A stretch of 64,000 nt of DNA from an uncultured virus (IMG/VR IMGVR_UViG_3300025154_000083) (Duplodnaviria > Heunggongvirae > Uroviricota > Caudoviricetes), in the IMG/VR virus record IMGVR_UViG_3300025154_000083, positions 1 through 64,000 of that record; one strand, written 5' to 3'. Below the pieces are notes generated by a model. The model was given only the letters and a program-made list of their open reading frames with translations. It searched no databases and was not told the DNA's origin. Positions within the stretch are counted from its first letter, which is position 1. Every line of letters starts with the position of its first letter. The translations under genes and the position numbers were made by a program. Below, piece after piece: positions 1-64,000 of this stretch.

Positions 1-469
1 TACCAGCGGGGCGCCCATCGCCATCGACAAGACCAACATCCTGGACCACATCATCCACATGGGAACGGTCCTCGATGAGCAGAACATCCCGGATGACGGC
101 GGGTGGTGGGTCCTTCTTCCGCCCATTTTCGAGAACATGCTGAAGCGATCGGACATAAAGGACGCTTCCCTTACCGGCGACTCCATGTCCACCCTCCGAA
201 ACGGCGGCCGCGTGGGCAAGATAGATCGCTTTTCTCTTTTCAAAACCAACAACGTCCCCTACGTCGCGGACGGCTCCGGTGTCACGGCCTACTACATCAT
301 GGCCGGCCACAAGATGGGACTCACCTTCGCCATGCAGGTGGAGAAGTCAGAGGCCATCCCCAGCCCCACCACATTCGGCAAGCTCATGCGCGGTTACGCC
401 GTGTACGGCTTCGAGGTGGTGCGGCCCGAGGCCATTTCGCTCCTGTACGCCAATGCGGTGTTGACGTAG
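1..469 (+). CDS. Major capsid protein, C-terminal part (5' truncated by window edge)
   Basis: Frame open from base 2 (TSGAPIAIDKTNILDHIIHMGTVLDEQNIP...). Motifs LDEQNIPDDG.W and FGKLMRGYAVYGFEVVRPEA are typical of podoviral HK97-fold capsid C-termini. Confidence 0.85.
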   Translation, partial: TSGAPIAIDKTNILDHIIHMGTVLDEQNIPDDGGWWVLLPPIFENMLKRSDIKDASLTGDSMSTLRNGGRVGKIDRFSLFKTNNVPYVADGSGVTAYYIMAGHKMGLTFAMQVEKSEAIPSPTTFGKLMRGYAVYGFEVVRPEAISLLYANAVLT

Positions 470-494
470 GAGATCGCAGGATCGAGAACAGTAT

Positions 495-541
495 GCCTTG
501 AAGGAGAGGAGGCAGCAACCCGTGCCCCTCCCATTCAAGGC
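495..541 (+). terminator. Inverted repeat after capsid gene, probable terminator
   Basis: GCCTTGAAGGAGAGG...CCCTCCCATTCAAGGC followed by a T-rich tract. Confidence 0.5.
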
Positions 542-606
542 ATACTTCATTTTTCATCATTTTCACCATCCTACCATCCAACTACCTTTAAGGAGGTATA
601 TCAATC

Positions 607-1101
607 ATGTCCAATTACGATGTAAGAGCAACCGCCTTGAATGGGCTTGGAGGCACTTCCTTTAGTGTCCCGGCCTACGGCAATTCCTTGCGCTCGGTGG
701 CGTACAAGAGATTCAGCTTTGCGGACCTCGTTACGGCCCCGGTGCAAAATGATGTTGTCGTTTTCATGACCATCCAGGCCAAGAGCCGGGTTCATAGCGC
801 AAACCTCGTCGTGGTGACCCCGGAAGGAGAAGCGTCCACCATTCACATTGGAGACTATTCCGACCTCGTGGGCTCAGCCGTAGATGCTGATGGCTGGCTG
901 AAAGCCGTCTCCATCAATGGCGTGGCCGGAACTGGTGGTGGTACGGGCGGAAATACGGAAGCCTACGGAGCGGCAGGCGGGAAGTTTTATGCCGCCGAAG
1001 CCTATATGGCCATCACCTGTCCCGACAACCTCACGTACAATACGGCAGTCGTGGATATCTGGATTGACATCACCAAGTATTACGACGAGGAAGGCGATTA
1101 A
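607..1101 (+). CDS. Putative capsid decoration/cement protein
   Basis: 164 aa, strong RBS AAGGAGG, directly after the capsid gene, beta-rich. Confidence 0.55.
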   Translation: MSNYDVRATALNGLGGTSFSVPAYGNSLRSVAYKRFSFADLVTAPVQNDVVVFMTIQAKSRVHSANLVVVTPEGEASTIHIGDYSDLVGSAVDADGWLKAVSINGVAGTGGGTGGNTEAYGAAGGKFYAAEAYMAITCPDNLTYNTAVVDIWIDITKYYDEEGD

Positions 1102-1274
1102 GATTCAGCATTTCAGGACATGACGAAGCATTGGCCTGGAAGGGGAGATGGCAGGCCCCACCTAAACGTGGCCACTTTTCTTCCAGGCATTCATCACATT
1201 CACCGTCATCACTACCATTTCTACCACCCCACATCGAAGCGTAAAATGCGGGAGAAAGGCAGGACAGCACAACC

Positions 1275-1946
1275 ATGAAGTCGAAACCCATGAAGCCGAA
1301 GCCGAGAAACAAGCCACTCTTTTTGCAGCAAAAAACCACCGGGAGAGTTTTCCCGTACACCGCGGAGCTCGAACAATACCGAACCGACATGGTTCCGTTT
1401 TGGGGAACCCAGGAAGAGGCGAATGCAGCAAATGAGCGGATCCGGCTGGACAGGGCCAGGAAGAGAAATGCCGCGGCCGTCGGGGTTGGGCTCACTCAGC
1501 CGGTCACTCAGTCCGCAGATCCTGCCCCGCCTGTTGAAATGTCTCCCCCCTTCGCGGACCTCTTGCCGGCCGGGGCACTCGGGCCTCCCGAGGCAATACC
1601 TCCTTTATCCTCGAAGGGCGGGCTCCTTTCTTCCGGGGTCATCGTGGAGACTGATGAACAATCACCTCCAGTGATGCTTGCCAAGGGTGATTTTCTTTTG
1701 GAGCAACAGGCACTGGATGATGTAGATTTCGCGGAGCAAGTCACCTCTTCCAAACGAGGCATGGAATACCTGAAAACCATCGAAGGCGATATGTCAAAGC
1801 TCCGCGAGTACGGCCGGGAGAATTTCAACGTGAAGTTTCCCCCGAGCACGACCATGGATGTGATTTTCAAGGAGCTTGTTCTTATGGAGGCCGCAGGTCC
1901 CATGGAAACCATCGAGCTTGACGGCCCCGTTGACCCGCAGGAATAA
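1275..1946 (+). CDS. Hypothetical protein
   Basis: 223-aa ORF with RBS AGGA, co-oriented in the structural operon. Confidence 0.7.
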   Translation: MKSKPMKPKPRNKPLFLQQKTTGRVFPYTAELEQYRTDMVPFWGTQEEANAANERIRLDRARKRNAAAVGVGLTQPVTQSADPAPPVEMSPPFADLLPAGALGPPEAIPPLSSKGGLLSSGVIVETDEQSPPVMLAKGDFLLEQQALDDVDFAEQVTSSKRGMEYLKTIEGDMSKLREYGRENFNVKFPPSTTMDVIFKELVLMEAAGPMETIELDGPVDPQE

Positions 1947-1994
1947 AGAGCATCTCAATTTAGTATTCCCTCCACCCTTCAAAGGAGCATTGCC

Positions 1995-2675
1995 GTGGCG
2001 CTGACCGCATACGATTTCATATCCCAGGAGTCCAGGATTGTTGACGAGCTTCAGGAAGAGACAGATCGAGTTCGTTATACCCAACCTATGCTCTTGCGGT
2101 ATCTGAATGAATCCCAGCGCTTCATAGTATCTCTGCGCCCCGACGCCACGGCAACACCCAAGAGCATGCAATGTGCCCCCGGAACCAAGCAGGTCATCCC
2201 CACTGGGGACGTTCGACTCATCGAAGTGATCAGGAACATGGGGAGCGACGGCTTGACACCAGGACGTCCCATCATAAAGACCGACAAGGCGACGCTCGAC
2301 AGGTACAGCTACGCTTTGAGCTGGCACACCGAGGCCGCTTCTACCGTGATTCGGGAGTATGTCTTTGACGAAAGGTTTCCAAGGCATTTTTATGTGACGC
2401 CTCCGGTTCACGCCGCGACCCCCGCCTATGCCGAGATCGTAGTTGCCGCGGCCCCGGTTGATTGCACTGGAGAGACGAGCGAGATCGGGATTCCGGATAT
2501 TTACCAGACCGCGCTGAACGAAGCCATTCTTTGGATGGCATTCTCCATGGATATAGACAGCGCCGCGAATCAGGCAAGGGCGGCGTTTCATTTGCAGCAT
2601 CTGTATCAGGTGCTTGGTGTCAAGATGCAGGCTGATAGCTGGGCGAATCCTCGAGTGCGGAGGCCGGCGGCGTAG
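1995..2675 (+). CDS. Head-tail adaptor protein (DUF6682-like)
   Basis: RBS AAAGGAG. Motif ELQEE..RVRYT..MLLRYLNESQR.IV.LRPDA resembles podoviral adaptors. Confidence 0.7.
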   Translation: MALTAYDFISQESRIVDELQEETDRVRYTQPMLLRYLNESQRFIVSLRPDATATPKSMQCAPGTKQVIPTGDVRLIEVIRNMGSDGLTPGRPIIKTDKATLDRYSYALSWHTEAASTVIREYVFDERFPRHFYVTPPVHAATPAYAEIVVAAAPVDCTGETSEIGIPDIYQTALNEAILWMAFSMDIDSAANQARAAFHLQHLYQVLGVKMQADSWANPRVRRPAA

Positions 2676-2751
2676 GACCAGTGGTGTGGGGCTAGTGGTG
2701 TAGAGAAAGGCCAGCGGTGTGATGACGGGAATGAAAACAGAGATAGGTGCA

Positions 2752-5700
2752 ATGATGACGATGAAAATGAAAAGCTCAACTCCAAGAATCCTTTCCTTTG
2801 TTCTGGTGGCCGCATTTCTGTTGCCTTCTTTCTGTCTTGCTCAGACATCCACGACGGCCGGCCCTGGCAGGATAACTCCGAACACCACCATTGTTCGAAC
2901 GTTAGGTGAGCTGACTGCGGCAACCACGGATGCCAACTACGGAATATTGACTGGGAAGAGTTTCACTCTTACCGACAGCATGGAGATCCCCGTAACGAAG
3001 GTTTTCTCGCAAGCCCCCGGTGCTGTCATAGATACGAATGGGCTCTTGCTCACCATCCATAACGACGGAGAACATCCACCGAACCAGCAGCGATTCGCTA
3101 CAGGGAGTGAAGTTTCCTTTCCTGATGGCTCCACCGTGTACTCGGGATGGTTTGTTTCCTTGGTGGAAGCCGTGGATGCGCTGGGGCTTTCGCCGAATGT
3201 GAAGTTGGTGCAGAGCGAAGCTGAGACGCTTGGTGGTCCGGTGGTTATCCCTTCTGGGATGACGTTCACTGTTCTTCCCGGCGCAATACTCACCACATCG
3301 GCAGCAAATACTCTCACCTTCGCGGCGGGCTCCGTAATTGAAGACAATGGCGGGCAGATGTTCAGCAGCCTGCCCGGCGAAGTTTTGATGCCATCTGCCT
3401 TGGAAGTTCGCCCTGAGTGGTGGGGAGCTATAGTAACATACGACACTACGACCTATACCTATGCGGCCGCTAACCAAAACGCCATTTTTTGTGCGTACAA
3501 GGCACTGTCAAATACTACAGGAGCTTATTTCATAGGTGCATCGAAGGTCAAGTTCAAGGCCGGAAATTATGTGGTTGATGATGGATTCGATTTGACCGAC
3601 GCCAGCTTGAGCGGAGGGTACAGGACCATAATCTTTGAAGGCGAGGCGTGGAGGACTACATACATCACGCTGTATAATGATTCGGCTACATACCTTTTCA
3701 AGGACGACGATACCGGTAACCTTGGCCGAAGTTACGAGTTCAGGAACTTCCAATTCAAGAACACCATTGCATATTCTGCCGGGGTATCTTGGCATCCGGC
3801 GACAGCCATTCAGTTGAAGCATTGCATCAACAGCAAGTTTGAGAATCTGTATTTCAGGGAATTCACCGAAGGTATGAATCTTGACGCGAATGTTGTTGCT
3901 CCCAACGTTTACAGTTCAATCTTCAATCAGGTTATCAACTGCAAGGCCGTGTACTGTAAGCGTGGATTCACGCTCGGAAACAATAGTAACAACTGGGTCA
4001 TTTCAGACTCTGGCGCCTATGGCTGTTACTACACGGCTACTCCACTCGATGGATGGGGATGGTCGCTCTACAAGTCAAAGGGTGTGAGTTTTCTTGGGGC
4101 CAATGTCGAAGCGGGCGGAGCTTCCCCAGGATTCATCATCACGGCATCATCCGGAGTGACAATCAGCGGCGGAGACATCGAGACGTTCAGTGGTGCTCGT
4201 TCCATCTTGGTCAGAGGTGATCCTGATGGTGACTTGGCTGATATCCGGGACTGGTCTACCGGGATAGTGATCTCTGGTGTAAAGTTTTGGAATGCCCTGG
4301 GGGTTGAGGTTCGCGATGGAGTAAAAGGACTAACTCTCACAGGAAATGCGTGGACCAATAGTTACCCGGCGTCAGGACTCGCCCCGAATCCGGACTACTC
4401 TTTCCGCGTATTAAGTACCAGTAGCCCTAAATACATTCAAGGAATAGAGTACGACGACTCAAACGCATGGCATCTAGGGATAGCTCCCACGGCTCATTTG
4501 ACGGTGGGCATGAATCACGCTGTCCGCTACAACGGTCAGTCCTGGAAGTCGGCGGCCAACGCGCCCAACACGGCTTATGGTACGTGGAAGCAGGGAACTA
4601 GGGTGATGTGGACCGTCAATCCTGCGTTTTACTGGACCGTGAAAGAGTCTGGGACGCTCGGAACACTCAATACGAGCTTAACTACGGCTACCGGAACAAA
4701 TGGAGCCACATCGCTGGTACTCAGTTCGGCTACGGACGCATTTCCAGGCATGGTCGTGGATCTCACGATGGACGATGCCTCGACGCATACGGCTACCATT
4801 GGGACGTGCAACTATGACACGCTGGCTTGTTCGGTGTACCCGGCCCTTGATGCCAATATCACTGCGGGAGCAGTCGCCTATCATGCTCCCGTTTTCGTGC
4901 TCGAGGGCGAGGACAACACTTCTCAGTCCTTGGCCTATGCAACGCCTCGGTCGATTGATCTTTCTCTCGGCGGTGTGGTCCAGGTAGGAGAATTGACTGG
5001 GGACATAGAACTATCCAACCCAACGAACGGGCTAGTGGGAACCAGGTTTATTGTAGTTCTGTATGCTGATGCGACTCCGCGCAGCATCACCTACGGAACG
5101 GCATATAGGGCCGGGGCTCCGTCGAGTATTGCGGCGAGTCAGTATCTCGCCCTTGAATTCATGCAAGCGGCAACGGGGGCCGGTGGGATTCGATTCATGG
5201 GTGTTCCGCTGGTTTCTAACCTTACGGACTTCGACAATCAAACCGCTTGGCGAGTGTTCTATTCCAACGGTAGCGGAGACACGACGGAATTGGCTCTTGG
5301 TGCTGACGGGACATATCTCCGTAGCAACGGGGCCGCCGCCGCTCCTACGTTTGATGTCCCGGCGTGGTTGACCGCAGCAAGCGTGAATGACGTCAACACA
5401 GGAACCAGCACGACGACAGCCGTAACCCCCGACGCCCTGGCTGGCAGCAACATCGGGACGCGCATGGTTCACCTTCTCGTGACCGCCGACGATGCCGCAC
5501 TGGTCATTGCCGATACGAGCGGGATGTTCCGAGTTCCTGCCGAGATGAACGGGATGGTTCTGGTGTCCGCTGCGGTTCAAGTCGGGACGGTCTCCAGCGC
5601 GAACAACCCGACTTTCAAGGTTGAGAAATTCAGACTTTCAGCGGCAGCCACAAGAGATGCAGCGGTACAAATGCTTTCCACCAATCTTACCATTGACGCT

Positions 5701-5862
5701 ACGGAATACGACAGCAAGGATGCCACCACGCCCGCTGTGATCTCTGCCGTGGCCGGGGCCGCAACCGTTGCGACCGGAGACACGATCACGGCGTCATGCG
5801 TAACCGAAGCGGGGACCGGGACAGAAGGTGGAGCCGTGACGTTGGGATTCAGGTTGCCGTAA
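2752..5862 (+). CDS. Tail spike/fiber with pectin-lyase-like beta-helix and signal-peptide-like N-terminus
   Basis: VRPEWWGA neck motif followed by Asn/Gly-rich beta-helix rungs. N-terminus KSSTPRILSFVLVAAFLLPSFCLA-Q. Start chosen from the RBS. Confidence 0.7.
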   Translation: MMTMKMKSSTPRILSFVLVAAFLLPSFCLAQTSTTAGPGRITPNTTIVRTLGELTAATTDANYGILTGKSFTLTDSMEIPVTKVFSQAPGAVIDTNGLLLTIHNDGEHPPNQQRFATGSEVSFPDGSTVYSGWFVSLVEAVDALGLSPNVKLVQSEAETLGGPVVIPSGMTFTVLPGAILTTSAANTLTFAAGSVIEDNGGQMFSSLPGEVLMPSALEVRPEWWGAIVTYDTTTYTYAAANQNAIFCAYKALSNTTGAYFIGASKVKFKAGNYVVDDGFDLTDASLSGGYRTIIFEGEAWRTTYITLYNDSATYLFKDDDTGNLGRSYEFRNFQFKNTIAYSAGVSWHPATAIQLKHCINSKFENLYFREFTEGMNLDANVVAPNVYSSIFNQVINCKAVYCKRGFTLGNNSNNWVISDSGAYGCYYTATPLDGWGWSLYKSKGVSFLGANVEAGGASPGFIITASSGVTISGGDIETFSGARSILVRGDPDGDLADIRDWSTGIVISGVKFWNALGVEVRDGVKGLTLTGNAWTNSYPASGLAPNPDYSFRVLSTSSPKYIQGIEYDDSNAWHLGIAPTAHLTVGMNHAVRYNGQSWKSAANAPNTAYGTWKQGTRVMWTVNPAFYWTVKESGTLGTLNTSLTTATGTNGATSLVLSSATDAFPGMVVDLTMDDASTHTATIGTCNYDTLACSVYPALDANITAGAVAYHAPVFVLEGEDNTSQSLAYATPRSIDLSLGGVVQVGELTGDIELSNPTNGLVGTRFIVVLYADATPRSITYGTAYRAGAPSSIAASQYLALEFMQAATGAGGIRFMGVPLVSNLTDFDNQTAWRVFYSNGSGDTTELALGADGTYLRSNGAAAAPTFDVPAWLTAASVNDVNTGTSTTTAVTPDALAGSNIGTRMVHLLVTADDAALVIADTSGMFRVPAEMNGMVLVSAAVQVGTVSSANNPTFKVEKFRLSAAATRDAAVQMLSTNLTIDATEYDSKDATTPAVISAVAGAATVATGDTITASCVTEAGTGTEGGAVTLGFRLP

Positions 5863-5873
5863 GGGAGAAGATA

Positions 5874-7166
5874 ATGATCATGTTTCTGAGAATAGCATTT
5901 TGGATATTGCTTCTCGCCTTGCCGGTTCATGCCGCCGACGTTGTGGGCGAATTCGCCGAGACCGAGAATCTTGGCGGCGGACTCCGCAAGATGACGATCC
6001 ACTCTGCGCCCATAGCCTACGAGGAAGCCGGGAAGTGGAATCGGATCGAGACGAATTGGAAAGACTCGGGCGACGGTGCAAGACCACATGCCGTAACGAA
6101 GTCGAAGCTCATGACGACCATCGCCGACGACGGAATGAGGCGGATTCATCCTACGAGGGATCTGAATAAGTACATAGAAATCGGATGTCCCTACGTCAAG
6201 CCTGCTGCCAATTGGGTGAAAGTCCCGTGGTCGGGGGCGCAACGAAGCGGGAACCGGATGACCTGGACCAGGCCCGAAGCGGACATGAGTATTACCCATG
6301 CCGGACACTATCTGAAACTGGACATTGAGCTCAAGGGAGGCTACGTGCCCCCAACTGGGAAGTTCGCCTTCCCAGTTGGTATTCAGGGATTGACTCGTTC
6401 AGGTAACCAGATCCTCGACGGCGAGAAAGTCGTGATGGTGCTACGAAGGCCCGTGGCCTATGACGCCGCCAATCCGGTAGACGTGAGGGAGATCCAGTCG
6501 CAGTTTGTGAGTGTTGATGGTCAGAGTTACATCTTGTTTCTCTTGCCGGATCTTGCGGGGATGTCGAGGCCGGTGGTTGATCCTACCTTCACCTTACAGC
6601 CCGACAATTCCACATTGCATGAAGCGATGTTCCGCGATTCCGATGTTTCTAGCAACTACCAAGGAGGCATTCAGGCCGGAGAGATTAATGCCGGATCTGG
6701 AGCCGCTAGAAGTGCAATAAAACTTGATCTTTCTGGTGTTCCTAAAAGCATTAAGATAGTGTCATCGTCATTGAAACTTACGGTTTCGGGTGACTATTCT
6801 AGCAATGCCCGGACATTGAGGTTGTTTCGCCTAAAAAGAGTAGTCGTATTTAATCAGGTGACATGGACCGTATATTCCACTGCAAATAACTGGCAAACAG
6901 CAGGTGGTTTCGGTGCTAACGATTGTGAGCAAACAGACATTGGAACTGCGTCAGTGACGGCGACTCAGGCTGTCGGCAGCGTAGTCATTATCAATATCAC
7001 TCCGAATACTACGGGCGGCATGGATTTAGGAAACGGGTGGCTATTGAAGATGGATACAGAGACGGATGATCAATACATTTTCTATGCTTCGGGTGATGCC
7101 ACGCCCACGAATCGCCCCAAGCTGGAGATCACATACCGGCTACTCAATGCGGTCATTATGTTTTAA
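5874..7166 (+). CDS. DNRLRE/CBM96-like domain protein with signal peptide
   Basis: MIMFLRIAFWILLLALPVHA-A at the start. C-terminal RSAIKLDLSG..IVSSSLKL...F.ASGDA.PTNRPKLEITY. Confidence 0.65.
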   Translation: MIMFLRIAFWILLLALPVHAADVVGEFAETENLGGGLRKMTIHSAPIAYEEAGKWNRIETNWKDSGDGARPHAVTKSKLMTTIADDGMRRIHPTRDLNKYIEIGCPYVKPAANWVKVPWSGAQRSGNRMTWTRPEADMSITHAGHYLKLDIELKGGYVPPTGKFAFPVGIQGLTRSGNQILDGEKVVMVLRRPVAYDAANPVDVREIQSQFVSVDGQSYILFLLPDLAGMSRPVVDPTFTLQPDNSTLHEAMFRDSDVSSNYQGGIQAGEINAGSGAARSAIKLDLSGVPKSIKIVSSSLKLTVSGDYSSNARTLRLFRLKRVVVFNQVTWTVYSTANNWQTAGGFGANDCEQTDIGTASVTATQAVGSVVIINITPNTTGGMDLGNGWLLKMDTETDDQYIFYASGDATPTNRPKLEITYRLLNAVIMF

Positions 7167-7179
7167 GAAAGGATATTCC

Positions 7180-7899
7180 ATGCCAATTCTTTCATATTCA
7201 TGGCCGGTGACTCACTGGATGTTACCGGCAGACTGCACCGAGCTTGAGATGGATTCTCCTGGGATCATCTGCTCTCGCATCGCTCATGCCACGCCCGAGC
7301 AGAAGCAGCACTTTCGCGACAAAGGAAAGATCATCCTGCACACAGTCCCAGAAGTATCGACCCTCCTGGCTACTGACGGCGCACTCCTGGCAGCTATGAT
7401 CGAGGCCACGGAGGGGCATCCCGTGGACGGTCTGAGCCTGGATGAATTCTGCCTTGGAAAGTATACTCCTGTTCAACGAACGGCCATCAAGACCGCAATC
7501 ACGGCCTACCGGGAGAGATATCCTCACATGCTGCTCCACGCCTGGGCGGGATATTGCCTGCATGACTTCACGGATGCGCCGACGGTGAAATTGCTTTACA
7601 ACCTGTTCGATTGGGTGAGCCCTGAACTCTACATTAAGGAGGGCGATCCAATCACCATGCAGGTATTTTTGCGGCGATACAGAACACAGGTGGACTTGTC
7701 GCGCACTATGGTCGGGCTTGCAGTCCACAAAGATTACAGGATTACCGAGACCGGCTGGCTGCCGCACTTGGCCGCTCAGATCAGGCGAGTGACGGCTCTC
7801 GGGTGCGCGGGTGTGGCTATGTGGGCGCCAGTGCATTTGCGGGATAGCGGAGAGCGAAAAGCGGTGGATGTTTTGTTGTCTGGCGCAGTGGATAAATAG
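7180..7899 (+). CDS. Hypothetical protein, possible glycoside-hydrolase-like TIM barrel
   Basis: RBS AAAGGA. Alternating alpha/beta pattern with DGLSLDEF and GVAMWA motifs; the fold is an inference. Confidence 0.55.
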   Translation: MPILSYSWPVTHWMLPADCTELEMDSPGIICSRIAHATPEQKQHFRDKGKIILHTVPEVSTLLATDGALLAAMIEATEGHPVDGLSLDEFCLGKYTPVQRTAIKTAITAYRERYPHMLLHAWAGYCLHDFTDAPTVKLLYNLFDWVSPELYIKEGDPITMQVFLRRYRTQVDLSRTMVGLAVHKDYRITETGWLPHLAAQIRRVTALGCAGVAMWAPVHLRDSGERKAVDVLLSGAVDK

Positions 7900-7929
7900 A
7901 AATAGAGGAAGAGAGGGGAAGCACCTACT

Positions 7930-8526
7930 ATGGCATACAACGATTTCCGAGCATACTTTACAAGTTCCGGTGTCCCCCTAGAGGGACTGTCTCCAACAAT
8001 CACCCTGCGAGATATCTCCGACGGCTCCGTGGTCGTGAATGCGGCGGCAATGACCGAGAAGGGATCGGGGTGGTACGTCTACACCTATGCCGGATACGAC
8101 CTCTCCAAGGAATACGTCGGCTATTGCTACGCCGGCACGGATGCGGCAGATGAAGCATACAAGCCAATCGGCACCGGGGACGTAGCTCTCGCGGCTCAAA
8201 CTCTACTGACGACAGCCGTGAGTGTGAGTGCGACAGCCGGGACAGTTGCCGCCAAGCTCAACCTTGCGGCGACCGGAGGAAACCTCTCCGGGTCCGGCGC
8301 TATCTCCTGGCCGTACACCATCACGAACTCTGTTTCCGGGGCTCCCATCGCAGACGTGGATGTATGGATTTCAACGGACGAGGCCGGGAACAACGTAGTC
8401 GCATCCGGAAGAACCGACCAAACCGGGACAATTACATTCAACCTGGACGCGGGAACGGTCTATGTGTGGCGGCAGAAGAGCGGGTACAACTTCGCTCCGA
8501 ATCCCGATACCGAGGTTGTTTCTTAG
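7930..8526 (+). CDS. Putative virion protein with Ig-like/prealbumin-like beta domains
   Basis: 198 aa. Motif GAPIADVDVWI...SGRTDQTGTITFNLDAGTVYV. Confidence 0.6.
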   Translation: MAYNDFRAYFTSSGVPLEGLSPTITLRDISDGSVVVNAAAMTEKGSGWYVYTYAGYDLSKEYVGYCYAGTDAADEAYKPIGTGDVALAAQTLLTTAVSVSATAGTVAAKLNLAATGGNLSGSGAISWPYTITNSVSGAPIADVDVWISTDEAGNNVVASGRTDQTGTITFNLDAGTVYVWRQKSGYNFAPNPDTEVVS

Positions 8527-8569
8527 AATGGGAGGATGTGAACCAGTGCAGATGGAGGATAGTATATAA

Positions 8570-9247
8570 ATGGGCGGAACAGGGTCGGGAACATCAGTAA
8601 CTCCGATAGGGTCGGTATCCTTCGATCTCTTCCTTCCGGAAGTCTTGCCGCACGTCCCTGGGTGTCCGGTGGTTATAGCTCTAAATGCCATAAGGAACGC
8701 ATGTCGTGAGTTTTGCCGCATGTCAACGATATGGCGTGACTGGCTCGGCCCCCTCACCTCGGTCGTGGATCAGCCGACGTACACGCTTCTCGTGGATGCC
8801 GGAACGGAGGTCGTGGTTCCAACGAAGGTAAGGTATGACGGGAACGACATAGATGCCGCGGCTAGAGAGGTCCTCGATCATCTCCTTCCGAACTGGGAAT
8901 CAGCGGAGAGCGGGACACCCACGCAATACCTTGTCGAGACTCAAGGAACCATCAGGCTTTATGTTCCTCCCGACGAAGCGACGGCAGACATTATCGAGGT
9001 TGAGGCCGCACTCAAGCCGTCGGCTGTTGCCACGGCGGTTGGAGACGTCGTTTACAATGACTGGCTAGAAACCATCGCAGCAGGAGCCATCTCACGCCTC
9101 ATGAAAATCCCAAAGGCAGACTGGAGCGACATCAAGCTTGCCGTGTACTACGAAACGATCTTTCAAGACGGGGTAGCCATGGCGAGACATACCGTCGATG
9201 TGGGCCATGTCAAGCGATCCAGGCAGGCCAAGATGATGCGGTGGTAA
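8570..9247 (+). CDS. Phage adaptor/tail tubular protein
   Basis: FLPEVLPHVPGCP...NAIRNACREFC and IAAGAISRLMKIP..WSD motifs of podoviral tail proteins. Confidence 0.7.
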   Translation: MGGTGSGTSVTPIGSVSFDLFLPEVLPHVPGCPVVIALNAIRNACREFCRMSTIWRDWLGPLTSVVDQPTYTLLVDAGTEVVVPTKVRYDGNDIDAAAREVLDHLLPNWESAESGTPTQYLVETQGTIRLYVPPDEATADIIEVEAALKPSAVATAVGDVVYNDWLETIAAGAISRLMKIPKADWSDIKLAVYYETIFQDGVAMARHTVDVGHVKRSRQAKMMRW

Positions 9248-9339
9248 CGAAAACCATGATCCATCATTTTTAATTTCACCATCAACACCATCACCACAAC
9301 CACTACTGCCCCTCCCTTCAAAGCAAAGGACAACATTCA

Positions 9340-9900
9340 ATGCCAAAGACACGATTCAAAAACTTTGCGGTATCCACCCTTCTGAACGCCATAACGAGAT
9401 CGGCGGCAAGCCTTCAATGCCAGTCCGGAGACGCAAGTAAGTTCTATGCCATAGGCTCGGGCGAAATCATGTGGATCACCCTGGAAGACGAGGATGGCAA
9501 CAGGGAGATCATGAAATGCACCGCAAGGACGAGCAACACCTTTACGGTTTCCAGGGGCCAGCAGGGCACGGAAGCCAGGGCATGGGCGGCCGGCGTATTG
9601 ATCGAAGGCAGGCTCACGGCTTCCGACCTCGACACGATCCTGCAGGGCCTTGAAGTGGAAACGAAGTCCTGGACGCCTGGAGCCATTGCAAGCGGTGCCG
9701 AGCTCGGAGTTGATATTGCAGTAGCAGAGGCCGAGCTTGGTGATTTCGTGATCGCATCGGCAAGCGTCGATCTTCAGGGCATGAAGCCGAGCTACTACAT
9801 AGAATCGGCCAACACCGCTCATTACATTCTGCGGAACGACACCGGGGCGCCCATTACCCTTGGGACATTCACCATCTATGTTCGGGTGATCAAGAAGTAG
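9340..9900 (+). CDS. Short tail-fiber attachment-domain protein
   Basis: NREIMKCTART..TFTVSRGQQGTEARAW.AG..IEGRLTA. Paralogous to the N-terminus of the 32677 ORF. Confidence 0.7.
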   Translation: MPKTRFKNFAVSTLLNAITRSAASLQCQSGDASKFYAIGSGEIMWITLEDEDGNREIMKCTARTSNTFTVSRGQQGTEARAWAAGVLIEGRLTASDLDTILQGLEVETKSWTPGAIASGAELGVDIAVAEAELGDFVIASASVDLQGMKPSYYIESANTAHYILRNDTGAPITLGTFTIYVRVIKK

Positions 9901-9940
9901 CTCGAGGCAAGAGGTAGTTCAGCGCAATAAATCCTTGATC

Positions 9941-9984
9941 GATCAATTCTTGACTGGATCAATTCTTGACTGGATCAATCCTTG
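9941..9984 (+). repeat. 16-bp direct repeat GATCAATTCTTGACTG, about 2.7 copies
   Basis: Copies at 9941, 9957 and a partial one at 9973. Confidence 0.9.
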
Positions 9985-10006
9985 GAAGGAAGGAGCACCC
10001 ACCTTC

Positions 10007-12445
10007 ATGGCAACTCTCGTGTTCAAGGGATTCTCGGGCGAGGTCCCGCGCCTCTCCCCGAAAGACCTTGCCAACAATCAGGCGACCTATGCGAAGAACT
10101 GCAAGCTTTACTCCGGGAAGATCATGCCGCTCCGGAACTATGTCGATATCCTGAACCTTGGCACCCTTGCTTCTCCACCGCTCTCCATTTACAAATTCGG
10201 CTCCGCTCCGTACTGGCTCTATTGGACTTCCGATGTGAACGTGGTGAAGAGCCCGTTAGCCGACGTGGACGATAGAACCTACGTCACCGGGATGGACGTT
10301 CCCCGCATTTTCGATTCCACCATGATCACGGGGCACACCGCGGCATCAACAAGCCTCACATCCTACCGGCTTGGAGTCCCGCGCCCGGACAAGGCCCCCA
10401 TCGTCGAGCGGGAAATGCTCTACAAGATAGACAAGAATTCCGTTAAGGGCGGGATCGGCATGTCGGCTGTCGGATATCACGCCATATGCCTTGGAGGAGA
10501 GCCCGAGAAAATAGAGCGCGTTACCGATGAGCAACAATCCATCGCCTACGTCTATACCAACGTCAACAGTTGGGGCGAGGAAGGGGCGGAATCCCCTCCT
10601 TCGAGGATAATCGATCATTGGGCCGGTACAGACAGAAAAGAAAGCCTGAATGCCACAACGGGGCTATGGGCGGCCACTGCCAGCGGGACTGATGAGTGGC
10701 GGTTTGTCGGGTCCCTCGACCTCATTCCGTCATCTGTTTCCGTGAAGGGGGCGGCTTATCTTCGGAATGGAGTCGCCGGCGAGCTTCGTGTTGGCGAGTG
10801 GGCATGGACCGGGACTTCCATCATTATCCGCCTGGCTGAGTCCGACCCGGATCCCAACAACCTGGAAGACGACGATATCGAAGCTGGATGGCAGCGGTAT
10901 GTTGATGTTTCGGGGTTCGTTGACACCTACGAGAACGACGCCGAGGAATCCGTTGCGCTGAGCGCAGAGCATCACATAACGAAGCGAAGGATCTATCGGG
11001 TAAACACGGGGTCGTCGGCAGCGGTCTATCAGTTTGTTGATGAAATCGACGTCGCTGACACCACATACAGGGACGTGATCTTGTCGGCCGACCTCGGGGA
11101 GGTCCTTGCCACGTCCACTTACCTTCCTCCGCCCGAAGACTTGATAGGCATCATCCCCCTTCCAGGAGGAGGCATGGCCGGATTCAGGCAGGGAGAAAAC
11201 TCGAACGAGCTGTGCCTGTGCGTGCCGTACAAGTGCTACGCTTGGCCGTCCGGATACCGGGAGACGGTCAATTCATCCATTGTTGCAATCGGGTCATCGG
11301 GAAACACCATCGTGATCGGAACCGACAAGGAGACCCTGCTCTACACCGGTCTCGATCCGGCATCCATGGCCTTTGACGACAACTCCATTCAGAAGCCGTG
11401 CCTTTCGAAGCGCGGGATGGTGACAACGGAAAGCGGGGTGTTCTTCCCTACGGTTGACGGGGTTCTGGTAGTGGGGCCCGGGGGAGCAAGGGTTGCAACG
11501 AATGATATTTTCAGGGAGCGCGAGTGGCGCATGATGCAGCCAGAGACCATGCTTTCGTTCTTTTTGAATCAGAACTATGTGGCATACCATGATTATGATT
11601 TCGATCTGAATTTCATGGCCGACCAGGAAGCCAGGAGAGCGGATAATATTGAGGTCTATTTCGGTGAAGGAGAGATCTCCGGATCGATTGGAAGCCACGG
11701 GATAGGGATGCGTGCCATCGGGTCGAGCCTGATAAAATCCGTGTATATTGACATGATACAGAGCGGGACCGGCGGGCTTGGCAGCGGAGACAGCGGAGAC
11801 AGCGGGGAAGGTTTCCTTATTGGAGGTGGAATCTCTGAGGGAACGCTCATTCGTCTTGATCATTCCCTTGCAGGATACTTGAGCCATGAAGAAGGTCTCC
11901 TTTACGTGGTTCAGAAGATCTCGGGGAATTATGTGATCCGGAAGCTCGACGGCCACGAGACGCAAAACATGCTCTGCACTTGGACAAGTAAGGTTCATGA
12001 GTTTCCTGGGCTCGTAAACTTCGGGGCCGCGAAGGTGGTTGCAGACTATGGAGATCCGGTGCCGGCGGCGAAGCGGGCCGCTTATGATGCGTACCGGGAT
12101 GCCGTCATTGCCGCGAATGAGGCGCTCATGGATAGTGATGAGGGGGTGGGCGGGTCCATAGACGCTTTTGATATGAATGACGTGGCCGTGAATGATGATA
12201 AGCTGAAAGATGTTCCGGTCGAGATGGCCGATGACCCGACGTTGCTTTTCAGGCTGTTTGTGGCAGATCGTGGCGGGAGCGTGCTCAAGCTCAAGTATCA
12301 GAAGATGGTTTCAGCGAACACGCCCTTCCGCCTTCCCGGAAAGTATCGGGGGAGGAAAGGGAAGATCAGTATTGTGAGCGATATCGACGTCGATGAAGTT
12401 CGTCTTGCTACCAGCATCGAGGAGCTTGTGCAGGTTGGAGGGTAG
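10007..12445 (+). CDS. Tail nozzle/stabilization protein
   Basis: About 812 aa from MATLVFKGFSGEVPRL, RBS AAGGAG. Motifs YVYTNVNSWGEEG.ESPPS, YAWP..Y and PFRLPG.YRGR. Confidence 0.7.
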   Translation: MATLVFKGFSGEVPRLSPKDLANNQATYAKNCKLYSGKIMPLRNYVDILNLGTLASPPLSIYKFGSAPYWLYWTSDVNVVKSPLADVDDRTYVTGMDVPRIFDSTMITGHTAASTSLTSYRLGVPRPDKAPIVEREMLYKIDKNSVKGGIGMSAVGYHAICLGGEPEKIERVTDEQQSIAYVYTNVNSWGEEGAESPPSRIIDHWAGTDRKESLNATTGLWAATASGTDEWRFVGSLDLIPSSVSVKGAAYLRNGVAGELRVGEWAWTGTSIIIRLAESDPDPNNLEDDDIEAGWQRYVDVSGFVDTYENDAEESVALSAEHHITKRRIYRVNTGSSAAVYQFVDEIDVADTTYRDVILSADLGEVLATSTYLPPPEDLIGIIPLPGGGMAGFRQGENSNELCLCVPYKCYAWPSGYRETVNSSIVAIGSSGNTIVIGTDKETLLYTGLDPASMAFDDNSIQKPCLSKRGMVTTESGVFFPTVDGVLVVGPGGARVATNDIFREREWRMMQPETMLSFFLNQNYVAYHDYDFDLNFMADQEARRADNIEVYFGEGEISGSIGSHGIGMRAIGSSLIKSVYIDMIQSGTGGLGSGDSGDSGEGFLIGGGISEGTLIRLDHSLAGYLSHEEGLLYVVQKISGNYVIRKLDGHETQNMLCTWTSKVHEFPGLVNFGAAKVVADYGDPVPAAKRAAYDAYRDAVIAANEALMDSDEGVGGSIDAFDMNDVAVNDDKLKDVPVEMADDPTLLFRLFVADRGGSVLKLKYQKMVSANTPFRLPGKYRGRKGKISIVSDIDVDEVRLATSIEELVQVGG

Positions 12446-12469
12446 GAGTGGAGTGGAGTGGAGTGGAGT
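12445..12469 (+). repeat. (GGAGT)5 microsatellite
   Basis: Five exact tandem copies, intergenic. Confidence 0.95.
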
Positions 12470-12493
12470 GATGAAGGGGAAGAACGATAAATC

Positions 12494-13441
12494 ATGGCAA
12501 AAATCACCAAGATAAAATCAATCGGAAACATCCCGCTCAATATAGATCCCGATGTTCGCCGCATCCTCACAGCCTTGAAGGAGAGGGCCGAGATCCTGTT
12601 TGGAGACCGCGCCTCCGATTCCGGTGAAAAGTACCAGAGCTATGCCGAGTTTGTTGAATCGCTTGAATCCGTCAACCAGGCACTGTCTGGGAAAGCCGAA
12701 ACCGATCACGGCCACGAAGAAACGTATTACACCAAGGAATCCACGGACAAGAGATTGTCCGAGATGAGGATCTTGGATTTAGAGGATGTTGAGTTTGAAA
12801 CCGGGACCGAGAATGCCGGAAAGATCCTCTTCGTAAACAGGGAGAGCGGGGCCGTTGACGTGATCCCAGGGGTAATGATTGGCGAGGAAGGGAACGTGGA
12901 GCTCTCCGAGGGCGCCGTAGCTTTCGAGGACATTTCCGTGTCCGGCCTTTCCCTTTCCGGCCCGATAGCACCAGCGGTAGCGGCCGGGCTCGTTCCGGTG
13001 TTTGCGGCCGGGAGCTGCATAGGGGTCGGCTTCGACGGGGCCGGCGCGCTAGAGGAGCTTCACGGAGAAATCCTCCTTCCCGGAAGATATTTGGAAGGGT
13101 CGGATGTCATCCCGTTTGTTTCCTGGATGCCGGCGGTTGCCGGGGCCGGGGATGTTAAATGGCAGCTCGAGTATTCCTGGCAGAATGACGGAGAGGCTTT
13201 CGCGGCTCCAACGACTATCGATGTCGTTTCTTCATCATCCGGAACCGCATGGCAGCCAGAGCGGGCAGCATTCGCCGCCGTCTCCGGGAGCGGCATACTG
13301 GTCAGGTCCAAGATAGTTTTCAGGGTCTTCCGGGATTCTCTGGATGGCGACGACACTTACGGAAGCGATGCCGTGCTTCTCGATGTTGGATTCACGATCC
13401 AGGTTGACGGATTTGGGATGAAGACTGCGGATGCTAAATAA
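12494..13441 (+). CDS. Putative tail-associated protein
   Basis: 315 aa in the tail operon with a beta-sandwich-like C-terminus. Confidence 0.6.
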   Translation: MAKITKIKSIGNIPLNIDPDVRRILTALKERAEILFGDRASDSGEKYQSYAEFVESLESVNQALSGKAETDHGHEETYYTKESTDKRLSEMRILDLEDVEFETGTENAGKILFVNRESGAVDVIPGVMIGEEGNVELSEGAVAFEDISVSGLSLSGPIAPAVAAGLVPVFAAGSCIGVGFDGAGALEELHGEILLPGRYLEGSDVIPFVSWMPAVAGAGDVKWQLEYSWQNDGEAFAAPTTIDVVSSSSGTAWQPERAAFAAVSGSGILVRSKIVFRVFRDSLDGDDTYGSDAVLLDVGFTIQVDGFGMKTADAK

Positions 13442-13495
13442 GGCTCAAGAGACCTGAATTTTATAGTTTCACCACAAAAGAAAGGATTCCCCTTC

Positions 13496-14377
13496 ATGGC
13501 GACTACGATTCCGAATCTCCAAGCAGACTTCATGAATCGGTACACGAGTGAGGTTCCTCCAATGCCGGGGCTCATGGGCGGACTGACCGGGCAGGGTGGT
13601 GCGGCGGGTGGTGCGGCGGGTGGTGCGGCGGGTGGGGGTGGCGGAAGGACTGGCGGGATCGGGCTGGTGCAGAATCGGTCTGCTTCTCAGTGGAGCGGAG
13701 TGGGTACTGATGGTGGAGTTGGAGGTGGATCTGGAGGTGGAGTTGGCACTTCCGGAGGTGTGGCTTCTCAAAGTAGGGCGCAAATAGATCCCTTATCTTT
13801 TAGTGCCGGGGTTGGCGGAGGGCTTTCCGGGCCGGGTGCAACCGGTGATCTTGACGGGGACCTTGATGCCGGGATTCCGGGGCATCATAGCGCGGAAGAT
13901 TATGGTGGGGTTATTGGCGACATTCATTCAGGGCTTCAGGGGGCGTTCGGGGCCTTATCCAACCTCGGAGGCTTTGGCGCATTATCCCAAGCCGCTTCAT
14001 ATTCGCAGCAAAAAGACTTTGATAAAACCAACGTCGATAAGCCGAGCACGATTGCCGCAATGGATCCAATGGGCTTCGGCGTGTTCGGAGGAACCCCTGT
14101 TTCGGGGATACTTGGAATGGTCGGGATGCTTGCCGATAAGATGGGATTTGGTTTCGATCCCGCGATTGCCGGCGAGGACCTCGGGGGGTACGGACTTGGC
14201 GAAGGATTTGGCGGGGCGGCCGGCGTTGCCGGTGTGAGCGGGTTTGGCGGTGGAGGGAGTTATGGAGAGGGATATGGCGGACTCAGCGGAGACATGGGTG
14301 GGTTCGGGGAAGGAAGCATAGGTGCTGGAAACAGCCAGGGGGCCGGTGACGAGGGTGATGGCGGATCTACTTGGTAA
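13496..14377 (+). CDS. Gly-rich protein, probable internal virion protein
   Basis: 293 aa with RBS AAAGGA, located between tail and ejection genes. Confidence 0.55.
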   Translation: MATTIPNLQADFMNRYTSEVPPMPGLMGGLTGQGGAAGGAAGGAAGGGGGRTGGIGLVQNRSASQWSGVGTDGGVGGGSGGGVGTSGGVASQSRAQIDPLSFSAGVGGGLSGPGATGDLDGDLDAGIPGHHSAEDYGGVIGDIHSGLQGAFGALSNLGGFGALSQAASYSQQKDFDKTNVDKPSTIAAMDPMGFGVFGGTPVSGILGMVGMLADKMGFGFDPAIAGEDLGGYGLGEGFGGAAGVAGVSGFGGGGSYGEGYGGLSGDMGGFGEGSIGAGNSQGAGDEGDGGSTW

Positions 14378-14443
14378 GAAAGCCTTCTGGTAACAATTCT
14401 TGACCGGACCGACTCATTATTTGAATAAAAAGGGAGAAAGCTC

Positions 14444-15718
14444 ATGGCCTTTGACTGGGGTGGAGCAATAAGTGGCGCGGCAACCATAGGAAGCTCGGTT
14501 TTCAGCTATCTCAACGGCAAGAAGGCTATGGGAATGGCCGATGATATGTACGGGGCGTCGCAGGAGCTTACTGAGGCCCAGGCAGCCCTGATCATGCAAA
14601 TGATGGAGCAGTCCGGGGAGCAATGGGATTACTGGAAGAAATTCGAGCTTCCCATTCAAAGGCAGCTCTCGAAAGACTATTTGAATACCTACCTTCCCAT
14701 GCAAAAGCAAGTGGCCAGGGCATACATGCGCGACCAGCTTCCGCTGGAGCACAAGATCATGGTGCAGGCGCAGGAAGAGCCGAAGTATGACACACTCATG
14801 GGCCAGGCCGCGGCCGATGTTGCACAGGGCTTCGACAACACCCGGGAGCAATCCGGGCGCGCCCTTGGCCGGTATGGCATCAACCCGAATTCCGGGAGGT
14901 TTGCCGACGCGCAAAGACAGCAGGACCTCGCGCAATCAGCCATGACCGCCGGGGCGAGAACGACGGCTCGGGATAAGGCGGATGAGGTGAGTTGGGGGAG
15001 GCGCATCCAGGCAGCCGGGATCAAGCGCGGGCTGGCCTATCCCTCTCCAAGCGGTAACGTCGGGAACATGGCCATGAACACTCAAGGTCAGGCACTGGCC
15101 GGCGCCGGAAATGCCGCGAGCCAGTACGCGAGCCTCGGAAATACGGCGGCCGGATACGGAGCGCAGAGCATGTACGGGCTCGGGCAGGGATTGAATCAGC
15201 TCACGGGGAGCGGGAGCGGGTCGCTTCAGGGAATGTGGAATAACATTTCAGGGCTGTTCAAGGAATACGGCGGGCCGGTTCGGGAAGGAGAGCGGTATAT
15301 TGTCGGTGAAGCCGGGCCGGAAGAGTTCGTTGCGCCCGCTGACGGGATGATCGTTCCAAATCCTGCGACCATGGAGCAGATGGGGCGGTGGAAGGGCGGG
15401 GGAGGGGGCGGCGGCGGAATAATGGATGGCGGCGGCGGCATGATGCCTGGAAGGGGCAGGGGCCTCATGAGTGCCGACGGTGAAGGATATGGCGAAGGCG
15501 GTTATGGCGCAGGGAACAGGCAAGCCCCTCCCCTTCAAGGCGGATTCCCGAAAAACGTGCCCTGCAGAACGGCTAATCGTGAAGATCCTCCCATGGACAT
15601 GATGCAGGCTGGAGAGATTTCGGAATTGCTGAGAAAGCTGGTCGAGCTTTCCGGGGGGAAGTCCTTGATGGGGAATGGTGCTCCGCTTTCCGGGGAGATT
15701 GTTTTGCGGCAGGGGTAG
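14444..15718 (+). CDS. Internal virion/DNA ejection protein
   Basis: GAISGAATIGSS N-terminus, RYGINPNSGRF motif and Gly/Ala-rich helices. Confidence 0.7.
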   Translation: MAFDWGGAISGAATIGSSVFSYLNGKKAMGMADDMYGASQELTEAQAALIMQMMEQSGEQWDYWKKFELPIQRQLSKDYLNTYLPMQKQVARAYMRDQLPLEHKIMVQAQEEPKYDTLMGQAAADVAQGFDNTREQSGRALGRYGINPNSGRFADAQRQQDLAQSAMTAGARTTARDKADEVSWGRRIQAAGIKRGLAYPSPSGNVGNMAMNTQGQALAGAGNAASQYASLGNTAAGYGAQSMYGLGQGLNQLTGSGSGSLQGMWNNISGLFKEYGGPVREGERYIVGEAGPEEFVAPADGMIVPNPATMEQMGRWKGGGGGGGGIMDGGGGMMPGRGRGLMSADGEGYGEGGYGAGNRQAPPLQGGFPKNVPCRTANREDPPMDMMQAGEISELLRKLVELSGGKSLMGNGAPLSGEIVLRQG

Positions 15719-15820
15719 GAATTGAATCGAGCAATGCTATTTCATTTTTACCCTAATTATTGAACTATGAAATAAAATGACCACTCACAATAACCGTGAA
15801 TCGCAATAAGGAGAAAGTCC

Positions 15821-18133
15821 ATGGCTGGATGGGGAGGCATCGTATCCGGTACGGCTCCAAGTTTGATGTATAAAGGCTACCAGGACGCACAAACGCAGGA
15901 GCTTGGCCAGCAGCGGGCGGGCCTCGTAAACCAGGGGCTGCAAAGCGAGATCGACCAGCAGAAGGCGAATGAACCGCTGGTTCAGGCCGAGCGTGGGCTC
16001 AAGATGGAAGGGCTCGAGGAGCAGAAGAACTACAACGCCTTCATGCGTGATTTCCTTCCCGTGGCAAAGCGGGCCGTGGCGACGCAGGACCCCCAAGTCG
16101 TGGCCGATATGCTGAGCTATGACGGGTATGTACCCGACGGCAGGAAGTACAAGGGCGGCGTCAAGGTTGATCCGAGAACTGGAGTGAAGGCGTTCACCCT
16201 TACCGATGATGCCGGGAATGCACAGGAGTTCGGCAGCATCAACGAAATGCTGGAGGTTCCCATGGCCCTGGCGAATCCCAAGAATTTCATGGGATGGATC
16301 GCGGAAAGCAGGCAGAGCAGGGCCAAGGAAGCTCAGTGGATGAAAGACAAGGCCTGGGACGTTCGGAAGATGGGGATTGAGCGGGCCAATGAGCTTGAGA
16401 AGTTGGATGTTGGGCATGGGTACAAGCTTGACGAGGCAACGCACCAGGGAAGCATCGATGTTCAGAAGGCCAGGCTTACCCCGACCCCCGAAGAGAAGAA
16501 CACCATGATGTATGTCGAGTCCCTCGGGGTCGATCCCGTGCAGGCCAACATGATCATGCATTCGGTGAGCAGGGGAGACGATGCCGCATATCAGCGCGCG
16601 GTACTGGCGGCGGCCGGGAATATTTTCCAGAATTCTTTCGATACCGAGTCGGCACAGAAGAAGGTTGATGGGCTGAAGGCTTATGCCGACAAGCTCAGAA
16701 AGTCTTCTTTGTGGGGTGGCGGTGGCGGTGAAGGTGGGGCTGGGAGTGCCGGGCAGGGAGGCCAAGCAGTCCCTGGAGATCCTCAATCGGTTTATGACCA
16801 GATCAAAGCGAAGTACCCCAACAAATCCGAAGCAGAGATCAAGAAGGCGGCAGAGGCCATATCTCAGAAACTATCGCAGGGATCTCCCGGTGGCGGGGCA
16901 CCAGGCGCACCCGGAAACGCATCACCCTCGAAGGGAGGAGGCCTATCCCCTTCAGGGCGAACCATGCAGGAGCTTGATGAAATGGAGCTTCCATCGACGG
17001 GGGATGGTAGTGCAGGCGCATCGCAACAAGCGCCATTCGTCCCCTTCAGAGCACCTTCCGTCCCGTCTCGTGTCACGCCGACCAACCAGCAAGAGGCATC
17101 TCTCGGAAGTCGCATCCTGTCAGCGATATCCCCAAACGAGGCATACGCAGCCGAGACAGCGCCGGGTGTTACCGGCAAAAGAGGCCTATCCACCAGGCCA
17201 ACCACGGCCGCCCCTCTTGCCCGTCAAGGAGCCGGAGGAGCACGCGGCCTCATGATGGCAGACTATGCGCCCGAGGCCTGGGCTGGAATGCCGTTGAGCG
17301 AGCGAGTCAAGTATGTCATGGAGCGCGAGGGAGAGGCCGAAAGGCAGCAGAAGGAGGATACGTTCGCATCCCTTCCCATTGGAGAGCGTGCGAGGATTGT
17401 CATGAGCGGAGCGCCGGAAGGATCAACCAAGGCTTACGGGGATACTTTTCGGCGGAGCGGGATTCCCGTGTCGCAGGGGCAGCAGGGGCAGCAGGGGCTA
17501 TCCGCAGGAACTGAAATCGGTGCGGTTGGAACGGGTCCCGTTGCTCAGCAACAGCAGCAGCAACAGCAGCAGCAACAGCCGTCGCTTTCAATGTTTTCCG
17601 GGAAGGCCAATCAATTTCTCCTTCAAGGGAATGGCGGGGCGGTTGGCGGTGGGGCTGCGGGTGGCAATGTGACGACGCCCCTTGCTCCTCAGTCTCGCGG
17701 ACTCCAGGTTCAGCGGCCCGCTCGGCAGGATCAATTCCAGCCCCAGCAGCAAGTTTCTCCCCAGCCTCAGCAGCAACCCACTTCCCCACAGCAATCCGGT
17801 CAGCGCCCAATAACCGACAAGTGGGGCGACCAGGTAATTCCTGGAAGGGGAACGCCGGTACTCTGGCACGAGCTCCCCGTGAGAGACAGGGCCGAGGACG
17901 TGCAGCAAGTGGTGCGTGGAGAGCGGTCCATGGGAGCAAGGAAGGACCGCGCCATTTTCGAGGCTTTTGCTTTGGCGAACGAGGACCCGGCGCTTGCGGC
18001 CGAGGTGCTGGCCATGGGGATGAAGGTGGGGAAGATTCCGCCGATTTTTATGTGGGAGAGCGATAATACTGCGTTGCCTGAGTATCAGCAGGGAGATGGA
18101 AGAGGTTTGGCGAGAGGTGGCATTGGTGGTTGA
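15821..18133 (+). CDS. Internal virion/DNA ejection protein with Gln-rich region
   Basis: 770 aa, RBS AAGGAG, helical N-terminal half, poly-Q near 17546-17578. Confidence 0.65.
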   Translation: MAGWGGIVSGTAPSLMYKGYQDAQTQELGQQRAGLVNQGLQSEIDQQKANEPLVQAERGLKMEGLEEQKNYNAFMRDFLPVAKRAVATQDPQVVADMLSYDGYVPDGRKYKGGVKVDPRTGVKAFTLTDDAGNAQEFGSINEMLEVPMALANPKNFMGWIAESRQSRAKEAQWMKDKAWDVRKMGIERANELEKLDVGHGYKLDEATHQGSIDVQKARLTPTPEEKNTMMYVESLGVDPVQANMIMHSVSRGDDAAYQRAVLAAAGNIFQNSFDTESAQKKVDGLKAYADKLRKSSLWGGGGGEGGAGSAGQGGQAVPGDPQSVYDQIKAKYPNKSEAEIKKAAEAISQKLSQGSPGGGAPGAPGNASPSKGGGLSPSGRTMQELDEMELPSTGDGSAGASQQAPFVPFRAPSVPSRVTPTNQQEASLGSRILSAISPNEAYAAETAPGVTGKRGLSTRPTTAAPLARQGAGGARGLMMADYAPEAWAGMPLSERVKYVMEREGEAERQQKEDTFASLPIGERARIVMSGAPEGSTKAYGDTFRRSGIPVSQGQQGQQGLSAGTEIGAVGTGPVAQQQQQQQQQQQPSLSMFSGKANQFLLQGNGGAVGGGAAGGNVTTPLAPQSRGLQVQRPARQDQFQPQQQVSPQPQQQPTSPQQSGQRPITDKWGDQVIPGRGTPVLWHELPVRDRAEDVQQVVRGERSMGARKDRAIFEAFALANEDPALAAEVLAMGMKVGKIPPIFMWESDNTALPEYQQGDGRGLARGGIGG

Positions 18134-18250
18134 TTTGTTGATTGCGTTCTTCTCTTTCATGAAATAAAATAAATTCGTAGCCTGTTTTAGTGGGCTGGAA
18201 TGGGTAGCGGTCATCAACGACCATCAACGACATGAGAGAGGAGAAATATT

Positions 18251-18622
18251 ATGGGAAAAGCGATAATAAAAGTCTTGAATTCAAGAATTGGCTTCGCTGA
18301 AAACGTGAAATTACTTGGGTTCGATAACGATATTAACCGTTTCGGGTGCTTGTTGTATGTAGAGCATCCCGAAATTACTGGATTGCAAGAACATGAATGG
18401 CATCATCTTAGTTTGAATGCTGCGATTAGCATATTCCCTTTCCTCTTCAAGAAAAAAGATCCCATTCTTTATCGAGACTTCTCCGACATCCGGGCAGCAT
18501 TAAAGCGAGTGGATGATCTTGATCGACTGGCAAAGTCTAAGATTGATTCTCCAGAGAGTGACGATTCCGATTCTTTTTTCAAAATACTGTTAAGAGATTT
18601 CACGGGAAAGCCAGTTGAATGA
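18251..18622 (+). CDS. Hypothetical protein, AT-rich moron-like insert
   Basis: 123 aa with RBS GAGGAG. Visibly more AT-rich than the flanking genes. Confidence 0.65.
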   Translation: MGKAIIKVLNSRIGFAENVKLLGFDNDINRFGCLLYVEHPEITGLQEHEWHHLSLNAAISIFPFLFKKKDPILYRDFSDIRAALKRVDDLDRLAKSKIDSPESDDSDSFFKILLRDFTGKPVE

Positions 18623-18739
18623 AGGATGTTCCACCCGTCATTTCCAGAGGCAGAAACCTCTGGTACTTTCCAATTTTGAAAATCCGAAAGCCCTGGTCCG
18701 CAACCATCCACGCATAAAGTCAGGAAGGATCACCCACCC

Positions 18740-21700
18740 ATGGCCTACGATGGACGATTGATCGATGAAATGGCGGCTGAGCTTCTCGGCCCTCCCGCAA
18801 CTGCCGCAACACAGCCAGCGACTGCCACAACGCCCATTGATACCGCATTACCTGAAGCACCGGCAGCACCAGCCAGCCCACTACCCACCGCCGCCGCGCC
18901 GACGATCCAGTCCGACCCAATGGGCACGACAGAGCAGCCATTCATTCCATCGCAAGCCTCACCAGTCTTCCAGGCTCCGCAAGCCTCGCCCACATCACCA
19001 ATCCCCACCACCTTCAAGGCATCCCAAATCGACGCCCTGGCAGAGCAACTCTTCGGACCCGCCCCTGAGCCGCGCACGACACGACGCACGACATCTCGCG
19101 GGCTGGCTGGCGGTCTTTCCGATGGCAGCATTGATGTTGGGCCGCAAGGTGGAGTAGTCCGCGGCTACGACATATCAAGATACGCTACCGATCCACGGCA
19201 CGAACAAAGCGTTGCCAGATATGCAAACGAGCTTTCCAGTCTCAGTTCCATCGAGGCCATAGACACCCACATCCAATCCGTGGCCCCTGGGAGCCCCGTG
19301 ACCGGATCAATGGTGGCTTCCTCTGCCAGCAGGTACAACGTTGACCCTTTTGTCGTTCTGGCGCTCATGAGGCAGGATAGTTCATACGGAACGCGCGGGA
19401 AGGGAGCCAGGACATTCAATCCCGGAAATGTTGGAAATGACGATGCCGGGAACATGAAGAACTTCGGAGACTGGCAGCAGGGCGTTGACGCCGTGGCCGG
19501 ATGGCTCTCTCGCCACAAAGCCGGTGCCGGCAGCGAAGGGCAAGGTAGTCGCGGCATCGAGGGGCAAGGTCTCCTAGGCCTCCAACCCTTCACGGCCAAC
19601 GCCCCGCCGGCCTCCCTGGAAACGCGCCGCCGCGCCCTCGGCTTGATCGGCATGCAGACCCCGGAGGACATTGCCGCGCAGAAGCGAAGAGAAGCTTGGG
19701 AAAGCGCCGTTGACGACATGGCGACTGAATTGCTTGGACCTCCTGGCGTTGGAATGGCTGATGCCGGAAAAGGTGGAAGCCTGTTTGGGGATATCGAAAG
19801 TGGGCATACGGCTGGTGGACCTGATGCAGCCGAAACATACCTTCGCGCGGGCCGAGTCATGGGAGTAGACACTTCTTCCATGCTCTCTGACCTCGAAGCA
19901 AAACGGAAGAGGTGGACACTCGAGAAGCCATCAAAGGCGGCGCAAGAAGAAGGCATGGGCGGATATCGAAAGTGGGCATACGAAGGGGCGAGAAGTTTCA
20001 GCCATTCCGTGTCCACCAGGCTTCCGGCCACCGTAACCGGTGCGTTGTTTGGTGGTGCAGCGGGAGCGCTCGCGGGGTATGTGACCAGTGGTGCTGCGCT
20101 CTTTGGCTTGGCCGAGTATGACCGGTTCATGGAAGACGCGGAAAAGCTTGGAATTCCCAGGGAAGAAGCATACGATGAAGCGGTTGTCGCGGCCATTGCC
20201 GAGACAGCATTTGAAGCCTCCAGCGATCTTCTTGAAATGAAGATGCTTAAGCTCTTCGGGGGAAACCTTACTGAACCGGTCAAGGGATTGATCCGAAGGT
20301 ATGTGGGCAATGTATTGAAAATCGCTCCCGTCGAGATAGCAACCGAGGCCCCGACGGCAGCAGTGCAGGCGGCGGCCAGGGAGAGCGCCGGGATGCCAAC
20401 GCCAACCCCTGGACAAGCCGCGCTTGAATCGATTCCGTCAACGGCCGCCACTTCACTTTTCTTTGCCGGGCTTGGAACGGCGGCACAGGGGAGAAGAGGG
20501 CAAGGCGGGACTGGCGGGGAAGGTGGAGCAGGGTCGGAAGATACAGGCGACACCGGGCAGCCGGCCACTCCTCCTTCAGGGCCAAAAGGCTTTCCAGAGC
20601 TTCAGCGCGTGGAGCGCATCGGAATCGAAGCACCGCAAGAGCGCTTTGGACTTCCCGCTCCCCCGGAGGGGTATCCTGGCGAGCCAGCTCCTGAAGGCGT
20701 TCCAAGACTTCCTTCCCCGACTCAGAATTGGCGCATGATGGTCCCCGACCTGCGCGGCATGAACCGGGATCAGATGCTTGAATACGCCGACTCTCGCAAA
20801 ATTTCCTTGAAGGATAGGAGCAACAAGCTCAAAATCTTTAACTCGATCAAGGCGTATTACGACCAGATTAATCCGTCACAGCTCGTGACAGGAGAGGCCG
20901 CGACGCGCACCCCGGTAAGGCAGGGCGTCCAGGAAGAGCGGTACTCTCCCGAGGCCATTCTTGCGCGACCGGAAGTACCGACGCCTGGAGGACCGGCCCA
21001 ACGCACAACCCCGACTCCGCAAACTGCCGCGAGACAGCCTCTTGCCATGCCACAACAAGAGCCGCAACAAGAGCCGCAAGAGGCAATGAAAGGAGAAGCA
21101 CCCGATGCCCAAGGGATACGAAGCGATGAGGGACAGGTTTATCCGGGAGGGAATGTCCAGGGACAAGGCGCAGGAGAAGGCGGCCAAGATCTGGAATTCC
21201 CAAAATCCGAGGAACCCGGTGGGGAAGCGGCACGTCAAGGAACCGCCGAAGAAGTAGGGCAGGGAGAACCGGCTGGCCTCGAAGGACAAACAACGCGAGA
21301 AGGCCTCGAAGGAGAAGCCCCTCCTCTTCAAGGCCAGCAGTCAGAACAAGAAAACCCCGTATCCATAGCCCAGCAGTCCCTGAAAACGCCGCTCGACATA
21401 GCCGCCCACGAAGCAGCAAGCTCCCCGCTGAACGACAAGCCACAACCCACGACCCCGCAGATTAAAGCCGACAACGCAGAGCTCGGCCACTTCTCCTTCC
21501 AGGGAATCCCGATCTCCATAGAAAGTCCCATCGGCTCCGTCCGGAAAGACGTGAATCACGACCCCCCGAAGTGGCAGCGTGTCATAAAAGAGGCGCATTA
21601 CGGCAGGATCAAGGGGGTTCGTGGCCGCGACAAGGACCTGCTCGACGTGTTCGTGCGGACGGATAATCTGACCGGAGACAAGACGCTGGATGCAAAACTT

Positions 21701-24700
21701 CCGGTGTTCATTATCGACCAGATAAATCCCGAAACCGGCAAGTTCGATGAATTGAAGGCCGTAGCTGGTGGAAAGGACGAGCAGCAGGCACTAGGAACCT
21801 ACCTTGCCAATTACCCGGAAGGGTGGCAGGGCCTTGGCGCCATAACCGAATTCACCATGCCGGAATTCAAGGCATGGCTCAAGGGCGGCGATGCCACGAA
21901 GCCTGTAGGCAAGAAGGTGCCGAAGGTTATTGAGACCGAGCAGGGCGTAGTGAAGCAGAAGGAGGATGTTGATCTCCCCTTCGCGGCCGGGCTTGCCGAG
22001 CAATTGGCCGAGCGGAAGCGGCTTGACCAGGAGCGCAAGGATCGAGAGCAGGCTGGGAAGGAGAAGGCGGAGAAGGGAAGTGCAGAATCCGAGAAGCCGA
22101 AATGGAAAACACGCATCGATGAAGGCCCTCCGGACTGGAATGCTGGACGCACCGATACCACCCGGTCAGATCGCGGGATGATTGATCCTCGAGAGATAGT
22201 TGGTCTGCCGGGAGAGAATGACGAGCACCTTCTATTCAAGAGAGATCGAACCGGAGGATATGGCACAGCGAAGTGGAATGCTTTCGTTCAGGACGTGAAG
22301 CAAAACGGCGTCAAGGAGCCCATCATCATCTTCAAGGAGAAGGACGGGAAGGTCCATATCTCCGAGGGGAATCACCGTGTTCGTGCTGCTGTTGAGGCCG
22401 GGCTAAAAGACATCCCGGTTGAGATCCGGTATTTCGGAAATTCTCAGCGTGATGGGTTGGTAGTCGATACGGAAACTGGGAAGTTGGTAAAGAAACCAGA
22501 AGCTCCCGCAGCACTGCCCGCCGCCCCTCCCCCCGTAACGCCGAAGCAGACCCGCACCGGGCCGACGGCCGAGACCGCCGCTCGGAAGCCGCTCAAGGAG
22601 AAAGCTGAGCCGGTTGCCGTGGCAGAGAAGGAAGTGGAGGAAGAGCCAGCAGCAAAGGAAGAGCCCCCTCTCTCTTCTCGGCCAACGACATCCTCCCCCG
22701 TTCAACCTGCCTCTTCCACTCCCCCCACCCTAACAGTCTCAGACCTGGACACCAAGTCCATAATCGTGAAGGGCGACTACACTGCGAACAAGGACCGCAT
22801 CGCCCCCGTCTTGAAGCAGCACAGCGGGCTCTACAACGGCAAGCACAAGGGATGGGTGTTCCCCAAGAAGAACGAGGCCGCGGTACGGGCGGCGTTGGGG
22901 ATTGGAGGGGAGAAGGCAGGGAAGGATGAGAATGTCGCAGAGAAGTCTGAGCAGACCGCTCAGCCAGGACCCCAACGAATAATCGTCGGAAAGAACAGGG
23001 ACGGGGATACGATCTACTCCGACGACAAGGGCGCTCGCTACATCCTTGAAGGGGGAATGCGGGTCCAATCCTTTGTGTTGCGTCCAGGATACATCGACGA
23101 GCAGTTCATGACGGTTGAGGAGGTGGAGGCGGAGAAGCCCAAGAGCGAAGACGCTCTTGAACCAGAACCCTCCGCACCTGCCCCGGTCACCCCCGCGAAG
23201 TCCATGGCTGATGCGTCCAGAGAAGAGGAACAAGCTCCTGCCGCATCTTCCAGCCAACGTCTTGCAACCTGGGTAAAAGGGAAGGTCGCGCGGAAGGAAT
23301 CCTTCACCTGGCAGGATCTTTTCTCCGAAGCCGACAAAGCATTCAGTGGAACGCAGGCTCAAGGCAAATACACTCCAAAGGATGCCTATGACGCAATGGA
23401 GATGGGCGTAAATCAGGCTATCCTCGCGTCAGATCTTACTATGAATCCGTCCAACCACACCCTTCAGGAAGCTGAGCAAAAAGTCAAAGAACTTCAAAAC
23501 CTCATTGCCAAGCTACCGACGCAATCCAAGCGTACAGAGGAAATGGATGAATTTCAGCAGTTCTCGACGCCTCCACCCCTGGCCTATCTTGCTTCCTGGG
23601 TTGCGAACGTAAACGAACAAGACACGGCCATCGAGCCATCGGCGGGCATTGGCGGGCTTGCCGTGTTCGCCAAGAACGCAGGTGCAAAAGTCTTCGTGAA
23701 TGAGCTTTCGCCGCGCCGCGCCGCCATCCTTGAAGAGATGGGCTTCGACCGGGTGTTTACCGAGAATGCCGAGCAACTGGACAATGTTCTGCTCGATGAC
23801 GTAAAACCTACCGTAGTCGTCATGAACCCTCCCTTTTCTTCCACGGCTGGACGCATCAAGGGGCAGCGTAACACCATGAATGCGGCTCGGCATATCGAGC
23901 AGGCATTGAATCGCCTTGAAGACCGCGGGCGCCTCGTTGCCATCGTCGGGCGCGGCATGTCGGTGGACGCTCCCTCCTTCCGGGACTGGTTCGCCAAGAT
24001 CGGGAAGAAGTACACCGTCCTGGCCGACATTGGCCTATCGGGAAAGGGATATCAGAAATATGGAACCACGTTTGATAATCGCGTGATTGTCATTGACAAA
24101 ACGGGGCCGGGTTTCGATAATATAATCAAAGGCAGTGTTGAAGATGTGACAGAAGCATTGCCCCTCTTACTTGGAGTGAGAAATGCACGCCAACGATCCA
24201 AGACAAGTCAAGGCGCTGAATCTTCACAAGCTCAACCGGGCCGCGCTCAAGGCGCTCAAGAAGGCCAAACAGAGCCAAGACCCATCGTTACTCCACAGTC
24301 TTCAGTTGATGTTGTGGGCTCTGGACAACAAGAGCCTCGACCTCGACAGCCGGGTAAGCGAGACGGTGAGGTCAATGAGCCGGTGGAGCCCGGAAGAAGT
24401 GATGAAGGTGCTGACGGGGGAAAGCGAGGCGGGAGACCGGGTGGAGCTTCTCCGCAATCCGAGCAAGTCTCCGGTGAGCCAGGCACTCGAGTTGATAGGC
24501 CAGGTCGAGGAAAGGATGATAGCGACCGCGAGGCCGGACTACGCCAGCAACAGCGATTAGAAGTCTCCATGGCCAAAGCCGAAACTCAAGCTGAAGCCCT
24601 CTCAGATTCCGTTTACGACGCATACAAGCCTTCCGTGAAAGTAGCGGGTACCAAAGCGCACCCCGGCAATCTTGTCGAGAGTGCTGCCATGGCTTCCGTT

Positions 24701-27700
24701 GAGGCCCCTCCCGCCGATTATGTCCCGTCAATTCCTAAGGAAGTTCTTGCTGCCGGCAATCTCTCCGATGCCCAGATGGAAACGATTGTGCGCGCCGGGC
24801 AGGCCCACGATACCATCCTTGAAGGTGGGGAGCGGCAGGGGTTCTTTATTGGCGACGGAACCGGTGTCGGCAAGGGAAGGGAGATAGCCGGTGTCTTCCT
24901 CGATAATTGGAACAAGGGCCGCAAGAAAGGTGTGTGGCTCAGCGCAAATTCTTCCCTCTTCAAGGATGCTCGCCGCGACACTGAAGGAATTGGTGACGAC
25001 GCAGAGAAAATCTTTGAGCTTGGCAAAGTCAAGGCAACTTCGTCCATCAACGCCTCCGAGGGGATTCTCTTCGGAACCTACGACACGCTCAAGATGGCCG
25101 CGAAGGGTGAGCAGGGCAAGTCCGGGAAGCGCCGCATTGATCAAGTGGTTGCATGGTTAGGTGCGGATTTCGATGGAGTGATCGCACTTGATGAATCGCA
25201 TCGCGCCGGGAACGCCTTGCAGGTCCAGGGACAGCGCGGACGGAAAGACCCGTCCAAGACAGCACTCGCCGTAATCGAGCTTCAAGACAAACTTCCCAAC
25301 GCACGAGTGGTCTACGTGTCCGCAACCGGCGCAACGGAAGTCATGAACCTTGCCTACGCCAAGCGCCTTGGGCTTTGGGGCACTGGCACTCCCTTTCCTT
25401 CCGTGCAAGCCTTCGTGGGTCAAATTCAATCGGGCGGCATCGCGGCCATGGAGCTTGTGTCCCGCGACATGAAATCCATGGGGAAATATCTTGCCCGCTC
25501 TCTCTCCTTCCACGATGTGACCTATGACAAGCTCGAGCACGTCCTTACCGCCGACCAACGTGACATTTACGACAAGCTGGCCGAAGGATGGCAAACCGTT
25601 CTGAACAACCTGAATGAAGCCCTTCAAGAAACCGGAGTCGTGGATGAAGACGGAAAAACCATGGACGGTCGTGCCAAGAGCGCGGCAATGTCCGCTTTTT
25701 GGGGATCTCATCAGAGGTTTTTTAACCAGATCATCACTTCCATTCAGATGCCTTCCGTCATTTCCAGGATGAATAAAGAGCTTGAGAGCGGGAACGCCTG
25801 CGTGATCCAGCTCGTGAATACGAACGAGGCAAGTCTTGGCCGGGCTATGGCGAACCTGGAAGAAGATGAATCTCTGGAAGACCTCGATCTCACGCCGCGC
25901 GATCAGCTTATGCAGTACATCGAACGGAGCTTCCCCATCTTCCAGTATGAGCAATACGCAGATGAGGACGGGAATGTGAAGAGCCGCCCCGTGTTGGATG
26001 CCAACGGGAACCCGGTTGTGAACCGGACGGCCGAAGCCATGAAGGAGAGGCTTCTCGATCAGCTTGGAAGCATCCGTGTTCCCGATGGGCCGCTTGAAAT
26101 GATCCTGAATGAGTTTGGCGTGAAGGACGTTGCCGAAGTGACCGGGAGAACGCAGCGGGTCGTTACCGATGAATCCGGGAAGAGGGTACGAGAAAAGCGT
26201 AGCAAGGCCAAGACCGAAACCGACGCACAGGCGTTCCAGGAAGGGGAGAAAAATATCCTTGTCTTCTCAACGGCCGGCGGGACCGGGCTCAGTTATCACG
26301 CCGACTTGAAGGCGAAAAACCAGAAGAAGCGTATCCACTTCCTGGTTCAAGCAGGGTGGCGAGCGGATGTTGCAGTGCAAGGATTCGGTCGGACGCACCG
26401 GACCAATCAGAAGCAGGCCCCTCATTATCTCCTGGTTACGACGGACCTTAAAGGACAGAAGCGGTTTCTTTCTTCCATCGCTCGGCGCCTTGACCAGCTT
26501 GGGGCACTCACCAAAGGCCAGAGGCAAACAGGAAGTCAGGGATTCTTCAGCGCACGGGACAATCTGGAAAGTGAGTACGCAACCGAGGCGTTGCAGAAGT
26601 TCTTGAAGAACCTGCTGCATGATGGCGAGATTTCCGGGGTGAGCGTTGATGACTTCGAGCTTCAAACCGGAATGAAGCTCAGGAATGATAATGGTATGCA
26701 GGCGGCGGCGTCTCCACCAATGACGCAGTTCCTGAACCGTCTCCTTTCCTTGAAATACGATACTCAGAATGCCGTGTTTGATGCCTTCTCGAAAGAGATG
26801 GATGCCATTGTTCGACGCGAGATCGAGAATGGAACGCTCGACCAGGGGCTAGAGAACTTGAAGGCCGCGAAGATCGAATTGGTGAGCGAGCAGACCGTCC
26901 ATACCGACGAGAAGTCGGGGGCCGAAACGAAGTATGTGGAGCTCGACGTGTCCAACCCGACGCCCGTTGTTTCATGGGAAGAGAGCGGCAAGGTTGCCAG
27001 GAAGGGATATTACCAGAACCTTCGGAGCAAAAATGTTTGGGGGCGAGGCTCGGAAAAGCTTAGAACCAAGTCGAGCGGTGATGTGGTGAACGAAGCGCTT
27101 CTCACGGCCCCGTCGAGCAGGCATCAAAACGTCGAGACTATTGATCTGGATGACGAGAAGAAGTGGAGGAGGGTAGAAAAAGAAGAGGCTGAAAAGCTAT
27201 GGAACGATGAGTATGACAAGGTTCCCAAGATGGTCACGCAGCGCACACACTTGATCTCTGGCGCCATCCTTCCGATCTGGGACCGGCTTACCGGGAAGGC
27301 GAGGATTGTCAGGATTCAGACCGACAAGGGGCAGCGATTTCTCGGGAGGCTCATCAACCGGGAGGACCTGTCCAATACGCTGAGGAACCTTGGAGCATCG
27401 AGAACGACGGCTGAATACCCAACGGACAGGGCGATTCAACTTCTTGGCCAAGGGCACCGGCTTGAGCTTTCGAACGGGTGGACGGTAAAAGAGTCTCGCG
27501 TGTCCGGGGAAATGAGGATCGAAATTGTTGGGCCGAACTTTAACTTCGATGCGGAGCTTGCGCGGGCCGGGGTTTTCACGGAGCGCGTCAATTGGAAGAC
27601 TCGCTATTTCATTCCTACGGGAACGGATGCCGGGCAGGTTCTGGACAAGGTTACAAAGAGCAGGCCCATTGTGGATGACGTGGCTCCCTTCCAGGGGAGT

Positions 27701-30700
27701 GGGCGTGTTGGCGCAGAAGAGATGGAGGGCGGAAACGCCAAAGAAGAGAGAGAGCAGGAAGATAGGCAAGCACCCACCCTTCAAGGCGTTCCCAAAATCA
27801 AAATCACTAACCCCGAAGAGAAGATCACCCACAAGGCTGGATACTCCGAGTTCTTCACGACCGTAGTTGATGCCGATGGAGGCCAGGCCGCAAAGCGCGT
27901 GAGCGGAAAAGCTGTGAAGGTGAAGGGCCTTCCCGATGGGCGAGAAGCGTTCGCTTACAAGATTGACGGAGCATACCCATGGGTCGTGGTGGACAAGCAG
28001 AGTGGGCTGGCTTTGGCATCTGGTGAAAGGACCATGGAAAATGCCGTATTCACTGCCGAGCTCAGCATTGAAAACGTAGATAAGGAAGAAATGGACAAGG
28101 TATTCGCCGAGTCTGAGCTTGACTTGTTGCCTCTGTATTCATGGCAAGCGCCAGGCGGACAAGGCACCACCAACCTATACTCAGGCTTCCCGGTAGACGA
28201 GTTGATCCGAGAAATCCGCGCGGCCAAGGCCAGCATAGAAGAGTTGATGCCGCGCATCATGCCCCGCCTGACCGACCTGGGAGCCCGTATAATCGCCCGC
28301 GGCCACAACACGGCCCGCACCTTCAAGGAAGAGCTGTCTCGCGTTCTCGGGGACGCCTTCGACGCCGTGCGCCGGTACGTGCTGAAGATCTTCGCCGCCG
28401 CGCAACGGGCTTACGCGAAGCTGCCTGATGCCGTGAAGAATGAGTGGGGGACCTTTGCTGGGCCGAAGGCGCAATGGTGGGACAAGGCCGAGGGAAAGTT
28501 CTCTAGTTTGTATGACAAAAGGGAAAAATTTGAGATTGATGATAGTGGGGCGAGGATAAAGAAAGCAGATGAGATACTGCCCAAGGAGTTTAAGTTCAAG
28601 GAATCTGATGACGGGTTTCATGTTTATAGGAAGGGGAAATTTGAAGGCTTAGGAGTAGACAAATGGAGAGCGGCCGTAGATGTTTCCCAACGATATGGAA
28701 TGACACTTGATGATATTTTGGATCATCCTGAACTTTTCAAACAGTATCCAGAATTAAGGAAGCTGGGACTTACGTTTCTTGAGAATCCTGATGGTTCCAA
28801 AATATCGGGGTCTTATAGTCCCAGATCGAACAAGATTGAGATTCGATATCCGAGCAAAGAGGTGTTTGCTGAGTTAGGTAAAGATCTAAATACGAATCTT
28901 AAAAAAGATCTCCTTCATGAGATCCAGCACGCCATCCAAAAACTTGAAGACTTCGCTCGAGGCGGGGCTCCATTAATTGAAAAGATAAAACAGCAACATC
29001 CAAAAGAGTTTGAAACCGCAATCGACAGAATTAAATCTGAGAAGCCGACATGGACTAGCGTTAGATCCGTTTTTGGTGGAGATGTTGGACAAACGGCAGC
29101 ATTCTCCATTTACAATCGTCTCGCCGGAGAAATAGAAGCCAGGGACGTAGCATCCCGATCCAACCTGACCCCGGAGCAACGCCGGGCAACGCCGCCCTAC
29201 TCTTCCGAAAACATCGCGCCCGAGGACGCCATTGTGCGGTTTGGGGACGGTGAGACTCAGATGGCTGTTGCTCCCAAGGATCTCCCTGAATCAGCGAAGG
29301 CGAAGCTTGCGGGGACTCGGGTTGTTGGGGAGGATGGGGAACCGCTTGCCGTATTCCATGGTGGCGAAGCAGCAATAGGAGAATTCAAAAATAAGCCGGA
29401 CAGGCGAGGCGGCAACGGTGGATTTTACTTCACTCCTAACGCAAGATTGGCCAGCGTGTTTGCGGATCAAGCCGATGTTCCAGGCGTGCATCAGGTTTAT
29501 CTGGCTATTAAAAATCCCAAGATCGTTGATTTTGATACAGGTGCTTCCGCTAATCTTTCCCCTAAAGACATTGCGTCGTTGAAATCCCAAGGCTTTGATG
29601 GGGTAATTGGCAAAAGAGATAAGACTGTCGTTGAATACGTCGTCTTCAACTCCGACCAGATAGTCTCGGCCCTGAGCCCGGAAGGGGAGGCGGCGGGGAA
29701 GCAGCCCGAGCAGCAAGGGCAGCAGAAGCAACCCGAGCAACTTCGCTCCGCCCTAACCCCTCCCCTTCAAAGCGAGCAAGGCGCAATCCGCCTGCCCCAG
29801 CTTCCTAAATTCCCAAACTGGTCTCGCGCCAAAGCTCAACGCGCCTCGACCGGAGACGCCGAAATCGATGCCGCCCTGAACAAAATCGGCCCGGCCCAAA
29901 AAACAACGAAGGAGAAGCTCGACGCCGCTCTCGACAACTGGAAGCTCAAGGCCGAGCAGGGCATTTTCGATAGGTTCGCATCCCTCAAGGCACTTGCGAA
30001 ATCAGCCGGGATCGACACGGCCAGCAACGCATCCAGGATCCAGGAAGACCCATACGTCGCAGCCACCATGACCACATCTCTCGGGGATATGCTGGCGACC
30101 ATGATGAACCACGGCGTGCCCCAATGGAAGGAAGGCGCCGTATGGACCCCAACCAGGAACAAGGGGCTCGCCCAAGTCTTCGAGCCCGTGGCCGACCAAC
30201 TTGACATGTTCCTCGGATGGATGGTCGGAAAGCGCGCCGAGAAGCTCATGGCCGAGGGCCGCGAGAACTACTTCACCGACGCTGAGATCAAGGCACTCAA
30301 GCGCATCATCACCCTTCCCGAAAACAAGGCCAAGTTCCTTAAGGTGGAAGCCGACTACATTGCCTTCAAGAAGGGGGTTCTCGACTTCGCGGAGGCGAGT
30401 GGAGTAATCAACGCCGAAGAGCGTCTTCTCTGGGACCACGACGAGTACGTGCCATTCTACCGGATCATGGAAGAAACTCAAGGGCTCAAAGGGCCACGAA
30501 ATAAAAACTCCGTCGCAAGTCAGTACAGTGGCATCAAGAAGCTCAAAGGCGGTGAATCGAGGCTTGGGGACATATTCGTCAACATCATGATGAACTTTTC
30601 TCACCTCGTGGACGCCAGCGTCAAAAACCACGCAACCGAGCTTTCCATCCAGGCCGCCGAGAAAATGGGTGTTGCGGTCAAAGCCAAGAATCAGTTCAAG

Positions 30701-32470
30701 CCCGCCATTGTTCCGGGGAATCAGATCAAGAAGATAGTCGAGGCCGAGTATGGTCCGCTCCTGGAATCCATGGGTATCGATACCAGCTTGCTCGATTTCA
30801 AGTCTCTTCAGAGCCTGTACCGAATGTTCCAGATGACCAAGCCCCAGGGTCCCGATGTGATTCACGTTTTGCGCGATGGGAAGCCAGTCTATTACCACAT
30901 TCAGGATTCGCTTGTATTGCGGTCGCTCTCGGCGGTGAACGAGCGCCCATGGGGAGGTCCAGCCATGAAGGCCATGCGGACAGCCAAGCGACTCCTTACT
31001 CGGGGCGTCACCGCTGACCCTGGCTTCATGATCGCCAACCTTACTCGAGATACCTTGAGTGCATGGGTGGTTTCCCCCGACTTCAAGGCCGGGGTGGATT
31101 CCGTGAAGGGGGCGATAAAGACTTTTCGTGAAGATGAGGATTATGTGGCGATGCAGGCGTCTGGAGCTGCCTTCTCCGGAGGGTATGCTTTTGGGCATGA
31201 TTTGGAGGCAGCCAAGCGAGAAGTTGAGAAGCTCAACAAGAAATACAAGGTTGACGGGTCAACGGTGCTTAACAGCGTAAAGAAAATGTGGGCGTTCTGG
31301 GAGAAGTTTGGAAGCCGATTCGAGAATGCGACCAGAACACAGATTTATGCCAATATCCGAGCCCGTGGCGGTGCTCACGTCGAAGCGGCCTATGAAGCCA
31401 AGCGCATCATGGATTACTCGAAGCGCGGTGACTGGATGACCATCAAATTCCTCTGCGAGACGGTTCCCTTCTTCGGGGCCAGGCTCCAGGGAGCGCAGCG
31501 CCTTTACCATGGATACCGCGAGAACCCCAGGGGGTTTGCCACGAAGGGGATGATCCTCATGGGGGCTACCCTTGCCTTGTATGCCATGAATGCGGATGAT
31601 GACAGGTATAAGGAGCTTGAGGAATGGGATCGGGACAACTACTATCACTTCTTTGTCCTTGATGAGCATTTCCGTCTCCCCAAACCCTTCGAGGTGGGCG
31701 CCATCTTCTCCACCATCCCGGAGAGGCTGGCCGAGTGGTGGCTTGGGGAAGGGACTTCGAAAGAGTTTGCCAGGCGCATGCTGTTCACGCTGAATCAAAC
31801 TTTCTCGTGGCAGCCTCCGCAGCTCATTGGGCCAATGATTGAGCAGTATGCCAACAAGAGCTTTTTCACTGGACGTCCAATTGAGGGACAGTCCCTGCAA
31901 GCCTTGCAACCAGGAGCGCGCCGCGACCCATGGACCGGGGAAACCGTGTCCGTGATCGGGGAAGCCACCAACGTTTCCCCTAAGAGGATGGAGGCCTTCA
32001 TGCGCGGCTACTTCGGGACGCTCGGGACATATGCACTTATGGCGTCCGATGTCGCCGTGCGATGGATGTATGATTATCCGGACCCTCCAGCTAGCCGCCT
32101 GGATGACCTTCCTGTCATTCGCCGGTTCGTTCAGGAAGACCCGGCCCGCCACACCAAGTATGTCACTTCCATGTACGAGATGATCCGCGAGGTTGACCAG
32201 CTTTATGCCACGGTCAGACGCTATGAGAAAACCATGGAGCCAGGAAAAGCTGGAGAGCTTATCGAGCGGGAACGACGTAAATTGACATACAAAGACACTT
32301 TTAATAAGGTGCAAAGACAATTCAGTATGATTGATCAGGAGATCAGAAACATTCATCTTCGTAGGGATCTCACGCCAGAAATGAAACGGAAAAGTATTGA
32401 TGAGCTTACAAGAAGCAAAAATGAATTAGCCAGAGATGTTTATGATAGCACCAAGGCTGCGTTCAAATGA
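18740..32470 (+). CDS. Giant polyvalent (DarB-like) virion protein, 4576 aa
   Basis: Approximate domains: lysozyme-like 19150-19520; inorganic-PPase-like 21400-21900; ParB/Srx (EGNHR) 22180-22450; N6-adenine MTase (IEPSAGIG, NPPF) 23500-24180; Strawberry-notch helicase (GDGTGVGKGR, DESH, GRTHR) 24580-27700; LPD23 plus zincin HEIQH 28440-29260; ART-like 29300-29670; LPD38-like 31400-32250. Confidence 0.9.
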   Translation: MAYDGRLIDEMAAELLGPPATAATQPATATTPIDTALPEAPAAPASPLPTAAAPTIQSDPMGTTEQPFIPSQASPVFQAPQASPTSPIPTTFKASQIDALAEQLFGPAPEPRTTRRTTSRGLAGGLSDGSIDVGPQGGVVRGYDISRYATDPRHEQSVARYANELSSLSSIEAIDTHIQSVAPGSPVTGSMVASSASRYNVDPFVVLALMRQDSSYGTRGKGARTFNPGNVGNDDAGNMKNFGDWQQGVDAVAGWLSRHKAGAGSEGQGSRGIEGQGLLGLQPFTANAPPASLETRRRALGLIGMQTPEDIAAQKRREAWESAVDDMATELLGPPGVGMADAGKGGSLFGDIESGHTAGGPDAAETYLRAGRVMGVDTSSMLSDLEAKRKRWTLEKPSKAAQEEGMGGYRKWAYEGARSFSHSVSTRLPATVTGALFGGAAGALAGYVTSGAALFGLAEYDRFMEDAEKLGIPREEAYDEAVVAAIAETAFEASSDLLEMKMLKLFGGNLTEPVKGLIRRYVGNVLKIAPVEIATEAPTAAVQAAARESAGMPTPTPGQAALESIPSTAATSLFFAGLGTAAQGRRGQGGTGGEGGAGSEDTGDTGQPATPPSGPKGFPELQRVERIGIEAPQERFGLPAPPEGYPGEPAPEGVPRLPSPTQNWRMMVPDLRGMNRDQMLEYADSRKISLKDRSNKLKIFNSIKAYYDQINPSQLVTGEAATRTPVRQGVQEERYSPEAILARPEVPTPGGPAQRTTPTPQTAARQPLAMPQQEPQQEPQEAMKGEAPDAQGIRSDEGQVYPGGNVQGQGAGEGGQDLEFPKSEEPGGEAARQGTAEEVGQGEPAGLEGQTTREGLEGEAPPLQGQQSEQENPVSIAQQSLKTPLDIAAHEAASSPLNDKPQPTTPQIKADNAELGHFSFQGIPISIESPIGSVRKDVNHDPPKWQRVIKEAHYGRIKGVRGRDKDLLDVFVRTDNLTGDKTLDAKLPVFIIDQINPETGKFDELKAVAGGKDEQQALGTYLANYPEGWQGLGAITEFTMPEFKAWLKGGDATKPVGKKVPKVIETEQGVVKQKEDVDLPFAAGLAEQLAERKRLDQERKDREQAGKEKAEKGSAESEKPKWKTRIDEGPPDWNAGRTDTTRSDRGMIDPREIVGLPGENDEHLLFKRDRTGGYGTAKWNAFVQDVKQNGVKEPIIIFKEKDGKVHISEGNHRVRAAVEAGLKDIPVEIRYFGNSQRDGLVVDTETGKLVKKPEAPAALPAAPPPVTPKQTRTGPTAETAARKPLKEKAEPVAVAEKEVEEEPAAKEEPPLSSRPTTSSPVQPASSTPPTLTVSDLDTKSIIVKGDYTANKDRIAPVLKQHSGLYNGKHKGWVFPKKNEAAVRAALGIGGEKAGKDENVAEKSEQTAQPGPQRIIVGKNRDGDTIYSDDKGARYILEGGMRVQSFVLRPGYIDEQFMTVEEVEAEKPKSEDALEPEPSAPAPVTPAKSMADASREEEQAPAASSSQRLATWVKGKVARKESFTWQDLFSEADKAFSGTQAQGKYTPKDAYDAMEMGVNQAILASDLTMNPSNHTLQEAEQKVKELQNLIAKLPTQSKRTEEMDEFQQFSTPPPLAYLASWVANVNEQDTAIEPSAGIGGLAVFAKNAGAKVFVNELSPRRAAILEEMGFDRVFTENAEQLDNVLLDDVKPTVVVMNPPFSSTAGRIKGQRNTMNAARHIEQALNRLEDRGRLVAIVGRGMSVDAPSFRDWFAKIGKKYTVLADIGLSGKGYQKYGTTFDNRVIVIDKTGPGFDNIIKGSVEDVTEALPLLLGVRNARQRSKTSQGAESSQAQPGRAQGAQEGQTEPRPIVTPQSSVDVVGSGQQEPRPRQPGKRDGEVNEPVEPGRSDEGADGGKRGGRPGGASPQSEQVSGEPGTRVDRPGRGKDDSDREAGLRQQQRLEVSMAKAETQAEALSDSVYDAYKPSVKVAGTKAHPGNLVESAAMASVEAPPADYVPSIPKEVLAAGNLSDAQMETIVRAGQAHDTILEGGERQGFFIGDGTGVGKGREIAGVFLDNWNKGRKKGVWLSANSSLFKDARRDTEGIGDDAEKIFELGKVKATSSINASEGILFGTYDTLKMAAKGEQGKSGKRRIDQVVAWLGADFDGVIALDESHRAGNALQVQGQRGRKDPSKTALAVIELQDKLPNARVVYVSATGATEVMNLAYAKRLGLWGTGTPFPSVQAFVGQIQSGGIAAMELVSRDMKSMGKYLARSLSFHDVTYDKLEHVLTADQRDIYDKLAEGWQTVLNNLNEALQETGVVDEDGKTMDGRAKSAAMSAFWGSHQRFFNQIITSIQMPSVISRMNKELESGNACVIQLVNTNEASLGRAMANLEEDESLEDLDLTPRDQLMQYIERSFPIFQYEQYADEDGNVKSRPVLDANGNPVVNRTAEAMKERLLDQLGSIRVPDGPLEMILNEFGVKDVAEVTGRTQRVVTDESGKRVREKRSKAKTETDAQAFQEGEKNILVFSTAGGTGLSYHADLKAKNQKKRIHFLVQAGWRADVAVQGFGRTHRTNQKQAPHYLLVTTDLKGQKRFLSSIARRLDQLGALTKGQRQTGSQGFFSARDNLESEYATEALQKFLKNLLHDGEISGVSVDDFELQTGMKLRNDNGMQAAASPPMTQFLNRLLSLKYDTQNAVFDAFSKEMDAIVRREIENGTLDQGLENLKAAKIELVSEQTVHTDEKSGAETKYVELDVSNPTPVVSWEESGKVARKGYYQNLRSKNVWGRGSEKLRTKSSGDVVNEALLTAPSSRHQNVETIDLDDEKKWRRVEKEEAEKLWNDEYDKVPKMVTQRTHLISGAILPIWDRLTGKARIVRIQTDKGQRFLGRLINREDLSNTLRNLGASRTTAEYPTDRAIQLLGQGHRLELSNGWTVKESRVSGEMRIEIVGPNFNFDAELARAGVFTERVNWKTRYFIPTGTDAGQVLDKVTKSRPIVDDVAPFQGSGRVGAEEMEGGNAKEEREQEDRQAPTLQGVPKIKITNPEEKITHKAGYSEFFTTVVDADGGQAAKRVSGKAVKVKGLPDGREAFAYKIDGAYPWVVVDKQSGLALASGERTMENAVFTAELSIENVDKEEMDKVFAESELDLLPLYSWQAPGGQGTTNLYSGFPVDELIREIRAAKASIEELMPRIMPRLTDLGARIIARGHNTARTFKEELSRVLGDAFDAVRRYVLKIFAAAQRAYAKLPDAVKNEWGTFAGPKAQWWDKAEGKFSSLYDKREKFEIDDSGARIKKADEILPKEFKFKESDDGFHVYRKGKFEGLGVDKWRAAVDVSQRYGMTLDDILDHPELFKQYPELRKLGLTFLENPDGSKISGSYSPRSNKIEIRYPSKEVFAELGKDLNTNLKKDLLHEIQHAIQKLEDFARGGAPLIEKIKQQHPKEFETAIDRIKSEKPTWTSVRSVFGGDVGQTAAFSIYNRLAGEIEARDVASRSNLTPEQRRATPPYSSENIAPEDAIVRFGDGETQMAVAPKDLPESAKAKLAGTRVVGEDGEPLAVFHGGEAAIGEFKNKPDRRGGNGGFYFTPNARLASVFADQADVPGVHQVYLAIKNPKIVDFDTGASANLSPKDIASLKSQGFDGVIGKRDKTVVEYVVFNSDQIVSALSPEGEAAGKQPEQQGQQKQPEQLRSALTPPLQSEQGAIRLPQLPKFPNWSRAKAQRASTGDAEIDAALNKIGPAQKTTKEKLDAALDNWKLKAEQGIFDRFASLKALAKSAGIDTASNASRIQEDPYVAATMTTSLGDMLATMMNHGVPQWKEGAVWTPTRNKGLAQVFEPVADQLDMFLGWMVGKRAEKLMAEGRENYFTDAEIKALKRIITLPENKAKFLKVEADYIAFKKGVLDFAEASGVINAEERLLWDHDEYVPFYRIMEETQGLKGPRNKNSVASQYSGIKKLKGGESRLGDIFVNIMMNFSHLVDASVKNHATELSIQAAEKMGVAVKAKNQFKPAIVPGNQIKKIVEAEYGPLLESMGIDTSLLDFKSLQSLYRMFQMTKPQGPDVIHVLRDGKPVYYHIQDSLVLRSLSAVNERPWGGPAMKAMRTAKRLLTRGVTADPGFMIANLTRDTLSAWVVSPDFKAGVDSVKGAIKTFREDEDYVAMQASGAAFSGGYAFGHDLEAAKREVEKLNKKYKVDGSTVLNSVKKMWAFWEKFGSRFENATRTQIYANIRARGGAHVEAAYEAKRIMDYSKRGDWMTIKFLCETVPFFGARLQGAQRLYHGYRENPRGFATKGMILMGATLALYAMNADDDRYKELEEWDRDNYYHFFVLDEHFRLPKPFEVGAIFSTIPERLAEWWLGEGTSKEFARRMLFTLNQTFSWQPPQLIGPMIEQYANKSFFTGRPIEGQSLQALQPGARRDPWTGETVSVIGEATNVSPKRMEAFMRGYFGTLGTYALMASDVAVRWMYDYPDPPASRLDDLPVIRRFVQEDPARHTKYVTSMYEMIREVDQLYATVRRYEKTMEPGKAGELIERERRKLTYKDTFNKVQRQFSMIDQEIRNIHLRRDLTPEMKRKSIDELTRSKNELARDVYDSTKAAFK
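21105..21257 (+). CDS. Candidate nested +1-frame gene, 50 aa
   Basis: AAAGGAG RBS then MPKGYEAMRDRFIREGMSRDKAQEKAAKIWNSQNPRNPVGKRHVKEPPKK. Overlaps a low-complexity linker of the giant ORF. Confidence 0.5.
   Translation: MPKGYEAMRDRFIREGMSRDKAQEKAAKIWNSQNPRNPVGKRHVKEPPKK
24183..24560 (+). CDS. Candidate nested +1-frame gene, 125 aa
   Basis: GGAG RBS and a globular helical-looking sequence spanning the linker between MTase and helicase domains. Confidence 0.5.
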   Translation: MHANDPRQVKALNLHKLNRAALKALKKAKQSQDPSLLHSLQLMLWALDNKSLDLDSRVSETVRSMSRWSPEEVMKVLTGESEAGDRVELLRNPSKSPVSQALELIGQVEERMIATARPDYASNSD

Positions 32471-32492
32471 CGATAAAAAGAGGAGAGGAATA

Positions 32493-32663
32493 GTGAGTTT
32501 GAGGCTCTGGATTATGTTGTTGTTATCCATGGGGTGCATCGGGGGACTGTGCCGCAAATATGGGGAAGAGGCAATTATGGCATGGCTCTTTATTTTTGCT
32601 GTTGTCGGCATGTTTCTTTCCTTCTTGGGATTTGTCGGCGTTTCTCCAACCTGTCAACTTTGA
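32493..32663 (+). CDS. Small membrane protein with two hydrophobic segments
   Basis: GTG start after GAGGAGAGG. MSLRLWIMLLLSMGCIGG...AIMAWLFIFAVVGMFLSFLGFVGV. Confidence 0.45.
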   Translation: MSLRLWIMLLLSMGCIGGLCRKYGEEAIMAWLFIFAVVGMFLSFLGFVGVSPTCQL

Positions 32664-32676
32664 AAGGGGAAGATCA

Positions 32677-35343
32677 ATGTCATTTCAGTCGCTACATAAT
32701 ATGAGAAACATGATTCAAATTCTTATTTTTGTTTCTGCCCTTCTCTTTCAAGGCCTTATCTCTCTGCCCTTCCTCTCTCACGCTCAAGCCTACGAAAAGG
32801 TGATCACCACCAACAACGCGACCTCGCGCATAGCCACCACCATAACGGCGGCCGCAACCTCCATAACCGTCAACCCCGGAACGGGCGCGCTCTTCCCCGA
32901 CCCGACCGCCACCGCGGGGACCTATGCGCCGGCAACGCTATATGACGCCTCGGACAACAAAGAGATCGTCTATATCACCGAGCGGGTAGGGGACATCCTG
33001 ACCGTCGAGCGCGGGAAGGAAGGGACCGTTGCGAGAGAATGGGCCGTCGGGACCGGGATAGGATGCAGGCTCACGTCGAGCATCATTGAGGACAAGCTCA
33101 GAAACCCCATCGACCATGTGTACTACGTGAACGTCTTTGCAGTCGATCAATCAGCGGTCGGGGTTGCCGGGGCATTAGACGATTACAGCCTTGCCGACAT
33201 AAACGAGTACCTTGATTCGGCGGGAATTCAGGCCAGGGTCGTCCTCCCGGCGAAGACGACAAACTATGTCCTTACCGGGAACCTGACCATTTCCGAGGAA
33301 GTGGAGCTCGAAATCCATAAGGGAGCGATGATAGAGCCCGACGGGAATACGCTCACCTTCCCGGGAACCTTGTCCTCTCTTTCCGGGATCGTTGATTGTG
33401 GATGGCAGATATTCGACGCATTATCCGGAGAGGTTGTCGGCCTCAATCGGGTGCGCCCGGAATGGTGGGGGGCGACGGCTGGAGACAACACCGTTGATTC
33501 TGGGATTGCGTGGAACAGCGCAATAGAAGCCCTTGTGCAGCATGGCCGGCTGGATGCCGAGAATGGGGCATATTATCTTGCAACCGGCATATTGGTTGAT
33601 GCAAAGCCGATTTCCATAATCGGGGACATGACCTATGGGACGGTGTTTTCTCCAAAGGCCGGGCTTGCGGCCTGGACGGCCATGATGACCGTGAATAGTA
33701 CGGACAGGGGCACGCCGTCCAATTGGTGGACCACGGCCCATGACAATGGGTTCGTGATGAAGAATGTTACCTTTGAAGGAGGGGGTCGGGACTATCAGTG
33801 TCATGGCTTGGTCTTTACCGGGCAGAATTCGGATGTTCAGCTCGACAATATATTTTACGCGAACATCAAGGGCTCCGGCATGAAGGCCTGTGACCCGTTC
33901 GGCGTCACATATGATGACGTGGTTACGGGCAATGTGATGCAGCAATGCCAGTTCCACAATATCAGGATGCAAAACTGTGGCTACGAGGCCACGGGGGGCA
34001 CGGCAAGCGAAAACTTTGCGGCCAGCCACGCCGCATACGAGATTGGGAGGAATGCGGTTGGAACGGGCTCGCATAACCACCTGAAGCATACCGGGGTTTT
34101 CCAATTGGGCTACTCGAGGTGGAGAGGAATCCGTGTGCTGAACCGGGGCGGAGCGGGGGAAACCGGACCCAACATGCACGAACTGGCTTTCCAGGATTTC
34201 TTCCTTCACGGCACTGTGAGCTTGGCTGGTAATGATGAAAACGGAGACGCCTGGAACACCGATCAGCATTTGATGACCGTTGGGAATATCGTTGCCGACG
34301 GCGAGAGCTCGGCTGACGCCAATTACAATCAGGGCGAGATCAAAACCATTTTCATCGACAGGTTTCATGTGGTGGAAATGGAAGAGAATTATGCCGGGAT
34401 TGTGGTTGGTGAATGCTGGAACGGGGCCGGGAATGACGTTGGTGCTTCCGTGCATCTTGCTTCGGGGCAATTCGGAGCGAGCAGCTACCTTGTCCCATCC
34501 TATGGAATTCTGTTCGATGGAGCGGAAAGTAGCTATGTCGGCGGTATCACATACCAGTCTCCGGGAGGTCCTGCGAATTCGGTTTATGTGAAAAGCTTGC
34601 TGGATGAATTCCAGGAAATAACTCTTGGCCCTGTGTCGGCCGAGGTTCCAACGGGGACTCCCGCAGCTTCGGCCACGGTCTACGTCAAGACCGATATTGG
34701 CCAGGGACAAATCCATGATTTAACGGCTCAGACTTATACGGCGCGCGTCCCGGCCTGCGGGAAAGATGTGACCGGGGATACCGACGGGGCAACCGAGGTC
34801 GTTACCGGACTTGCCTATACTACTAATTTTCCACCTGGATCTCTTGTGTATGTCAGTGCTGGATTTGCAACCACCGGACCCTTTACTGTTTAGGTAGAAA
34901 ACGCAACAGATTTGACGCTGAGCGCCGTGAGCAACTCCGCAGAGGTAAATGTATCCATAATCGGGACCACACGGGAATTCACTCTTGCTAGGGCAACTCC
35001 GGATTACAAATTCATCAAGCAAGCGTGGATAGTTCCGGAGTGGGGAGGACTGGTAGCAGACAACACGGATTACGCCAGCCTGAAGATTGGTTATCGAAAC
35101 AACCTGGGCGCCGACGGGACCGGAAGCCCTGTGAGCACCACGACAAAGTTGGTTGGCGGAGGCGGGACCGGGGATTGGACGGCGTTTATCCCGGTCGAGC
35201 TTGAGGTTGATCGAGGGGTTGCATATCTTCCGACGGGAGGTAGCGTTACCTTTGCAATCGATCAAGTAGGGACCGGCGTCGAGGTGCCGGCCCTGCTTGT
35301 CGGGTTTGAGATGTCGGACTGGAAGTATTTTCAAGATCCTTGA
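32677..35343 (+). CDS. Second tail spike (attachment domain plus beta-helix), interrupted by in-frame TAG at 34891-34893
   Basis: Signal-peptide-like N-terminus ending AQA, attachment domain, VRPEWWGA motif and beta-helix. The frame continues after the TAG to 35343. Confidence 0.7.
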
Positions 35344-35369
35344 GATCATTGAGATCTTTGAGATCCTTG
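35334..35369 (+). repeat. 9-bp tandem repeat AGATCnTTG x4
   Basis: AGATCCTTG AGATCATTG AGATCTTTG AGATCCTTG at the late/early convergence point. Confidence 0.9.
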
Positions 35370-35370
35370 A

Positions 35371-35730
35371 TTACAGAAGTGACCTCCCTCGAAGTTGGGG
35401 CAGTTCTTTTCGTGCTGGCACATCAAACCACTCAAGCACGGTCAGATACACGTCAACGGTGCAGGCCCCTCCATCGGCCCACCGTTGACGCAACGGAATG
35501 TCCGTAGCACACCAGGACCACGGAGCGTTGAGATGGCGAAACTCGGCCCCGTCGAAACCATGGTCCGAGATGACCATGACGTGCGTTCTCTCACGGTCGA
35601 TGCCGCTGAGCACCCGACCAAGCGTTTCGTCGCATCGCTCTATCTCGTGCTCGTATTCAGGGCTCTCTCCACCGAATGCGTGGCCGAACTTGTCCGGGTT
35701 CAAGTGGCAAAATGTCAGCGACTTTGATCG
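35371..35730 (-). pseudogene. C-terminal fragment of an alkaline-phosphatase-superfamily phosphodiesterase
   Basis: PDKFGHAFG.ESPEY...VMVISDHG metal-binding motifs. The N-terminal half is missing and is overlapped by the upstream ORF. Confidence 0.6.
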
Positions 35731-36268
35731 CATCTCCAAACGGAGAGCCAAGACTTTCGCCCAGCAGGCCAAAAGGATATCCGAATTGAAGATGCTGCTG
35801 TTGCTGCGTGGCCAAGCCTCCAAGGCCCGACCGTATCGCCTCCGCCTGAATTCTCCAGTTCTTCGCATTCTCTTCCAGTTTCTTCTCGAGGTCGGCAATT
35901 TTCTCCTTGTCCGTCCTCGACTCCATACCTCTACTTCTCGCGACCTCGGCAACCAAGTGAACCGCGGAGAGAAGCGCATCGGCCTCGGACTGATCGCGGA
36001 GTTTGCCTTGAAGTGAGGATATTGCGGCGGAGTGTTTTTCCTTCAAGGCCGAGATTTTAGTGTCGTGCTCTTCCTTTAGCGCGGCCTTGACCTTCTCGAT
36101 CTTCCCCATGAGGTCTTCCGCATACCTTTCCTTCAAGGCGTTGATGGCCTTGTTCTGGCGGACTTGCATGTCTGTTTCGGCTTCCTCGATGATCTTGTTC
36201 GTGGTTTCATCCGACCTTGCAAGTGCTTTTTCCAGTTCCTTGATTCTTCTGGCCTTTTGAAAAAACAT
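35657..36268 (-). CDS. Coiled-coil hypothetical protein
   Basis: 203 aa, RBS GAGGAG, E/K-rich heptads. Confidence 0.7.
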   Translation of the reverse strand: MFFQKARRIKELEKALARSDETTNKIIEEAETDMQVRQNKAINALKERYAEDLMGKIEKVKAALKEEHDTKISALKEKHSAAISSLQGKLRDQSEADALLSAVHLVAEVARSRGMESRTDKEKIADLEKKLEENAKNWRIQAEAIRSGLGGLATQQQQHLQFGYPFGLLGESLGSPFGDAIKVADILPLEPGQVRPRIRWREP

Positions 36269-36349
36269 GGCGATGATTCTCCTCTTTATATCCTTGAAGG
36301 GGGGAAGGGCTTCCTTGTTTTGCCCTTCCCCCCTTTACCTGCCGTGCCC

Positions 36350-36442
36350 GTCTAACGTGGCGATAACCAGCGGGCGCCTTTACAGACTCACGCCTTACGA
36401 CTGCCAGGCGTGGCGCCCGTCTGGTTCATTGCCGGGTTAGAC
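36350..36442 (-). mobile_element. attC: Integron attC site (93 bp)
   Basis: Minus strand: GTCTAAC-5nt-AATGAACC...GGTTATC-6nt-GTTAGAC. The stop codon of the upstream ORF lies in R''. Confidence 0.9.
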
Positions 36443-36793
36443 GGGCTCAAATTCCACCTTTACGATTGGCCCGCATCTCAGATTTTTGAATGGAAGCCCG
36501 ACATCGGTCACTCGAACATCCACATGCTTCTTCGCTTCCGGGTCGAAAAACCTGACCATGCTTCCCAATTTGAGATGACCATCCCGAGCACAATGTGATC
36601 TCTTGCGGCCCGACAGAATGCTGTCGATAGCATCCGCGTCGAGAGGGCACCACACGTCCACGCCTCCGTTGGCTGCCCTTAGGAAACATCGGTCGGTTTC
36701 ATCCAACTCGGACAGCGGCTTTGCTTCTGGCCAAAATGGCCCTGGGTCATACCCCTTAACATTGGCATATTTCCCAGGCTTTTTACTGGCCAC
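36437..36793 (-). CDS. Cassette-borne hypothetical protein
   Basis: 118 aa, RBS GGAGG, TAA stop inside the attC R'' box. Confidence 0.75.
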   Translation of the reverse strand: MASKKPGKYANVKGYDPGPFWPEAKPLSELDETDRCFLRAANGGVDVWCPLDADAIDSILSGRKRSHCARDGHLKLGSMVRFFDPEAKKHVDVRVTDVGLPFKNLRCGPIVKVEFEPV

Positions 36794-36873
36794 TTCGATT
36801 ACCTCCCGGCCTCGCGGCCTAAAATCACGGCCCTACTTATCTCTACCTTATTCCTTCACTCCTCCCATCCCTC

Positions 36874-37629
36874 CTACGCCACCACAACAACCCCGTCAGG
36901 CAACGCCCCTTCCAAATACCCCTTGATCCCGGCCATGGCCTCCACCTTCCAGGCCCCGCCGTCGGCCTCGTACAAAGCACAACTCGGCATCTTGCCCTGA
37001 GCGCTTCCTTGGAGCCGCAGCACGAACAGCGACTCGGGCTGATCGATCTCGATGAAGGTCCTGAACGGCTTCAAGGCCACCGGGTTGGGAAGCCGGATTT
37101 CTTCCACGAGGGAAATGCCTTGGTTGGTCTGCACTTTCTGAGATACTCCGTCGTCCACCGTGGTCTTGACGGCCGAATCCTTGATATTGCCGAGGAGTTG
37201 CAGAAGCTGGCGCGTGGTGTCGGTCTGAATGAAGCGGGTTTGCAGGCCGATCATGAACTCTTCGTGGGACAGGAAGCGATTGAAGGTGAAGGGATCGAAG
37301 AGGTCTGCGGTGGAGGTGGCGAAGCAGGTGCGCTGCTTCCATGAGCCGTGGAGGTTGGAGAGAATGGACACCGTGTTGAAGTTTTCGACGTGGAAGAAGC
37401 CGGGTCCGATGTCCGGGATGTCAAGGATATCATCGCCTTCTCTGCCGAGAACGCTCGCCCCCTCCCCGTTGTAATAGTCCACGAGGCCGGCGAGAGAAGA
37501 GAGATGGATGGTGTCGGGCTTCGGCTCGTAAACAGGGTGGATCGGCTTTGAGCTGTAGGTCCTTCCGAGCGCCGGGATGATCTCCGGTTGTGCGATGTCG
37601 AGCAGTTTCTGAATGGCTGTTGCTATCAT
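36874..37629 (-). CDS. Conserved phage early protein
   Basis: 251 aa. Motif DDGVSQKV...LPNPVALKPFRTF.EIDQPES.F..R...ALYEADGGAWK. This family usually pairs with the 38168-type gene. Confidence 0.8.
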   Translation of the reverse strand: MIATAIQKLLDIAQPEIIPALGRTYSSKPIHPVYEPKPDTIHLSSLAGLVDYYNGEGASVLGREGDDILDIPDIGPGFFHVENFNTVSILSNLHGSWKQRTCFATSTADLFDPFTFNRFLSHEEFMIGLQTRFIQTDTTRQLLQLLGNIKDSAVKTTVDDGVSQKVQTNQGISLVEEIRLPNPVALKPFRTFIEIDQPESLFVLRLQGSAQGKMPSCALYEADGGAWKVEAMAGIKGYLEGALPDGVVVVA

Positions 37630-37713
37630 GGTGTCGTGCTCCTTTCGTTTGGTGGTGGTGGTGATGGTGAATGCATTTATTCCTTTGTGGTTTATTTTGG
37701 GTTCATGCGCTGG

Positions 37714-38079
37714 CTAGGGCTTTTCTCCCACCGTTAATTGATCTTTGGCTTTCTTGATGATCTCCTTCATGCTGGAGACCATTCCCGCAAAGTCAGTATC
37801 CTTTAGCGTGGAGCGGCATGCGTAATCGCATGTGCATCCGGTGGCAATGAGGAGATACGAGCTCGTTGAAGTGCTTGATGATGCGTCGGATTTCTCCTTG
37901 TCTTTTTTCGGGTTGACCTGGTCTTCCACGCAGACAAGGTAGTTAATCGCGGATTGCAGATCTTTTGACTTTTCCAATCCCTCTTCGATATCTCCGACCT
38001 TTATGGCGCTGACCTGGGAAGCCATCAAAATCATGACGATAATGATCATCGTTGCCACTGTTGCCAATTTTGCATTCAT
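37714..38079 (-). CDS. Secreted hypothetical protein
   Basis: Signal-peptide-like MNAKLATVATMIIIVMILMASQVSA after RBS AAAGGA. Confidence 0.6.
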   Translation of the reverse strand: MNAKLATVATMIIIVMILMASQVSAIKVGDIEEGLEKSKDLQSAINYLVCVEDQVNPKKDKEKSDASSSTSTSSYLLIATGCTCDYACRSTLKDTDFAGMVSSMKEIIKKAKDQLTVGEKP

Positions 38080-38167
38080 GTACTTTTCCTTTCTCATTCA
38101 CTGAGCCCTTGTTTATTTGTCTACCCTATTTTCTTGCTGCGATGAGGTGCGTCGCGCTCCCGCCCTC

Positions 38168-38608
38168 CTACTCAGCAGCCACCTCCCTTCCAGGCATTGA
38201 CACAACCTTCCCCTCTTCACGGCCCTTCTTCTCAGCTTCTCTCGCTTCCTCCAGTCGCGCCTCTTCCTCCCGCAACTGATCCCGCATGTGCATTTGCTTC
38301 GGGTCAGCCGATTCGTACATCACGGGACATCCATTCTTGATACCCAGGTAGCCCTTGGTGGGGTACGATTTCAGCGGGGCCAACTTGGCGGACACGTCAT
38401 GAGTGATGTCCACGAGCTCGCGCTCTTCGTCGGATTTGAGGGAAACGGTGAGGGTGATCTTGCGAACCGTCGTGGCCTTGGTGTTGGGGTCCTGCATGTT
38501 CTTCAGGACCTGCTCGAGTACATGCTCGAAGCGTTCAGCCAGGGCGCCGCCGGCCAGGTTATCGAAGCTCATTGGGGTTGGTTGATTGGGTTGTCTGTTC
38601 TGCGACAT
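38168..38608 (-). CDS. Conserved phage early protein, often annotated replication-terminator-like
   Basis: LAGGALAERF...VLKNMQDPNT.ATTVRKITL motif, RBS AAGGAG. Confidence 0.75.
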   Translation of the reverse strand: MSQNRQPNQPTPMSFDNLAGGALAERFEHVLEQVLKNMQDPNTKATTVRKITLTVSLKSDEERELVDITHDVSAKLAPLKSYPTKGYLGIKNGCPVMYESADPKQMHMRDQLREEEARLEEAREAEKKGREEGKVVSMPGREVAAE

Positions 38609-38677
38609 TTTGTTTTGCTCCTTCTTTGCGGTGATTGGTTGAGAGATGTCAGTAATGTCACGCTCATCGTCTATCTT

Positions 38678-38713
38678 GTTTCAATCCACGCCCCCCCCTG
38701 AGTGGGGAGCGAC
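38678..38713 (-). CRISPR. Solitary type I-C-like CRISPR repeat (no array)
   Basis: Minus strand GTCGCTCCCCACTCAGGGGGGGGCGTGGATTGAAAC matches the I-C pattern GTCGC...GCGTGGATTGAAAC. Only one copy seen. Confidence 0.8.
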
Positions 38714-38729
38714 TCACTCAGGCATCACA

Positions 38730-40247
38730 TTAATGCCCTTCACCATCTTCGTTTTTCTTGTTCTTTTCACTCCTCCTATTTGACTCCCTGATAGCCTCCA
38801 CGACAACCCCGGCATCCGATAAGTCATCTCGGCAGAACTCCACATCGTTGCCCTCGAAGTCGAGGAGGTTGATCGAGCATTCCCCCTTCTCGGCATTGAT
38901 CTCAATGGAGTAGCCGTCGGCAAGGTTTTCTATTATGGCTCCGAGGAGATCGTGAAAGTCCATCCTGAGCTTGGAAGGTTTAGAAGCAATGAGTGAATAA
39001 TCTTCTACTTTCCATTCCTCTATTTGAGCATCGAAGGAATAAGTGCTTCCGTCATTTCGTGGACGGGGCGCTTCATATTTGTTTTTGGCTAACTCAGCAC
39101 TTTTTCTAGTAGCGTGAAGACTAATTACATCCCACTCGTCGCCATCTGATCCACTACCAGTCGTGAGAATGAAAACGATTTTATCGTTTTCGGAAGAGAG
39201 GATCTTTTCTTTCAAGGCATCCCGTTCTTTCTTTAACGCATTCCGCTCTTTCTCAACCTCACGGTAATTCCTTCCAAGATCTTCGTGATTCATGTGCATT
39301 CTGGCAAGGCTTTCGCTGAGCCTCATCACCTGCGCTTCCTGGGACGTAGAGGGGATGGAGGGGGTGGATGGGATAGAGAAGGATGGATAATACTCATGTG
39401 TCGGCCTCATCCCCTTCTCGGCCAGCTTCTCCTCGAGAACGAGTAGTAGCTTTCGGCTCAGAATCGAAACCACCTTATTCTTTTTGGAGAGCTTCCTTGT
39501 TTTCCATGCAATCTCACCCTCCTGCCATGCAATCTCTTTATCCTTCCTGGCCAACTCTTCCTTGCACTCATCGAGCTCCACTTCTCGCTCGGTCAGTTTG
39601 TCTTTGACCTCCGACTTTTCCCTGCACAACAGATTGTATTCCTCTTCCACAATAGCGTTTCTGATTATGAGGCTATTGCTTTCCTTTGTGAGCCCTACAA
39701 CCTCGTCTTTTTCTTTACCAAGCGCAACGCTGAGCTGCATGATCTGATCTGATTTCGCAGTATTCTCCGCAATGATTCCAGCGGGATCACAGTTCGTTTC
39801 AAGATCGTGGATATACCTTCGAAGAGGAGGGGGCAGGGCGTTGATGTTTTCCGAAGTGGGGTGCCAGCCTTCCTTGTGAAGCCAAGCGTGGTCAACTCGG
39901 GCGCCATCCTCATTTATTGACCTCCTATCATCAACCACCCACCACTTAATGACCTTGTACTGCTCCGGATCAAGCGGAAGCCTTGCGCCACTCATAAGAT
40001 CGGCCGACACATTCCCGTCACCGTCCACCCAGGCGTCATATTCGCATCCTTCGGTGACGTGTGCCGTGCTGCCCGGCGTGGAAGATGATACGTTGCATTT
40101 TACCTGGATTGCTCTTGGCACCAAATCTCCGAAGGGGTAGGCGGATGAGCGGTAGTATATTGCCGGGGAAGGGGTGGCGAGGTGTGGTGGTGAAGGTTTG
40201 GGCTTAAAAGATGGTGATGGTGATGGTGTAGTATTTGTTTTGCTCAT
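38730..40247 (-). CDS. Mosaic coiled-coil hypothetical protein
   Basis: 505 aa, RBS AAAGGAG, several short modules separated by coiled coils. Confidence 0.75.
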   Translation of the reverse strand: MSKTNTTPSPSPSFKPKPSPPHLATPSPAIYYRSSAYPFGDLVPRAIQVKCNVSSSTPGSTAHVTEGCEYDAWVDGDGNVSADLMSGARLPLDPEQYKVIKWWVVDDRRSINEDGARVDHAWLHKEGWHPTSENINALPPPLRRYIHDLETNCDPAGIIAENTAKSDQIMQLSVALGKEKDEVVGLTKESNSLIIRNAIVEEEYNLLCREKSEVKDKLTEREVELDECKEELARKDKEIAWQEGEIAWKTRKLSKKNKVVSILSRKLLLVLEEKLAEKGMRPTHEYYPSFSIPSTPSIPSTSQEAQVMRLSESLARMHMNHEDLGRNYREVEKERNALKKERDALKEKILSSENDKIVFILTTGSGSDGDEWDVISLHATRKSAELAKNKYEAPRPRNDGSTYSFDAQIEEWKVEDYSLIASKPSKLRMDFHDLLGAIIENLADGYSIEINAEKGECSINLLDFEGNDVEFCRDDLSDAGVVVEAIRESNRRSEKNKKNEDGEGH

Positions 40248-40301
40248 GGCTTTGATTCTCTCCTTTCAAGGCTATTCCTGACCGGGCTGTCCAGCTCTCC
40301 A

Positions 40302-40706
40302 TTATTGCTTTCTTGCCTTCTTCCCCTCAATCTCCCGCACCACCTCATCAACCCTACCTTCCCGGCACTCCGGAATCCCCTTCCTGGCCCACGAAGCAAT
40401 CCCGCGCTCGGTGTATCCGAACTTCTTGGCAACTCTGGCCCATGTGCCGTAGTGCTCGTAGATTTTGCGGAGGCGCGGGTCTATTTTGGCGAGCGTTTCC
40501 TCATGGGCTCTGAGTGGCTTGGAGGGGATGATGGTGGACTGGGAAGGGTGGAGGGGCGGCGATGGGGGCGGCGATGGGGGCGGCGATGGGGGCGGCGATG
40601 GGGGCGATGATGCTTGGCCTGCTTGATGGGACGTATTCTGGCCGTCCAGGCTGTCTTGATCTTTCATTCGTATATGCTCCTTCCATTCGAGGTTATCATC
40701 CTTCAC
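40302..40706 (-). CDS. HTH-like DNA-binding protein with (PPSP)n linker
   Basis: TWARVAKKFGYTERGIASW helix-turn-helix pattern. 12-bp tandem repeats at about 40553-40608. Confidence 0.6.
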   Translation of the reverse strand: MKDDNLEWKEHIRMKDQDSLDGQNTSHQAGQASSPPSPPPSPPPSPPPSPPLHPSQSTIIPSKPLRAHEETLAKIDPRLRKIYEHYGTWARVAKKFGYTERGIASWARKGIPECREGRVDEVVREIEGKKARKQ

Positions 40707-40732
40707 CTTTCATTTTCACAAATTCCACCACA

Positions 40733-40824
40733 ATCCTACCAAAAAAAATCCAGAATGCAAGATGTTTTTCACTAAAATATTCCGCAAATAGTGCTTGACT
40801 TACATGTTTTTCTCGTGAGATATT
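40733..40824. promoter_or_regulatory. Divergent sigma70-like promoters
   Basis: Leftward TTGCAT(40760-40755)-16-TAGGAT with TG extension. Rightward TTGACT(40795)-18-GATATT with TG extension. Confidence 0.6.
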
Positions 40825-40855
40825 GGCGTTGATGGAATACTTGTGGAAGATTGAT

Positions 40856-41157
40856 GTGGCGGTGGCGGAATGTGTTGACGATGATAAGGTCGTCAACCGG
40901 TAGACGCTAGATTAGCCCTGAAAAGAGAGATGCCGTATTGATGCAGAGACATCATAGTCTTATAAAGCACTCTCCTTCGAGGAGCCGGGACAGTGGGGAA
41001 ATACTTGGTGAAGAAATGCTGTTACGTGTTGTTTGATAATGCAGCTCGATACGGCTTTCTTCGAGGATTGGCAATCTGATAGACCAGACAGATGCGGCAG
41101 CCATTTGGGCGACCCGAGGCTCCACGTGCAGGTTCGAATCCTGTCCGCCACACTCCA
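40856..41157 (+). ncRNA. tRNA-like RNA with expanded D-loop and anticodon region
   Basis: Acceptor GTGGCGG/CCGCCAC-A, D-arm GCGGAAT..GGTAGACGC, T-arm GCAGG-TTCGAAT-CCTGT, and a long base-paired insert with no normal anticodon loop. Confidence 0.7.
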
Positions 41158-41210
41158 AGTCCATGAAACATTATTTACCATTTATTCCTTGAAAGGAGGA
41201 GCGAAAGACT

Positions 41211-41936
41211 ATGGCGGATATCGATGGTATGGACAGCAAGGACAGCACGGACAAGGCATGCAACACCGGCAAGACGTTGAGCATGAATACGTTTGGAGGG
41301 GGTCGGATCATAAGAGCGCGCAAGCCCTTTCTCACCTCAATCGCGGCACAACTCACCATGAGCCAGGCGGTGCAGCGCGGGATGACGGTCGAGGAGATCC
41401 AGGGCTATCTCGAAGGGGCGTTCTCCACCCTTCTCGGAATGAGGAAGAGGGAGATGGAAGAACTTTCCGTGAGCAGAAGAGATGGTGGCGGGATCTCTCT
41501 TTTCTTTCCCGGCTTCCATCCATCCTTCAAGGACAAGCTCGGAAAAGAAGGCCTTGAAGGGGAAGATTTTGACGCCTCTCTCTCCACTCCCAACTCTGCT
41601 TTCCCCGCCATCTCCCCAACTATCTCCCCTGCCGACTCCATCCAGGAAGACAAGGTAATCTGCCTGGAATGCGGGAAAGAGTTCAAGCAGCTCACGCAGA
41701 AGCACCTCTTTCTTCACGGCCTCTCTCCCAAAGAGTACAAGCAGAAGCACGGGATGAGGCTGAAAACTTCCCTCATGGCCAAGTCGTTGTCCGCGGCGAG
41801 GTCCGAGGCTGCGAAAGCGAGGGGTGTGCCTGAGAATCTGAAGGCGTTTCAGGAGGAGAGAAGACGGAAGAAGGTGGTGGAGGGTGGGAAGGTGCCGATG
41901 GATGGGGAGGCGATGGGCGGCGATGATGGCAAGTAA
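41211..41936 (+). CDS. mucR: Ros/MucR-family transcriptional regulator
   Basis: SIQEDKVICLECGKEFKQLTQKHL..HGLSPKEYKQKHG prokaryotic zinc finger, RBS AAAGGAGG. Confidence 0.85.
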   Translation: MADIDGMDSKDSTDKACNTGKTLSMNTFGGGRIIRARKPFLTSIAAQLTMSQAVQRGMTVEEIQGYLEGAFSTLLGMRKREMEELSVSRRDGGGISLFFPGFHPSFKDKLGKEGLEGEDFDASLSTPNSAFPAISPTISPADSIQEDKVICLECGKEFKQLTQKHLFLHGLSPKEYKQKHGMRLKTSLMAKSLSAARSEAAKARGVPENLKAFQEERRRKKVVEGGKVPMDGEAMGGDDGK

Positions 41937-41979
41937 CGAGAAGAGCAAGTAACGAGAAGAACAAGGAAGGGGTAGAATC

Positions 41980-42264
41980 GTGAATCGACCGACTCACCAA
42001 GCAGCACTTGATACCAAAGAAAAGATATTCTATGACTCGCCAACCTTGGTTAGAAGAGAACATGGATCATTGTTGCGTAGCTCCGTTATGAGCATATTCA
42101 ATATGTTTCATGGGTCGGTGCGCCCCGAGCAGCGGAGTTGGTTTAGTAATCGGGGAGTATCCCGCGCCGACGCCAACCGTGGCAGACAAGCCAACGCCAT
42201 CACGAAGCGCCGTCGCCTTCGAGACATCGGTCGTGAGTCCCGGCGGCGGAACCGATCGGCATGA
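41980..42264 (+). CDS. Basic hypothetical protein
   Basis: 94 aa, GTG start after a purine-rich RBS. Confidence 0.45.
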   Translation: MNRPTHQAALDTKEKIFYDSPTLVRREHGSLLRSSVMSIFNMFHGSVRPEQRSWFSNRGVSRADANRGRQANAITKRRRLRDIGRESRRRNRSA

Positions 42265-42448
42265 CGCAGCAATCCAATCAGCGGCTCCGAGAGCACCACT
42301 CCGCAAGAGCGACCGGCGCATAGGTCTGAAGGGTGTCGTGTACCGCGCCGAATGCTGGAGCCGCTTTAATCATTTCTCTTCTTTCTCTTTATCCGGCAGG
42401 GAGGGATGTCTAGTAGAGATGGATATCTAGTAGGAAGGGATACAAACC

Positions 42449-42595
42449 ATGCAATCACTTCTCGATCTTCAAGGATGGCAACTCTTTTGGACCTGTGCGG
42501 CGGTCGGCATAATCTGCGGCGGGGCAATGGCGGGGCTTATGGCTCTTGTGAATTGGGGATGGGAGGCTTTGGGTGGAGAGGAGGGACGTGGATAA
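42449..42595 (+). CDS. Small membrane protein, 48 aa
   Basis: MQSLLDLQGWQLFWTCAAVGIICGGAMAGLMALVNWGW..., RBS AAGGGA. Confidence 0.5.
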   Translation: MQSLLDLQGWQLFWTCAAVGIICGGAMAGLMALVNWGWEALGGEEGRG

Positions 42596-42692
42596 ATGGG
42601 GAATGGCGGAGGGAACGAGGATGAGGACGTCCAAGGATGTTGTTGACGAAACCAAGGTAGCCGATGACAGGTCAACCACCGAAGTGTTTTTC

Positions 42693-42721
42693 TTGCATTC
42701 ATACTTGATTTGAGGCATACT
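42693..42721 (+). promoter_or_regulatory. Sigma70-like promoter
   Basis: TTGCAT-17-CATACT. Confidence 0.6.
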
Positions 42722-42784
42722 CTCCAAACCAAACAACAACCGGGAGCCTCCGTAATGGCTATTTTTGTTTCAAGACATTCAGTT

Positions 42785-42855
42785 AGCGTCAGGGAACCGC
42801 ATATCGTAAGGTATGCGGGGGCCGTTGTTGGTCCGGTACCCCCTGGCGCTTTTTT
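42785..42855 (+). ncRNA. Three-stem RNA resembling C4/CI antisense RNA or an attenuator
   Basis: Closing stem AGCGTCAGGG/CCCTGGCGCT plus T-run, hairpin CCGCATATC-GTAA-GGTATGCGG, and hairpin GGGCC-GTTGTT-GGTCC. Confidence 0.55.
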
Positions 42856-42868
42856 ATTGGGGGATACC

Positions 42869-43390
42869 ATGCCTCAGCACGTCAAGGAAGGTCCGTCGAA
42901 ATATTGTGAGCAATGCGGAAAGAAAATGGAGAGAAAGTATTACAATGGAAGGCGTGAAGATTTCACGCGATTCATGGCAAGACGATTTTGTGACCTGACA
43001 TGCTCTGGATTATCCATAAGAGGCATAAGGGTTTTGAATGAACAAACAAGCCGAGCACGATCTGCAAAATTTGCCAAAACAGAATGTGAACAATGCGGCG
43101 GGAATGAGTACCTCCAAGTCCACCACAAAGACCACGATCCACTAAACAACGACATCAGAAATTTGATTACCCTTTGCATGTCATGTCACGTAAAGGCTCA
43201 TCATGCAGAATGGCTATCCAAGAACGCAAACAGGACTTGTGAGTATTGCGATTCTCCAGTCAAGGGTCTTGGCTTGTGCATGAAGCACTATCAAAGAGTC
43301 AAAAAGCACGGTGATCCATTTCTTGTAGTAAAGCGATTACCGGGAGATGCACCTGGAGCCAAGGGACACCTGGTTCGGGTTGCTGACTGA
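42869..43390 (+). CDS. HNH endonuclease with zinc-finger modules
   Basis: CEQCG..LQVHHKDHDPLNNDIRNLITLCMSCH and GLCMKHYQR. Start MPQH after GGGGGA. Confidence 0.85.
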   Translation: MPQHVKEGPSKYCEQCGKKMERKYYNGRREDFTRFMARRFCDLTCSGLSIRGIRVLNEQTSRARSAKFAKTECEQCGGNEYLQVHHKDHDPLNNDIRNLITLCMSCHVKAHHAEWLSKNANRTCEYCDSPVKGLGLCMKHYQRVKKHGDPFLVVKRLPGDAPGAKGHLVRVAD

Positions 43391-43393
43391 TAG

Positions 43394-43573
43394 AACATAG
43401 GACAAGTCTCCACTTTCCCGCTCAGCCCCAAAGAAGCGTGGCAAGGTAGCCGAGTCGGACTCTTGAGGCTTGCGGGAAATGCGATCAACCCCAGGACGGC
43501 AGCGGTGTTTATCGAGGAATTCATGGCGGCAATCATGGAATTGAGGGAGGGGAAAAGGGAAGGGGATAAATGA
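43394..43573 (+). pseudogene. C-terminal remnant of a C5-cytosine DNA methyltransferase
   Basis: STFPL...SRVGLLRLAGNAINPRTAAVFIEEF resembles motifs IX-X. It has no start codon and follows TGA TAG in the HNH frame. Confidence 0.55.
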
Positions 43574-43740
43574 TTTCATTGTCAAGTATCAGCATTTTTC
43601 TTCTTGGCCTGTTTGTCGGAGTGTTTGTCGGCATGTTCGCCATGGGGCTTTGCCAAGCCGCGGCGAGAGCTTCAAGGGCGGAAGGGCGCGTTGAGCCCAG
43701 CCATGCACCCAACCCGGCGCCTCGAGTAGTGAAGCGATAA
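43570..43740 (+). CDS. Small membrane protein (DUF3789-like)
   Basis: MISLSSISIFLLGLFVGVFVGMFAMGLCQAA... Confidence 0.6.
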   Translation: MISLSSISIFLLGLFVGVFVGMFAMGLCQAAARASRAEGRVEPSHAPNPAPRVVKR

Positions 43741-43807
43741 AGCGATGAGCCACGAAACATAAATCACCAAGACACCAAGACACCAAGAAAGGAGAACCTT
43801 CCCAGCC

Positions 43808-44527
43808 ATGTCATACCAGCCACGCCATAGAAACCCCATGGTAGCACTCCACGGCCCGGGTCCCGACGGAACACTATGCCGGCACTGCAACCACGTAGAT
43901 TCCGACCTTCATGGAAAGGATGGCGGCAAGTTCAACAGGTTCTTCTGTAAGATAGCTTCCGGATCAGAATCCGAATCCCCAACCTCCAATGGCTACATCG
44001 ATGCCATCCACGAAATAGCCAGGCAAAACCCGAAATTCTACCTTGCCAACTACCAGAAATACAATCACCGCATCACCTGGCCGTCCTGCTCGCTCTTTTC
44101 GGGACAGGCCACGATCACGTATCTCTGCAAGGGAACCTGCGGGAAAGAGTACACCATCGCCAGGACCGGGAGCGACAGCAGAAGGTTTACCGGGTACTGC
44201 CAGAGCTGCGCCGAAATCTCACACCGGGAGAAACGGGAGCTTGCACGGGAGATGGCGGAGAAGATGTTGCCTCGGTATGAGAGGAAGGAGGTTCGGAGGA
44301 AGGGTGGCGGTGGGAAGGAAGTGGGCGAGAAGGAAGAAGGGGATGTGAAGGTGTGCTTTCCGATCAAAGCAAAGGAGGGGACGAAGCGGCATAAGTGCCT
44401 GGGAAACAGCATCGCGGAAGAGTGTCATTCGTATAGTGCATGCATAAATTATGCTTGTAAAATGGGGTGGAGCGGGTTTCGGGATTGTGGCGAAGAAGGG
44501 AAAAGAGGTAATATAAAAGAAGGGTAA
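43808..44527 (+). CDS. Cys-rich hypothetical protein
   Basis: 239 aa, RBS AAAGGAG, several CxxC-type motifs. Confidence 0.7.
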   Translation: MSYQPRHRNPMVALHGPGPDGTLCRHCNHVDSDLHGKDGGKFNRFFCKIASGSESESPTSNGYIDAIHEIARQNPKFYLANYQKYNHRITWPSCSLFSGQATITYLCKGTCGKEYTIARTGSDSRRFTGYCQSCAEISHREKRELAREMAEKMLPRYERKEVRRKGGGGKEVGEKEEGDVKVCFPIKAKEGTKRHKCLGNSIAEECHSYSACINYACKMGWSGFRDCGEEGKRGNIKEG

Positions 44528-44533
44528 AACAAC

Positions 44534-45019
44534 ATGATAACAAAATCAGCCATATTCTCGAAATGCCGCACGTATCGCTATTCCCTTTCCAGGGTTTGGA
44601 ATACCAGTCTTCCTGGCATGCTTTGGATCGGTCTTAATCCATCCACTGCAACCGAGACCGAGGACGACCCCACCATAAGGCGATGCATGCGGTTTGCCGC
44701 ATCCTGGGGATATGGCGGAATAGTCATGTGCAATCTGTTTGCGGTTCGAGCTACCGACCCCAAGGTCATGTTAGCTCATCCCATCCCTGTCGGCCCCGAA
44801 AATGATACATGGGTTGATGCTTATTCCAGAGAGGTTGCGTTGATTGTGGCTGCGTGGGGCACTCACGGAAGACATATGCATAGGGACATGGAAGTAATGG
44901 AATTATTGAGGCGTGAGAGCGAACAAGGAAAGATCAAATGTTTGAAGCTCACGAAAGACGGAGCACCATGGCACCCATTGTATGTTAAGGGAGACGCCAA
45001 GCTTTTGAAATATCCTTGA
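44534..45019 (+). CDS. DUF1643 family protein
   Basis: YRYSLSRVW, IGLNPSTA, DDPTIRRC, NLFAVRATDP, AAWG and HPLY motifs. Confidence 0.9.
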   Translation: MITKSAIFSKCRTYRYSLSRVWNTSLPGMLWIGLNPSTATETEDDPTIRRCMRFAASWGYGGIVMCNLFAVRATDPKVMLAHPIPVGPENDTWVDAYSREVALIVAAWGTHGRHMHRDMEVMELLRRESEQGKIKCLKLTKDGAPWHPLYVKGDAKLLKYP

Positions 45020-45040
45020 AGGAAAATGGGGGGCACGATC

Positions 45041-45178
45041 ATGCCGACAAAAAAGCATCGCCTCAAAATGGCGTGGACATGTAGCGACTTCAAGCATCAT
45101 GAGCATCGATGGAAGTGGACCGCTCGAGTGTGTGGATGGTTGCAGAGGATTAGGGTGGAGGTGAGGGGAGGAAAATAA
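45041..45178 (+). CDS. Small hypothetical protein, 45 aa
   Basis: MPTKKHRLKMAWTCSDFKHHEHRWKWTARVCGW...; fills the gap between neighbours exactly. Confidence 0.5.
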   Translation: MPTKKHRLKMAWTCSDFKHHEHRWKWTARVCGWLQRIRVEVRGGK

Positions 45179-45181
45179 ATC

Positions 45182-45910
45182 ATGAGGCCTTTAATTTACA
45201 CGCCATCCGGCCGGGCCGGTGAGTATGCCGACCATGGATATGCAGCTAATCTCTACAAGGGCTGCACTCATGGCTGTCTCTACTGCTACGCTCCATTTTA
45301 CGTGAGTCGGAAAGAGTTCCATTCGAAAGTGACCCCGGCCCCCGATGTCCTTGAACGATTGAAGCGGGACATGACGCGAGTCGGCCAGCTTTCCGAACCC
45401 GTGTTCTTGTGCTTCTCGTGCGACCCCTACTGTATCGGCACGGAGCACTGGAGGACAAGGGACGCAATCAAAATCATCACAGACCATGGAAACTCTGTCA
45501 ACATTCTGACCAAGGGAGGAATGGAAGCATGCCGCGATTTTGATCTTTTGTCGGCATCCAACTCTCAGATTGGAGCTACCCTCACGTTTTACAGTAGCGC
45601 CTTGTCGCTGAAATGGGAGCCCAATGCCGCGCTTCCGATGAATCGCATCGAAATGCTTTACCGAGCTCAATCCAGAAACATCCGGACGTGGGCCAGTATC
45701 GAGCCAGTCATTGTGCCGAGCGAGTCGCTGATGATTATGGAGGCCGCCATGCTCTACGTGGATACGTTCAAAATCGGAAAATGGAACCACGACAAACGGG
45801 CGGCCGCCATTGATTGGGGGAAGTTTCTTGAAGATGCCGTGGCCTTATGCGAGCAACACGGAAAAGCTTATGTCATCAAACAGGATCTGTTGAAATACAA
45901 GAAACCTTGA
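45182..45910 (+). CDS. Radical SAM protein (spore-photoproduct-lyase-like family)
   Basis: NLYKGCTHGCLYCYA (CxxxCxxC), SCDPY, ILTK, WEPNA and SIEPVI motifs. Confidence 0.9.
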   Translation: MRPLIYTPSGRAGEYADHGYAANLYKGCTHGCLYCYAPFYVSRKEFHSKVTPAPDVLERLKRDMTRVGQLSEPVFLCFSCDPYCIGTEHWRTRDAIKIITDHGNSVNILTKGGMEACRDFDLLSASNSQIGATLTFYSSALSLKWEPNAALPMNRIEMLYRAQSRNIRTWASIEPVIVPSESLMIMEAAMLYVDTFKIGKWNHDKRAAAIDWGKFLEDAVALCEQHGKAYVIKQDLLKYKKP

Positions 45911-45926
45911 AAGGAGAAAGGCATCC

Positions 45927-46355
45927 ATGACTGATTACGGCAACACCAAAGACAGCCCTTCCCCTTCAAGGCAATCCACGTCATCTCTTGCCTCACATTC
46001 CAACTCCAACCCTCTCCCCAACTCAAACCCTCCCCTCAATCTCTACTCCAACCCCCTCCCACGCCACGTAGACCTCTACCTCGACTTCGAAGAGGAAAAG
46101 AATCCGGACGGCACACTCATCGCTCCAGCTCGGGCGCGCTGCCGGCTTCGCTTGAAGGACTGGAGATTTGTGGATAGGCGGAAAAGGAACAGCAGTGGAA
46201 CGGGGAGTGTGTGCATTCTCGATGAGGGCGATGAGTTCGTTATCGACCGGGGTGTGCTCGGTGAAGGAAATGACGGGGCGATCAGGATGCATGCGCTGAT
46301 CCATGCCGAGGGGGAGAAGTACAAGAGAGAGTTGGTGGAGTGGGGAGTGGTTTGA
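45927..46355 (+). CDS. Hypothetical protein
   Basis: 142 aa with RBS AAAGGAG. Confidence 0.65.
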   Translation: MTDYGNTKDSPSPSRQSTSSLASHSNSNPLPNSNPPLNLYSNPLPRHVDLYLDFEEEKNPDGTLIAPARARCRLRLKDWRFVDRRKRNSSGTGSVCILDEGDEFVIDRGVLGEGNDGAIRMHALIHAEGEKYKRELVEWGVV

Positions 46356-46381
46356 CGGTTAAGAAGGAAGAATTTGATGCG

Positions 46382-46444
46382 GCCTTGAAGGGATGGGAGG
46401 GCTTGCGTTGGTGGCGTAAAAAAGCAAGCCCTTCCCTTCAAGGC
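46382..46444. terminator. Long inverted repeat between convergent operons
   Basis: GCCTTGAAGGGA(TGGG)AGGGCTTGC ... GCAAGCCCTTCCCTTCAAGGC. Confidence 0.6.
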
Positions 46445-46501
46445 ATTCCACGGATCATTGTAGCACTCTCAAGTTGCCAGCTTCGGCTCCACCACACAGG
46501 G

Positions 46502-46885
46502 TCACGACGCCACAATACCAATCTTCACGGCTGCACTCCGAACCAACGCCATATCTTCACCATAACCCCACAGATCCCCATCGCAATACCATTCCGGCCA
46601 CGGTCCAAAGCAATGGGCCGGTACCGGCTTTGCTTTTGTGATGAAGTCCCTAAAATGACAAACAAGAGCCTTGAGTGTGCCGCCATTTGTGAATCCTCTC
46701 CATCGGCTGAATGGGCAATGCGTGAAAATGCGCCGTTGTGAGTACGAATCCACAAACCAGACTCGCCCTCTAGCGTCCACCTCCATCTTGGACACTCGGT
46801 TTTCATGATAAAAAAACCGCCTGCCGTTGGAAGCGATTGCCTCCAATGCCTGATTGACCATATCCACCCGTTCATTTTTCGTCAT
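46502..46885 (-). CDS. Phage hypothetical protein, last gene of the cassette array
   Basis: MTKNERVDMVNQ...GRVWFVDSYS...WRGFTNGGTL...WGYG. RBS AGGAG just after R' GTTAGGC. Confidence 0.75.
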   Translation of the reverse strand: MTKNERVDMVNQALEAIASNGRRFFYHENRVSKMEVDARGRVWFVDSYSQRRIFTHCPFSRWRGFTNGGTLKALVCHFRDFITKAKPVPAHCFGPWPEWYCDGDLWGYGEDMALVRSAAVKIGIVAS

Positions 46886-46908
46886 TCTTCCAGCTCCTGT
46901 CCCAAGTG

Positions 46909-46998
46909 GCCTAACATTGGGGCTCAGGCGCGGCGGCCAAGGACTCTGAACCAACGTCTCGGGCTTCCTCCGCCGTCGCCTGCAGCCCTGGGTTATGC
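46909..46998 (-). mobile_element. attC: Integron attC site (90 bp)
   Basis: GCATAAC-CCAGG-GCTGCAGG...CCTGAGC-CCCAAT-GTTAGGC. Confidence 0.85.
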
Positions 46999-47120
46999 CA
47001 TAAATACACCCCCTCACCACCGCCACGCATGGGCCTAATAGCCCCGTGTCTCCCCGAGTGCCCTGGCTCCAACTCACAGGCCACGTGCGGGAACGTCTCG
47101 TTGACAGCTCCACACTTCAT
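46911..47120 (-). CDS. Cassette gene, 69 aa, translated through its attC
   Basis: RBS GGAGG. MKCGAVNETFPHVACELEPGHSGRH...; stop TAG lies in R'. Confidence 0.6.
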   Translation of the reverse strand: MKCGAVNETFPHVACELEPGHSGRHGAIRPMRGGGEGVYLWHNPGLQATAEEARDVGSESLAAAPEPQC

Positions 47121-47137
47121 CACCTCCCCCTTTCGCC

Positions 47138-47230
47138 GCATAACATTGGGGCTGAGCCGAGCGGGCCGTAGTACCACGGACTTCCGTAGCACCACGCGTG
47201 GCCCGCTTCGGCTCCAGCCCTGGGTTAGGC
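47138..47230 (-). mobile_element. attC: Integron attC site (93 bp)
   Basis: GCCTAAC-CCAGG-GCTGGAGC...GCTCAGC-CCCAAT-GTTATGC. Confidence 0.85.
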
Positions 47231-47233
47231 CAT

Positions 47234-47410
47234 TTACTCCGTGATATTAATCCCATCCGAAAACTCGAATTGCGACGGATATATGCCGTATTCTTTCCTG
47301 GCCGCCTCGTTCAAAGCTTTCATTGCCTCCGTATGCTCGCATCCAGTCTCATCTACTTCGAATTCCGCCTCGACCAAGAGATGGGCATAGCCCCACGCTT
47401 TCATTTTCAT
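47234..47410 (-). CDS. Cassette gene, 58 aa acidic protein (absent from ORF track)
   Basis: RBS GAGGAG. MKMKAWGYAHLLVEAEFEVDETGCEHTEAMKALNEAARKEYGIYPSQFEFSDGINITE. Confidence 0.65.
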   Translation of the reverse strand: MKMKAWGYAHLLVEAEFEVDETGCEHTEAMKALNEAARKEYGIYPSQFEFSDGINITE

Positions 47411-47431
47411 TCCGTCTCCTCGGGCCTCGCG

Positions 47432-47524
47432 GCCTAACGTGGCGATAACCCGCGCCGGCCTTAACGGGTTTCCGTAGCACGACTCACGCGCGTGGCCGGC
47501 GTCGGGTTCATTGCTGGGTTAGAC
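47432..47524 (-). mobile_element. attC: Integron attC site (93 bp)
   Basis: GTCTAAC-CCAGC-AATGAACC...GGTTATC-GCCAC-GTTAGGC. Confidence 0.9.
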
Positions 47525-47667
47525 CCCTTTGGCACCCAAGCGTTGGGTGCGGTTGTTCCGCACTTGCGGCACCTCAATGTGGTGCGCGTCACGATAACCT
47601 TTCCGCCGCAGGCGCAGCACGAGATACCTCTGTCGCCCGCCGGGAAACTCACTGTTACCATCACCAC
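47461..47667 (-). CDS. Cassette gene, small zinc-ribbon protein
   Basis: CCACGG...CRKCG with RBS GAGGAGG. The ORF runs into its attC. Confidence 0.6.
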   Translation of the reverse strand: MVMVTVSFPAGDRGISCCACGGKVIVTRTTLRCRKCGTTAPNAWVPKGSNPAMNPTPATRVSRATETR

Positions 47668-47676
47668 CTCCTCGCC

Positions 47677-47784
47677 GTCTAACGCTGCGCATCAGCGGCA
47701 CCGATCACGCGGGCCGAGGACTCGAAGAGACGCAACTGAATTGCCCCCGCGTGGTCGGTGTCCGGCTGCATGCGCTTGTTAGAT
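47677..47784 (-). mobile_element. attC: Integron attC site (108 bp)
   Basis: ATCTAAC-AAGCG-CATGCAGC...GCTGATG-CGCAGC-GTTAGAC. Confidence 0.9.
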
Positions 47785-48530
47785 GATTTGAATCCACGGT
47801 ACCATGCGTCCAGGTATGCTTTGGGTGTGGGCCAGCGAGTCTTGTCTTCGCCAGCCTTGTTCCAGAACCACCATGTGACCGCATGCTCAAAAACCCGATA
47901 ACATCCGGGCCACCTTTGCCTGTGCTGCTTCACCTTACCCATCCCGACCGAGACGATTAAAGGGCACACCATTCAGCCGATCCGGTCAAAGCCCTGGTCA
48001 TACAGTTCGCAAAATGGCAGGCCAAGACCTTCGATGAACTCCCAGACGTGCCATTCGTGCCACTCGAAAATGGGAGAATACTGCCATTTGCCGCGAAACC
48101 TTGAAATCCTCCCACGCTCTTTCCTCCCTGGAGACTCTTCGGCCCGTATGCCAACCAGTTTGTGTTTCAAGGGGATAGCTTTCGTTGGGTCTTTCTTTAG
48201 TACGTCGCAACACCAGCGCTTATTAAAAACGGGAGGAAACTTAGCTCTGATGCCTTCCCACATAGACATGACGGGACGGTAAATACGAGTATCAGGGTAT
48301 GTCTTGAGCCCGAACTTGATCGCCTCAGGTGGATCAATGCCGGTGAAGCTGTGGACCGGAAAGCATTTAACTCCAGCCATTTTCACCAACTCCATGAGCA
48401 CAACTGAGTCTTTGCCGAAACTATTGCAAACCATATACCCCTCAGATGGTTCATGAGCCTGCATAAAACCCACGGACTCAGCGACCACGTTTTGCAATGG
48501 TACTACCGACATTTGCTGTGCTCTTGGCAT
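47679..48530 (-). CDS. PAPS/APS-reductase-family protein, 283 aa if the UGA at 47973-47975 is recoded (candidate selenoprotein)
   Basis: SFGKDS PP-loop, WCCDVLKK, GIRAEES, then RIG*MVCP where the family has R.GC..CP. The two track ORFs abut in frame. Confidence 0.8.
47933..47963 (-). promoter_or_regulatory. Candidate bacterial SECIS element
   Basis: CCUUUA-A-UCGUCUC-GGUC-GGGAUGG-G-UAAGG. The GGUC loop begins 24 nt after the UGA. Confidence 0.65.
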
Positions 48531-48548
48531 TGACTTTACTCTCGCGCG

Positions 48549-48641
48549 GCCTAACTTTGGCGATAACCAGCGGGCACCCTAGCACCGCCGACTGCATAAA
48601 ACCAAGGCGTGGTACCCGTCTGGTTCATTACTGGGTTAGGC
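48549..48641 (-). mobile_element. attC: Integron attC site (93 bp)
   Basis: GCCTAAC-CCAGT-AATGAACC-AGACGGG...CCCGCT-GGTTATC-GCCAAA-GTTAGGC with two extrahelical bases. Confidence 0.9.
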
Positions 48642-48884
48642 TTCCGCAAACGCGAAAACCTTAATGGCCTTTCCGTCAAAATCAACCGTGACCGGGTTGA
48701 GCCCAAAGAGCCCCCCGCCGGCGTAATTGCATGGCCCGCCCGTTTTATCGAAAATCTGCTTATCAGAATTCATCGCTCGTCCCACACAGGAGAAAGCCGC
48801 TTCCCGGTCTGATGCCCCGGCATCCTTCCAATCCTTAACGCTGGCAACGTAGCCACAGGAGGGGCACACAAACTTCCAGCCCAT
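48636..48884 (-). CDS. Cassette gene, VVA0879-like Cys protein, probably N-terminally truncated
   Basis: WKFVCPSCG...FSCVGR...CNYAGGGLFGL. Stop in R''. No clear RBS, and an in-frame stop lies shortly upstream. Confidence 0.55.
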   Translation of the reverse strand: MGWKFVCPSCGYVASVKDWKDAGASDREAAFSCVGRAMNSDKQIFDKTGGPCNYAGGGLFGLNPVTVDFDGKAIKVFAFAEA

Positions 48885-48930
48885 TGGATCTTTCCCGAAT
48901 CGCTGGGTTGTCTACTCACCGAGCCCAACA

Positions 48931-49692
48931 TCACACTTCAATATGACGCCACGTCATACCAACAGCTATGTGAGAAAGATTGGATTTTTTCATATTAAAC
49001 ATCTTTTGTATAATCTTTCTATCAATATTGGCGTTAAGCAGTTTCTTTATGAGCCAAACTTCACCATCTTTCCATTTGGACTTGAAGTGACGCTCTCCAT
49101 AATCATCTGTTTTGTATTTAACTGGCGAAACTTCATCATAAGATATGTCAATGTCTCCCCACAACTCATCTCTTCCTATTCTAGCCGTATGATGAGGAGT
49201 TACTTTGAACATCTTGCCTATTAGTATTGACGGTATTCCAGAAAGCCATAGCTTCTTAATAAGCCACACTTCACCATCTTTTAGTTTACTCCTTCCGCTT
49301 TTCTCTCCACGCAGACCATGCTTTAACTCAGTTTTATATGAATGGATTACATTTTCTTGATGAGTTACCCATTCAAGATTAAAATCAAAATTGTTATTCT
49401 TATTTCCATCTTTATGATTAGCATTTTTGCCACTGGGTCGCTTGCATACAAATGCTTCCAAAACCAAAACATGAATTCTGCAACATTTTACCTTGCCATT
49501 CTGACACAGGGCAACTTGCAAATAGCCCCACTGGTTTGGACATGCAGAAAGTATTATTGGTAATTTCCTTTTTCTCGATCTCACCCTTCCAAAATTCGAT
49601 ACATCATAATCCTGGCACCACCACACTGGAATCCAGGTCTCTTTATTGACCTCTGAGCCTTCTTGCAAGATTTGTAAATCTATTGCTTGCAT
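48931..49692 (-). CDS. NUMOD4/HNH homing endonuclease
   Basis: YDVSNFGRVRS, IHVLVLEAF, NHKDGNK.NN...NLEWVTHQEN and a duplicated KDGEVWLIKKL. AT-rich. Confidence 0.9.
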   Translation of the reverse strand: MQAIDLQILQEGSEVNKETWIPVWWCQDYDVSNFGRVRSRKRKLPIILSACPNQWGYLQVALCQNGKVKCCRIHVLVLEAFVCKRPSGKNANHKDGNKNNNFDFNLEWVTHQENVIHSYKTELKHGLRGEKSGRSKLKDGEVWLIKKLWLSGIPSILIGKMFKVTPHHTARIGRDELWGDIDISYDEVSPVKYKTDDYGERHFKSKWKDGEVWLIKKLLNANIDRKIIQKMFNMKKSNLSHIAVGMTWRHIEV

Positions 49693-51919
49693 CTGTCGTC
49701 CTTATGCAAAGGTTTATTGCCTTTTGTTGGCCTACCAAGACAACATACCTTTTAGCACGAGTGATGGCAGTATACAAGAGATTTCTCCGGAGTTGAATAT
49801 AATTTGTGGTGTGTACCGGGATCACAACAACGGGAAATTCACTCCCTTGTGATCGGTGAACAGTAAGCGCATAAGCCATCTGTAGTTGCTCAAAATCCTT
49901 GGAAGCATACTCGACTTCCCGATCATCGATCATGACCACAACGGCACTCGCATCCCCTCCAAGCACAATCCCCATGTCCCCGTTGAACACCATCTTCTTG
50001 TAATCGTTCCTCGTCTGGATGACCCTATCCCCTGTCAAAAAAGGCGTCCCGCCTATAGCCACCCCTTCGACGTTGATCACGGGCCTCAATCGCCTATTCA
50101 GTTCTATCGTCCCGGCCGGCCCCTTCTTCATGGGACACAACACCTGGATATCCTTCAGGTCAAACCCATAGTGCGCGGAGAATTTCACGCACACCTTCTC
50201 TATCATGGGGGCGATGCCGTGCTTGTCCTCCTCGGTCACAAAGAAGAAATCCGAGTCGCCATCATTTTTGAGCTCAACCTTCTCGCCGCGATTGATTCGC
50301 TGAGCGTTCCGGTTGATGTAACTCTTCGCGGCCTGGCGATGAAGGGTGGTGAGATGCACTGTGGGGATTATCCACGATTCGATGATGTCTCCCAACACCC
50401 TCCCGGCACTCACCGACGGCAACTGGGCCGGGTCCCCAACGAGGATAAGCTGCGTCTTCTCCGGGTTGACCGCGGATAACAGGCTCGCCATGAGTTGCAC
50501 ATCCACCATGGAGGTCTCATCGATCACGAGCACGTCCACGTCGAGGGGGTTGTCCTGGTTGTGGCGGAATCCCACCTCGGGATGAAAGGCGAGCAGGCGG
50601 TGAATGGTCATGGCCGCACGACCGCCGGTTGCCTCGGACATGCGTTTGGCCGCCTTTCCCGTGGGGGCGGCCAGGGCAATATTCAAATCTCGACCCATGG
50701 CTCGGATGATGAAGTTGATCAAGTGGGTTTTGCCAACTCCGGGCCCACCCGCTAGAACCATGATTTTTGACGTCATGGCGAGGTCCAGGCCTCGAAGCTG
50801 GTCTTGGTCGAGGGAGTTGATTTCATCCGAGGAGAGCTCGCTTATCATGGCTGCATGGGGGGTTGAGACGAACTTTAGGAGGGACTGTGCCACGTCGATT
50901 TCAGCGGTCCACATTTCTGCCGTGTAGATGTAGGTGACGGGGGCGGGAGTGGTTGCATCGACTTTGCCTGCATCACCCTCGAAGGGAAGGGCTTCTTCCT
51001 TCAAGGCATCGCTCTTTTTCTGCGCCTCCATTCCCATCATTTCCCTCCCCGGCGTAAAATCCACCAGCTTCCCCGCGGCGATCATCTCGCTTAGCACCTC
51101 AACAACCTTCTCCTTCCCGGCCTCGAGGATCTCCACGGCGCGCTTGACCAGTTCCTCGAAGGGGAGACAGGTGTGCCCTTCTCTACCGGATGCTTCCTGC
51201 AGAACATACCTGATTCCGGCCGTCAGACGACGCCTGCTTTCCTTTTTTATCCCGGTGGACACGGCAATGGCGTCGGCTTTCTTGAAGCCTATCCCCCACA
51301 CATCGTCGGCCAGAAGGTACACGTTGGCCTCGATCTGCTTCTTGGCTTTCTCCTTGGTGCCGTAAGTGTCCATGAGGCGGTTCAGAAGGGAGGGCGTTAT
51401 CCCGTGGGTGCTGAAGTACACGTCAATCGTGCGATCCGACATGATGGAGATGTATTTCTCGTGGATCTCCTGGGCTCGGGCCGGGGTGATGCCATTGACC
51501 TCGGAGAGCTTCCCGGGAGAGTGCTCAATCACTTCGAAGAGGGCTGGGCCGAAGGCCTCCACGAGACGACGCGCAAGAGTAGGTCCGACCCAGCGCAGGC
51601 GGTCGAGGTAGTGGATGATTCCCATGGTATCCCTGGGAAGCTCGCGGGTGGCGTTGGAGAATTTGAATTGCCGGCCGTACCCCGTCTCTTCGTACTTCCC
51701 TTCCAGGGTTACGCAATCCCCGACCTCGAAGTCCAGCGGAAGAACACCGGTAGCCTTTTCTGGAATGCCACTGATCCGGATAATTCTCCAACCTCCCGTG
51801 AAGGGGCGGCTCATGTCCTTTATGGTCCCGGATATGGTTTCTACGGCGTTGATGGTGGTGGGAGCGGAAGATTGAGATGCGTTGCAAGGTGATGGCGTCT
51901 TCCTGGCCAGCTTAGACAT
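49643..51919 (-). CDS. recD2: RecD2-like SF1B helicase
   Basis: HhH repeats, GGPGVGKT, APTGKAA, IDETSM, VGDPAQLPSV, TVHRSQGSEF and LYTAITRA. Confidence 0.95.
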   Translation of the reverse strand: MSKLARKTPSPCNASQSSAPTTINAVETISGTIKDMSRPFTGGWRIIRISGIPEKATGVLPLDFEVGDCVTLEGKYEETGYGRQFKFSNATRELPRDTMGIIHYLDRLRWVGPTLARRLVEAFGPALFEVIEHSPGKLSEVNGITPARAQEIHEKYISIMSDRTIDVYFSTHGITPSLLNRLMDTYGTKEKAKKQIEANVYLLADDVWGIGFKKADAIAVSTGIKKESRRRLTAGIRYVLQEASGREGHTCLPFEELVKRAVEILEAGKEKVVEVLSEMIAAGKLVDFTPGREMMGMEAQKKSDALKEEALPFEGDAGKVDATTPAPVTYIYTAEMWTAEIDVAQSLLKFVSTPHAAMISELSSDEINSLDQDQLRGLDLAMTSKIMVLAGGPGVGKTHLINFIIRAMGRDLNIALAAPTGKAAKRMSEATGGRAAMTIHRLLAFHPEVGFRHNQDNPLDVDVLVIDETSMVDVQLMASLLSAVNPEKTQLILVGDPAQLPSVSAGRVLGDIIESWIIPTVHLTTLHRQAAKSYINRNAQRINRGEKVELKNDGDSDFFFVTEEDKHGIAPMIEKVCVKFSAHYGFDLKDIQVLCPMKKGPAGTIELNRRLRPVINVEGVAIGGTPFLTGDRVIQTRNDYKKMVFNGDMGIVLGGDASAVVVMIDDREVEYASKDFEQLQMAYALTVHRSQGSEFPVVVIPVHTTNYIQLRRNLLYTAITRAKRYVVLVGQQKAINLCIRTTDASNRFTNLARRLRGQ

Positions 51920-51932
51920 GACACTCTCCTCG

Positions 51933-52214
51933 CTATGCGATATCGTTCCGATCTATCTTCCCGGCATCGGCCAAGACTTCACCAATGGCTTTCACCATGG
52001 CGTGGTGGATTTTGAGGTCCAGGCCGCTTTCTTCGCCATGCCTGTCTATGGGCACCCACACGGCCATAGAATACATTGTTCCCTGTTTTGGTGAGCCGTC
52101 GCTATTGGTTCCGCTTGTTGCGCGGCTCATGCTCATGCTTCGCCATGAAGGACGTTTGTCAAGTTCTACTTCACGCCATTCTCCGGTTTCCTTGTCTTTC
52201 ACTCTTACTCCCAT
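51933..52214 (-). CDS. Hypothetical protein
   Basis: 93 aa with RBS AAGGA. Confidence 0.65.
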   Translation of the reverse strand: MGVRVKDKETGEWREVELDKRPSWRSMSMSRATSGTNSDGSPKQGTMYSMAVWVPIDRHGEESGLDLKIHHAMVKAIGEVLADAGKIDRNDIA

Positions 52215-52259
52215 GATATGATTCCTTACTTTTTTGGGATGTTGGGTATTGAAGTAATG

Positions 52260-52697
52260 TTAAACTAAAATCACTTCAAATTTGACCATTTTTATTCTCT
52301 CTCCGCACTCTTCCATTTCTGGAAAATCAGGATACTTCTTATGCAGAAATGTGCTTCGGTTACAATCGCATTCATAGTTTCCATCAGTGAACAGATACTC
52401 GGCCGAATCAGGTGGGTAGCCATAACCAAAATCATAATCCAGGCAGTATTCCTTGTCTTCATATTCGAAAACTATTTTGGCTATAGTCTTTTTGCGAACG
52501 TCCAAACCTTCATGTTCTGCAAAGGCAATGATTGCGCCACGCTCCCTTGCAAAATCATAAAGTCTTCGCTTGAATTCTTCGCGCTCTTGCTTGGTAGAGA
52601 ACCAGAAGTCCTGACCTTTTATTCCCAAGTCTCTTTCAATGAGGTCCTCATTCATTACTTCACCCCAAACGTGGAGCAGAAATTCATATTGAGCCAT
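52260..52697 (-). CDS. Hypothetical protein
   Basis: AT-rich gene with motif YLFTDGNYECDCNRS. Confidence 0.7.
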   Translation of the reverse strand: MAQYEFLLHVWGEVMNEDLIERDLGIKGQDFWFSTKQEREEFKRRLYDFARERGAIIAFAEHEGLDVRKKTIAKIVFEYEDKEYCLDYDFGYGYPPDSAEYLFTDGNYECDCNRSTFLHKKYPDFPEMEECGERIKMVKFEVILV

Positions 52698-52789
52698 AGC
52701 GAAACCCCCACTCTTAATGGAAAGCATGGTTGCCTTGAAGGGTGGAATCTGGAGGACCCTCCCCCCAAGGCTTGTGATTACACTTTTCG

Positions 52790-53932
52790 CTAAAACGGTG
52801 ACTTCTCTCCCGCTCCGCTTCCGGTTCCACCAGCAGCCCCACCCTTCTTGGCCTGGCCCGCGCTGGAATCCTTGGCGCCAGCATCCTTAACTTGGCTCGC
52901 GCTGGCCCCTCCAGCAGGCTTCATAAACTCGGGCTCTCCGGGCCTGCTTTCTGTGCCGCCAGCACCCTCGCCTGCTCCGCCATATCCTCCACCAGCGCCA
53001 CCTTCCCCGCCCATCCTGGCCGCGGTAGCTTCCGCAGCCTCTTCCGCCTCGAACGTAGTCTGAACGCTGGCATCCTTCAGGGACTCGACCGTCGGGATGA
53101 TGATCTCGTTCAGCAGCACCTCGTCAACCGGCTTCGGCATGGTGAACTTCGCGCGATAGTGCTTCTGAGGCTCGAGCCTTTTTTCCAGGGATATCTCGGT
53201 CTGGAACATGAAGAAGGGCTTGCGGCGGAGCATGACTCCCGAAATAAAACCCTTGGTGGGCTTGATGCTTACGCCGTGGAGCGTCAACCAAAATGGGATA
53301 GAGTCTTCCAGCCCGATGCAGAGGAGATTGTAGGACATGCCGCACGGAGGCTTGGTTTTCCCGTCCTCATCCCAGGCACCGAAGGGACAAACCTGCTTGG
53401 GGCGATTCCCAGGCCCCATTACGGCGCAGACCTTTGAAGGAGGAAGCGGATGGCGCGGATCGGGCTCCCAGTAGTTGTACGAGCGACAGAGCAAGTCACC
53501 GCCGTCTCCGGAAGCGAGCCATTCACTGTTCTTGCCGGTTTCGGAAATCAGGTCCTGTATGTAGGCGTTGACTTCGGGGGAGTTTTTGGAGCGGTCCTGC
53601 TGCGACCAGAAGCTACGGCCTTTGTCGGCCTTCACGATCACCACGTTCAGGGTTTCCACCTCTTCGCCGGTAAGGTTGCAAAGAAAGTTTCCTTCCGTGC
53701 CTGTCTTGCTGGTCGGCTGGATGACCCGGTATCGCGGGATTACCAGATCGGATGAATCGAAGGCCTCCCATCCGGTGTAGCCCTGGAGGCTTTCCGGGAT
53801 GGCTATGGTGCCGGCGTGGGAGTGGACGGCGGGGACTTGTGCCTGAGACTGCACTTGGGACTGGTCTTTGTCGGACATGATGTTTTCCTTTCCATGTTTA
53901 CGCTGTTCTCTGAGTTTTGCAAAATCAACCAT
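52790..53932 (-). CDS. Putative ssDNA-binding/recombination protein
   Basis: DLVIPRYRVIQPTS N-terminal motif and a disordered tail ending SPF, within the recombination cluster. Function inferred. Confidence 0.55.
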   Translation of the reverse strand: MVDFAKLREQRKHGKENIMSDKDQSQVQSQAQVPAVHSHAGTIAIPESLQGYTGWEAFDSSDLVIPRYRVIQPTSKTGTEGNFLCNLTGEEVETLNVVIVKADKGRSFWSQQDRSKNSPEVNAYIQDLISETGKNSEWLASGDGGDLLCRSYNYWEPDPRHPLPPSKVCAVMGPGNRPKQVCPFGAWDEDGKTKPPCGMSYNLLCIGLEDSIPFWLTLHGVSIKPTKGFISGVMLRRKPFFMFQTEISLEKRLEPQKHYRAKFTMPKPVDEVLLNEIIIPTVESLKDASVQTTFEAEEAAEATAARMGGEGGAGGGYGGAGEGAGGTESRPGEPEFMKPAGGASASQVKDAGAKDSSAGQAKKGGAAGGTGSGAGEKSPF

Positions 53933-53957
53933 AGCGCGGTCCTTTCAAAAAGATCGT

Positions 53958-54677
53958 TCAATCCACGATCCAGGGCTCCACCCTCCTGAAAAGCCCGGTC
54001 AGTAGATCGACATCCCACTTATTGTAAAGAAGGATATCTTCATACATTCCCTCAAGGTATGCCGGGTAAACCTTGCTCCCATCCCACCCAGTCGGTTTTG
54101 CTCCCACCCCGAAGTAGGCGCACCAGTATTCCATTTTCTTTAAGATGGGCTTGTTTGAAAAGGGAGTTTTCATTCCCAGGGAAAGCTCGACATCAACATG
54201 CGCCTTGTTTTCGAGGCGAGTGTCCACGAGCTTTTGGTACATGGACGGCTTGACTGCCGCGACGTCGAGCATCATGGAGCGCCGGTGCATGACCTGGCAA
54301 TCAAACGTTTTGCCATTGTAGGAAACAAGCGTGATCCCAGATTGCATAGCCTCGCGCATCCAGTCCCACGCCGCAATGAGGAGCTTCTTTTCTTCTTCCT
54401 CGTTCGTGGCAAAAAGCTCCAGGTACTCCTCGCTCTTCGAATCATACCCCACGAAAGAGCAGGGCCGGCAGAACTCGGGCTTGACCCCCAGGTCCTTCTT
54501 GGACTTCTCCCTGAACTTGTCGCGCTCGGCGTTGATCTTTTTTTGCGCAGCATCGGGTCCCCAATTGGCGGGGATGGCCACCTCTGCCGGGTCGAACACG
54601 GGGAGACATTCCTCGGGGATGTTATCCGCTGGAATCGTTTCCGCATCAAAACTGCGAATGTGCATGAGGTCTGACAT
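53958..54677 (-). CDS. DEDD 3'-5' exonuclease (PolB-like)
   Basis: ExoI FDAET, ExoII SYNGKTFD, ExoIII YNKWDV. Confidence 0.85.
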   Translation of the reverse strand: MSDLMHIRSFDAETIPADNIPEECLPVFDPAEVAIPANWGPDAAQKKINAERDKFREKSKKDLGVKPEFCRPCSFVGYDSKSEEYLELFATNEEEEKKLLIAAWDWMREAMQSGITLVSYNGKTFDCQVMHRRSMMLDVAAVKPSMYQKLVDTRLENKAHVDVELSLGMKTPFSNKPILKKMEYWCAYFGVGAKPTGWDGSKVYPAYLEGMYEDILLYNKWDVDLLTGLFRRVEPWIVD

Positions 54678-54682
54678 TTTGA

Positions 54683-55060
54683 TTATTCTCCTTTCTCGGA
54701 ATTCTTTTTCGTACCATCTTTCTCGCGCTCCAGCACGGCCCATCCCTGCTTTTCAAAAGTCAAAACATACCCGTCCAGGACGGTGATGATTTTATGCGGA
54801 TCAAGCTGAAATGTGATCTTCTTGTCTTCTCCGCCTGTCGCGCCCATCGCCGTGAAGCACGCACCAAAACCGGCACCGTATGCTTCATGTCGAGATGACT
54901 CCATGGCTGCGGCATGTTTTGACGTGAGGGTGGAAAGTTCCTCCTCGTGGTCCGCCATGATCATCCATGTGGAGAGACTCATCGACACAAAGAATGACAA
55001 CGCTGAAATCCAAAGCAAGTAAATCGGAACTGGACTCATGAAAAGCGTTTTTACTTTCAT
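54683..55060 (-). CDS. Membrane-anchored hypothetical protein
   Basis: N-terminal hydrophobic helix, RBS AAAGGAG. Confidence 0.65.
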   Translation of the reverse strand: MKVKTLFMSPVPIYLLWISALSFFVSMSLSTWMIMADHEEELSTLTSKHAAAMESSRHEAYGAGFGACFTAMGATGGEDKKITFQLDPHKIITVLDGYVLTFEKQGWAVLEREKDGTKKNSEKGE

Positions 55061-55065
55061 TGCGG

Positions 55066-56901
55066 CTACTCTCCTTTCTCGGAATCAGCAGTCTTCCGGC
55101 TCAACCTCGGGGGAAGCTCGGAGCCTTGAAGGGAAGGGGGTGTTTTCTTGTCCGTTGAACCCAGAAAAGCAGGGGACGACAGATCATTATCAGACGAAGT
55201 TTTCAGCGATGCGGCAACCATTTCTTCGCTGAATGGATCGCTGGCCCCCTCTTCCCATCCGCCTTCTTCCTCGTCAGTCTTTCCATTCCCGGCCCCACCT
55301 TCCTCCCCGCCCTTCTTTTTGCTTCCACCCTTCCCCCGCTTCTTACGCTTATCCTCCAGCGCCTCCGGCTTTTCCGGCCTTCCCTCGACCGGCACGCCAT
55401 TCACGGCGACCACTTCCCCCTCCACCAAGTGCCATCCGTTCTCTTCCGGCTGCTCGGCGACCTTCGTCACAATGATATGTGCCCCGATCTTCGCGGCCCA
55501 CTCCCGGAGCACTCGCTGGCTATCCAGGTCCAGCTCGGCCCACGCCTTGTCGATGGTCAGCAATCCAATGTCAGGGTGGGACGCCATGCACACGGCGCAA
55601 CCCACGTGGATCTGCTCGGCGCCGGATGCCAGGGAGAGAGGATGACCATTGTACGTGACGACACCCTCGTCAAAGCCCAGCCCGAGAACCGGCATGCCGG
55701 CGGCCTCGATCAGCTCACCCTTGTAGTTTTTGAGTGCTGCCATGCGGTCGGTGTAGGATTGCGAAACGGCGCGCTGCGTTTCGAGGGAGGTCGTCGACGC
55801 TTTCCATGAAGTAATGGCGTTGAAGGTCTTGTTGGTGGCGTCGGCCGTGGATATGCGGGTGTCGACGTCCTGGAAGAGTGGAGTGAGGTCTTCGAGGGTG
55901 GTGAGGTGCTGTTCCATGGCCGCATGCTCATTTAGCATATTGGTAACTTCGATACGATGCGCTTCTTGTTCTGTTTTCATGACATCCAACGCTCGTTGTA
56001 GATCTGCAATTTGCTCTGCGATGTCTTGCATACTAAATTCACGCTCATTAATTCTGCGTTCTTGCGCTATAATCAATGTCTGGTAGTCTCTGGCCTTCTT
56101 CCGCTCATCGTCCTGCGCCGTCCTCCTCTCTTCCAGCGCCTTCCGCTCTTCAAACAAATCCTTGACCTTGACCTCCTCGACGCTCTCCCACCCTTCAGGC
56201 GGCGTAAAGCTGGCCTTCACCCCTTCAAGGCGCTTCACTTCGGCATTCACTTCCTTCCTGAGCTCGAAGAGCTTCTTGTGTGCCCGGTCGAAGGCTCCCA
56301 CGGAATCACGCAGGTGCTCGGCCTTGACGCCGGTAAATCCGGATCGCTTCATGAATTCATCGGGATCCGGGCGAAAGGTGATGAGGCGCTGGAGGGTCTC
56401 TATCTTCTCGGACTCACTCAGGCGGTTGAAGGCGATGGGGTCCTGGACGTTCTCACCGAGCCTTGAGGAGAGGAACTCCTGCGGCGACGGAGCGATGAAG
56501 CCGCCCTTGCCGATAATGGAAAGCGTGGTGGTATATCCTCCGGATGGAGATCCGTCTTTCCCTTCCTTGCGATTGATCACGCGCTTCACCAGATAATCCC
56601 CGAAGTCGATCAACCCCTCGGCCCGGTCGGTGCCGTCCCGGATGATGTCAGCGGAGATGTGTTTCTCGCCAAGCAGCATTCCCCACAGGCACTCGAGGAG
56701 GGAGCTTTTGCCTTGGCGGTTTTTGCCCGTGAGCAAGACTATGGGGTCGGAGGGATCGGGGCGGATGTCCACGACCTTGAGCTTCTTGAAGTTCTCGGCG
56801 TAGATCTGGACTACGCGGAGAGGGGTGGGGAGGGGCGCGGTGGTGGTGGTTGAAGCAGGATTGTCTTTCATTTCTTCATTGTCTTGTGTCTTATTTGGCA
56901 T
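55066..56901 (-). CDS. SMC/SbcC-like ABC ATPase
   Basis: ENFKKLK, Walker A GKNRQGKSS, coiled coil, signature ASGAEQ and Walker B LLTID. Confidence 0.85.
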   Translation of the reverse strand: MPNKTQDNEEMKDNPASTTTTAPLPTPLRVVQIYAENFKKLKVVDIRPDPSDPIVLLTGKNRQGKSSLLECLWGMLLGEKHISADIIRDGTDRAEGLIDFGDYLVKRVINRKEGKDGSPSGGYTTTLSIIGKGGFIAPSPQEFLSSRLGENVQDPIAFNRLSESEKIETLQRLITFRPDPDEFMKRSGFTGVKAEHLRDSVGAFDRAHKKLFELRKEVNAEVKRLEGVKASFTPPEGWESVEEVKVKDLFEERKALEERRTAQDDERKKARDYQTLIIAQERRINEREFSMQDIAEQIADLQRALDVMKTEQEAHRIEVTNMLNEHAAMEQHLTTLEDLTPLFQDVDTRISTADATNKTFNAITSWKASTTSLETQRAVSQSYTDRMAALKNYKGELIEAAGMPVLGLGFDEGVVTYNGHPLSLASGAEQIHVGCAVCMASHPDIGLLTIDKAWAELDLDSQRVLREWAAKIGAHIIVTKVAEQPEENGWHLVEGEVVAVNGVPVEGRPEKPEALEDKRKKRGKGGSKKKGGEEGGAGNGKTDEEEGGWEEGASDPFSEEMVAASLKTSSDNDLSSPAFLGSTDKKTPPSLQGSELPPRLSRKTADSEKGE

Positions 56902-57157
56902 TTTCGGTTTTCCTTTCTTCAAGTCGCGTCTTGATGAATCCGTAGACCTTGGAAGACATGAGCCGCTCCAGCCTGGAGATGATGGCATACTCCGTGCGGC
57001 CATGCTTTCCCACTGCATCATCCAGAAAGGCGAGGAAGGCGACGGTCAATTCCATGTCTTCCTTGTCGGTCCATGGCTGGCCTTTCTTAATGGAACGTGT
57101 TGAAGGTTTGATGTCGTAGTCGTCCGCATCCATCATGACCCTTGCCCTTCTCTCCAC
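56891..57157 (-). CDS. Hypothetical protein with Myb-like WTxxED motif
   Basis: KGQPWTDKED...HGRTEYAIISRL. Confidence 0.6.
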   Translation of the reverse strand: MERRARVMMDADDYDIKPSTRSIKKGQPWTDKEDMELTVAFLAFLDDAVGKHGRTEYAIISRLERLMSSKVYGFIKTRLEERKTENAK

Positions 57158-57882
57158 AAAACAGGCACCGTATCAGGGTTGGGACATCGAAACGACCACC
57201 ACCAGATTTCTCTGCGCTCCAAAACAAGACAATAGCCACCAGACAAGAAAGGACACATGAAAATCAACGCTCGATTCTCGCTTGATATTTTGTACATACC
57301 AAAGCGATTTCTAGCTGATTCAATGCCATTAGTCTTCCACTCCCGAAAGACCATGGGAGCCAAGTCTATCGCATCGGATAGGTCTGAAAGACACATTAAG
57401 TCGCCTATTTTTGCCCCGTTGAGGGATGCCCCGTCGAGGGATGCCCCGTCGAGGAATGCCCCGTTGAGGGATGCCCCGTTGAGGGATGCCCCGTTGAGGG
57501 ATGCCCTGTTGAGGAATGCCCCGTTGAGGAATGCCCCGTTGAGGGATGCCCTGTTGAGGGATGCCCCGACGAGGGATGCCCCGACGAGGGATGCCCCGTT
57601 GAGGGATGCCCCGACGAGGGATGCCCCGACGAGGCATCCCCCGACGAGGGATGCCCTGTTGAGGGATGCCCTGTTGAGGGATGCCCCGTTGAGGAATGCC
57701 CCGTTGAGGGATGCCCCGTCGAGGAATGCCCCGTTGAGGGATGCCCTGTTGAGATTGACTTTTAATCTTACAGCCAGTTCAAGCGCGGCTTTTAAGGCAT
57801 AACGCTCATTGCTTACATCTACTTCTGTCTCGAAAAGCACGGAAGCATCAAACCAAGATTTGATCTGTGTCAATACCTTCAT
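57133..57882 (-). CDS. Pentapeptide-repeat protein
   Basis: About 23 A(S/F)L(N/D/V)(G/R) repeats. Confidence 0.9.
   Translation of the reverse strand: MKVLTQIKSWFDASVLFETEVDVSNERYALKAALELAVRLKVNLNRASLNGAFLDGASLNGAFLNGASLNRASLNRASLVGGCLVGASLVGASLNGASLVGASLVGASLNRASLNGAFLNGAFLNRASLNGASLNGASLNGAFLDGASLDGASLNGAKIGDLMCLSDLSDAIDLAPMVFREWKTNGIESARNRFGMYKISSENRALIFMCPFLSGGYCLVLERREIWWWSFRCPNPDTVPVLWREGQGS
57413..57753. repeat. 15-bp tandem repeat, about 23 copies
   Basis: Consensus GCCCCGTTGAGGGAT; encodes the pentapeptide repeats. Confidence 0.95.
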
Positions 57883-57897
57883 TGAGCATTCTCCTCT

Positions 57898-58164
57898 TTA
57901 TTGCCAATCATCATCTTCGTTATTGTCGTTGTTTCCATCCCTTCCGTTCCCGCCCTTCCACTTCCCCTTATCCTCATCCAACTCCCCATGCCTCTCCCGG
58001 TAGGCAAGCTCCGTCTGGATGGCCTTGATGGCGCGGTCGTTGCCGTTGGCCGGGTCGCAGAACCACGATTGCTCCAGGAGCCACTCGAGGTAGCTACGCG
58101 GGATGTCCTCGACGGGCTTGCCCTTGTGGGCTTTGAAGGGGCAGGTCCAGAGTGATTGTGCCAT
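57898..58164 (-). CDS. DUF3820-like small protein
   Basis: PFKAHKGKPVEDIPRSYLEWL motif. Confidence 0.7.
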   Translation of the reverse strand: MAQSLWTCPFKAHKGKPVEDIPRSYLEWLLEQSWFCDPANGNDRAIKAIQTELAYRERHGELDEDKGKWKGGNGRDGNNDNNEDDDWQ

Positions 58165-58236
58165 GGTGATAAGCTCCTCCTTTCATAAGATTGTATTTTT
58201 TCGTGTTTCGCAGAATTGCAATTCCAATGCTTCGCG

Positions 58237-58569
58237 CTACTCCTCCAACTCCACCCGCAACCTCACCCTTGCCCGCGCCTCGCCGTTCCGAACGCTCAGC
58301 CGGTTTAGCTTGCGTTTGAGCTCGTGGTAGATCTCCATGCCGAAGAGATCAGCGAAGGAGTCTTCGTGGAGGGCTACGAAGTCTTCTGTAGGGTCGGGCT
58401 GATTGTCCGGATGACGCATCGGGTCGTATTTTGCCCCATAGCCAGCAACACTCTTCGCGGCATTCTCCCTTCCAAGGTGGACGAGGTTGCCGTGGAGGGT
58501 GGCGATTATGGTGATGGGGTCGGGGGTGAGGCGTGGCGGTGGCATTATGCTCGTCTTAATGGGTGGCAT
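58237..58569 (-). CDS. Hypothetical protein
   Basis: 110 aa with RBS AAGGAG. Confidence 0.65.
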   Translation of the reverse strand: MPPIKTSIMPPPRLTPDPITIIATLHGNLVHLGRENAAKSVAGYGAKYDPMRHPDNQPDPTEDFVALHEDSFADLFGMEIYHELKRKLNRLSVRNGEARARVRLRVELEE

Positions 58570-58705
58570 GGCTTGACTCCTTCTTTTTTAGACTTAAAAT
58601 CCAATTCCACAAAAATTCATTAACTTTTCCCTCTGACTTTCCCCTCCATTTTCAAACAATCCACAAACCCGCATGGCTACAACTTGAAAACGACTTCATG
58701 ACATC

Positions 58706-59278
58706 TCACTCCTTGAACTTTGCCAGCTTTCCGGCGGCGTGAAAGATCTCATGGCAGTCAGAGCACAAAACCACCAAGTCGGTGAGTAACTCATGAAAAA
58801 TCCGCTCATAGGTTCGGTGATGAACATTCAAACCCTTCCCGCCCGCTAGATTTTGAGCGTTGCAGACTTGGCATCGATACTCGGCCTCCTCGAGCTTTGC
58901 GCCTCTTACCGCGGACCACTCGGGGGACATGAGGTATTCATGGTAGATTTGGCGTCTGGTCTTGGGCGGAGGAGGCTGCGACAAAGACTGCGGGGCGGAT
59001 TGAGAAATAATAATTTTGTTCCTTGCCCCCAAAATTACGTATTGAGACCAGCCGAATAACGTACCAACAAGATCTTCCCACTGGCCTTCGGTTATCTCTG
59101 ATTCATTAATATAATGTGTTATCTCATTGAGATTATTGTCGATAACAGAAATCCACGCATCTCTTTCCCTGGATCTTTTATTTTCTTCCAGACATTTTAT
59201 GAAATCATAATCGTCATGGACCTTCTTTTCGTGTGGACTTTCTTCCCTGCCCATTTGAATCAATTCATCAAGCGTCAT
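58706..59278 (-). CDS. HNH endonuclease-domain protein
   Basis: YLMSPEW...CQVC...LNVHHRTY...DLVVLCSDCH. Confidence 0.85.
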   Translation of the reverse strand: MTLDELIQMGREESPHEKKVHDDYDFIKCLEENKRSRERDAWISVIDNNLNEITHYINESEITEGQWEDLVGTLFGWSQYVILGARNKIIISQSAPQSLSQPPPPKTRRQIYHEYLMSPEWSAVRGAKLEEAEYRCQVCNAQNLAGGKGLNVHHRTYERIFHELLTDLVVLCSDCHEIFHAAGKLAKFKE

Positions 59279-59311
59279 CCCGATTTCTCCTTTTCTCTAA
59301 AAAGTTTCTTC

Positions 59312-59417
59312 ATTGAAACATGGCTCAAAAGAGAATGCAAGGAAATTTTCACATGGGCAACAAAAAAATAATTCCCAATGAGAAATGATTTGACAAGCTG
59401 GTTGAAGTCGCTAGAAT
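59312..59417. promoter_or_regulatory. Divergent sigma70-like promoters
   Basis: Leftward TTGCAT(59340-59335)-17-TTCAAT. Rightward TTGACA(59390)-16-TAGAAT. Confidence 0.6.
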
Positions 59418-59438
59418 TGCGATGGAGGTTAAAATATC

Positions 59439-59624
59439 ATGCCAAAAGTCCCAATGAAGATGATTCCAAAGAAAACCATACGAGCGGCAGTAACGAAGGC
59501 CGGGAGTCTCGTGGCCCTGGCTGCCGTACTGGGTAAGAATCGCAGATCTATCTATGTTTATCTGGCAAAAAGGAAAGCTCCTGTTTCGGTTATAGAGCAA
59601 ATTAACGCATTTCTTGGCCGCTAA
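59439..59624 (+). CDS. Cro-like HTH protein
   Basis: 61 aa, basic, GSLVALAAVLGKNRRSIYVYL, RBS GGAGG. Confidence 0.7.
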   Translation: MPKVPMKMIPKKTIRAAVTKAGSLVALAAVLGKNRRSIYVYLAKRKAPVSVIEQINAFLGR

Positions 59625-59642
59625 GCACGGGAGCATTCCATT

Positions 59643-62561
59643 ATGGCTCACAAGCTCTTCGATGAAGTGAAGGCTGCTTCGGATTGTCGAGAATTGATCC
59701 GCCGCTTTTGGCCCGATCATTTCAAGGAAGTCGGAAATATCAAGTGTCCCTTTCATGGCGATTCCGGCCCGTCCATGTCGATCAAAAAGGAATTTGCCGT
59801 TTGCCACGGAGCTTGTCAAAAGTCGTGGAGCGCCATTGATTTGTATCAGGAGCATCATGGAAAGACGGGATGCTCCAAGAAAGAATTGATGGAGTTGGTC
59901 AAGGAGATGGCGCGGGAGCTTGGCTTTCCAGATTACGACAAAACTCCGACTCCCGGACACGCTGCAAGCAGAACATCATCCCCACCAACATCAGCCACCC
60001 TCAAGAACCGTTGGACAAAGTTCTGGGAAACTCCACTCTCCGAGAAAGCCAGGGAATACCTTGAAAAAGAACGTGGCATACCCAGAGATATCATTGATGA
60101 GTTGAACAAGAACTATCTTATTGGATTTCAGCCAAGTTTTGGAGAGCATGGAGCCATCGAGTTTCCAGTTCTTGACTGGCACAAGAAAACACTTCTGTCT
60201 ATTCAGCATGTTCCTGTTGGTGGTGGAGATAAGAAGTTTGTCAAGGGCGCATCCCCAAAAGACGGATTCTTCAAGCATGGGAACGGAGGAGACTACTGTG
60301 TTATTTCAGAAGCCGTGATTGATTCCCTTTCAATATACGCCGCATGTAGAAGCCAGATATTTCTCGATTCTGTTTCCATCTATTCTTCCGGAACATTTCA
60401 AAAGGTCAAGTTGATCCCTGGAAGCGTTCCTATTTTCTTTTTGGATGACGATCCAAGCGGCATCACCAACACGGTTCGGGCGCTACGAATGCTTGGTCCT
60501 GGAAGGGGGAAGTCCGTTGACTGGAGTCTTGCCGAGAAGGATAGTGGGAGTGGCGGTGAGGATGGAGCAACGTACCGCAGGGCAGCAAAAGACACCAATG
60601 ATTTATGGAAGGCTGGCAAGGGAGATGTCATCCTTAGGATGGTAAAGGGGGCCACGGGGAGCAGGGATGAAGACGGCTTAAAGGCAAGGTTGCTGTCTCT
60701 CGTGGATCGGGCAAGACAGAAAATACTCCATAAAGAATATAAGAAAGAGGATGACCGCGACAAGGACCTCATTGTTTTGGACAGGCTTGAAGCCGAGGTA
60801 AAGGCGCCGCCGACGGAAAAGGCAAAGAAAGACCCGTCCCAGCGCGAGGAAGCAATTAGCATCACAAAAAAAGATGGGGCCTACTGGAAAACAGAGTACA
60901 CTGCGACCGGCCCAGCCCCAAAGAAGATATCGAATTTTACCCTCTCCATCCTTCGCAACTTTTCTTCCCCCTCCGGGATGACCCGCCTCATCAAAATCAC
61001 CCACGAAAACGGATTCTCGGCTGAATCGGAGGTGTCCTCCACGATCATGGTGTCCCGGCAGACATTCGCCGCGTGGATTCTCGGGCAAGGGAACTTCCTC
61101 TTCAAGGGGACGCAAGCCGACCTCGAGAAGATGTGGGAGCTTGAGCTCGACGCCAATGACGGGAAGATCATTTATCGGCCGGACCATATCGGGTGGGTGC
61201 CAAGACAGGGCCTGTGGTTGTTCGGGGACTGCGCCGTGAAGGATGGAGACGTATTTGAGCCGGATACGGACGGCATCTATTGGGTGGATGAATCCGGGTA
61301 TCAGCCCATGGCAATCGATCTTTCCGAGACAAAGGAAGAGATTTGCAGTTCTGTCCCATCCCTTGAGTGGAGGGTGTCCGCGGAGGTATCCGAAAAGGCC
61401 AGGAAGGGGATAGTTGAAAAGCTCAAGCAGAACCTTGGGGGGTTCGAGGCGTATCTTGCCCTTGGGTTCGTGGCCGGCTGCGCGTACCTGGATGAGATTT
61501 TCCGGGAGTACAAGTTTCCCATCCTCTTCATCTTCGGTCGGCGCCAGTGCGGAAAGAACACCCTGGCCAACACGCTCATGTCTCATTGGGGACTCGGAGA
61601 ATGGTCGAGTGATAACGTGGTATCGATCACCAAGGCCGCGCTCTCGCGCAAGCTGGCGTACTATAGCAACATCCCCGTGTGGGTGGATGAGTACAGGTCC
61701 GGAGATCCCAAGTGCCAGGAAAAGGATTCACTGCTGAGATCCGCATACGACCGGGTGGGCGGGAGCAAGGGAACGTTGGGACCAGGGGTATTGAGCCCGA
61801 AGGTGCGGGCTCCGCTTATCGTCACTGGAGAGGGGTTCCCGTCGGACTCCGCGCTGACTTCCCGGTGTGCCATGATCCAGCTCAGCGAGATACGGAGGAA
61901 GGACGACCTTTATAGTGACATCAGGGATTACATGCCGAACCTGAGTGCCGTGTTTCTCTCTTTTCTAAGAAGCAAAACGCCGGGCAAGGCCAAGAAACTC
62001 TTGGAGCAGATCGAAAAATCAAAGAAGTGGCTTGAAGGGAAGGGCATGGACCCTAGGCTTTCCAGTGTATATGCCACGCTCAGCACGTCATTCTTGCAGA
62101 CCTATTATCCGGAGATTGACAGAGGCGAGGCCGAATTATTCAGGGACTGGATTCTCAAAGAAGCCCATGTCATGAAGGCAGAGAAGGAAGAGAAGCTCCT
62201 CACGCATGAATTTCTGTATGACATGGAGGTGCTCAGGGCCCGTGGAATATTGAATGGATCGCATGTTGAGATTGAGAGGAAAGTGGTTGATGGATACATG
62301 ACTCCCAGCCTCGTGTTTATTTGGCTCAAGGCTGTTTACAACATCTGGGCGGAAGACAGGAAGAGACGTGGAGAATCGGTATGGTCATATCAGGATCTCC
62401 AGAAATATTTCAGGGAAGAGCCATATTTTGTCGAGGATTCCAAGCTCAAAAAGATCAATCTGATACCAAGGAGATCCCTTGTTTTTGCATGGGATAAAAT
62501 TCCGATTGACATCCAGGAGGTTTTTAATGCAGGATGGAAAAATAAAGAGAAAACCTCTTAG
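59643..62561 (+). CDS. Primase-helicase (CHC2 zinc finger, TOPRIM, P-loop ATPase)
   Basis: CPFHGD..PS...CHGAC, ISEAVID and LDDDPSG, Walker A GRRQCGKN, Walker B WVDE. Confidence 0.9.
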   Translation: MAHKLFDEVKAASDCRELIRRFWPDHFKEVGNIKCPFHGDSGPSMSIKKEFAVCHGACQKSWSAIDLYQEHHGKTGCSKKELMELVKEMARELGFPDYDKTPTPGHAASRTSSPPTSATLKNRWTKFWETPLSEKAREYLEKERGIPRDIIDELNKNYLIGFQPSFGEHGAIEFPVLDWHKKTLLSIQHVPVGGGDKKFVKGASPKDGFFKHGNGGDYCVISEAVIDSLSIYAACRSQIFLDSVSIYSSGTFQKVKLIPGSVPIFFLDDDPSGITNTVRALRMLGPGRGKSVDWSLAEKDSGSGGEDGATYRRAAKDTNDLWKAGKGDVILRMVKGATGSRDEDGLKARLLSLVDRARQKILHKEYKKEDDRDKDLIVLDRLEAEVKAPPTEKAKKDPSQREEAISITKKDGAYWKTEYTATGPAPKKISNFTLSILRNFSSPSGMTRLIKITHENGFSAESEVSSTIMVSRQTFAAWILGQGNFLFKGTQADLEKMWELELDANDGKIIYRPDHIGWVPRQGLWLFGDCAVKDGDVFEPDTDGIYWVDESGYQPMAIDLSETKEEICSSVPSLEWRVSAEVSEKARKGIVEKLKQNLGGFEAYLALGFVAGCAYLDEIFREYKFPILFIFGRRQCGKNTLANTLMSHWGLGEWSSDNVVSITKAALSRKLAYYSNIPVWVDEYRSGDPKCQEKDSLLRSAYDRVGGSKGTLGPGVLSPKVRAPLIVTGEGFPSDSALTSRCAMIQLSEIRRKDDLYSDIRDYMPNLSAVFLSFLRSKTPGKAKKLLEQIEKSKKWLEGKGMDPRLSSVYATLSTSFLQTYYPEIDRGEAELFRDWILKEAHVMKAEKEEKLLTHEFLYDMEVLRARGILNGSHVEIERKVVDGYMTPSLVFIWLKAVYNIWAEDRKRRGESVWSYQDLQKYFREEPYFVEDSKLKKINLIPRRSLVFAWDKIPIDIQEVFNAGWKNKEKTS

Positions 62562-62607
62562 AAAATTGAATACTTATGATTAGTTATCAAGCGACATAAA
62601 TCCGCTG

Positions 62608-62976
62608 GTAACAGCAGGGGGACTACTGTTACCTTACTGTTACCGATCTGTTACCGAAAAAAACAAAGCAAAAACATATAGTTAAATCCATCAGTAACAG
62701 AGTAACAGCGATTCCCGAAAAACACCCTTACCAAAAGAATCCAGATCAAGAAGAAAAATTCAAAGAAGGTCGGTTTGGATTTTTTCTTTGCGTGGAGCTC
62801 CAAAAATTTTGGATGATATGATTTTTGCTGTTACCTGGCATTTTGCTGTTACCGAGGCCTTTGCGACAGGGATTTGATGGCCCCCTATATATATATTTTA
62901 TTAATAAATACAATAATATAATATAAGGGGGCTTTTCATTTTGTGTGGTAACAGCGCGGTAACATCTCGGTAACAG
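62608..62976. other. Putative replication origin with GTAACAG/CTGTTAC iterons
   Basis: Eleven iterons at 62608, 62626, 62637, 62648, 62694, 62702, 62828, 62846, 62948, 62959 and 62970, plus an AT-rich core at 62886-62926. Confidence 0.8.
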
Positions 62977-63068
62977 TTGAAGTAAAAATGATGGATAAAA
63001 GTCTATAGATCGGCATGGATTCTAAGTTTTCGTGTGTTACTTGACAGGTTTTGATACCCAAAAAACCG

Positions 63069-63096
63069 TTGACAATAATCAAAAACACACTATGAT
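63069..63096 (+). promoter_or_regulatory. Sigma70-like promoter
   Basis: TTGACA-16-TATGAT, 9 nt before the ATG, implying a near-leaderless transcript. Confidence 0.6.
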
Positions 63097-63105
63097 AAAG
63101 GCACT

Positions 63106-63333
63106 ATGAAAGAAAATAGTCAATCTCGCCAACCAACAAGCATCGTAATGTCCCTTGAGGCCAAGCGGCTTCGGGACAAAATCGCCAGCAAACTCGGCAT
63201 TTCAAAGTCCGCCGTGTGGGAGATCGCCGTCCGGAGACTCGCGGAGATGGAGGGGGTTGGGGCCGACCGTGAAGAGGGCACCGGAGAGAAGGCGGACCGG
63301 GAGACAGAGGAGAAAAGCCATGGATTGGGATGA
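63106..63333 (+). CDS. Ribbon-helix-helix (CopG-like) regulator
   Basis: TSIVMSLEAKRLRDKIASKLGISKSAVWEIAVRRLAE. Confidence 0.75.
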   Translation: MKENSQSRQPTSIVMSLEAKRLRDKIASKLGISKSAVWEIAVRRLAEMEGVGADREEGTGEKADRETEEKSHGLG

Positions 63334-63973
63334 ACTGCTACCCGAGAAGGAGCGGGCGCCACAAGCCAAGCAACAACCCCTCGAAGAGGAAGGGCTTCCA
63401 TCTTTAGGGCAAGACACCAATCCAGCTCTTCAAGGCGTGACCGGCCAGGCCACCACAATTGATCAGGCCGCATCTTCTGTTCCCCCACCCACCCCCACAC
63501 CACCACCAGGCTTCACCCTCCCTCCAGGCTGGACCTTCCCCGCCCCCGACACATCCGGAGCCCCGCTGAACCGCGTCATCAACGCCGCCTACCAGCAGAT
63601 CCACGGGGTTTACCTTACAATCAAGGCAAAGGAAGCGGAGGGGGAATTGACCCCGGAGCGCGCGGCGGAGCTGAGAGCGCGCCTCAACGCCGTCCTGAAA
63701 TCCGAGAAGGTAGTGAATGCCGAGGAGGCCATCGCCCGGGAATTCCGTTCCTTCCAGGATGCCGTGAATGGGAAGGGGGTGGCGTCAGACGGATCGGAAA
63801 GGAAGGCCGCGGGCGTCACGGGCGTCACGGACCACAAGGGCAAGGCGGCGGCGGCCGGGAATGTGCGGGCCGGGTGCGCTTGGCTCGTGAAGTATGTGCG
63901 ATGGTGGGTGTGGAGCGAGGAAGGAAAAGAAGGATCATCTCTTCAGGGCCAGGAAGGAGAGAAGGCGGTATGA
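63320..63973 (+). CDS. Hypothetical protein
   Basis: Likely start MDWDELL after RBS GAGGAG, within track ORF 63155..63973. Confidence 0.6.
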   Translation: MDWDELLPEKERAPQAKQQPLEEEGLPSLGQDTNPALQGVTGQATTIDQAASSVPPPTPTPPPGFTLPPGWTFPAPDTSGAPLNRVINAAYQQIHGVYLTIKAKEAEGELTPERAAELRARLNAVLKSEKVVNAEEAIAREFRSFQDAVNGKGVASDGSERKAAGVTGVTDHKGKAAAAGNVRAGCAWLVKYVRWWVWSEEGKEGSSLQGQEGEKAV

Positions 63974-64000
63974 GCGGTATGGTTGGAACAGGCGGCATAA

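Follow-up and report, generated by a model that had tools for sequence, protein, structure and literature searches.

The window, a stretch of 64,000 nucleotides, belongs to a groundwater bacterial virus, by appearance a podovirus, and carries along its length a dispersed polar word of 14–15 bp, CCNNGAAGR-DDDDD, where D is any base except C. By pattern count, evaluated with shuffles, 98 copies lie within 496..63962, 41 on the plus and 57 on the minus strand. A 4576-residue polyvalent protein (18740..32470, +; InPase, ParB_N, adenine methyltransferase with NPPF, Strawberry-notch helicase, ART-PolyVal and LPD38) is encoded by a gene with 29 sites and is, from its sequence, a rival candidate as reader or writer of the word. 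Its short ParB_N domain was the sole ParB-like sequence found; this domain gave no tblastn match in the giant protein of a 91%-identical relative (G005), and no ParA match was present among the proteins scanned. The G005 giant protein has its methyltransferase-helicase module swapped for a different methyltransferase plus SF2 module (no tblastn match of residues 1500–3141 to G005), and the word is found inside the swapped module as well, at lower density. The MucR-family gene (41211..41936, +), the product of which has its closest named relatives in Syntrophobacteraceae, contains four sites and, at 5.5 per kb, is denser in them than any other gene; two of them are exact cores, at 41524 and 41552 in its variable middle region. 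Another rival candidate reader, encoded at 59643..62561 (+), is a fusion of a DnaG-like zinc-finger primase with a P-loop domain; its homologs include P0248 (76%) and P0249 (50%), and the capsid protein has a 61% homolog, P0123. The recombination-type proteins of the phage are RecD2, a Rad50-like ATPase and a DnaQ-like exonuclease; members of the RecT, Erf, Sak and Gam families, and an integrase, were absent among the proteins scanned. No informative match was returned by sequence searches of the PDB in which the primase, the methyltransferase-helicase region and the HTH protein served as queries.

The original prediction described a highly iterated palindrome, CCTTSAAGG, and exact copies were confirmed at all 23 of the coordinates that it listed, compared to 0.98 expected by chance (largest count 3 in 100 dinucleotide shuffles of the window). 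The iteration stands, but the palindrome does not: the real unit is asymmetric, the exact cores are its top tier, and 22 of the 23 fit the polar CCNNGAAGR-DDDDD. The near variants CCTTAAAGG and CCTTTAAGG occur in one copy apiece. Position-by-position counts revealed that G is favoured at −1 and that NN is mainly T or G; the best form is GCCTTGAAGG followed by a G/A-rich tail, and the base profile is flat past +16. A wider EM model of the word went to codon periodicity and was discarded. There are 150 copies in a near-identical 89-kb phage record (G004; 69 plus, 81 minus) and 147 in G005 (62 plus, 85 minus), which corresponds in the phage to ~1680 per Mb, or ~1.7 per kb, about one per 600 bp. 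The predicted polarity was borne out in G004, where the C-free 5-nt tail lies 3′ of the G-centred strand in 35 of 37 exact copies and on the opposite side in 9 of 37. A single substitution at any fixed position, or a C in the tail, lowers the count from 150 to 4–29. None of 13 position pairs tested within the unit exhibited hairpin covariation. A literature search with the string CCTTGAAGG returned nothing related, by title and start of abstract, among the matches listed.

Seventeen of the 23 exact 9-mers lie within the ORF set of the analysis. This number was compared to codon-preserving nulls (means 2.5 for synonymous and 1.4 for codon-order shuffling) and to nulls with dicodon correction (3.8 for dicodon-Markov and 3.6 for protein-plus-dicodon), and it was never attained in 300 replicates of each of the four. 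Therefore, the enrichment persists after dicodon correction, which answers the concern, raised with the original prediction, that common codon pairs might account for it. Approximately 90% of the copies of the full word are intragenic; 87 are in genes, compared to 14.2 by synonymous shuffle (largest 23 in 100) and 8.3 by codon order, and the excess is present in all six frames. Relative to the genes, 51 copies are in sense orientation, where 9.6 are expected (a 5.3-fold excess), and 36 in antisense, where 4.5 are expected (8-fold). The related words CCNGAAG, CCNNNGAAG, GGNNGAAG and CCNNGAAC are in little or no excess (z 0 to 2.6). Upon alignment to the 91%-identical relative, 84 of 104 sites were retained, compared to 60% for a generic mask, and substitutions affected 22 of 624 core positions versus 203 of 2145 flanking ones (p = 3e-7). 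Synonymous third positions had changed at 12 of 199 in the core, compared to 2452 of 14972 (16%) in the genome (p = 2e-5) and 381 of 2493 in the local flanks (p = 1.5e-4); few positions vary as little as the first A of GAAG, with 2 changes in 125. As silent core sites change less than those elsewhere, selection acts on the DNA itself: the word, which occurs on both strands irrespective of gene direction or frame, is under purifying selection at the DNA level. This selection at silent positions supports the proposal in the original prediction of a dispersed protein-binding, modification or processing site. An artefact of codon pairs or composition is refuted by these results and retains a nearly negligible probability. 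The core is able to encode common pairs such as Leu-Lys and Leu-Glu, yet the 9-mer exceeds all four nulls and the 14-mer both of its own, the excess spans six frames, silent sites are conserved, and in 916 kb from 80 distant capsid-relative loci the word numbers 63 and the control 52. A start-associated role was not apparent either, as an ATG lay 14–27 nt from the site start in 22 of 150 cases, compared to 29 of 124 for the control, with no downstream excess.

The word is scarce in the tail-fibre and cassette regions. A putative tail/tail-fibre block (2719..9900, +) is nearly devoid of copies, with 2 sites over 7.2 kb and none at 3326–9996, and an accessory region with attC-like elements (42067..49692) is depleted (6 sites in 7.6 kb; none at 46531–50119). 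On the two sides of an iteron-flanked putative origin the strands are represented by 40 plus and 37 minus versus 29 plus and 44 minus, with no clear flip. Head-to-head pairs, which had been called frequent, do exist, but their excess is modest: 6 convergent pairs compared to 3.7 expected among the 150 sites of G004 (p = 0.16), and 9 compared to 3.3 among the 147 of G005 (p = 0.006). Of the four pairs named earlier, the one at 46383/46435 consists of two exact cores and the other three do not have two exact cores in the window. The pair at 495..542 (+), just past the major capsid gene, combines the exact core at 496 with a one-mismatch partner and forms a strong hairpin with a T-rich tail (−36.8 kcal/mol, z −8.1); both cores are exact in its G005 counterpart. 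It has probably been co-opted as an intrinsic terminator. The pair at 46382..46444, between converging ORFs (hairpin z −4.7), is possibly a bidirectional terminator. The closest-spaced pair, 21 bp centre to centre, is inside the RecD2 gene (50977..51006), with an equivalent 21-bp pair in G005; convergent pairs of variant sites are seen inside a 770-residue ORF (16926..16957, 23 bp) and inside the polyvalent protein gene (21304..21333, 21 bp). A REP/REPIN or boxB-like RNA hairpin element was rejected, with no covariation and convergent pairs numbering only 6 among 150 and 9 among 147 sites. Resemblances to the sigma-32 −35 box, KOPS and lambda boxB were likewise dropped in view of the flat profile past +16, the degenerate NN, the lack of covariation and the lack of polarity along the genome.

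The likely host class is Syntrophobacteria. The word occurs in all 122 genomes of this class, which were searched twice, at 87–297 per Mb, such that its density in the phage is 6–19-fold that of every Syntrophobacteria genome searched. A GG control was about as common as the word or commoner in five of five genomes, and a seeming strand skew in G310 came from the ordering of the list. In two complete genomes the strict form numbered 23 versus 27 and 46 versus 45 for the control, compared to 45 versus 4 in the phage, and no replichore skew was visible by eye among these 23 and 46 sites, the origins being unmapped. Samples of 301 and 401 overlapping genomes of the phylum (the 401 with a stricter pattern) contained no enriched genome. 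A pattern scan of genome contigs gave at least 120 stretches; among the matches listed, all were scattered single hairpins, two of them Syntrophus sp. terminators from a genome with 77 cores in 2.8 Mb. A metagenome scan for tailed inverted pairs gave six stretches, four from this phage clade and two that are single hairpins in unrelated bacterial contigs. Among 118 other loci of at least 3 kb, 117 were at ≤0.51 per kb and the remaining one had 3 sites in 3.2 kb. A further phage scan covered 47 loci, of which 12 came from two known contigs at 0.9–2.2 per kb; 34 of the remaining 35 were at ≤0.5 per kb, and one 1.8-kb contig had 2 sites. Iterated words of their own were sought in the 80 capsid-relative loci and in contigs with HTH or primase homologs, with nothing convincing in either set; for the former the method was under-powered, as it missed the word in a 22-kb phage piece. 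A repeat in G394:C28, considered as the word of a relative, was set aside for its resemblance to a host intergenic repeat. A 20-kb piece (36000–55999) searched against the 122 genomes gave no spacer-like perfect match to a CRISPR among the matches listed.

Only two independent lineages carry the word. Enrichment, which the original prediction suggested testing in related phages and candidate hosts, was found in the 91%-identical relative, but not in the likely host genomes, the sampled phylum genomes or the capsid relatives, and therefore the word is phage-specific. It is carried by a small phage clade. The suggested analogies to HIP1 and parS are unsupported because the site is asymmetric; in addition, the word is at background level in the 122 class and 401 phylum genomes, and, with respect to parS, there are 150 copies, ParB_N exists only within the polyvalent protein and ParA is missing from the proteins scanned. 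The analogy to a host Chi is likewise unsupported: the candidate host genomes tested are not enriched, and no skew between replichores was visible by eye among the few sites of the two complete ones.

The explanation that we favour, tentatively and at somewhat below an even chance, is that a phage protein binds the word and thereby coats the phage DNA or marks it. The word is kept at silent sites in the phage but not in its likely hosts, and therefore the reader is probably virus-made. It would bind double-stranded DNA as a monomer or a head-to-tail oligomer, because an asymmetric site calls for such binding. Our leading candidate, a guess, is a clade-restricted protein of 424 residues akin to T5 D5, with tandem HTH modules. 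D5 and BldC coat DNA cooperatively. A D5-like protein might dock at the sites, coat and organize the phage genome, tune the phases of transcription, and mark phage DNA off from host DNA by the 6–19-fold site density. A small benefit per site would let point mutation build sites up in long-resident genes, recently swapped genes would be poor in them, and convergent pairs could be put to secondary use as terminators. A further reading, which we regard as doubtful, is a density-based self-mark, whereby the reader shields, condenses or preferentially replicates and packages phage DNA and host DNA is left unprotected.

The candidate is encoded just past the window end (64900–66171 of G000) and is predicted to have two Myb/GcrA-type HTH modules and a BldC/Xis-type HTH. 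It matched the PHROG annotated as D5-like (E = 3e-9) and occurred in just three clusters among 3119 candidates: this phage, the relative, and a 50% homolog (P0426). The copy in the relative is 97% identical over the DNA-binding part, which is unexceptional, as some 15 other proteins are at least 97% identical. HTH/Myb look-alikes in the Atlas scored 0.90–0.94. Modules of the structural model aligned with the DNA-binding domain of GcrA (Z 7.6, 46 residues at rmsd 1.9), with Myb repeats (Z 6.7) and with BldC (Z 5.6, 52 residues at rmsd 2.6). The C-terminal module is similar to BldC, to RacA and to 4lhf, a DNA-binding protein of phage P2. The model itself is weak (mean pLDDT 55, 3 sequences), and a Z below 8 may reflect a common helical arrangement. 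Foldseek with this protein gave nothing at E 0.001 or better. Three Syntrophobacteria contigs with homologs of 29–37% identity had the word and the control at 11 and 11, 5 and 5, and 5 and 4, and no convincing word of their own. The Cro-like protein (40302–40706), an HTH-like protein of 105 residues and MucR are conserved HTH alternatives, equally possible as the reader.

A helicase-nuclease, either host AddAB/RecBCD or a phage enzyme, might instead stop at the word, so that word-rich phage DNA survives and recombines. We consider this Chi-like end protection unlikely. Purines are preferred 3′ of Chi, and the phage site is polar and present on both strands. The phage possesses RecD2, the Rad50-like ATPase and the DnaQ-like exonuclease, and the RecT, Erf, Sak and Gam families are missing among the proteins scanned; recombinase-lacking phages are described as over-representing the host Chi (PMC3784561). 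The Chi density in such phages is given there as that of the host, 0.2 per kb (PMC3784561), whereas here the phage exceeds every class genome 6–19-fold, counts of the strict form match those of the control in the two complete genomes, where no skew was visible, and a phage encoding homologs of RecD2 (47%) and of the ATPase (39%) holds just 7 sites in 21 kb. A priming signal for the DnaG-like primase, whereby the enzyme would recognize the core on the template and the C-free purine tail would serve as primer, is distinctly unlikely. The spacing of about one site per 1.2 kb per strand is Okazaki-sized, the N-terminal part is common to both lineages (54–56%) with the C-terminal domain swapped, and the phage primase NrS-1 is reported to have an 8-nt site (PMC8718748); but NrS-1 is an AEP, not of the DnaG type, and its stronger site is of 3–4 nt only. 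Furthermore, no clear strand flip is seen at the putative origin, elements with 31–45% primase homologs are without the word, and few proteins differ more than the primase between two lineages with an identical word.

An uptake sequence or iterated word of an unsampled host, mirrored in the phage, is improbable. The distribution is DUS-like, as DUS are outlined in PMC3630211 (asymmetric, all frames, inverted pairs at terminators, accessory DNA depleted); yet the 122 class genomes and the two phylum samples lack any excess, four of the six metagenome stretches belong to the phage clade itself, and of the 118 other loci all but one stay at ≤0.51 per kb. We give as little credence to a target of an injected, DarB-like adenine methyltransferase-helicase, a loading or methylation site possibly read by a GcrA-like domain. 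The adenine methyltransferase adjoins the helicase in the giant protein, the first A of GAAG barely varies, and such dyads have been proposed to act on injected DNA (PMC5512222), but G005 has a different module and the same word. A stoperator-type or nick-type site is very improbable, and both versions are largely refuted by orientation. Such sites are asymmetric, phage-specific and iterated according to the accounts in PMC4351075, PMC3517423 and PMC11780129, and this phage seems to be a podovirus like tf and its relatives, which carry nick motifs; stoperators follow transcription, and here both sense and antisense copies are in excess, whereas nick sites occupy one strand, and here 69 are plus and 81 minus.

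The iterated phage words described in the papers cited here have few copies, occupy one strand or follow transcription, and it is hosts that possess the dense words that ignore frame (DUS, Chi, HIP1). Here a phage maintains such a word within its genes, at ~1.7 per kb and at a cost at silent sites, and the word is not shared by the likely host. The position matrix and the expressible 424-residue candidate permit a direct test without phage culture. A confirmed reader would add a new module that binds an asymmetric 14-bp site and would serve as a model for comparable unexplained words in viruses; the self-mark, if true, would be a phage counterpart of the self-recognition by Chi or uptake sequences, written in its own coding sequence.

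The flanks of the USS are one point of likeness to the word. DUS (Neisseriaceae) and USS (Pasteurellaceae) resemble it in the asymmetric core, presence on both strands, intragenic location, inverted pairs at terminators and selection at the DNA level, as outlined in PMC3630211. The word is itself asymmetric, on both strands, in all frames and in inverted pairs at terminators (the pair excess being modest). It differs in occurring in the phage and not in the candidate hosts searched, in its gapped core and C-free tail, and in having no known uptake receptor; a chromosome at the DUS-type ~1 per kb of a competent bacterium was absent among the genomes searched. Chi in recombinase-lacking phages is similarly a polar word over-represented in a phage genome, but Chi is equally dense in the host, whereas the phage word is without enrichment in the hosts tested. 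The stoperators of cluster A mycobacteriophages are bound by the phage repressor. They are asymmetric with many copies per genome (PMC4351075), but they point with transcription, and the phage word does not; no integrase was among the proteins scanned. The nick motifs of tf/LUZ24-like, phiKMV-like and T5 phages are asymmetric, phage-specific and iterated; those of tf/LUZ24 number 8–14, all on one strand, compared to 150 on both strands here. To our knowledge, no iterated recognition word is known for D5. According to PMC12630848, T5 D5 is a transcription factor with roles in replication and in the shut-off of early genes. Lastly, the 17-bp repeat of cluster O mycobacteriophages (34 copies) is similarly clade-specific, dispersed, partly intragenic, not oriented with transcription and, in the account of PMC4351075, a presumed protein-binding site. 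That repeat is an invariant palindrome with many intergenic copies, whereas the phage word is asymmetric, degenerate and present at 150 copies per genome.

Each of the 23 coordinates at which the original prediction had placed CCTTSAAGG is correct, and its estimate of under one copy by chance agrees with the 0.98 expected in the window. The exact core occurs 25 times in the 67,213-bp virus record (G000), of which the window is bases 1-64000; 37 times in G004, an 89.4-kb phage record that is 99.9% identical and adds the missing 22 kb with the portal, terminase and capsid genes; and 32 times in G005, a second lineage that reaches 95.7 kb once joined to an overlapping contig from a metagenome and that is 91% identical to this phage over 58 kb. 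The enrichment is not a codon or dicodon artefact. The 17 coding copies compare with null means of 1.4-3.8, and 17 was reached in 0 of 300 replicates of each of four codon-aware nulls; the shuffled set comprised 51 ORFs hand-picked from the ORF list, with the pentapeptide gene and its neighbour omitted.

The unit is not the palindrome first proposed. An EM fit, together with a scan of gapped words, showed the two T positions of the core to be loose, and the asymmetric CCNNGAAGR-DDDDD (D, not C) was taken as the working definition of the word. The polarity noted earlier stands: on the G-centred strand, exact sites carry G or T 5' and a C-free tail 3'. The word is larger in extent than first seen, with 98 wide copies in the window versus 23 exact ones, 150 in G004 (69+/81-) and 147 in G005 (62+/85-), and it is in excess in all frames and on both strands. 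Nearly the whole excess is lost when the gap length or the CC is altered. In G004, a single substitution at any fixed position reduces the 150 copies to 4-29, and a C placed in the tail to 5-15. Within genes, 87 copies compare with 14.2 for a synonymous shuffle and 8.3 for a codon-order shuffle; this difference between the null means suggests that protein sequences are nudged by the word too. The z-scores are post hoc, because the word was defined on the same genomes; the spacing controls and conservation tests are independent checks.

Among the 150 G004 sites, 104 were alignable to the relative, and 84 of these were intact, versus 60% under a generic mask; across ten control patterns the intact share was 44-82%, with small counts behind several of the values. 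The lineages differ at 22 of 624 core positions and at 203 of 2145 flanking ones. At synonymous third positions the differences were 12/199 in the core, 2452/14972 in the rest of the genome and 381/2493 in nearby flanks. Substitutions at the NN and tail positions run close to the background rate, and those in the tail are mostly A/G. The word is almost certainly a real DNA signal under selection. Since it is blind to strand, frame and transcription yet conserved at silent sites, it would be read on DNA.

The wide word is similarly dense inside genes (1.5 per kb) and between them (1.8), and the exact core is about threefold denser between genes. Four tail-fibre/accessory blocks of the window, picked after the gaps had been seen, hold 11 sites in 19.7 kb versus 87 in 44.3 kb elsewhere. 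We found no association with transcription direction or start codons, and no clear one with a putative origin. The head-to-head pairs reported earlier are present, but the excess of convergent pairs is only modest (6 versus 3.7 expected in G004; 9 versus 3.3 in G005); matrix scoring gave 11 versus 4.3 and 16 versus 4.0. Two intergenic pairs form strong hairpins (z -8.1 and -4.7), and three intragenic pairs fold weakly.

The window encodes SU10-type adaptor and head proteins, an internal virion protein, a 4576-aa polyvalent protein, RecD2, a Rad50-like ATPase, a DnaQ-like exonuclease, MucR and a primase; runs containing the phage are groundwater and soil metagenomes. We infer a host in Syntrophobacteria because MucR, capsid-homolog and attC-like matches point there: the closest named relatives of MucR are Syntrophobacteraceae and Desulfosoma, one capsid homolog is labelled Syntrophobacter fumaroxidans, and two attC-like elements have 86-88% matches in genomes of the class. 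Enrichment was compared in related phages and candidate hosts: the word is dense in G004 and G005 but at background in 122 Syntrophobacteria genomes (87-297 per Mb; in the five genomes where a GG control was counted, the two were about equal). With stricter patterns, overlapping phylum samples of 301 and 401 genomes yielded no enriched genome (no more than 12 per Mb versus about 300, and no more than 10 per genome versus 10 in 89 kb). Nor was it enriched at 80 loci of capsid relatives (44-51% identity; 63 sites in 916 kb). Collection scans found dense carriers in this phage clade only, the genome-contig scan covering the matches listed (at least 120 stretches). The word is phage-specific among the genomes searched, and we found no description of it in the literature searched (mostly open papers, with text queries on the exact core). 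Separately, in a Syntrophus sp. MAG whose genome shows no enrichment of the core, GCCTTGAAGG forms the stem of two terminator-like hairpins (L057:1969-1993, L076:1374-1398).

Because the candidate hosts lack an excess of the word, we argue that its reader is probably phage-encoded, and it would be common to both lineages. An asymmetric 14-mer would fit a monomer with several reading heads, and a double-strand DNA binder that coats or marks the phage genome may be tentatively proposed. D5 and BldC bind DNA cooperatively, and GcrA reads methylated adenine. A candidate reader, a 424-aa protein encoded past the end of the window (G000 64900-66171), has a D5-like PHROG match (for D5, see PMC12630848), HTH/Myb look-alikes and a model, of low confidence, in which two three-helix modules are followed up by a BldC/Xis-type one; it falls in only three protein-database clusters, and its gene contains two exact cores (65179 and 65200). 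That it is the reader is nonetheless doubtful, as 29-37% homologs occur in three Syntrophobacteria contigs whose surrounding DNA lacks the word, and its conservation between lineages is not unusual. On a Syntrophobacteria contig (G394:C28, ~34000-41200; L292, L293), short CTCTGYGG-containing repeats cluster around the HTH homolog and look like a host intergenic repeat family.

Swapping between lineages argues against two other candidate readers, the MTase-helicase module of the giant polyvalent protein (for such modules, see PMC5512222) and the C-terminal primase domain (for phage primase sites, see PMC8718748). The giant proteins (window 18740-32470, 4576 aa; G005 38609-55600, 5663 aa) have their N-terminal, InPase and ART parts in common, and their MTase-helicase modules are of Strawberry-notch type in the window versus Eco57I-like plus SF2 in G005. 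The N-terminal part of the primase (window 59643-62561; L250 in the other lineage) is joined to a different C-terminal P-loop domain in each.

Directly 3' of the primase gene, eight GGTAACAG iterons in both orientations surround an AT-rich stretch (62607-62976), likely a P4-like origin by the P4-iteron consensus. Imperfect palindromes that we take to be attC-like (integron type) from the attC consensus lie between short genes at 36352-36442, 46911-46999, 47140-47230, 47434-47524, 47679-47783 and 48605-48650; since no integrase was seen among the phage proteins scanned, the phage may be collecting host gene cassettes. Accessory genes (window 44534-48530; G004 62072-64556), several missing or divergent in G005, include DUF1643, radical SAM, PAPS-reductase-like, nucleoside deoxyribosyltransferase-like and pyrimidine-dimer glycosylase kinds. 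A PHROG 997 protein labelled 'replication terminator' (38168-38608), 98.6% identical in G005, adjoins PHROG 1029. A tandem array of 22.8 copies of a 15-bp unit (57412-57753) encodes pentapeptide repeats, and this gene had no match in the G005 sequence compared. The window avoids the palindromic 6-mers GGATCC, CCCGGG, GGGCCC, CGATCG, GTCGAC and AAGCTT, probably through restriction avoidance; non-palindromic GAGCTT is over-represented (93 versus 48) and is possibly a second word.

USS flanks and the 3' context of Chi served as background for comparison with known iterated words; stoperators are bound by a repressor. The likeness to HIP1, Chi and parS once suggested is not supported: the word is asymmetric, which separates it from HIP1 and parS, and the candidate hosts tested show no excess, which speaks against host Chi (PMC3784561). 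It lies on both strands (69+/81-), against a nick motif (PMC11780129, PMC3517423); its convergent pairs are too few for a REP (6 and 9 among 150 and 147 sites); and it shows no tie to start codons, as a start-associated sequence would, or to transcription direction, as a stoperator would. A host reservoir, which defines a DUS/USS, was not found among the genomes searched. In distribution the word is nonetheless closest to uptake sequences (DUS/USS; PMC3630211), and in phage specificity to the Cluster O repeat and stoperators (PMC4351075).

Follow-up and report, generated by a model that had tools for sequence, protein, structure and literature searches.

Introduction

Virus-borne mini-CRISPR arrays, which are said to have been described by Faure et al. 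2019 and Medvedeva et al. 2019, reportedly consist of two or more repeats on viruses free of cas genes, with spacers against related viruses. A further class of viral repeats is made up of the solitary repeat units (SRUs), which act as RNA anti-CRISPRs (Racr) and of which 2,103 are listed on viral sequences according to PMC10651486. The abstract of that paper reports the functional testing of nine candidates and the confirmation of inhibition; its supplementary file 3 holds 30 SRUs containing GTCGCTCCCC, and type I-C SRUs are common there in IMG/VR viruses. A validated type I-C representative is RacrIC1 of a Bifidobacterium pseudocatenulatum prophage (Camara-Wilpert et al. 2023, PMC10651486), which lies 11 nt behind an acrIC5 homologue, in a bicistronic arrangement with it. 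RacrIF1, a type I-F repeat mimic from the same paper, competes with crRNAs for Cas proteins; Cas6f stays on its hairpin, and the RNA upstream inhibits via a Cas6f-Cas7f filament devoid of Cas5f and Cas8f.

Viral crlRNAs ('Cracr'; Liu et al., 10.1101/2024.10.29.618823) are also repeat-derived viral RNAs that use host Cas proteins. In that work, a pseudo-spacer lies between pseudo-repeats on both sides and has 9 or more PAM-proximal bases in common with a CreA/CreR spacer of the host. The processing of the type I-C repeat is treated in PMC8524198, which gives a 7-nt stem, a 5-nt loop and overhangs of 2 and 11 nt. Recognition by Cas5c is centred on a U-G-G just downstream of the stem and on the 3' overhang, whereas changes in the loop are tolerated. 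Cas5c itself is retained on the 5' handle, which lies at the tail end of Cascade.

In the present study, a lone type I-C repeat in the genome of an uncultured groundwater phage was compared with these systems. An earlier note, made from the letters of the DNA, had proposed that it serves as a Cascade decoy, a guide for silencing of host genes or an mRNA processing site.

Results

Phage genome and position of the repeat

The stretch of DNA analysed, referred to as the window, runs from position 1 to 64,000 of an IMG/VR record (IMGVR_UViG_3300025154_000083) that is 67,213 bases long and has a CheckV completeness of 97%; the window has 54% G+C and contains no tRNA gene. Head, tail-fibre and internal-virion genes, including an ORF of 4576 aa, occupy the plus strand from position 59 to about 35,300, and replication genes, namely those of a RecD2-type helicase, exonuclease-like proteins and a primase, are found from about 46,500 to 62,600. 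The phage looks virulent, and the search of 59 ORFs against NCBIfam (E ≤ 1e-5) gave no integrase family and no Cas family, with none in PHROGs either. This bears out the statement of the earlier note that cas genes are lacking.

Some other features of the genome may be recorded here. The 4576-aa ORF of the virion module (18740-32470, plus strand) matches phrog_18222 in its C-terminal part, and it contains an endolysin-like segment (residues 883-1059) and a weak ParB-like segment (residues 1182-1236). A pentapeptide-repeat protein is encoded among the replication genes (57133-57882, minus strand), and three HNH endonuclease genes occur in the non-structural half (42710-43390, plus strand; 48931-49692 and 58706-59278, minus strand). 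A low-complexity CACCAAGA repeat at 43757-43796 stands before the ORF at 43808-44527 and gives short spurious matches in several genomes.

The window carries one complete 36-nt type I-C CRISPR repeat, GTCGCTCCCCACTCAGGGGGGGGCGTGGATTGAAAC, on the minus strand (38713 to 38678), as delineated by its fold, a covariance model and blastn. It lies within a minus-strand block of small function-unassigned genes (41181 to 35657), 16 nt past the TAA (38732-38730) of a 505-aa ORF (38730-40247) and 69 nt ahead of a 146-aa ORF (38168-38608), and is read in the same sense as both of these minus-strand genes. The repeat opens with a 2-nt 5' overhang, GU, followed by the 5' arm of the hairpin (38711 to 38704), an enlarged loop, the 3' arm (38696 to 38689) and the 11-nt 3' handle UGGAUUGAAAC (38688 to 38678). 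Going by the cleavage site and recognition rules in PMC8524198, the cut by Cas5c would be expected between 38689 and 38688. Behind the handle, a unique flank of 35 nt (38677 to 38643, minus strand) takes the position of a spacer and may be called a pseudo-spacer, and the remaining 34 nt (38642 to 38609) lead into the downstream gene and contain its ribosome-binding site, AAGGAG, at 38623 to 38618. The description in the earlier note of an intergenic 36-nt repeat with hairpin, handle and enlarged loop is accurate once the element is read on the minus strand; its placement in sense to the operon holds on both sides, and the flank that it quoted was located as the 35 nt given above.

The intergenic status of the repeat is upheld by the downstream 146-aa ORF, which is a real gene with homologues. 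Its product belongs to the YfdP / 'replication terminator protein' family (phrog_997, 3.4e-26) and has an Atlas score of 0.92; PF27127 (YfdP) is present in 10-20% of the cluster members, and 8 homologues were found. The homologues P0004-P0009 show 57-89% identity. The AlphaFold model of this protein is poor (pLDDT 49.8). The upstream 505-aa protein, with its coiled-coil-like middle part, gave no match in PHROGs, Pfam, NCBIfam or PDB sequences beyond a weak, sub-cut-off hit to Pfam Fez1; its Atlas matches score only 0.80, and it is 87% identical to its counterpart in the related phage G001. Sequence searches of the PDB with the neighbouring proteins yielded nothing significant, and no known anti-CRISPR protein family adjoins the repeat in PHROGs, Pfam, NCBIfam or the Atlas. 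Since neither a sigma-70-like promoter directly upstream nor an intrinsic terminator beside the repeat was predicted, co-transcription with the operon is the simplest assumption.

Relation to type I-C array repeats

A scan of species genomes (one genome per species) with the pattern GTCGCTCCCC-N3-9-GGGGNGCGTGGATTGAAAC returned at least 121 loci. Among the matches listed, many loci are long arrays of up to 127 repeats, in organisms which, by record title, include Chloroflexota, Acidobacteriota, Lentisphaerae and Desulfobacterales. The matches listed comprise 61 distinct repeat variants, nearly all of 33 nt, and the stem U-G wobble of the window repeat is common among these 61.

A covariance model, designated R1, was built from 45 distinct variants of real arrays, each seen at least twice. 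It aligned with the window repeat over its full length, with 3 inserted loop nucleotides, at 49.1 bits (E 1.8e-11 for 64 kb, both strands), as compared to 11 bits (E 1.2) for the second-best site in the 64 kb; the same outcome was obtained over the full 67,213-nt record. Because the training repeats had been fetched by a pattern derived from the window element, this E-value tells how close the element is to an authentic array family and should not be taken for the statistic of a blind search. The exact 12-mer of the handle occurs once in the 67,213-nt record. The Rfam models on their own lend the element no support: none reached its gathering score in the window, and CRISPR-DR9, for which that score is 45, attained 22.4 bits (E 0.015 in 501 nt and 1.9 for the whole window).

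The closest family in the metagenome scan is GTCGCTCCCCACTCGGGGGGCGTGGATTGAAAC, a 33-nt repeat with 190 copies at 16 loci, and the window repeat equals this sequence with A and GG inserted at the loop. The blastn alignment of the two is identical at 33/33 positions with a 3-nt insertion and covers 100% of the repeat, scoring 44.1 bits with blastn-short and 50.9 bits with blastn. The nearest species-genome repeat among the matches listed is that of a 16-copy array, L163; it differs from the SRU by 1 mismatch and a 2-nt gap. This array, the single locus checked for cas neighbours, adjoins cas2, Cas1c and cas4, and its Cas1c reaches 453.5 bits with the I-C-specific NCBIfam model TIGR03640 (cut-off 385). 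According to R1 and blastn, the departures from array repeats are confined to the loop, and the stem, the UGG and the complete handle are intact. Judged by its sequence, this phage element is a true type I-C repeat and a solitary one.

Solitary status

Local alignment of the repeat with its flanks revealed no second repeat, the observed score being reached by 319 of 500 shuffles of the 118 nt downstream and by 198 of 500 of the 127 nt upstream. R1 finds a single site in this record and in each of two relatives (85,285 and 89,432 bases). The claim of the earlier note that a second repeat is absent thus agrees with both analyses. A candidate degenerate second repeat at 38645 to 38612 (CRISPR-DR10, 16.9 bits, E 0.54) did not rise above shuffled flanks and was discarded. 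A 13-nt match to the 5' half of a repeat at about 2238-2250 lies within an ORF, is devoid of the handle and was taken as chance.

As given in PMC10651486, SRUFinder asks for a coverage of at least 90%, a bit score of at least 41.1, an intergenic position and the absence of a full or partial repeat within 100 bp. The window repeat has 100% coverage and 44.1/50.9 bits, values that refer to self-collected repeats rather than to the SRUFinder database, and it is intergenic with no full or partial repeat within 100 bp. Its carrier, a virus record of IMG/VR, encodes head, tail and internal virion proteins and has no Cas family in the 59 ORFs. Two or more repeats around a spacer, as in a CRISPR mini-array, are not found here, and neither are pseudo-repeats on both sides of a pseudo-spacer, as in a viral crlRNA. 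The exact SRU and the contig number 3300025009 are absent from the accessible supplementary files of PMC10651486.

Fold, alternative hairpin and G-run

The 36-mer alone is predicted to fold into the canonical hairpin (−15.8 kcal/mol), leaving overhangs of 2 nt at the 5' end and 11 nt at the 3' end, the latter ending in ATTGAAAC; these are the dimensions of a type I-C hairpin. This hairpin is both the minimum free energy and the centroid fold, and it is also the centroid fold of the 124-nt intergenic RNA. The predicted stem has 8 pairs, including one U-G, and the loop is of 7 nt, or of 4 nt plus a bulge. All parts read by Cas5c, as they are set out in PMC8524198, are intact in the window repeat. 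The loop of the element exceeds those of all 63 array repeat variants compared by 3 to 5 nt. The fold energy of the 124-nt intergenic RNA is no better than that of shuffled sequences (z −0.06).

An alternative 8-bp hairpin was also detected, in which CCTGAGTG (38722 to 38715, minus strand) forms the 5' arm and pairs with CACTCAGG at 38704 to 38697 within the repeat. The perfect complement between CCTGAGTG and CACTCAGG is completed by the A inserted in the loop, and when the 40-nt upstream flank was shuffled 5000 times, a complement of at least 8 nt arose in 59 cases. The two hairpins are mutually exclusive; at −12.7 kcal/mol, the alternative one is less stable than the canonical one by 3.1 kcal/mol.

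The repeat contains a G-run of variable length (38698 to 38689, minus strand). Eight G are present in the window and in one further record; two other records, as well as contigs from four runs, have 10 G. The 10-G allele corresponds to a 38-nt form of the repeat with a loop insertion of 5 nt and a predicted stem register shifted by one, a shift that could, by the fold model, impair processing.

Relatives and conservation

Blastn of 37000-41000 against known phages gave one 110-nt match only. Besides the window, three related phage records carry the element. IMGVR_UViG_3300025009_000068 is identical to the window in this region, and IMGVR_UViG_3300002097_000027 is about 93% identical over 4 kb; the latter differs between 38600 and 39799 by one substitution and two extra G in the G-run, as compared to up to 43 differences per 100 nt in the flanks beyond. 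The 38-nt form is also present in a 92,963-base metagenome contig. In four runs, from groundwater and soil by record and from at least 3 studies, the contigs all have 10 G, with CC inserted behind 38690 and no other change between 38580 and 39405. None of the runs listed for the stretch was an RNA run.

Among the relatives, therefore, the element varies only in its G-run, with 8 or 10 G, and from these sequences it is a stable part of this phage lineage. Conservation is uninformative on selection for the repeat itself because the whole block of about 1.2 kb, coding sequence included, is nearly identical. In the surroundings of remoter homologues of the 146-aa protein (31-49% identical; 29 loci), no type I-C repeat was present.

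Searches for a target of the flank

In type I-C systems, Cas5c stays on the handle; the 35 nt behind the repeat would therefore take the place of a guide, and the flank was searched on this ground. A 32-nt flank pattern with every sixth base free found 0 loci in 185,579 species genomes and only the two repeat-bearing relatives in IMG/VR; the 18 PAM-proximal bases likewise found only those two relatives in IMG/VR. The same 18 bases gave 16 loci in the species genomes, which is about the number expected by chance as estimated. The PAM of type I-C is TTC; it stood upstream of 0/16 of these loci, and none of them matched above 26/35 bases. Excision of the repeat would leave TGA, not TTC, before the flank.

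In five genomes with similar type I-C arrays, no match of PAM plus seed was found at the cas loci. An 11-base seed with TTC on one contig (G007, C29) falls in an AT-rich stretch off the cas-locus contig; it is no more than chance would give in 26 Mb of searched sequence and was set aside. The proposal in the earlier note of a guide for silencing host genes is not supported by these searches, the flank having no protospacer in IMG/VR or in the 185,579 species genomes and no pseudo-repeat following downstream.

Search for the host

No spacer matching the phage was found in the array loci searched (at least 121 listed and 17 more), the best candidate agreeing at 20/34 bases. The window region 41211-41936 (plus strand) encodes a ROS/MucR transcription-regulator domain (Pfam, 1.2e-25), the relatives of which, at 31-37% identity, occur in MAGs titled Thermodesulfobacteriota, Syntrophobacteria or Deltaproteobacteria. 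By its sequence kinship, this MucR-like domain may be regarded as a weak hint only to the host. In 401 genomes sampled from the phylum of a MAG titled Thermodesulfobacteriota, comparison with 35001-55000 of the window revealed no spacer against the phage, and the similarities were limited to gene-level matches to the helicase and MucR genes and to low-complexity matches.

Discussion

Comparison with known systems

The locus resembles RacrIC1 in having a single type I-C repeat on a phage without cas genes, in sense and just behind the preceding stop codon (11 nt in RacrIC1, 16 nt in the window), where it is probably co-transcribed, as judged from the description in PMC10651486. Unlike RacrIC1, the preceding gene encodes a 505-aa protein of no recognised family and not an AcrIC5 homologue; the phage is environmental and virulent-looking, and the repeat has an enlarged loop and a variable G-run. 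The competition of a repeat mimic with crRNAs for Cas proteins, as described for RacrIF1, is shared with the interpretation offered here. However, the protein that stays on the hairpin in type I-F is Cas6f, whereas Cas5c of type I-C stays on the handle according to PMC8524198; because of this retention, the RNA downstream of a lone type I-C repeat should be the part that is loaded.

Viral crlRNAs agree with the window in being repeat-derived viral RNAs that use host Cas proteins, but the window differs from the description in 10.1101/2024.10.29.618823 in carrying a single full repeat without a second one and in the lack of a match in IMG/VR or species genomes. With the mini-arrays, the window shares the presence of a CRISPR repeat on a virus without cas genes, and it differs from them in its single repeat for which no target was found.

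Interpretation of the element

The explanation that best accommodates these observations is that the element is a solitary type I-C repeat unit acting as an RNA anti-CRISPR, a decoy of the Racr type; on the present analysis this may be given a rough probability of 0.55. It is the first of the roles named in the earlier note, and it fits a full-length, intergenic and solitary type I-C repeat in the sense of its operon, on a cas-free virus and in a placement like that of RacrIC1. Transcription of the minus-strand operon would run through the element on its way from the 505-aa ORF to the YfdP-like gene. If the host has a type I-C system, Cas5c would then recognise the repeat hairpin together with the UGG and the handle behind it, presumably bind and cleave the transcript, and become loaded, probably along with Cas7 and Cas8c, onto a phage RNA that has no target. 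The Cas proteins would in this manner be drawn off the host crRNAs, and interference against the phage might be weakened. Against such a decoy stand the lack of a phage-matching spacer in the loci searched, of an adjacent acr gene and of a sigma-70-like promoter directly upstream, as well as the lengthened loop with the shifted stem register of the 10-G allele.

An inert relic, i.e. a repeat, perhaps with one spacer, recombined from a host CRISPR array and now functionless, is an unlikely alternative to the decoy, and the 3-nt loop insertion and variable G-run would then be signs of decay. All 63 array repeat variants compared do have shorter loops, and the homopolymer varies in length; such a repeat is found at 0/29 loci around the more distant YfdP-like homologues, and selection is not demonstrable with all copies lying in a nearly identical block. 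Decay would, however, have spared all positions outside the loop, stem, UGG and entire handle included, and altered only what Cas5c tolerates according to PMC8524198, in a repeat that agrees in orientation with the operon and is intergenic rather than within a gene. The same retention of Cas5c on the 5' handle, described in that text, means that one repeat is enough for a crRNA-like 5' end, and a one-repeat guide can therefore be envisaged, in which the cut by Cas5c leaves the 11-nt handle on the 35 nt and an assembled Cascade is steered to a promoter of host cas or defence genes, as by a viral crlRNA ('Cracr'), or to a competing phage lacking the insert. The flank is unique and of spacer length before the ribosome-binding site begins, and viral crlRNAs against type I-C systems are on record in 10.1101/2024.10.29.618823. 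A guide of this kind is nevertheless improbable in view of the missing downstream pseudo-repeat, the absence of a protospacer from IMG/VR and the species genomes, the 16 chance-level loci with TTC at 0/16, the best PAM-plus-seed match in the five genomes with type I-C arrays (an AT-rich spacer region off the cas-locus contig) and the TGA left ahead of the flank on removal of the repeat.

The hairpin, or a switch between its canonical and alternative forms, might instead serve the expression of phage genes with or without Cas5c, either by stabilising the 3' end of the upstream message or as a processing site that uncouples the YfdP-like gene. The genes on either side of the element do run in the same direction, neither a promoter nor a terminator is predicted close by, and the alternative hairpin exceeds chance (59/5000 shuffles), its complement being perfected by the loop insertion; but a role of this sort leaves the perfect 11-nt type I-C handle after the stem-loop unaccounted for, and the z of −0.06 for the 124-nt fold and the 3.1 kcal/mol advantage of the canonical hairpin also oppose it, which makes it very improbable. 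A bolder variant, conjectural and given little credence, would have the single repeat turn the downstream mRNA leader into a guide and re-arm the host Cascade by one 36-nt insert and no phage protein, against a host immune promoter or a rival phage without the insert, while the alternative hairpin and the slippery G-run tune the amount of repeat hairpin.

Lone-repeat decoys have already been described in other phages, and the present element is otherwise an ordinary instance of a published phenomenon. If active as a decoy, it would add a type I-C RNA anti-CRISPR from an uncultured, virulent-looking groundwater phage, and one embedded in an operon rather than encoded as a separate small RNA gene. 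The retention of Cas5c on the handle also blurs the line between decoy and guide in type I-C systems, a point that is directly testable.

An odd tandem of repeats (L056/L190) was observed in a groundwater MAG titled Deltaproteobacteria (G003, contig C83, about 2220-2375). It consists, in order, of a degenerate type I-C handle, 31 nt, a full type I-C repeat with an 8-G run, 34 nt and an I-E-like repeat; each repeat is single copy in the 4.4-Mb MAG, and no phage genes were recognised nearby. This tandem may be an orphan mini-array of two types or a multi-type decoy.

Follow-up and report, generated by a model that had tools for sequence, protein, structure and literature searches.

An integrase-less array of integron-type attC cassettes in a virulent-looking groundwater phage

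Integron cassettes are usually viewed as a bacterial gene bank, often one aimed at phages. What, then, are six single-gene cassettes doing in an uncultured tailed phage, distally in its minus-strand operon of replication genes, and were they caught there once or are they still exchanged? The window analysed here is a stretch of 64,000 nucleotides from the IMG/VR record of this phage. In our reading, to which we assign a probability of roughly three in four, the region is an integrase-less cassette array (CALIN) in a virulent-looking tailed phage, with the integron integrase (IntI) of a host acting in trans as the likely mechanism. The strongest competing account, which we consider unlikely, is that illegitimate recombination, on one or two occasions, brought part of a bacterial integron or CALIN into an ancestor of the phage and its relatives, and that it was later reshaped by deletion, mosaicism and homologous recombination between attC repeats, with no integrase acting today and the attC sites persisting as relics, maybe as RNA hairpins.

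According to the available part of its description, IntegronFinder calls a CALIN where at least two attC sites occur with no IntI nearby (PMC9024848). The main array, on the minus strand, holds five complete attC sites within 1.8 kb, with no IntI nearby (Table 1). The first-pass annotation of this DNA had named these five sites, and all are present where it put them, its coordinates being the low-coordinate ends of the minus-strand R' cores; its further statement that one co-oriented ORF precedes each site agrees with the ORF list and the sequence, in which every site lies 3' of one ORF in the same orientation. The PAPS-reductase-like gene of cassette 2 is listed as two ORFs because of a single in-frame TGA. 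Some cassette ORFs are interwoven with their sites: attC2 lies within the 3' end of the cassette 2 ORF, whose last ~35 codons are attC2 sequence and whose TAG stop falls inside the R' core GTTAGAC. Two features absent from the earlier description are a truncated attC behind the last ORF, which lacks its 3' arm and R', and a sixth complete attC with its cassette at 36350-36793.

Table 1. Features of the two cassette loci, in window coordinates.
Feature	Position	Strand	Basis or remark
GTTGGGC, core-like heptamer; possible 5' boundary of the array	48923..48929	-	regex; directly 3' of HNH stop
Cassette 1 ORF, 82 aa, CxxC protein, VVA0879 family	48636..48884	-	NCBIfam NF041591
attC1, R'' GCCTAAC ... 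R' GTTAGGC	48549..48641	-	R1 81.0 bits; R2 54.2 bits, E 1.3e-12
Cassette 2 ORF, PAPS-reductase-like	47679..48530	-	PF01507 at 78 bits; phrog_424
attC2, R'' ATCTAAC ... R' GTTAGAC, 108 nt	47677..47784	-	R1 57.6 bits; R2 36.6 bits, E 1.2e-7
Cassette 3 ORF, 68 aa, Cys-rich (CxxC...CxxC), tail enters attC3	47461..47667	-	ORF list
attC3, R'' GTCTAAC ... R' GTTAGGC	47432..47524	-	R1 90.9 bits; R2 59.9 bits
Cassette 4 ORF, 58 aa, acidic, without family	47234..47410	-	ORF list
attC4, R'' GCCTAAC ... R' GTTATGC	47138..47230	-	R1 86.5 bits; R2 60.6 bits
Cassette 5 ORF, 69 aa, runs through attC5, stop in attC5 R' core	46911..47120	-	ORF list
attC5, R'' GCATAAC ... R' GTTAGGC	46909..46998	-	R1 79.6 bits; R2 48.7 bits
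Cassette 6 ORF, 127 aa, terminal	46502..46885	-	phrog_23101 (E 4.8e-27), phrog_14313
Truncated attC behind cassette 6 ORF	about 46448..46508	-	alignment: 5' arm and loop homologous to attC4
Long inverted repeat and terminator-like hairpin with T-run, ends operon	46370..46447	-	faces convergent + strand genes
Locus 2 left junction, T|TTAGGC	36817..36823	-	behind conserved 251-aa gene (phrog_1029)
Locus 2 cassette ORF, 118 aa, orphan	36437..36793	-	in no family
attC6, R'' GTCTAAC ... R' GTTAGAC, then terminator hairpin	36350..36442	-	R1 78.3 bits; R2 62.6 bits, E 5.4e-15

The array is embedded in phage genes. On its 5' side the operon encodes a pentapeptide protein, an SbcC-like ATPase, an exonuclease, a RecD2-type helicase and an inserted HNH gene, and on its 3' side a terminator-like site lies at 46444-46428 of the minus strand. 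No sigma70-like promoter was found on the minus strand inside 46500-48930, the array head included, and neither a Pc promoter nor an attI (sought by inspection, as there is no general model for it) was found at the head, which is the end of the helicase or HNH gene. An Rfam scan of 46000-49500 gave only two sub-threshold, miRNA-like chance matches on the terminator hairpin, and among 50,697 phage records blastn found no match to the region. The reported lack of intI in the window holds and extends further, with no match to TIGR02249 or PF00589 in the whole 67-kb record (G000, 97% complete) or in two near-complete relatives (G006, 89 kb, 100%; G007, 85 kb, 98%). No IntI adjoins the array, which is therefore not a complete integron, and the absence of both attI and IntI is a point in favor of a one-off capture.

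The sites are nevertheless integron-type attC sites, each with its cassette. All follow the order R'' (RYYYAAC-like), 5-nt spacer, 3 bp, extra base, 6 bp, extra base, more stem, variable loop, 3' arm, 6-7-nt spacer and R' (GTTRRRY-like), and the R''-L''...L'-R' architecture with extrahelical bases that was described at first is seen in this layout as well as in the folds. Under a strict IUPAC regex, three of the five R'' cores and four of the five R' cores in the main array fit the consensus, as does attC6; GCATAAC (attC5 R'') and GTTATGC (attC4 R') each miss by one base and are complementary to one another across cassette 5. When the plus (bottom) strand is folded as DNA, it forms an R-box, an internal loop and a stem with single-base bulges 6 bp apart. 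The z-scores of the folds, for the five window sites and then for site L002a of the closest relative, L002, are -1.9, -7.0, -4.5, -4.45, -3.5 and -1.2, and 8, 0, 0, 0, 2 and 26 of 200 shuffles, respectively, fold as well or better. Five of the six folds show two bulges, and the bulged bases of the bottom strand are C and T; those of attC_aadA7 are G and T. The idea that a top-strand bulged G (bottom-strand C) marks non-canonical sites was rejected, because a bulged G also occurs in sites of bacterial integrons.

Covariation points the same way. Across seven sites, 89.9% of cells are paired, versus 23-45% with the partner slid, 13 of 24 pairs have changed on both sides, and none of 500 shuffles reaches any of the covariation measures. 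Such full pairing with compensatory changes, in five or six of the attC sites, is unexpected for unused relics and argues against a single past capture. A covariance model also speaks in favor of attC: R2, trained solely on bacterial attC matches, finds every one of the six complete sites of the window (E 5e-15 to 1e-7; 37-63 bits) as well as both L002 sites. It is not wholly independent, since those bacterial sites were collected by means of a pattern and a model that derive from phage. Its training set comprises 20 rows, including three duplicates and one reverse-strand match, and hence 16 distinct forward sites, eight of which were shown to adjoin an IntI. Over 86 kb, on both strands and at E <= 10, R2 finds no further matches. 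The best R2 match is attC6, which model R1 also scored although this site was outside the R1 training set.

Sites of this class are known from bona fide integrons. When the genomes of 185,579 species were scanned with a pattern, six loci emerged, in four of which R1 finds multiple co-oriented sites. A Competibacter MAG (L007) has five sites and a Rubrivivax MAG (L012) three on the strand that leads away from a neighboring IntI gene; against TIGR02249, whose cut-off is 265 bits, the two genes score 469 and 458. These sedentary chromosomal integrons have in common with the phage the attC class GCCTAAC-CCRGN-NNT[G]NAGCNG[A]CG ... GTTAGGC, and in both settings the sites are co-oriented and homogeneous within an array, the bacterial ones pointing away from intI. 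The phage sites are 90-108 nt long, as against 60-99 nt in the bacterial integrons; the phage lacks IntI, a recognisable attI and a Pc promoter, and its cassettes, unlike the bacterial ones, would depend on the phage operon for transcription. Among phages, Tetrasphaera phage TJE1 has an R2 site of 41.4 bits at the start of its genome, the region in which the available text of Qi et al. places a CALIN (PMC9892861), and pattern scans of IMG/VR found the class only in the window phage, L002 and a 12.7-kb contig (L028; a single site, 41 bits). In the same metagenomes, other contigs with greater depth also carry the attC subfamily, there between unrelated flanks; the phage-specific cassette pool that the first-pass annotation envisaged is thus not established. 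An account in which the sites are intergenic repeats of the phage's own, akin to the promoter-stem-loop repeats of T4-type phages, with roles in RNA processing, termination, stability or as recombination hot spots and with a chance likeness to attC, is close to refuted, for although it suits hairpins that stand between co-transcribed genes, ORFs that terminate within them, the missing integrase and the confinement of the class in IMG/VR to two phages and one other contig, the same cores, spacer asymmetry and bulge geometry recur in bacterial arrays beside bona fide IntI, a bacterial-only model scores the phage sites at tens of bits, compensation across the cassette, which a pure hairpin role does not predict, is seen for mismatches between the R'' and R' of one hairpin, and no Rfam family matches.

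If the sites are attC, have their cassettes moved? The clearest evidence comes from L002, whose helicase is 83% identical to that of the window phage and which is missing the HNH gene. At the main array, L002 has one different cassette in place of HNH and cassettes 1-5. The seventh cassette of the window phage, that of attC6, lies 10 kb from the main array behind another conserved gene, and at this second locus L002 has two different cassettes where the window phage has one, with the left junction A|TTAGAC. Cassette content, which was to be compared among relatives, therefore differs between the two phages at two loci, in a comparison that spans two phage lineages only. That the two phages differ in their cassettes at each of two distinct loci is difficult to square with a one-off capture. 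In contigs of two further runs, an L002-type join connects 46938 to 49875 with 477 other letters between. A low-depth contig with a joint of 47229 to 47430 (side of 31), which would place two attC sites back to back, was set aside as probably belonging to another organism. Among the assembled contigs compared with the array, which would miss rare joints, neither a circle nor an excision joint turned up. The helicase query found two IMG/VR loci and, in the metagenome collection, only a twin contig and a 28%-identical helicase, while the 251-aa flank gene of the second locus has two 34-35% relatives with zero attC by R2.

Other features of the same comparison favor a one-off capture. By eye, L002 has a near-identical cassette 6 ORF, and the attC behind it is truncated to the same remnant in both phages; the terminal attC at locus 2 of L002 is truncated likewise. 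Cassette 6, having lost the 3' half of its attC, is fixed and has been kept in L002, and such truncated ends are illegitimate rather than site-specific junctions. Similarity between the window phage and L002 resumes at 46938, which lies within the 3' arm of attC5, some 30 nt in, and not exactly at the crossover point, so that homologous recombination between related attC sites also fits. The neighborhood is, moreover, variable in any case: L002 lacks matching DUF1643, radical-SAM and 142-aa genes at the equivalent position, and HNH occurs only in the window lineage.

The junctions themselves carry a further, fainter signal. In cassettes 3, 4 and 5, R'' exactly complements the core that precedes it (TTAGAC, TTAGGC and the rare TTATGC, respectively), which had been taken as the signature of units that excise as circles. 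The exact complement of the cassette's own R'' by its 5' TTRRRY stands in three of the five cassettes of the main array and in four of eight over both phages, but it is statistically weak, as three or more perfect matches arise in 10 of the 120 ways of permuting the five 5' ends (p about 0.08), and in the eight evaluable cassettes mismatches total six across junctions and six within sites. As a sign of circle excision, cross-junction complementarity is suggestive only, and its weakness counts in favor of a one-off capture. Yet the rare cores TTATGC/GCATAA and TTAGAC/GTCTAA pair across cassettes and not within sites, and three of the four arrays have their left junction where a crossover in the core would fall (A|TTAGAC in two, T|TTAGGC in one), both of which speak against that account. 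At these three junctions the base before TT is A or T, where a G|TT or G|WT crossover would give G. The start of the main array had been set at GTTGGGC (48929). This heptamer does lie right after the HNH stop and differs by one base from the complement of the R'' that cassette 1 carries, but whether it is the true start is uncertain, as the HNH-less L002 begins its array at A|TTAGAC, ~40 nt past the helicase stop.

These observations suggest how host IntI might act. Upon infection of an integron-bearing host, IntI would be supplied in trans and could recombine the folded bottom-strand attC of free cassettes with an attC of the phage (attC x attC) or, alternatively, with short GWT-type secondary sites, and cassettes would be inserted and removed in this way. 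Such insertion and removal would account for the other cassettes at the same two places in L002. Expression would presumably follow by read-through from the upstream phage operon.

Neither cassette arrays in phages nor IntI action upon them is unprecedented. CALINs in virulent phages were published in 2023, and the available text of that report states that IntI1 recombines attC sites of virulent phages, which thus have access to gene cassettes (Qi et al., Front Microbiol; PMC9892861). As described there, those CALINs resemble the present array in having co-oriented single-gene attC cassettes, no IntI and an adjoining transcription terminator. Against that description, the groundwater phage, which is known from sequence, has more sites (a run of five complete sites and a truncated one, plus a second locus), a homogeneous ~93-nt attC subfamily, terminal cassettes fixed by attC truncation and a close relative with different cassettes at both loci. 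The same source suggests illegitimate recombination, or off-target homologous recombination, as the way into phage genomes, in line with a one-off capture. IntI also inserts cassettes at genomic 5'GWT3' sites, as the accessible part of another report sets out (Loot et al., bioRxiv 10.1101/2022.09.11.507474); this attG insertion shares with our array cassettes outside an integron platform, neighboring promoters and domestication by attC loss, but it was shown there in E. coli chromosomes, not phages, and where it leads one to expect a G before TT, three of the four left junctions have A or T.

What the cassettes encode bears on their origin as well. The cargo had been described as phage-like, which is true of part of it. 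The cassette 1 protein matches NF041591 at 78 bits (cut-off 37) and phrog_32023 (E 1.1e-5), and tblastn finds it in 22 phage records, with 37-41% identity among the 20 matches listed; cassette 6 is found in six phage records at 29-37% identity. Such phage-type genes are at odds with a captured bacterial fragment. Four of the seven cassette proteins, however, belong to no recognisable family, and the cassette 1 family (VVA0879) carries an NCBI name taken from a bacterial gene. This family occurs in 3 of 400 genomes of G001's class, one of them sub-threshold, and the two loci above the cut-off have zero attC by R2. No family was found in Pfam, PHROGs, NCBIfam or PADLOC for the proteins of cassette 3 (a 16-bit sub-threshold NCBIfam match only) and cassette 5. 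The cassette 4 protein has one database relative, of 60 aa and 71% identity on a 1,067-bp contig, and the 118-aa protein of locus 2 has no family and only itself among two candidates, both in a word-based search that is weak for short proteins. The only PADLOC match is of cassette 2, to a BrxP-like PAPS-reductase domain. Five other viral contigs with a PAPS-reductase-like gene have zero attC by R2, and the tail of L030 shows no hairpin site by eye.

The in-frame TGA of cassette 2, at 47973-47975, is aligned with an otherwise conserved Cys. At this column the window, L002 and L032 have TGA and four other viral contigs have TGC or TGT; all 11 full-length database homologues aligned have Cys there, and two database proteins end there. 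The tRNA search found none in the window, and hence no phage suppressor tRNA that would account for the TGA. In all three TGA forms a hairpin starts 14-21 nt 3' of the UGA, with z-scores of -0.6, -0.2 and +1.1, none of them beating shuffles, and without an Rfam match. Judged by its alignment, the PAPS-reductase-like protein may be a selenoprotein; a selenocysteine reading of the TGA would make it a rare case of a selenoprotein encoded by a phage, and would offer a hint as to the host.

Perhaps the two loci are standing landing pads for a dedicated, homogeneous pool of ~93-nt attC cassettes bearing phage-type accessory genes, the possible selenoprotein among them, that circulates among groundwater phages and other elements and is shuffled by host integrases during infection. 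We regard this extended reading as doubtful; were it true, integrons would be a gene-exchange system for phages too, and cassettes could arise from phage genes. Cassette arrays in phages have been known since 2023, and the groundwater phage array is a well-documented new example. To the 2023 report it adds a sister-phage snapshot at two conserved loci, terminal cassettes fixed by loss of half an attC, and cargo with phage homologues. A phage that carries and apparently exchanges cassettes indicates that the same machinery can serve the phage side, and it provides a concrete system for asking whether host IntI acts on the DNA of infecting phages.

The attC sites of the phage are real and structured. 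The five coordinates reported for them in the first-pass annotation mark the ends of the R' cores, and the sites share a common plan: R'' (7 nt) is followed by a spacer of 5 nt, 3 bp, an extra base, 6 bp, another extra base and further stem; a variable loop and the 3' arm come next, and a spacer of 6-7 nt leads to R' (7 nt). Single-stranded folding of the bottom (+) strands as DNA yields an R-box, an internal loop and a stem from which single bases bulge out, with energies below those of shuffles for most of the five sites of locus 1 (z -1.9 to -7.0; 8, 0, 0, 0 and 2 of 200 shuffles fold as well as attC1 to attC5, respectively). In an alignment of these five sites with two from L002/G007, the nearest relative (85 kb), 89.9% of cells are paired compared with 23-45% in slid controls, both sides have changed in 13 of 24 pairs, and 0 of 500 shuffles match any of five measures. 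The truncated attC behind the 127-aa ORF aligns with attC4 through its 5' arm and loop and then passes into terminator sequence. A covariance model of phage sites (R1, seven training sites) returned one more complete attC (attC6, 78.3 bits), absent from its training set, which follows a 118-aa orphan ORF and is flanked by a conserved 251-aa gene and a terminator. Both the truncated site and attC6 had been missed earlier.

Features of the two cassette loci (locus 1 read from 48930 to 46370 on the minus strand) and other features of the window
Feature	Position	Strand	Description
HNH/NUMOD4 homing-endonuclease gene	48931-49692	minus	At head of cassette array
GTTGGGC		minus	Directly after HNH stop; possible head of the array
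Cassette 1		minus	82-aa ORF, then attC1 (48549-48641)
Cassette 2	47679-48530	minus	PAPS-reductase-like ORF; 3' end encoded by attC2 (47677-47784)
In-frame TGA of cassette 2	47973-47975	minus	Single
Cassette 3		minus	68-aa ORF, then attC3 (47432-47524)
Leader of cassette 4	47411-47437	minus	
Cassette 4		minus	58-aa ORF, then attC4 (47138-47230)
Cassette 5		minus	69-aa ORF, reading through attC5 (46909-46998)
Cassette 6		minus	127-aa ORF, then half attC
Terminator hairpin		minus	After half attC, closing array
Accessory genes	44534-46355	plus	DUF1643, radical-SAM-like protein, 142-aa ORF
Leader of locus-2 cassette	36794-36822	minus	
attC6	36350-36442		Behind 118-aa ORF
Giant ORF	18740-32470	plus	4,576 aa

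A degenerate pattern derived from the phage sites, scanned over one genome per species (185,579 species), gave six loci, with about four chance matches expected by our own estimate; R1 finds several co-oriented sites in four of the six, and these bacterial loci are not chance matches. In two MAGs, the sites adjoin an IntI gene and lie on the strand directed away from it, the canonical arrangement (Competibacter, L007, 469 bits; Rubrivivax, L012, 458 bits; TIGR02249 cut-off 265), and they match the phage sites in cores, spacer, bulge geometry and the bulged G of the coding strand. A second covariance model (R2), built from bacterial matches only (20 rows: 16 distinct forward sites, eight of them shown to adjoin an IntI, three duplicates and one reverse match), recovers the six complete sites of the window, at 36.6-62.6 bits (E 1e-7 to 5e-15), and the two L002 sites, and matches nothing else in 86 kb searched on both strands. 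Because the bacterial sites were gathered with the phage-derived pattern, R2 does not count as fully independent. As a control, R2 placed a 41-bit site in Tetrasphaera phage TJE1, directly behind the orf2 methyltransferase gene and in the region just past the terminator to which Qi et al. (2023, PMC9892861) assign that phage's attC cluster without integrase (CALIN).

The array lies in a linear IMG/VR virus record of 67,213 bases (97% complete by CheckV), of which the window is the first 64,000. The window encodes a primase, an internal virion protein, a tail-fibre-like protein and, within the structural-gene block, a 4,576-aa ORF, presumably a giant virion or injected protein; a replication and repair block on the minus strand includes a pentapeptide-repeat protein, an SbcC-like ATPase, a PolB-type exonuclease and a RecD2-type helicase. 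No tRNA genes were found in the window. The reported absence of intI extends to the whole record, which has no match to TIGR02249 or to the tyrosine recombinase family PF00589, and no tyrosine recombinase gene was found in the 89-kb twin record (L001/G006) or in G007; the phage therefore looks virulent. The twin carries an identical array and is 22 kb longer (89,432 bp, called 100% complete); the positions of its two cassette loci, close to opposite ends, would fit a circularly permuted record.

Cassette content differs between the window and L002 at both loci, the comparison being one of two lineages, the only ones in the collections searched (the window with its twin, and L002). The L002 helicase is 83% identical to that of the window. 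At locus 1, L002 lacks the HNH gene, and A|TTAGAC lies about 40 nt past the helicase stop, followed by a 73-aa ORF extending through a complete attC, and then by a near-identical 127-aa ORF, the same truncated attC and the terminator. At locus 2, L002 has two cassettes behind A|TTAGAC, the first a 72-aa ORF whose attC is complete and the second a 69-aa ORF whose attC is truncated, in the place where the window has the single 118-aa cassette with its complete attC. Thus, the two phages share the flanks and the crippled terminal cassette and differ in the cassettes ahead of it. Contigs from two further runs have the L002-type arrangement, with 46938 joined to 49875 by 477 other letters.

The HNH gene, which overlaps the helicase 3' end by 50 nt and has about 40% GC compared with 51-59% in its surroundings, looks like a recent insertion because it is missing from L002. 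On the convergent side of the terminator, the DUF1643, radical-SAM-like and 142-aa genes are without counterpart at the corresponding place in L002 (L002:13000-13330), and the zone around the terminator as a whole is an accessory-gene hot spot, beyond the attC array alone. For about 20 nt behind the core, the leaders of cassette 4 and the locus-2 cassette are near-identical (TTAGGCCGCGAGGCC[C/G]G[A/G]GGAG, including a ribosome-binding site), and the first cassettes of both L002 loci have the leader TTAGAC[A/C]GCAAAGGAG in common; a common leader seems to be a feature of the cassettes in this pool.

The cargo had been described as phage-like, and phage homologues do exist for three of seven cassettes, although none is shown to be phage-restricted. 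Cassette 1 belongs to the VVA0879 CxxC family (NCBIfam NF041591, 78 bits), with homologues in 22 isolate-phage records, mainly Microbacterium phages (37-41% identity among the matches listed); of 400 genomes in the class of G001, three contain the family, one of these (G148) below the threshold, and no attC was found at the two loci over the cut-off. Cassette 6 matches phrog_23101, phrog_14313 and six phage records, and no family was found for cassettes 3, 4 and 5 or the 118-aa protein in Pfam, PHROGs, NCBIfam or PADLOC. Cassette 2 encodes a PAPS-reductase-domain protein (PF01507, phrog_424). Five other IMG/VR contigs carry homologues of it, and R2 finds an attC in none of these contigs; its nearest named homologues come from MAGs that bear the name Desulfovibrio, which may hint at the host. 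The PAPS-reductase-like gene of L002 is at another position, has no attC and is 51% identical, and the window cassette is therefore not simply that gene moved.

The in-frame TGA of cassette 2 falls on the first Cys of the conserved R[IL]G-C-x-x-CP motif. TGA occupies the same column in the L002 paralogue (L002:14691-14693) and in a third viral contig (L032:5667-5669), these three contigs being divergent; four other viral contigs have TGC or TGT, 11 of 11 aligned full-length database homologues have Cys, and two database proteins end there. This is the distribution classically seen at Cys/Sec positions. Downstream of the TGA, each of the three sequences has a hairpin, but none folds better than shuffles, so selenocysteine is a candidate reading only, and cassette 2 a candidate phage-borne selenoprotein (UxxC).

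A cassette pool specific to phages, as first proposed, is not established. Within IMG/VR, the attC class occurs only in the window's phage, L002 and one contig with a single site, and the ~93-nt phage subfamily forms an array in no species-representative genome (185,579 species). In the source metagenome runs, however, contigs at more than twice the phage depth (~29 vs 12.6) bear a site that resembles attC4 over 82 nt (window 47147-47228), with 8 mismatches and 3 gaps, and an exact 30-nt attC3 arm (window 47432-47461) with unrelated flanks, and a 479-nt contig from another study's run carries an attC5-like site (window 46908-46998) with 7 mismatches and other flanks. Other DNA in these communities, whether of host or of phage, therefore carries the subfamily as well. 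The single-site IMG/VR contig (L028, 12,694 bp), the pattern's only other match there, has a lone 55-nt attC-type site (3786-3840; R2 41.2 bits), and a low-depth contig from groundwater metagenome runs has two subfamily sites back to back.

Most likely, IntI supplied by an infected, integron-bearing host drives cassette entry and exchange, and would recombine the folded bottom strand of an attC with a resident attC or with a short secondary site. Precedent for both steps is in the literature: virulent-phage attC sites are recombined by IntI1 (Qi et al., 2023, PMC9892861), and IntI inserts cassettes at 5'GWT3' genome sites, where the authors suggest that they could be domesticated by attC loss (Loot et al., bioRxiv 10.1101/2022.09.11.507474). 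Three observations speak against a clean IntI history: three left junctions have A or T, not G, ahead of TT, the terminal attC sites are truncated, and similarity between the window and its relative breaks inside an attC arm. A single capture followed by ordinary recombination is a serious rival, if an improbable one. In cassettes 3, 4 and 5, R'' is the exact complement of the core ahead of the same cassette, R'' and R' within attC3, attC4 and attC5 differ by a one-base mismatch, and the two rare variants, TTATGC/GCATAA and TTAGAC/GTCTAA, find their complement across the cassette. This complementarity, earlier read as the signature of excised circles, fits the prediction of a G|TT crossover and is suggestive in a small sample: when the five 5' ends are permuted, 10 of 120 arrangements reach three or more perfect matches, and all eight evaluable cassettes of both phages together have four perfect matches across the junction versus two within the site, with six mismatches each. 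No sigma70-like promoter was found on the minus strand within the array, and a terminator-like hairpin closes it, so the cassettes would most likely be transcribed by read-through from the phage's own operon.

CALINs in virulent phages have already been published (Qi et al., 2023, PMC9892861), and the window array is a clear and unusually rich further example. Comparative evidence of turnover, and terminal cassettes that have become fixed, may be additions to what that study describes.

Follow-up and report, generated by a model that had tools for sequence, protein, structure and literature searches.

The closest described systems are bacterial selenoproteins whose SECIS element lies inside the reading frame (bSECIS), such as the UxxC-motif proteins, HdrA, and radical SAM proteins (PMC13188914). 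They share with the gene studied here an in-frame UGA at a conserved cysteine, selenocysteine/cysteine (Sec/Cys) pairs among homologs, and a small loop beginning with G[G/U] 16–37 nt downstream; unlike the selenoproteins in Table 1 of that review, the present family is found on phage or phage-like contigs and would depend on host machinery. Among viruses, two poxvirus proteins were the only proven selenoproteins as of 2019, according to the available part of PMC6769590. The poxvirus selenoproteins (molluscum contagiosum MC066L and fowlpox GPx4) are likewise virus genes with Sec decoding by the host, which in our case is a prediction, but they use a eukaryotic SECIS and are peroxidases taken from host selenoproteins, whereas our gene belongs to a bacterial virus, has a bacterial SECIS-like hairpin, and comes from a family of which no cellular member is known to contain Sec.

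With respect to the protein, APS reductase of P. aeruginosa (PDB 2goy) and CysH have the same fold and a CC-X~80-CxxC motif, with residue U186 of our protein at the first Cys of CxxC; the differences are an identity of only about 20%, the lack of a C-terminal catalytic Cys in our protein, and scores far under the family cut-offs. DndC, SspD, BrxP, and the PAPS-Dam protein of Vibrio phage P5a also combine a PP-loop PAPS-reductase domain with an Fe-S Cys motif, the last in a phage context, but our protein stands alone with 283 residues, is not fused to Dam, and has no match to the DndC model, and no DndD was found in the phage. Phage arrays of attC sites that lack an integrase (CALINs) have already been published; judging from the available part of PMC9892861, they resemble our locus in having attC-flanked cassettes in a phage genome and differ from it in cargo, since our cassette carries a predicted selenoprotein gene, the end of which extends across its attC.

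The window, i.e., the whole stretch of 64,000 nt that was analysed, belongs to a single virus contig of 67,213 bases from an uncultured groundwater phage, with virion, helicase, and primase genes. A PAPS-reductase-domain gene (PF01507, phrog_424) lies at positions 47679–48530 on the minus strand, and its product scores 87 bits with Pfam PAPS_reduct against a cut-off of 22.5. Its frame consists of 185 codons, a TGA (codon 186, positions 47973–47975, minus strand), and 97 further codons ending in TAG, which gives 283 residues if the UGA is read through. As had been proposed in the preliminary description, the UGA falls at the first Cys of the conserved R.GCxxCP motif, giving UMVC (read-through peptide FDRIG-U-MVCP), and the residue is predicted to be selenocysteine from the Cys/TGA alternation in homologs. 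The other features of the protein are a PP-loop variant, SFGKDS, at residues 37–42 (48405–48422), the pair Cys107-Cys108 (48207–48212), and Cys189, the second Cys of (U)xxC (47964–47966), all on the minus strand; the three cysteines are invariant in an alignment of 128 proteins. With U186, these cysteines form the motif CC-X77-UxxC, whose residues C107, C108, U186, and C189 correspond in the alignment to the CC and CxxC positions of the P. aeruginosa APS reductase. Promoter and terminator scans gave results at chance level.

It had also been claimed that the frame runs for 97 codons past the UGA. This holds for the open frame up to the TAG; the family-conserved stretch, however, covers only about 62 of the 97 codons, and the last ~35 codons together with the stop lie within the cassette's own attC site. 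In homologs, the downstream tail has a median length of 67 residues. A model of the window protein predicted from the 128-sequence alignment (overall pLDDT 90.9) is confident up to about residue 250 and poor beyond it, with a pLDDT of about 50 in the last ~35 codons.

The TGA is not a sequencing or assembly error. The gene is present, letter for letter identical, in an 89-kb IMG/VR record, and positions 47432–49000 are identical in contigs assembled separately from two runs at a depth of about 12; these runs may be those of the source samples, and contigs of two runs of another study do not span the codon.

Alignment of 120 homologs at the UGA position gave the motif R.GC..CP, with Cys at the position in question, in 118 of them; the other two, 61% and 55% identical to the window protein, end exactly before the Cys. 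Viral contigs, metagenomes, and GTDB genomes were scanned with DNA motifs in which TAA, TAG, TGA, or TGG was allowed at the Cys codon, yielding 3, 10, and 1 matches, respectively. All three viral matches and six of the ten metagenome matches are family genes, and they collapse to four distinct genes: the window gene, L003, L005, and L119. The four are 32–49% identical to one another, all have TGA at this codon, and have 62–97 open codons beyond it. No family gene with TAA, TAG, or TGG at the Cys codon was found in the scans of viral contigs and metagenomes, and no family UGA copy matched the exact pattern in 185,579 GTDB genomes (a scan that had no Cys-form control). Five matches lie outside the family, one with TGG and four with TGA from two sequences; two distinct non-family matches of the metagenome scan thus have TGA as well. 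These were set aside and not counted as UGA genes: L117 has the TGG, L121, L123, and L126 are one sequence with stops nearby, and L122 is a match of only 19 residues (E 0.003).

The same position stands out among protein ends. An anchor could be placed in 340 of 383 compared proteins, of which 327 (including the read-through window protein) have Cys, one has Met, and 12, forming 9 clusters, terminate immediately ahead of the Cys; at every other position up to 40 residues downstream, at most three proteins end. Four of the nine clusters are the known UGA genes, themselves part of the query alignment, and five are known as protein only. A search restricted to proteins of 71–228 residues gave 9 ending exactly before the Cys among the 120 matches listed. 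For the second Cys of CxxC, the same scan of viral contigs with a stop or Trp codon gave 0 matches, and a weak check of the CC pair for Sec, made from protein ends, found none.

These data bear on the possibility that recurrent nonsense mutations have recently turned the UGA genes, copies of an accessory gene that is dispensable, into pseudogenes. One base substitution is enough to convert TGY into TGA, and one protein, P0217, ends at the Cys position but otherwise matches P0242, a Cys protein of full length, without a difference, which shows that a point stop is possible at this Cys. However, the change from Cys to TGG also takes one step, and neither it nor TAA or TAG occurs in the family matches; nor do stops occur at the second CxxC Cys in viral contigs, while the protein ends are concentrated at the UGA position. 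The peptides after the UGA are 54–79% identical to the best Cys homolog, as high as upstream, the 41 codons after the UGA differ between the window gene and L005 by 17 synonymous and 14 non-synonymous changes, no further lesion was found in any of the four, and identical UGA alleles are present on 6 to 9 contigs. It should be noted that P0217, P0241, and P0242 represent one protein that is either split at the Cys or whole with Cys, by polymorphism or error.

Folding of the region downstream of the UGA confirmed the hairpin that had been reported from the sequence, with a GGUC apical loop starting 24 nt downstream. The bacterial SECIS-like hairpin, which fits the published model, occupies positions 47933–47963 on the minus strand, with the upper stem at 47956–47939 (7 pairs, three of them G-U) and the loop at 47949–47946, i.e., beginning at the 24th base past the UGA after a 23-nt spacer. 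By itself, this hairpin is within chance and becomes significant only across homologs: its z-score is −0.7 to +0.6 in three wide folding windows, −1.2 in a fourth, and −2.4 in a tight one, and a model-like hairpin occurs at 212 of the 2328 TGA triplets of the phage genome. A comparison with Rfam gave five matches, all below the gathering threshold and at chance level.

The comparison across homologs was made with the published bSECIS rules (loop of 3–9 nt with G[G/U] in the first two places, spacing of 16–37, MFE ≤ −7.5; PMC13188914, section 5), applied in seven folding windows by our own script rather than by bSECISearch. The controls were 102 Cys genes, comprising L002 and, from the 111 scan matches listed, those distinct genes that had sufficient flanking sequence. 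The rules were passed by 4, 4, 3, 3, 3, 4, and 1 of the 4 UGA genes and by 6, 5, 6, 6, 5, 4, and 4 of the 102 Cys genes, respectively, which is a significant enrichment in six folding windows (Fisher p ≤ 0.002) but not in one (p = 0.18); the window gene passes in 6 of 7. A lax G-loop test was rejected as a discriminator, since it was passed by 4/4 UGA and also 52/102 Cys genes (energy difference p = 0.02). The loops of the four UGA genes are GGUC, GUC, CGGGA, and GUCC with spacers of 23, 19, 25, and 19, and synonymous recoding gave z = −2.0 for the window gene, −2.9 for L003, and about 0 for L005 and L119. Hairpins fitting the model thus recur in three to four of the four UGA genes in six of seven folding windows. 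Taken singly, every hairpin is within reach of chance, as a pseudogene would allow, but their enrichment in UGA over Cys genes argues against decay, and we consider the pseudogene explanation quite unlikely.

The strongest hairpin among the 106 genes tested was found in a Cys (TGC) gene, L064, downstream of the Cys codon (16 pairs, GGAA loop, spacer 19, −20.8 kcal/mol); it is possibly a fossil SECIS left after a Sec-to-Cys reversion.

A change of the genetic code of the phage, with TGA read as Trp or Gly, can be ruled out as practically inconceivable. Recoded phages exist, but here TGA is a normal stop that terminates 13 of 44 phage genes, and the frames past those TGAs run only 0–52 codons. 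Moreover, the phage genes contain 293 TGG codons, the sole internal TGA in 18,459 codons sits at a Cys, and the window has no tRNA genes.

In our opinion, the UGA of the window gene is probably read as selenocysteine by host machinery. That the host would insert Sec had been suggested earlier, and the suggestion gains from the recurrent TGA, the model-like hairpins, and the lack of detectable decoding genes in the phage: no SelA was found in the window's phage record and no tRNA-Sec in four phage records, including the 89-kb one. During infection, the host SelB–Sec-tRNA complex would bind the hairpin 23 nt behind the UGA, Sec would be inserted at residue 186, and the machinery would be supplied by the host, with none coming from the phage. 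The product would be a PP-loop enzyme with a PAPS-reductase fold, as the alignment and the model indicate, and a presumed [4Fe-4S] site CC-X77-UxxC.

A clue to the host comes from one phage gene, which is not a host assignment: for the MucR/Ros gene at 41211–41936 (plus strand, PF05443), the three best-ranked matches that name a taxon are from Syntrophobacteraceae, while most of the 120 matches listed name none. A possible host from this family would fit with S. fumaroxidans having 39 selenoprotein genes, as given in the available part of PMC12013277.

The same clue points to the main rival for the identity of the decoded residue, namely that the UGA is read as Cys, alone or mixed with Sec, by a host SelC* tRNA-Cys(UCA) with SelB* or by a similar suppressor. 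In the available part of PMC5389517, selC* and selB* are reported from Syntrophobacterales and Desulfobacterales, and a tRNA-Cys(UCA) was able to suppress an opal codon for Sec when tested in E. coli; but the form with a UCA anticodon and cysS* is described there for a subgroup of Desulfobacterales, and every selC* genome has a full Sec system too. Reading as Cys would also give no reason for the repeated gain of a UGA together with a hairpin, and we regard it as improbable compared with insertion of Sec.

If Sec is inserted, it would have arisen several times at this Cys in members of the phage family, a new hairpin appearing with each gain. A quick tree of 49 rows, which took in 40 of 270 Cys rows, places each UGA gene among different Cys relatives, and a single clade of UGA genes is rejected (p-AU 1.7e-67). 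The four hairpins could not be aligned to a common structure and differ in place and sequence, which fits separate origins. Several separate gains are the simplest reading; a single old Sec followed by many losses is less probable, given these differences between the hairpins.

The function of the protein was considered starting from sulfate assimilation, i.e., the possibility that the selenoprotein acts as an auxiliary APS reductase. It agrees with the PF01507 score above the cut-off, with the CC-X~80-CxxC motif, and with APS/PAPS reductases being the best structural matches of the predicted model. The last point is weakened by FAD synthase and CysD, which match about as well as the reductases (Z 15–18 and 17–22% identity for all of these), with tRNA thiolases weaker. 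A C-terminal catalytic Cys is essential in all sulfonucleotide reductases according to the available part of PMC1175818, which also reports that the CC...CxxC motif binds the cluster in APS reductase and leaves three versus four ligands open. In the window protein, the last Cys, at position 210, is not conserved, and no conserved C-terminal catalytic Cys was found, although some Cys occurs within the last 15 residues of 100 of 351 relatives. The motif ECG[LI]H, which we take to be the C-terminal catalytic Cys motif of CysH, occurs in 0 of 383 proteins. Scores in bits with the NCBIfam cysH/APS/PAPS models are 43 (cut-off 165) for TIGR00434, 36 (235) for TIGR02055, 27 (254) for TIGR02057, and 51 (154) for NF002537. 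Without the catalytic Cys and with scores this far below the cut-offs, the protein falls outside CysH and, as judged from its sequence, is not a canonical APS reductase. We therefore hold a sulfate-assimilation selenoprotein to be very unlikely, and APS reduction as the chemistry of the protein to be unlikely as well. The preliminary description had read CC plus CxxC as a [4Fe-4S] motif of the APS-reductase type; the alignment with the cluster motif of APS reductase agrees with this.

An ATP-dependent DNA modification or counter-defence role has, in our estimate, about an even chance, and another adenylation chemistry is somewhat less probable than that. In the first case, the enzyme would use ATP to activate a nucleotide or nucleic-acid target, like DndC-type proteins and the PAPS-domain proteins of Vibrio phages. 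Available parts of the literature report a PAPS-Dam fusion, encoded by a phage, that enables escape from Dnd (bioRxiv 2021.05.05.442762) and discuss phage PAPS-domain genes as anti-defence genes or as genes of unknown function (PMC13551039, PMC11437467, PMC8175902). The window protein itself gave no match to TIGR03183 (DndC) at E ≤ 0.1 and a weak, partial match to the BrxP domain (E 2.4e-15); no DndD was found in three phage records and no C5 methyltransferase in the window's phage. Around 77 viral Cys loci, 33 of 142 neighbouring frames have a Pfam match; DNA methyltransferases make up 10 of the 33, at 9 of the 77 loci (raw counts with no background rate), and sulfate-assimilation families 0 of the 33. 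Among the 383 proteins, the PP-loop sequence SGGKDS occurs 276 times, SFGKDS 18 times, SYGKDS 6 times, and SDGKDS once, and homologs in 20 annotated phages are all about 30% identical or less.

The [4Fe-4S] cluster of the window protein is predicted from the motif, and Sec could either serve as a ligand of the cluster or act in catalysis. Of the four cysteines of the motif, no other has been found as UGA, which suggests a reactive thiol or selenol at this position rather than a plain ligand, and in DndC the cluster is held by three cysteines (available part of PMC10853773). On this basis, we tentatively propose, as a possibility with the odds against it, that phages of Sec-using anaerobes repeatedly evolved a selenoprotein of their own in which Sec is the reactive selenol of a three-Cys-ligated cluster and speeds sulfur or selenium transfer. 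If so, the sulfur- or selenium-transfer step of a phage DNA modification or anti-defence system would work only in Sec-competent hosts.

Of the mobile-cassette setting given in the preliminary description, the cassette structure was borne out by attC scans. Sites resembling attC, with the end consensus RYYYAAC...GTTRRRY, flank the gene on the minus strand: that of the preceding cassette at 48549–48641 forms the upstream boundary, and that at 47677–47784 closes the gene's own cassette. The single ORF between them and the hairpin folding of the consensus ends identify an integron cassette. Three further attC-like sites follow within 46909–47524 on the same strand, at about 46909–47000, 47138–47230, and 47432–47524, of which only the last passed a stricter scan. 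No attC was found around L003, L005, or L119, and the cassette setting is peculiar to the window copy among the four UGA genes; a derivation of the L002 tail from attC was not supported by the attC scan. The contigs of four runs contained no joint skipping the window cassette. A 37-base attC end at 47425–47461 is exactly common to several other contigs whose depth exceeds that of the phage, a hint that the host or other phages may carry cassette arrays of the same attC type.

A sister phage, G002, is 77–95% identical to the window phage over shared blocks and lacks the window's cassette. Each of the two phages has one family gene, and both genes have UGA, but that of G002 is 48% identical, non-orthologous, and located at another site, after its MucR gene (G002:C1:67412-68285, no attC found); the corresponding slot in the window, at 42379–42442, is empty. 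L005 and L119 are surrounded by replication genes of the phage type; the metagenome contig with L119 is presumed to be viral.

Taken together, our results describe a well-supported predicted selenoprotein family of phages for which we found no prior description. The PF01507 family is absent from Table 1 of a 2026 review of 119 selenoprotein families, the available text of which mentions neither PAPS nor phages nor viruses (PMC13188914); the main texts of BSepDB, deep-Sep, and bioRxiv 2022.07.06.499078 have no passage on PAPS; and a literature search for phage selenoproteins or this family, mostly outside subscription journals, returned nothing relevant. If the prediction is correct, it adds a family that the current catalogue lacks, and phages draw on host SelB and tRNA-Sec. 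The repeated, independent changes from Cys to Sec, each with a SECIS formed anew, would then offer a rare setting for asking why Sec is used over Cys, and Sec would single out one residue of the phage "cysH-like" proteins, which are common but still lack an explanation. Such proteins are often counted as sulfur-metabolism genes, and gene callers cut the UGA genes at this codon. An in-frame UGA with a SECIS could also act as a host-range marker for uncultured phages.

Several other observations were made near these genes. A C5 DNA methyltransferase gene, L128 (G003:C1:8263-10317, minus strand), precedes the UGA gene L005 at a distance of about 1.3 kb; it is apparently broken by an HNH-bearing insert and contains two additional codons, of which one is a TGA that is in frame but does not fall at a Cys. 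In the window, HNH endonuclease genes are present at 42710–43390, 48931–49692, and 58706–59278, one of them adjoining the cassette array. A gene at 18740–32470 (plus strand) encodes a polyvalent protein of 4576 residues with Strawberry-notch helicase, inorganic pyrophosphatase, ADP-ribosyltransferase, ParB, and LPD38 domains. Finally, the radical-SAM-like gene at 45182–45910 (plus strand), shared at 67% DNA identity with the phage carrying the L005 UGA gene, codes for another Fe-S protein close to the cassette array.
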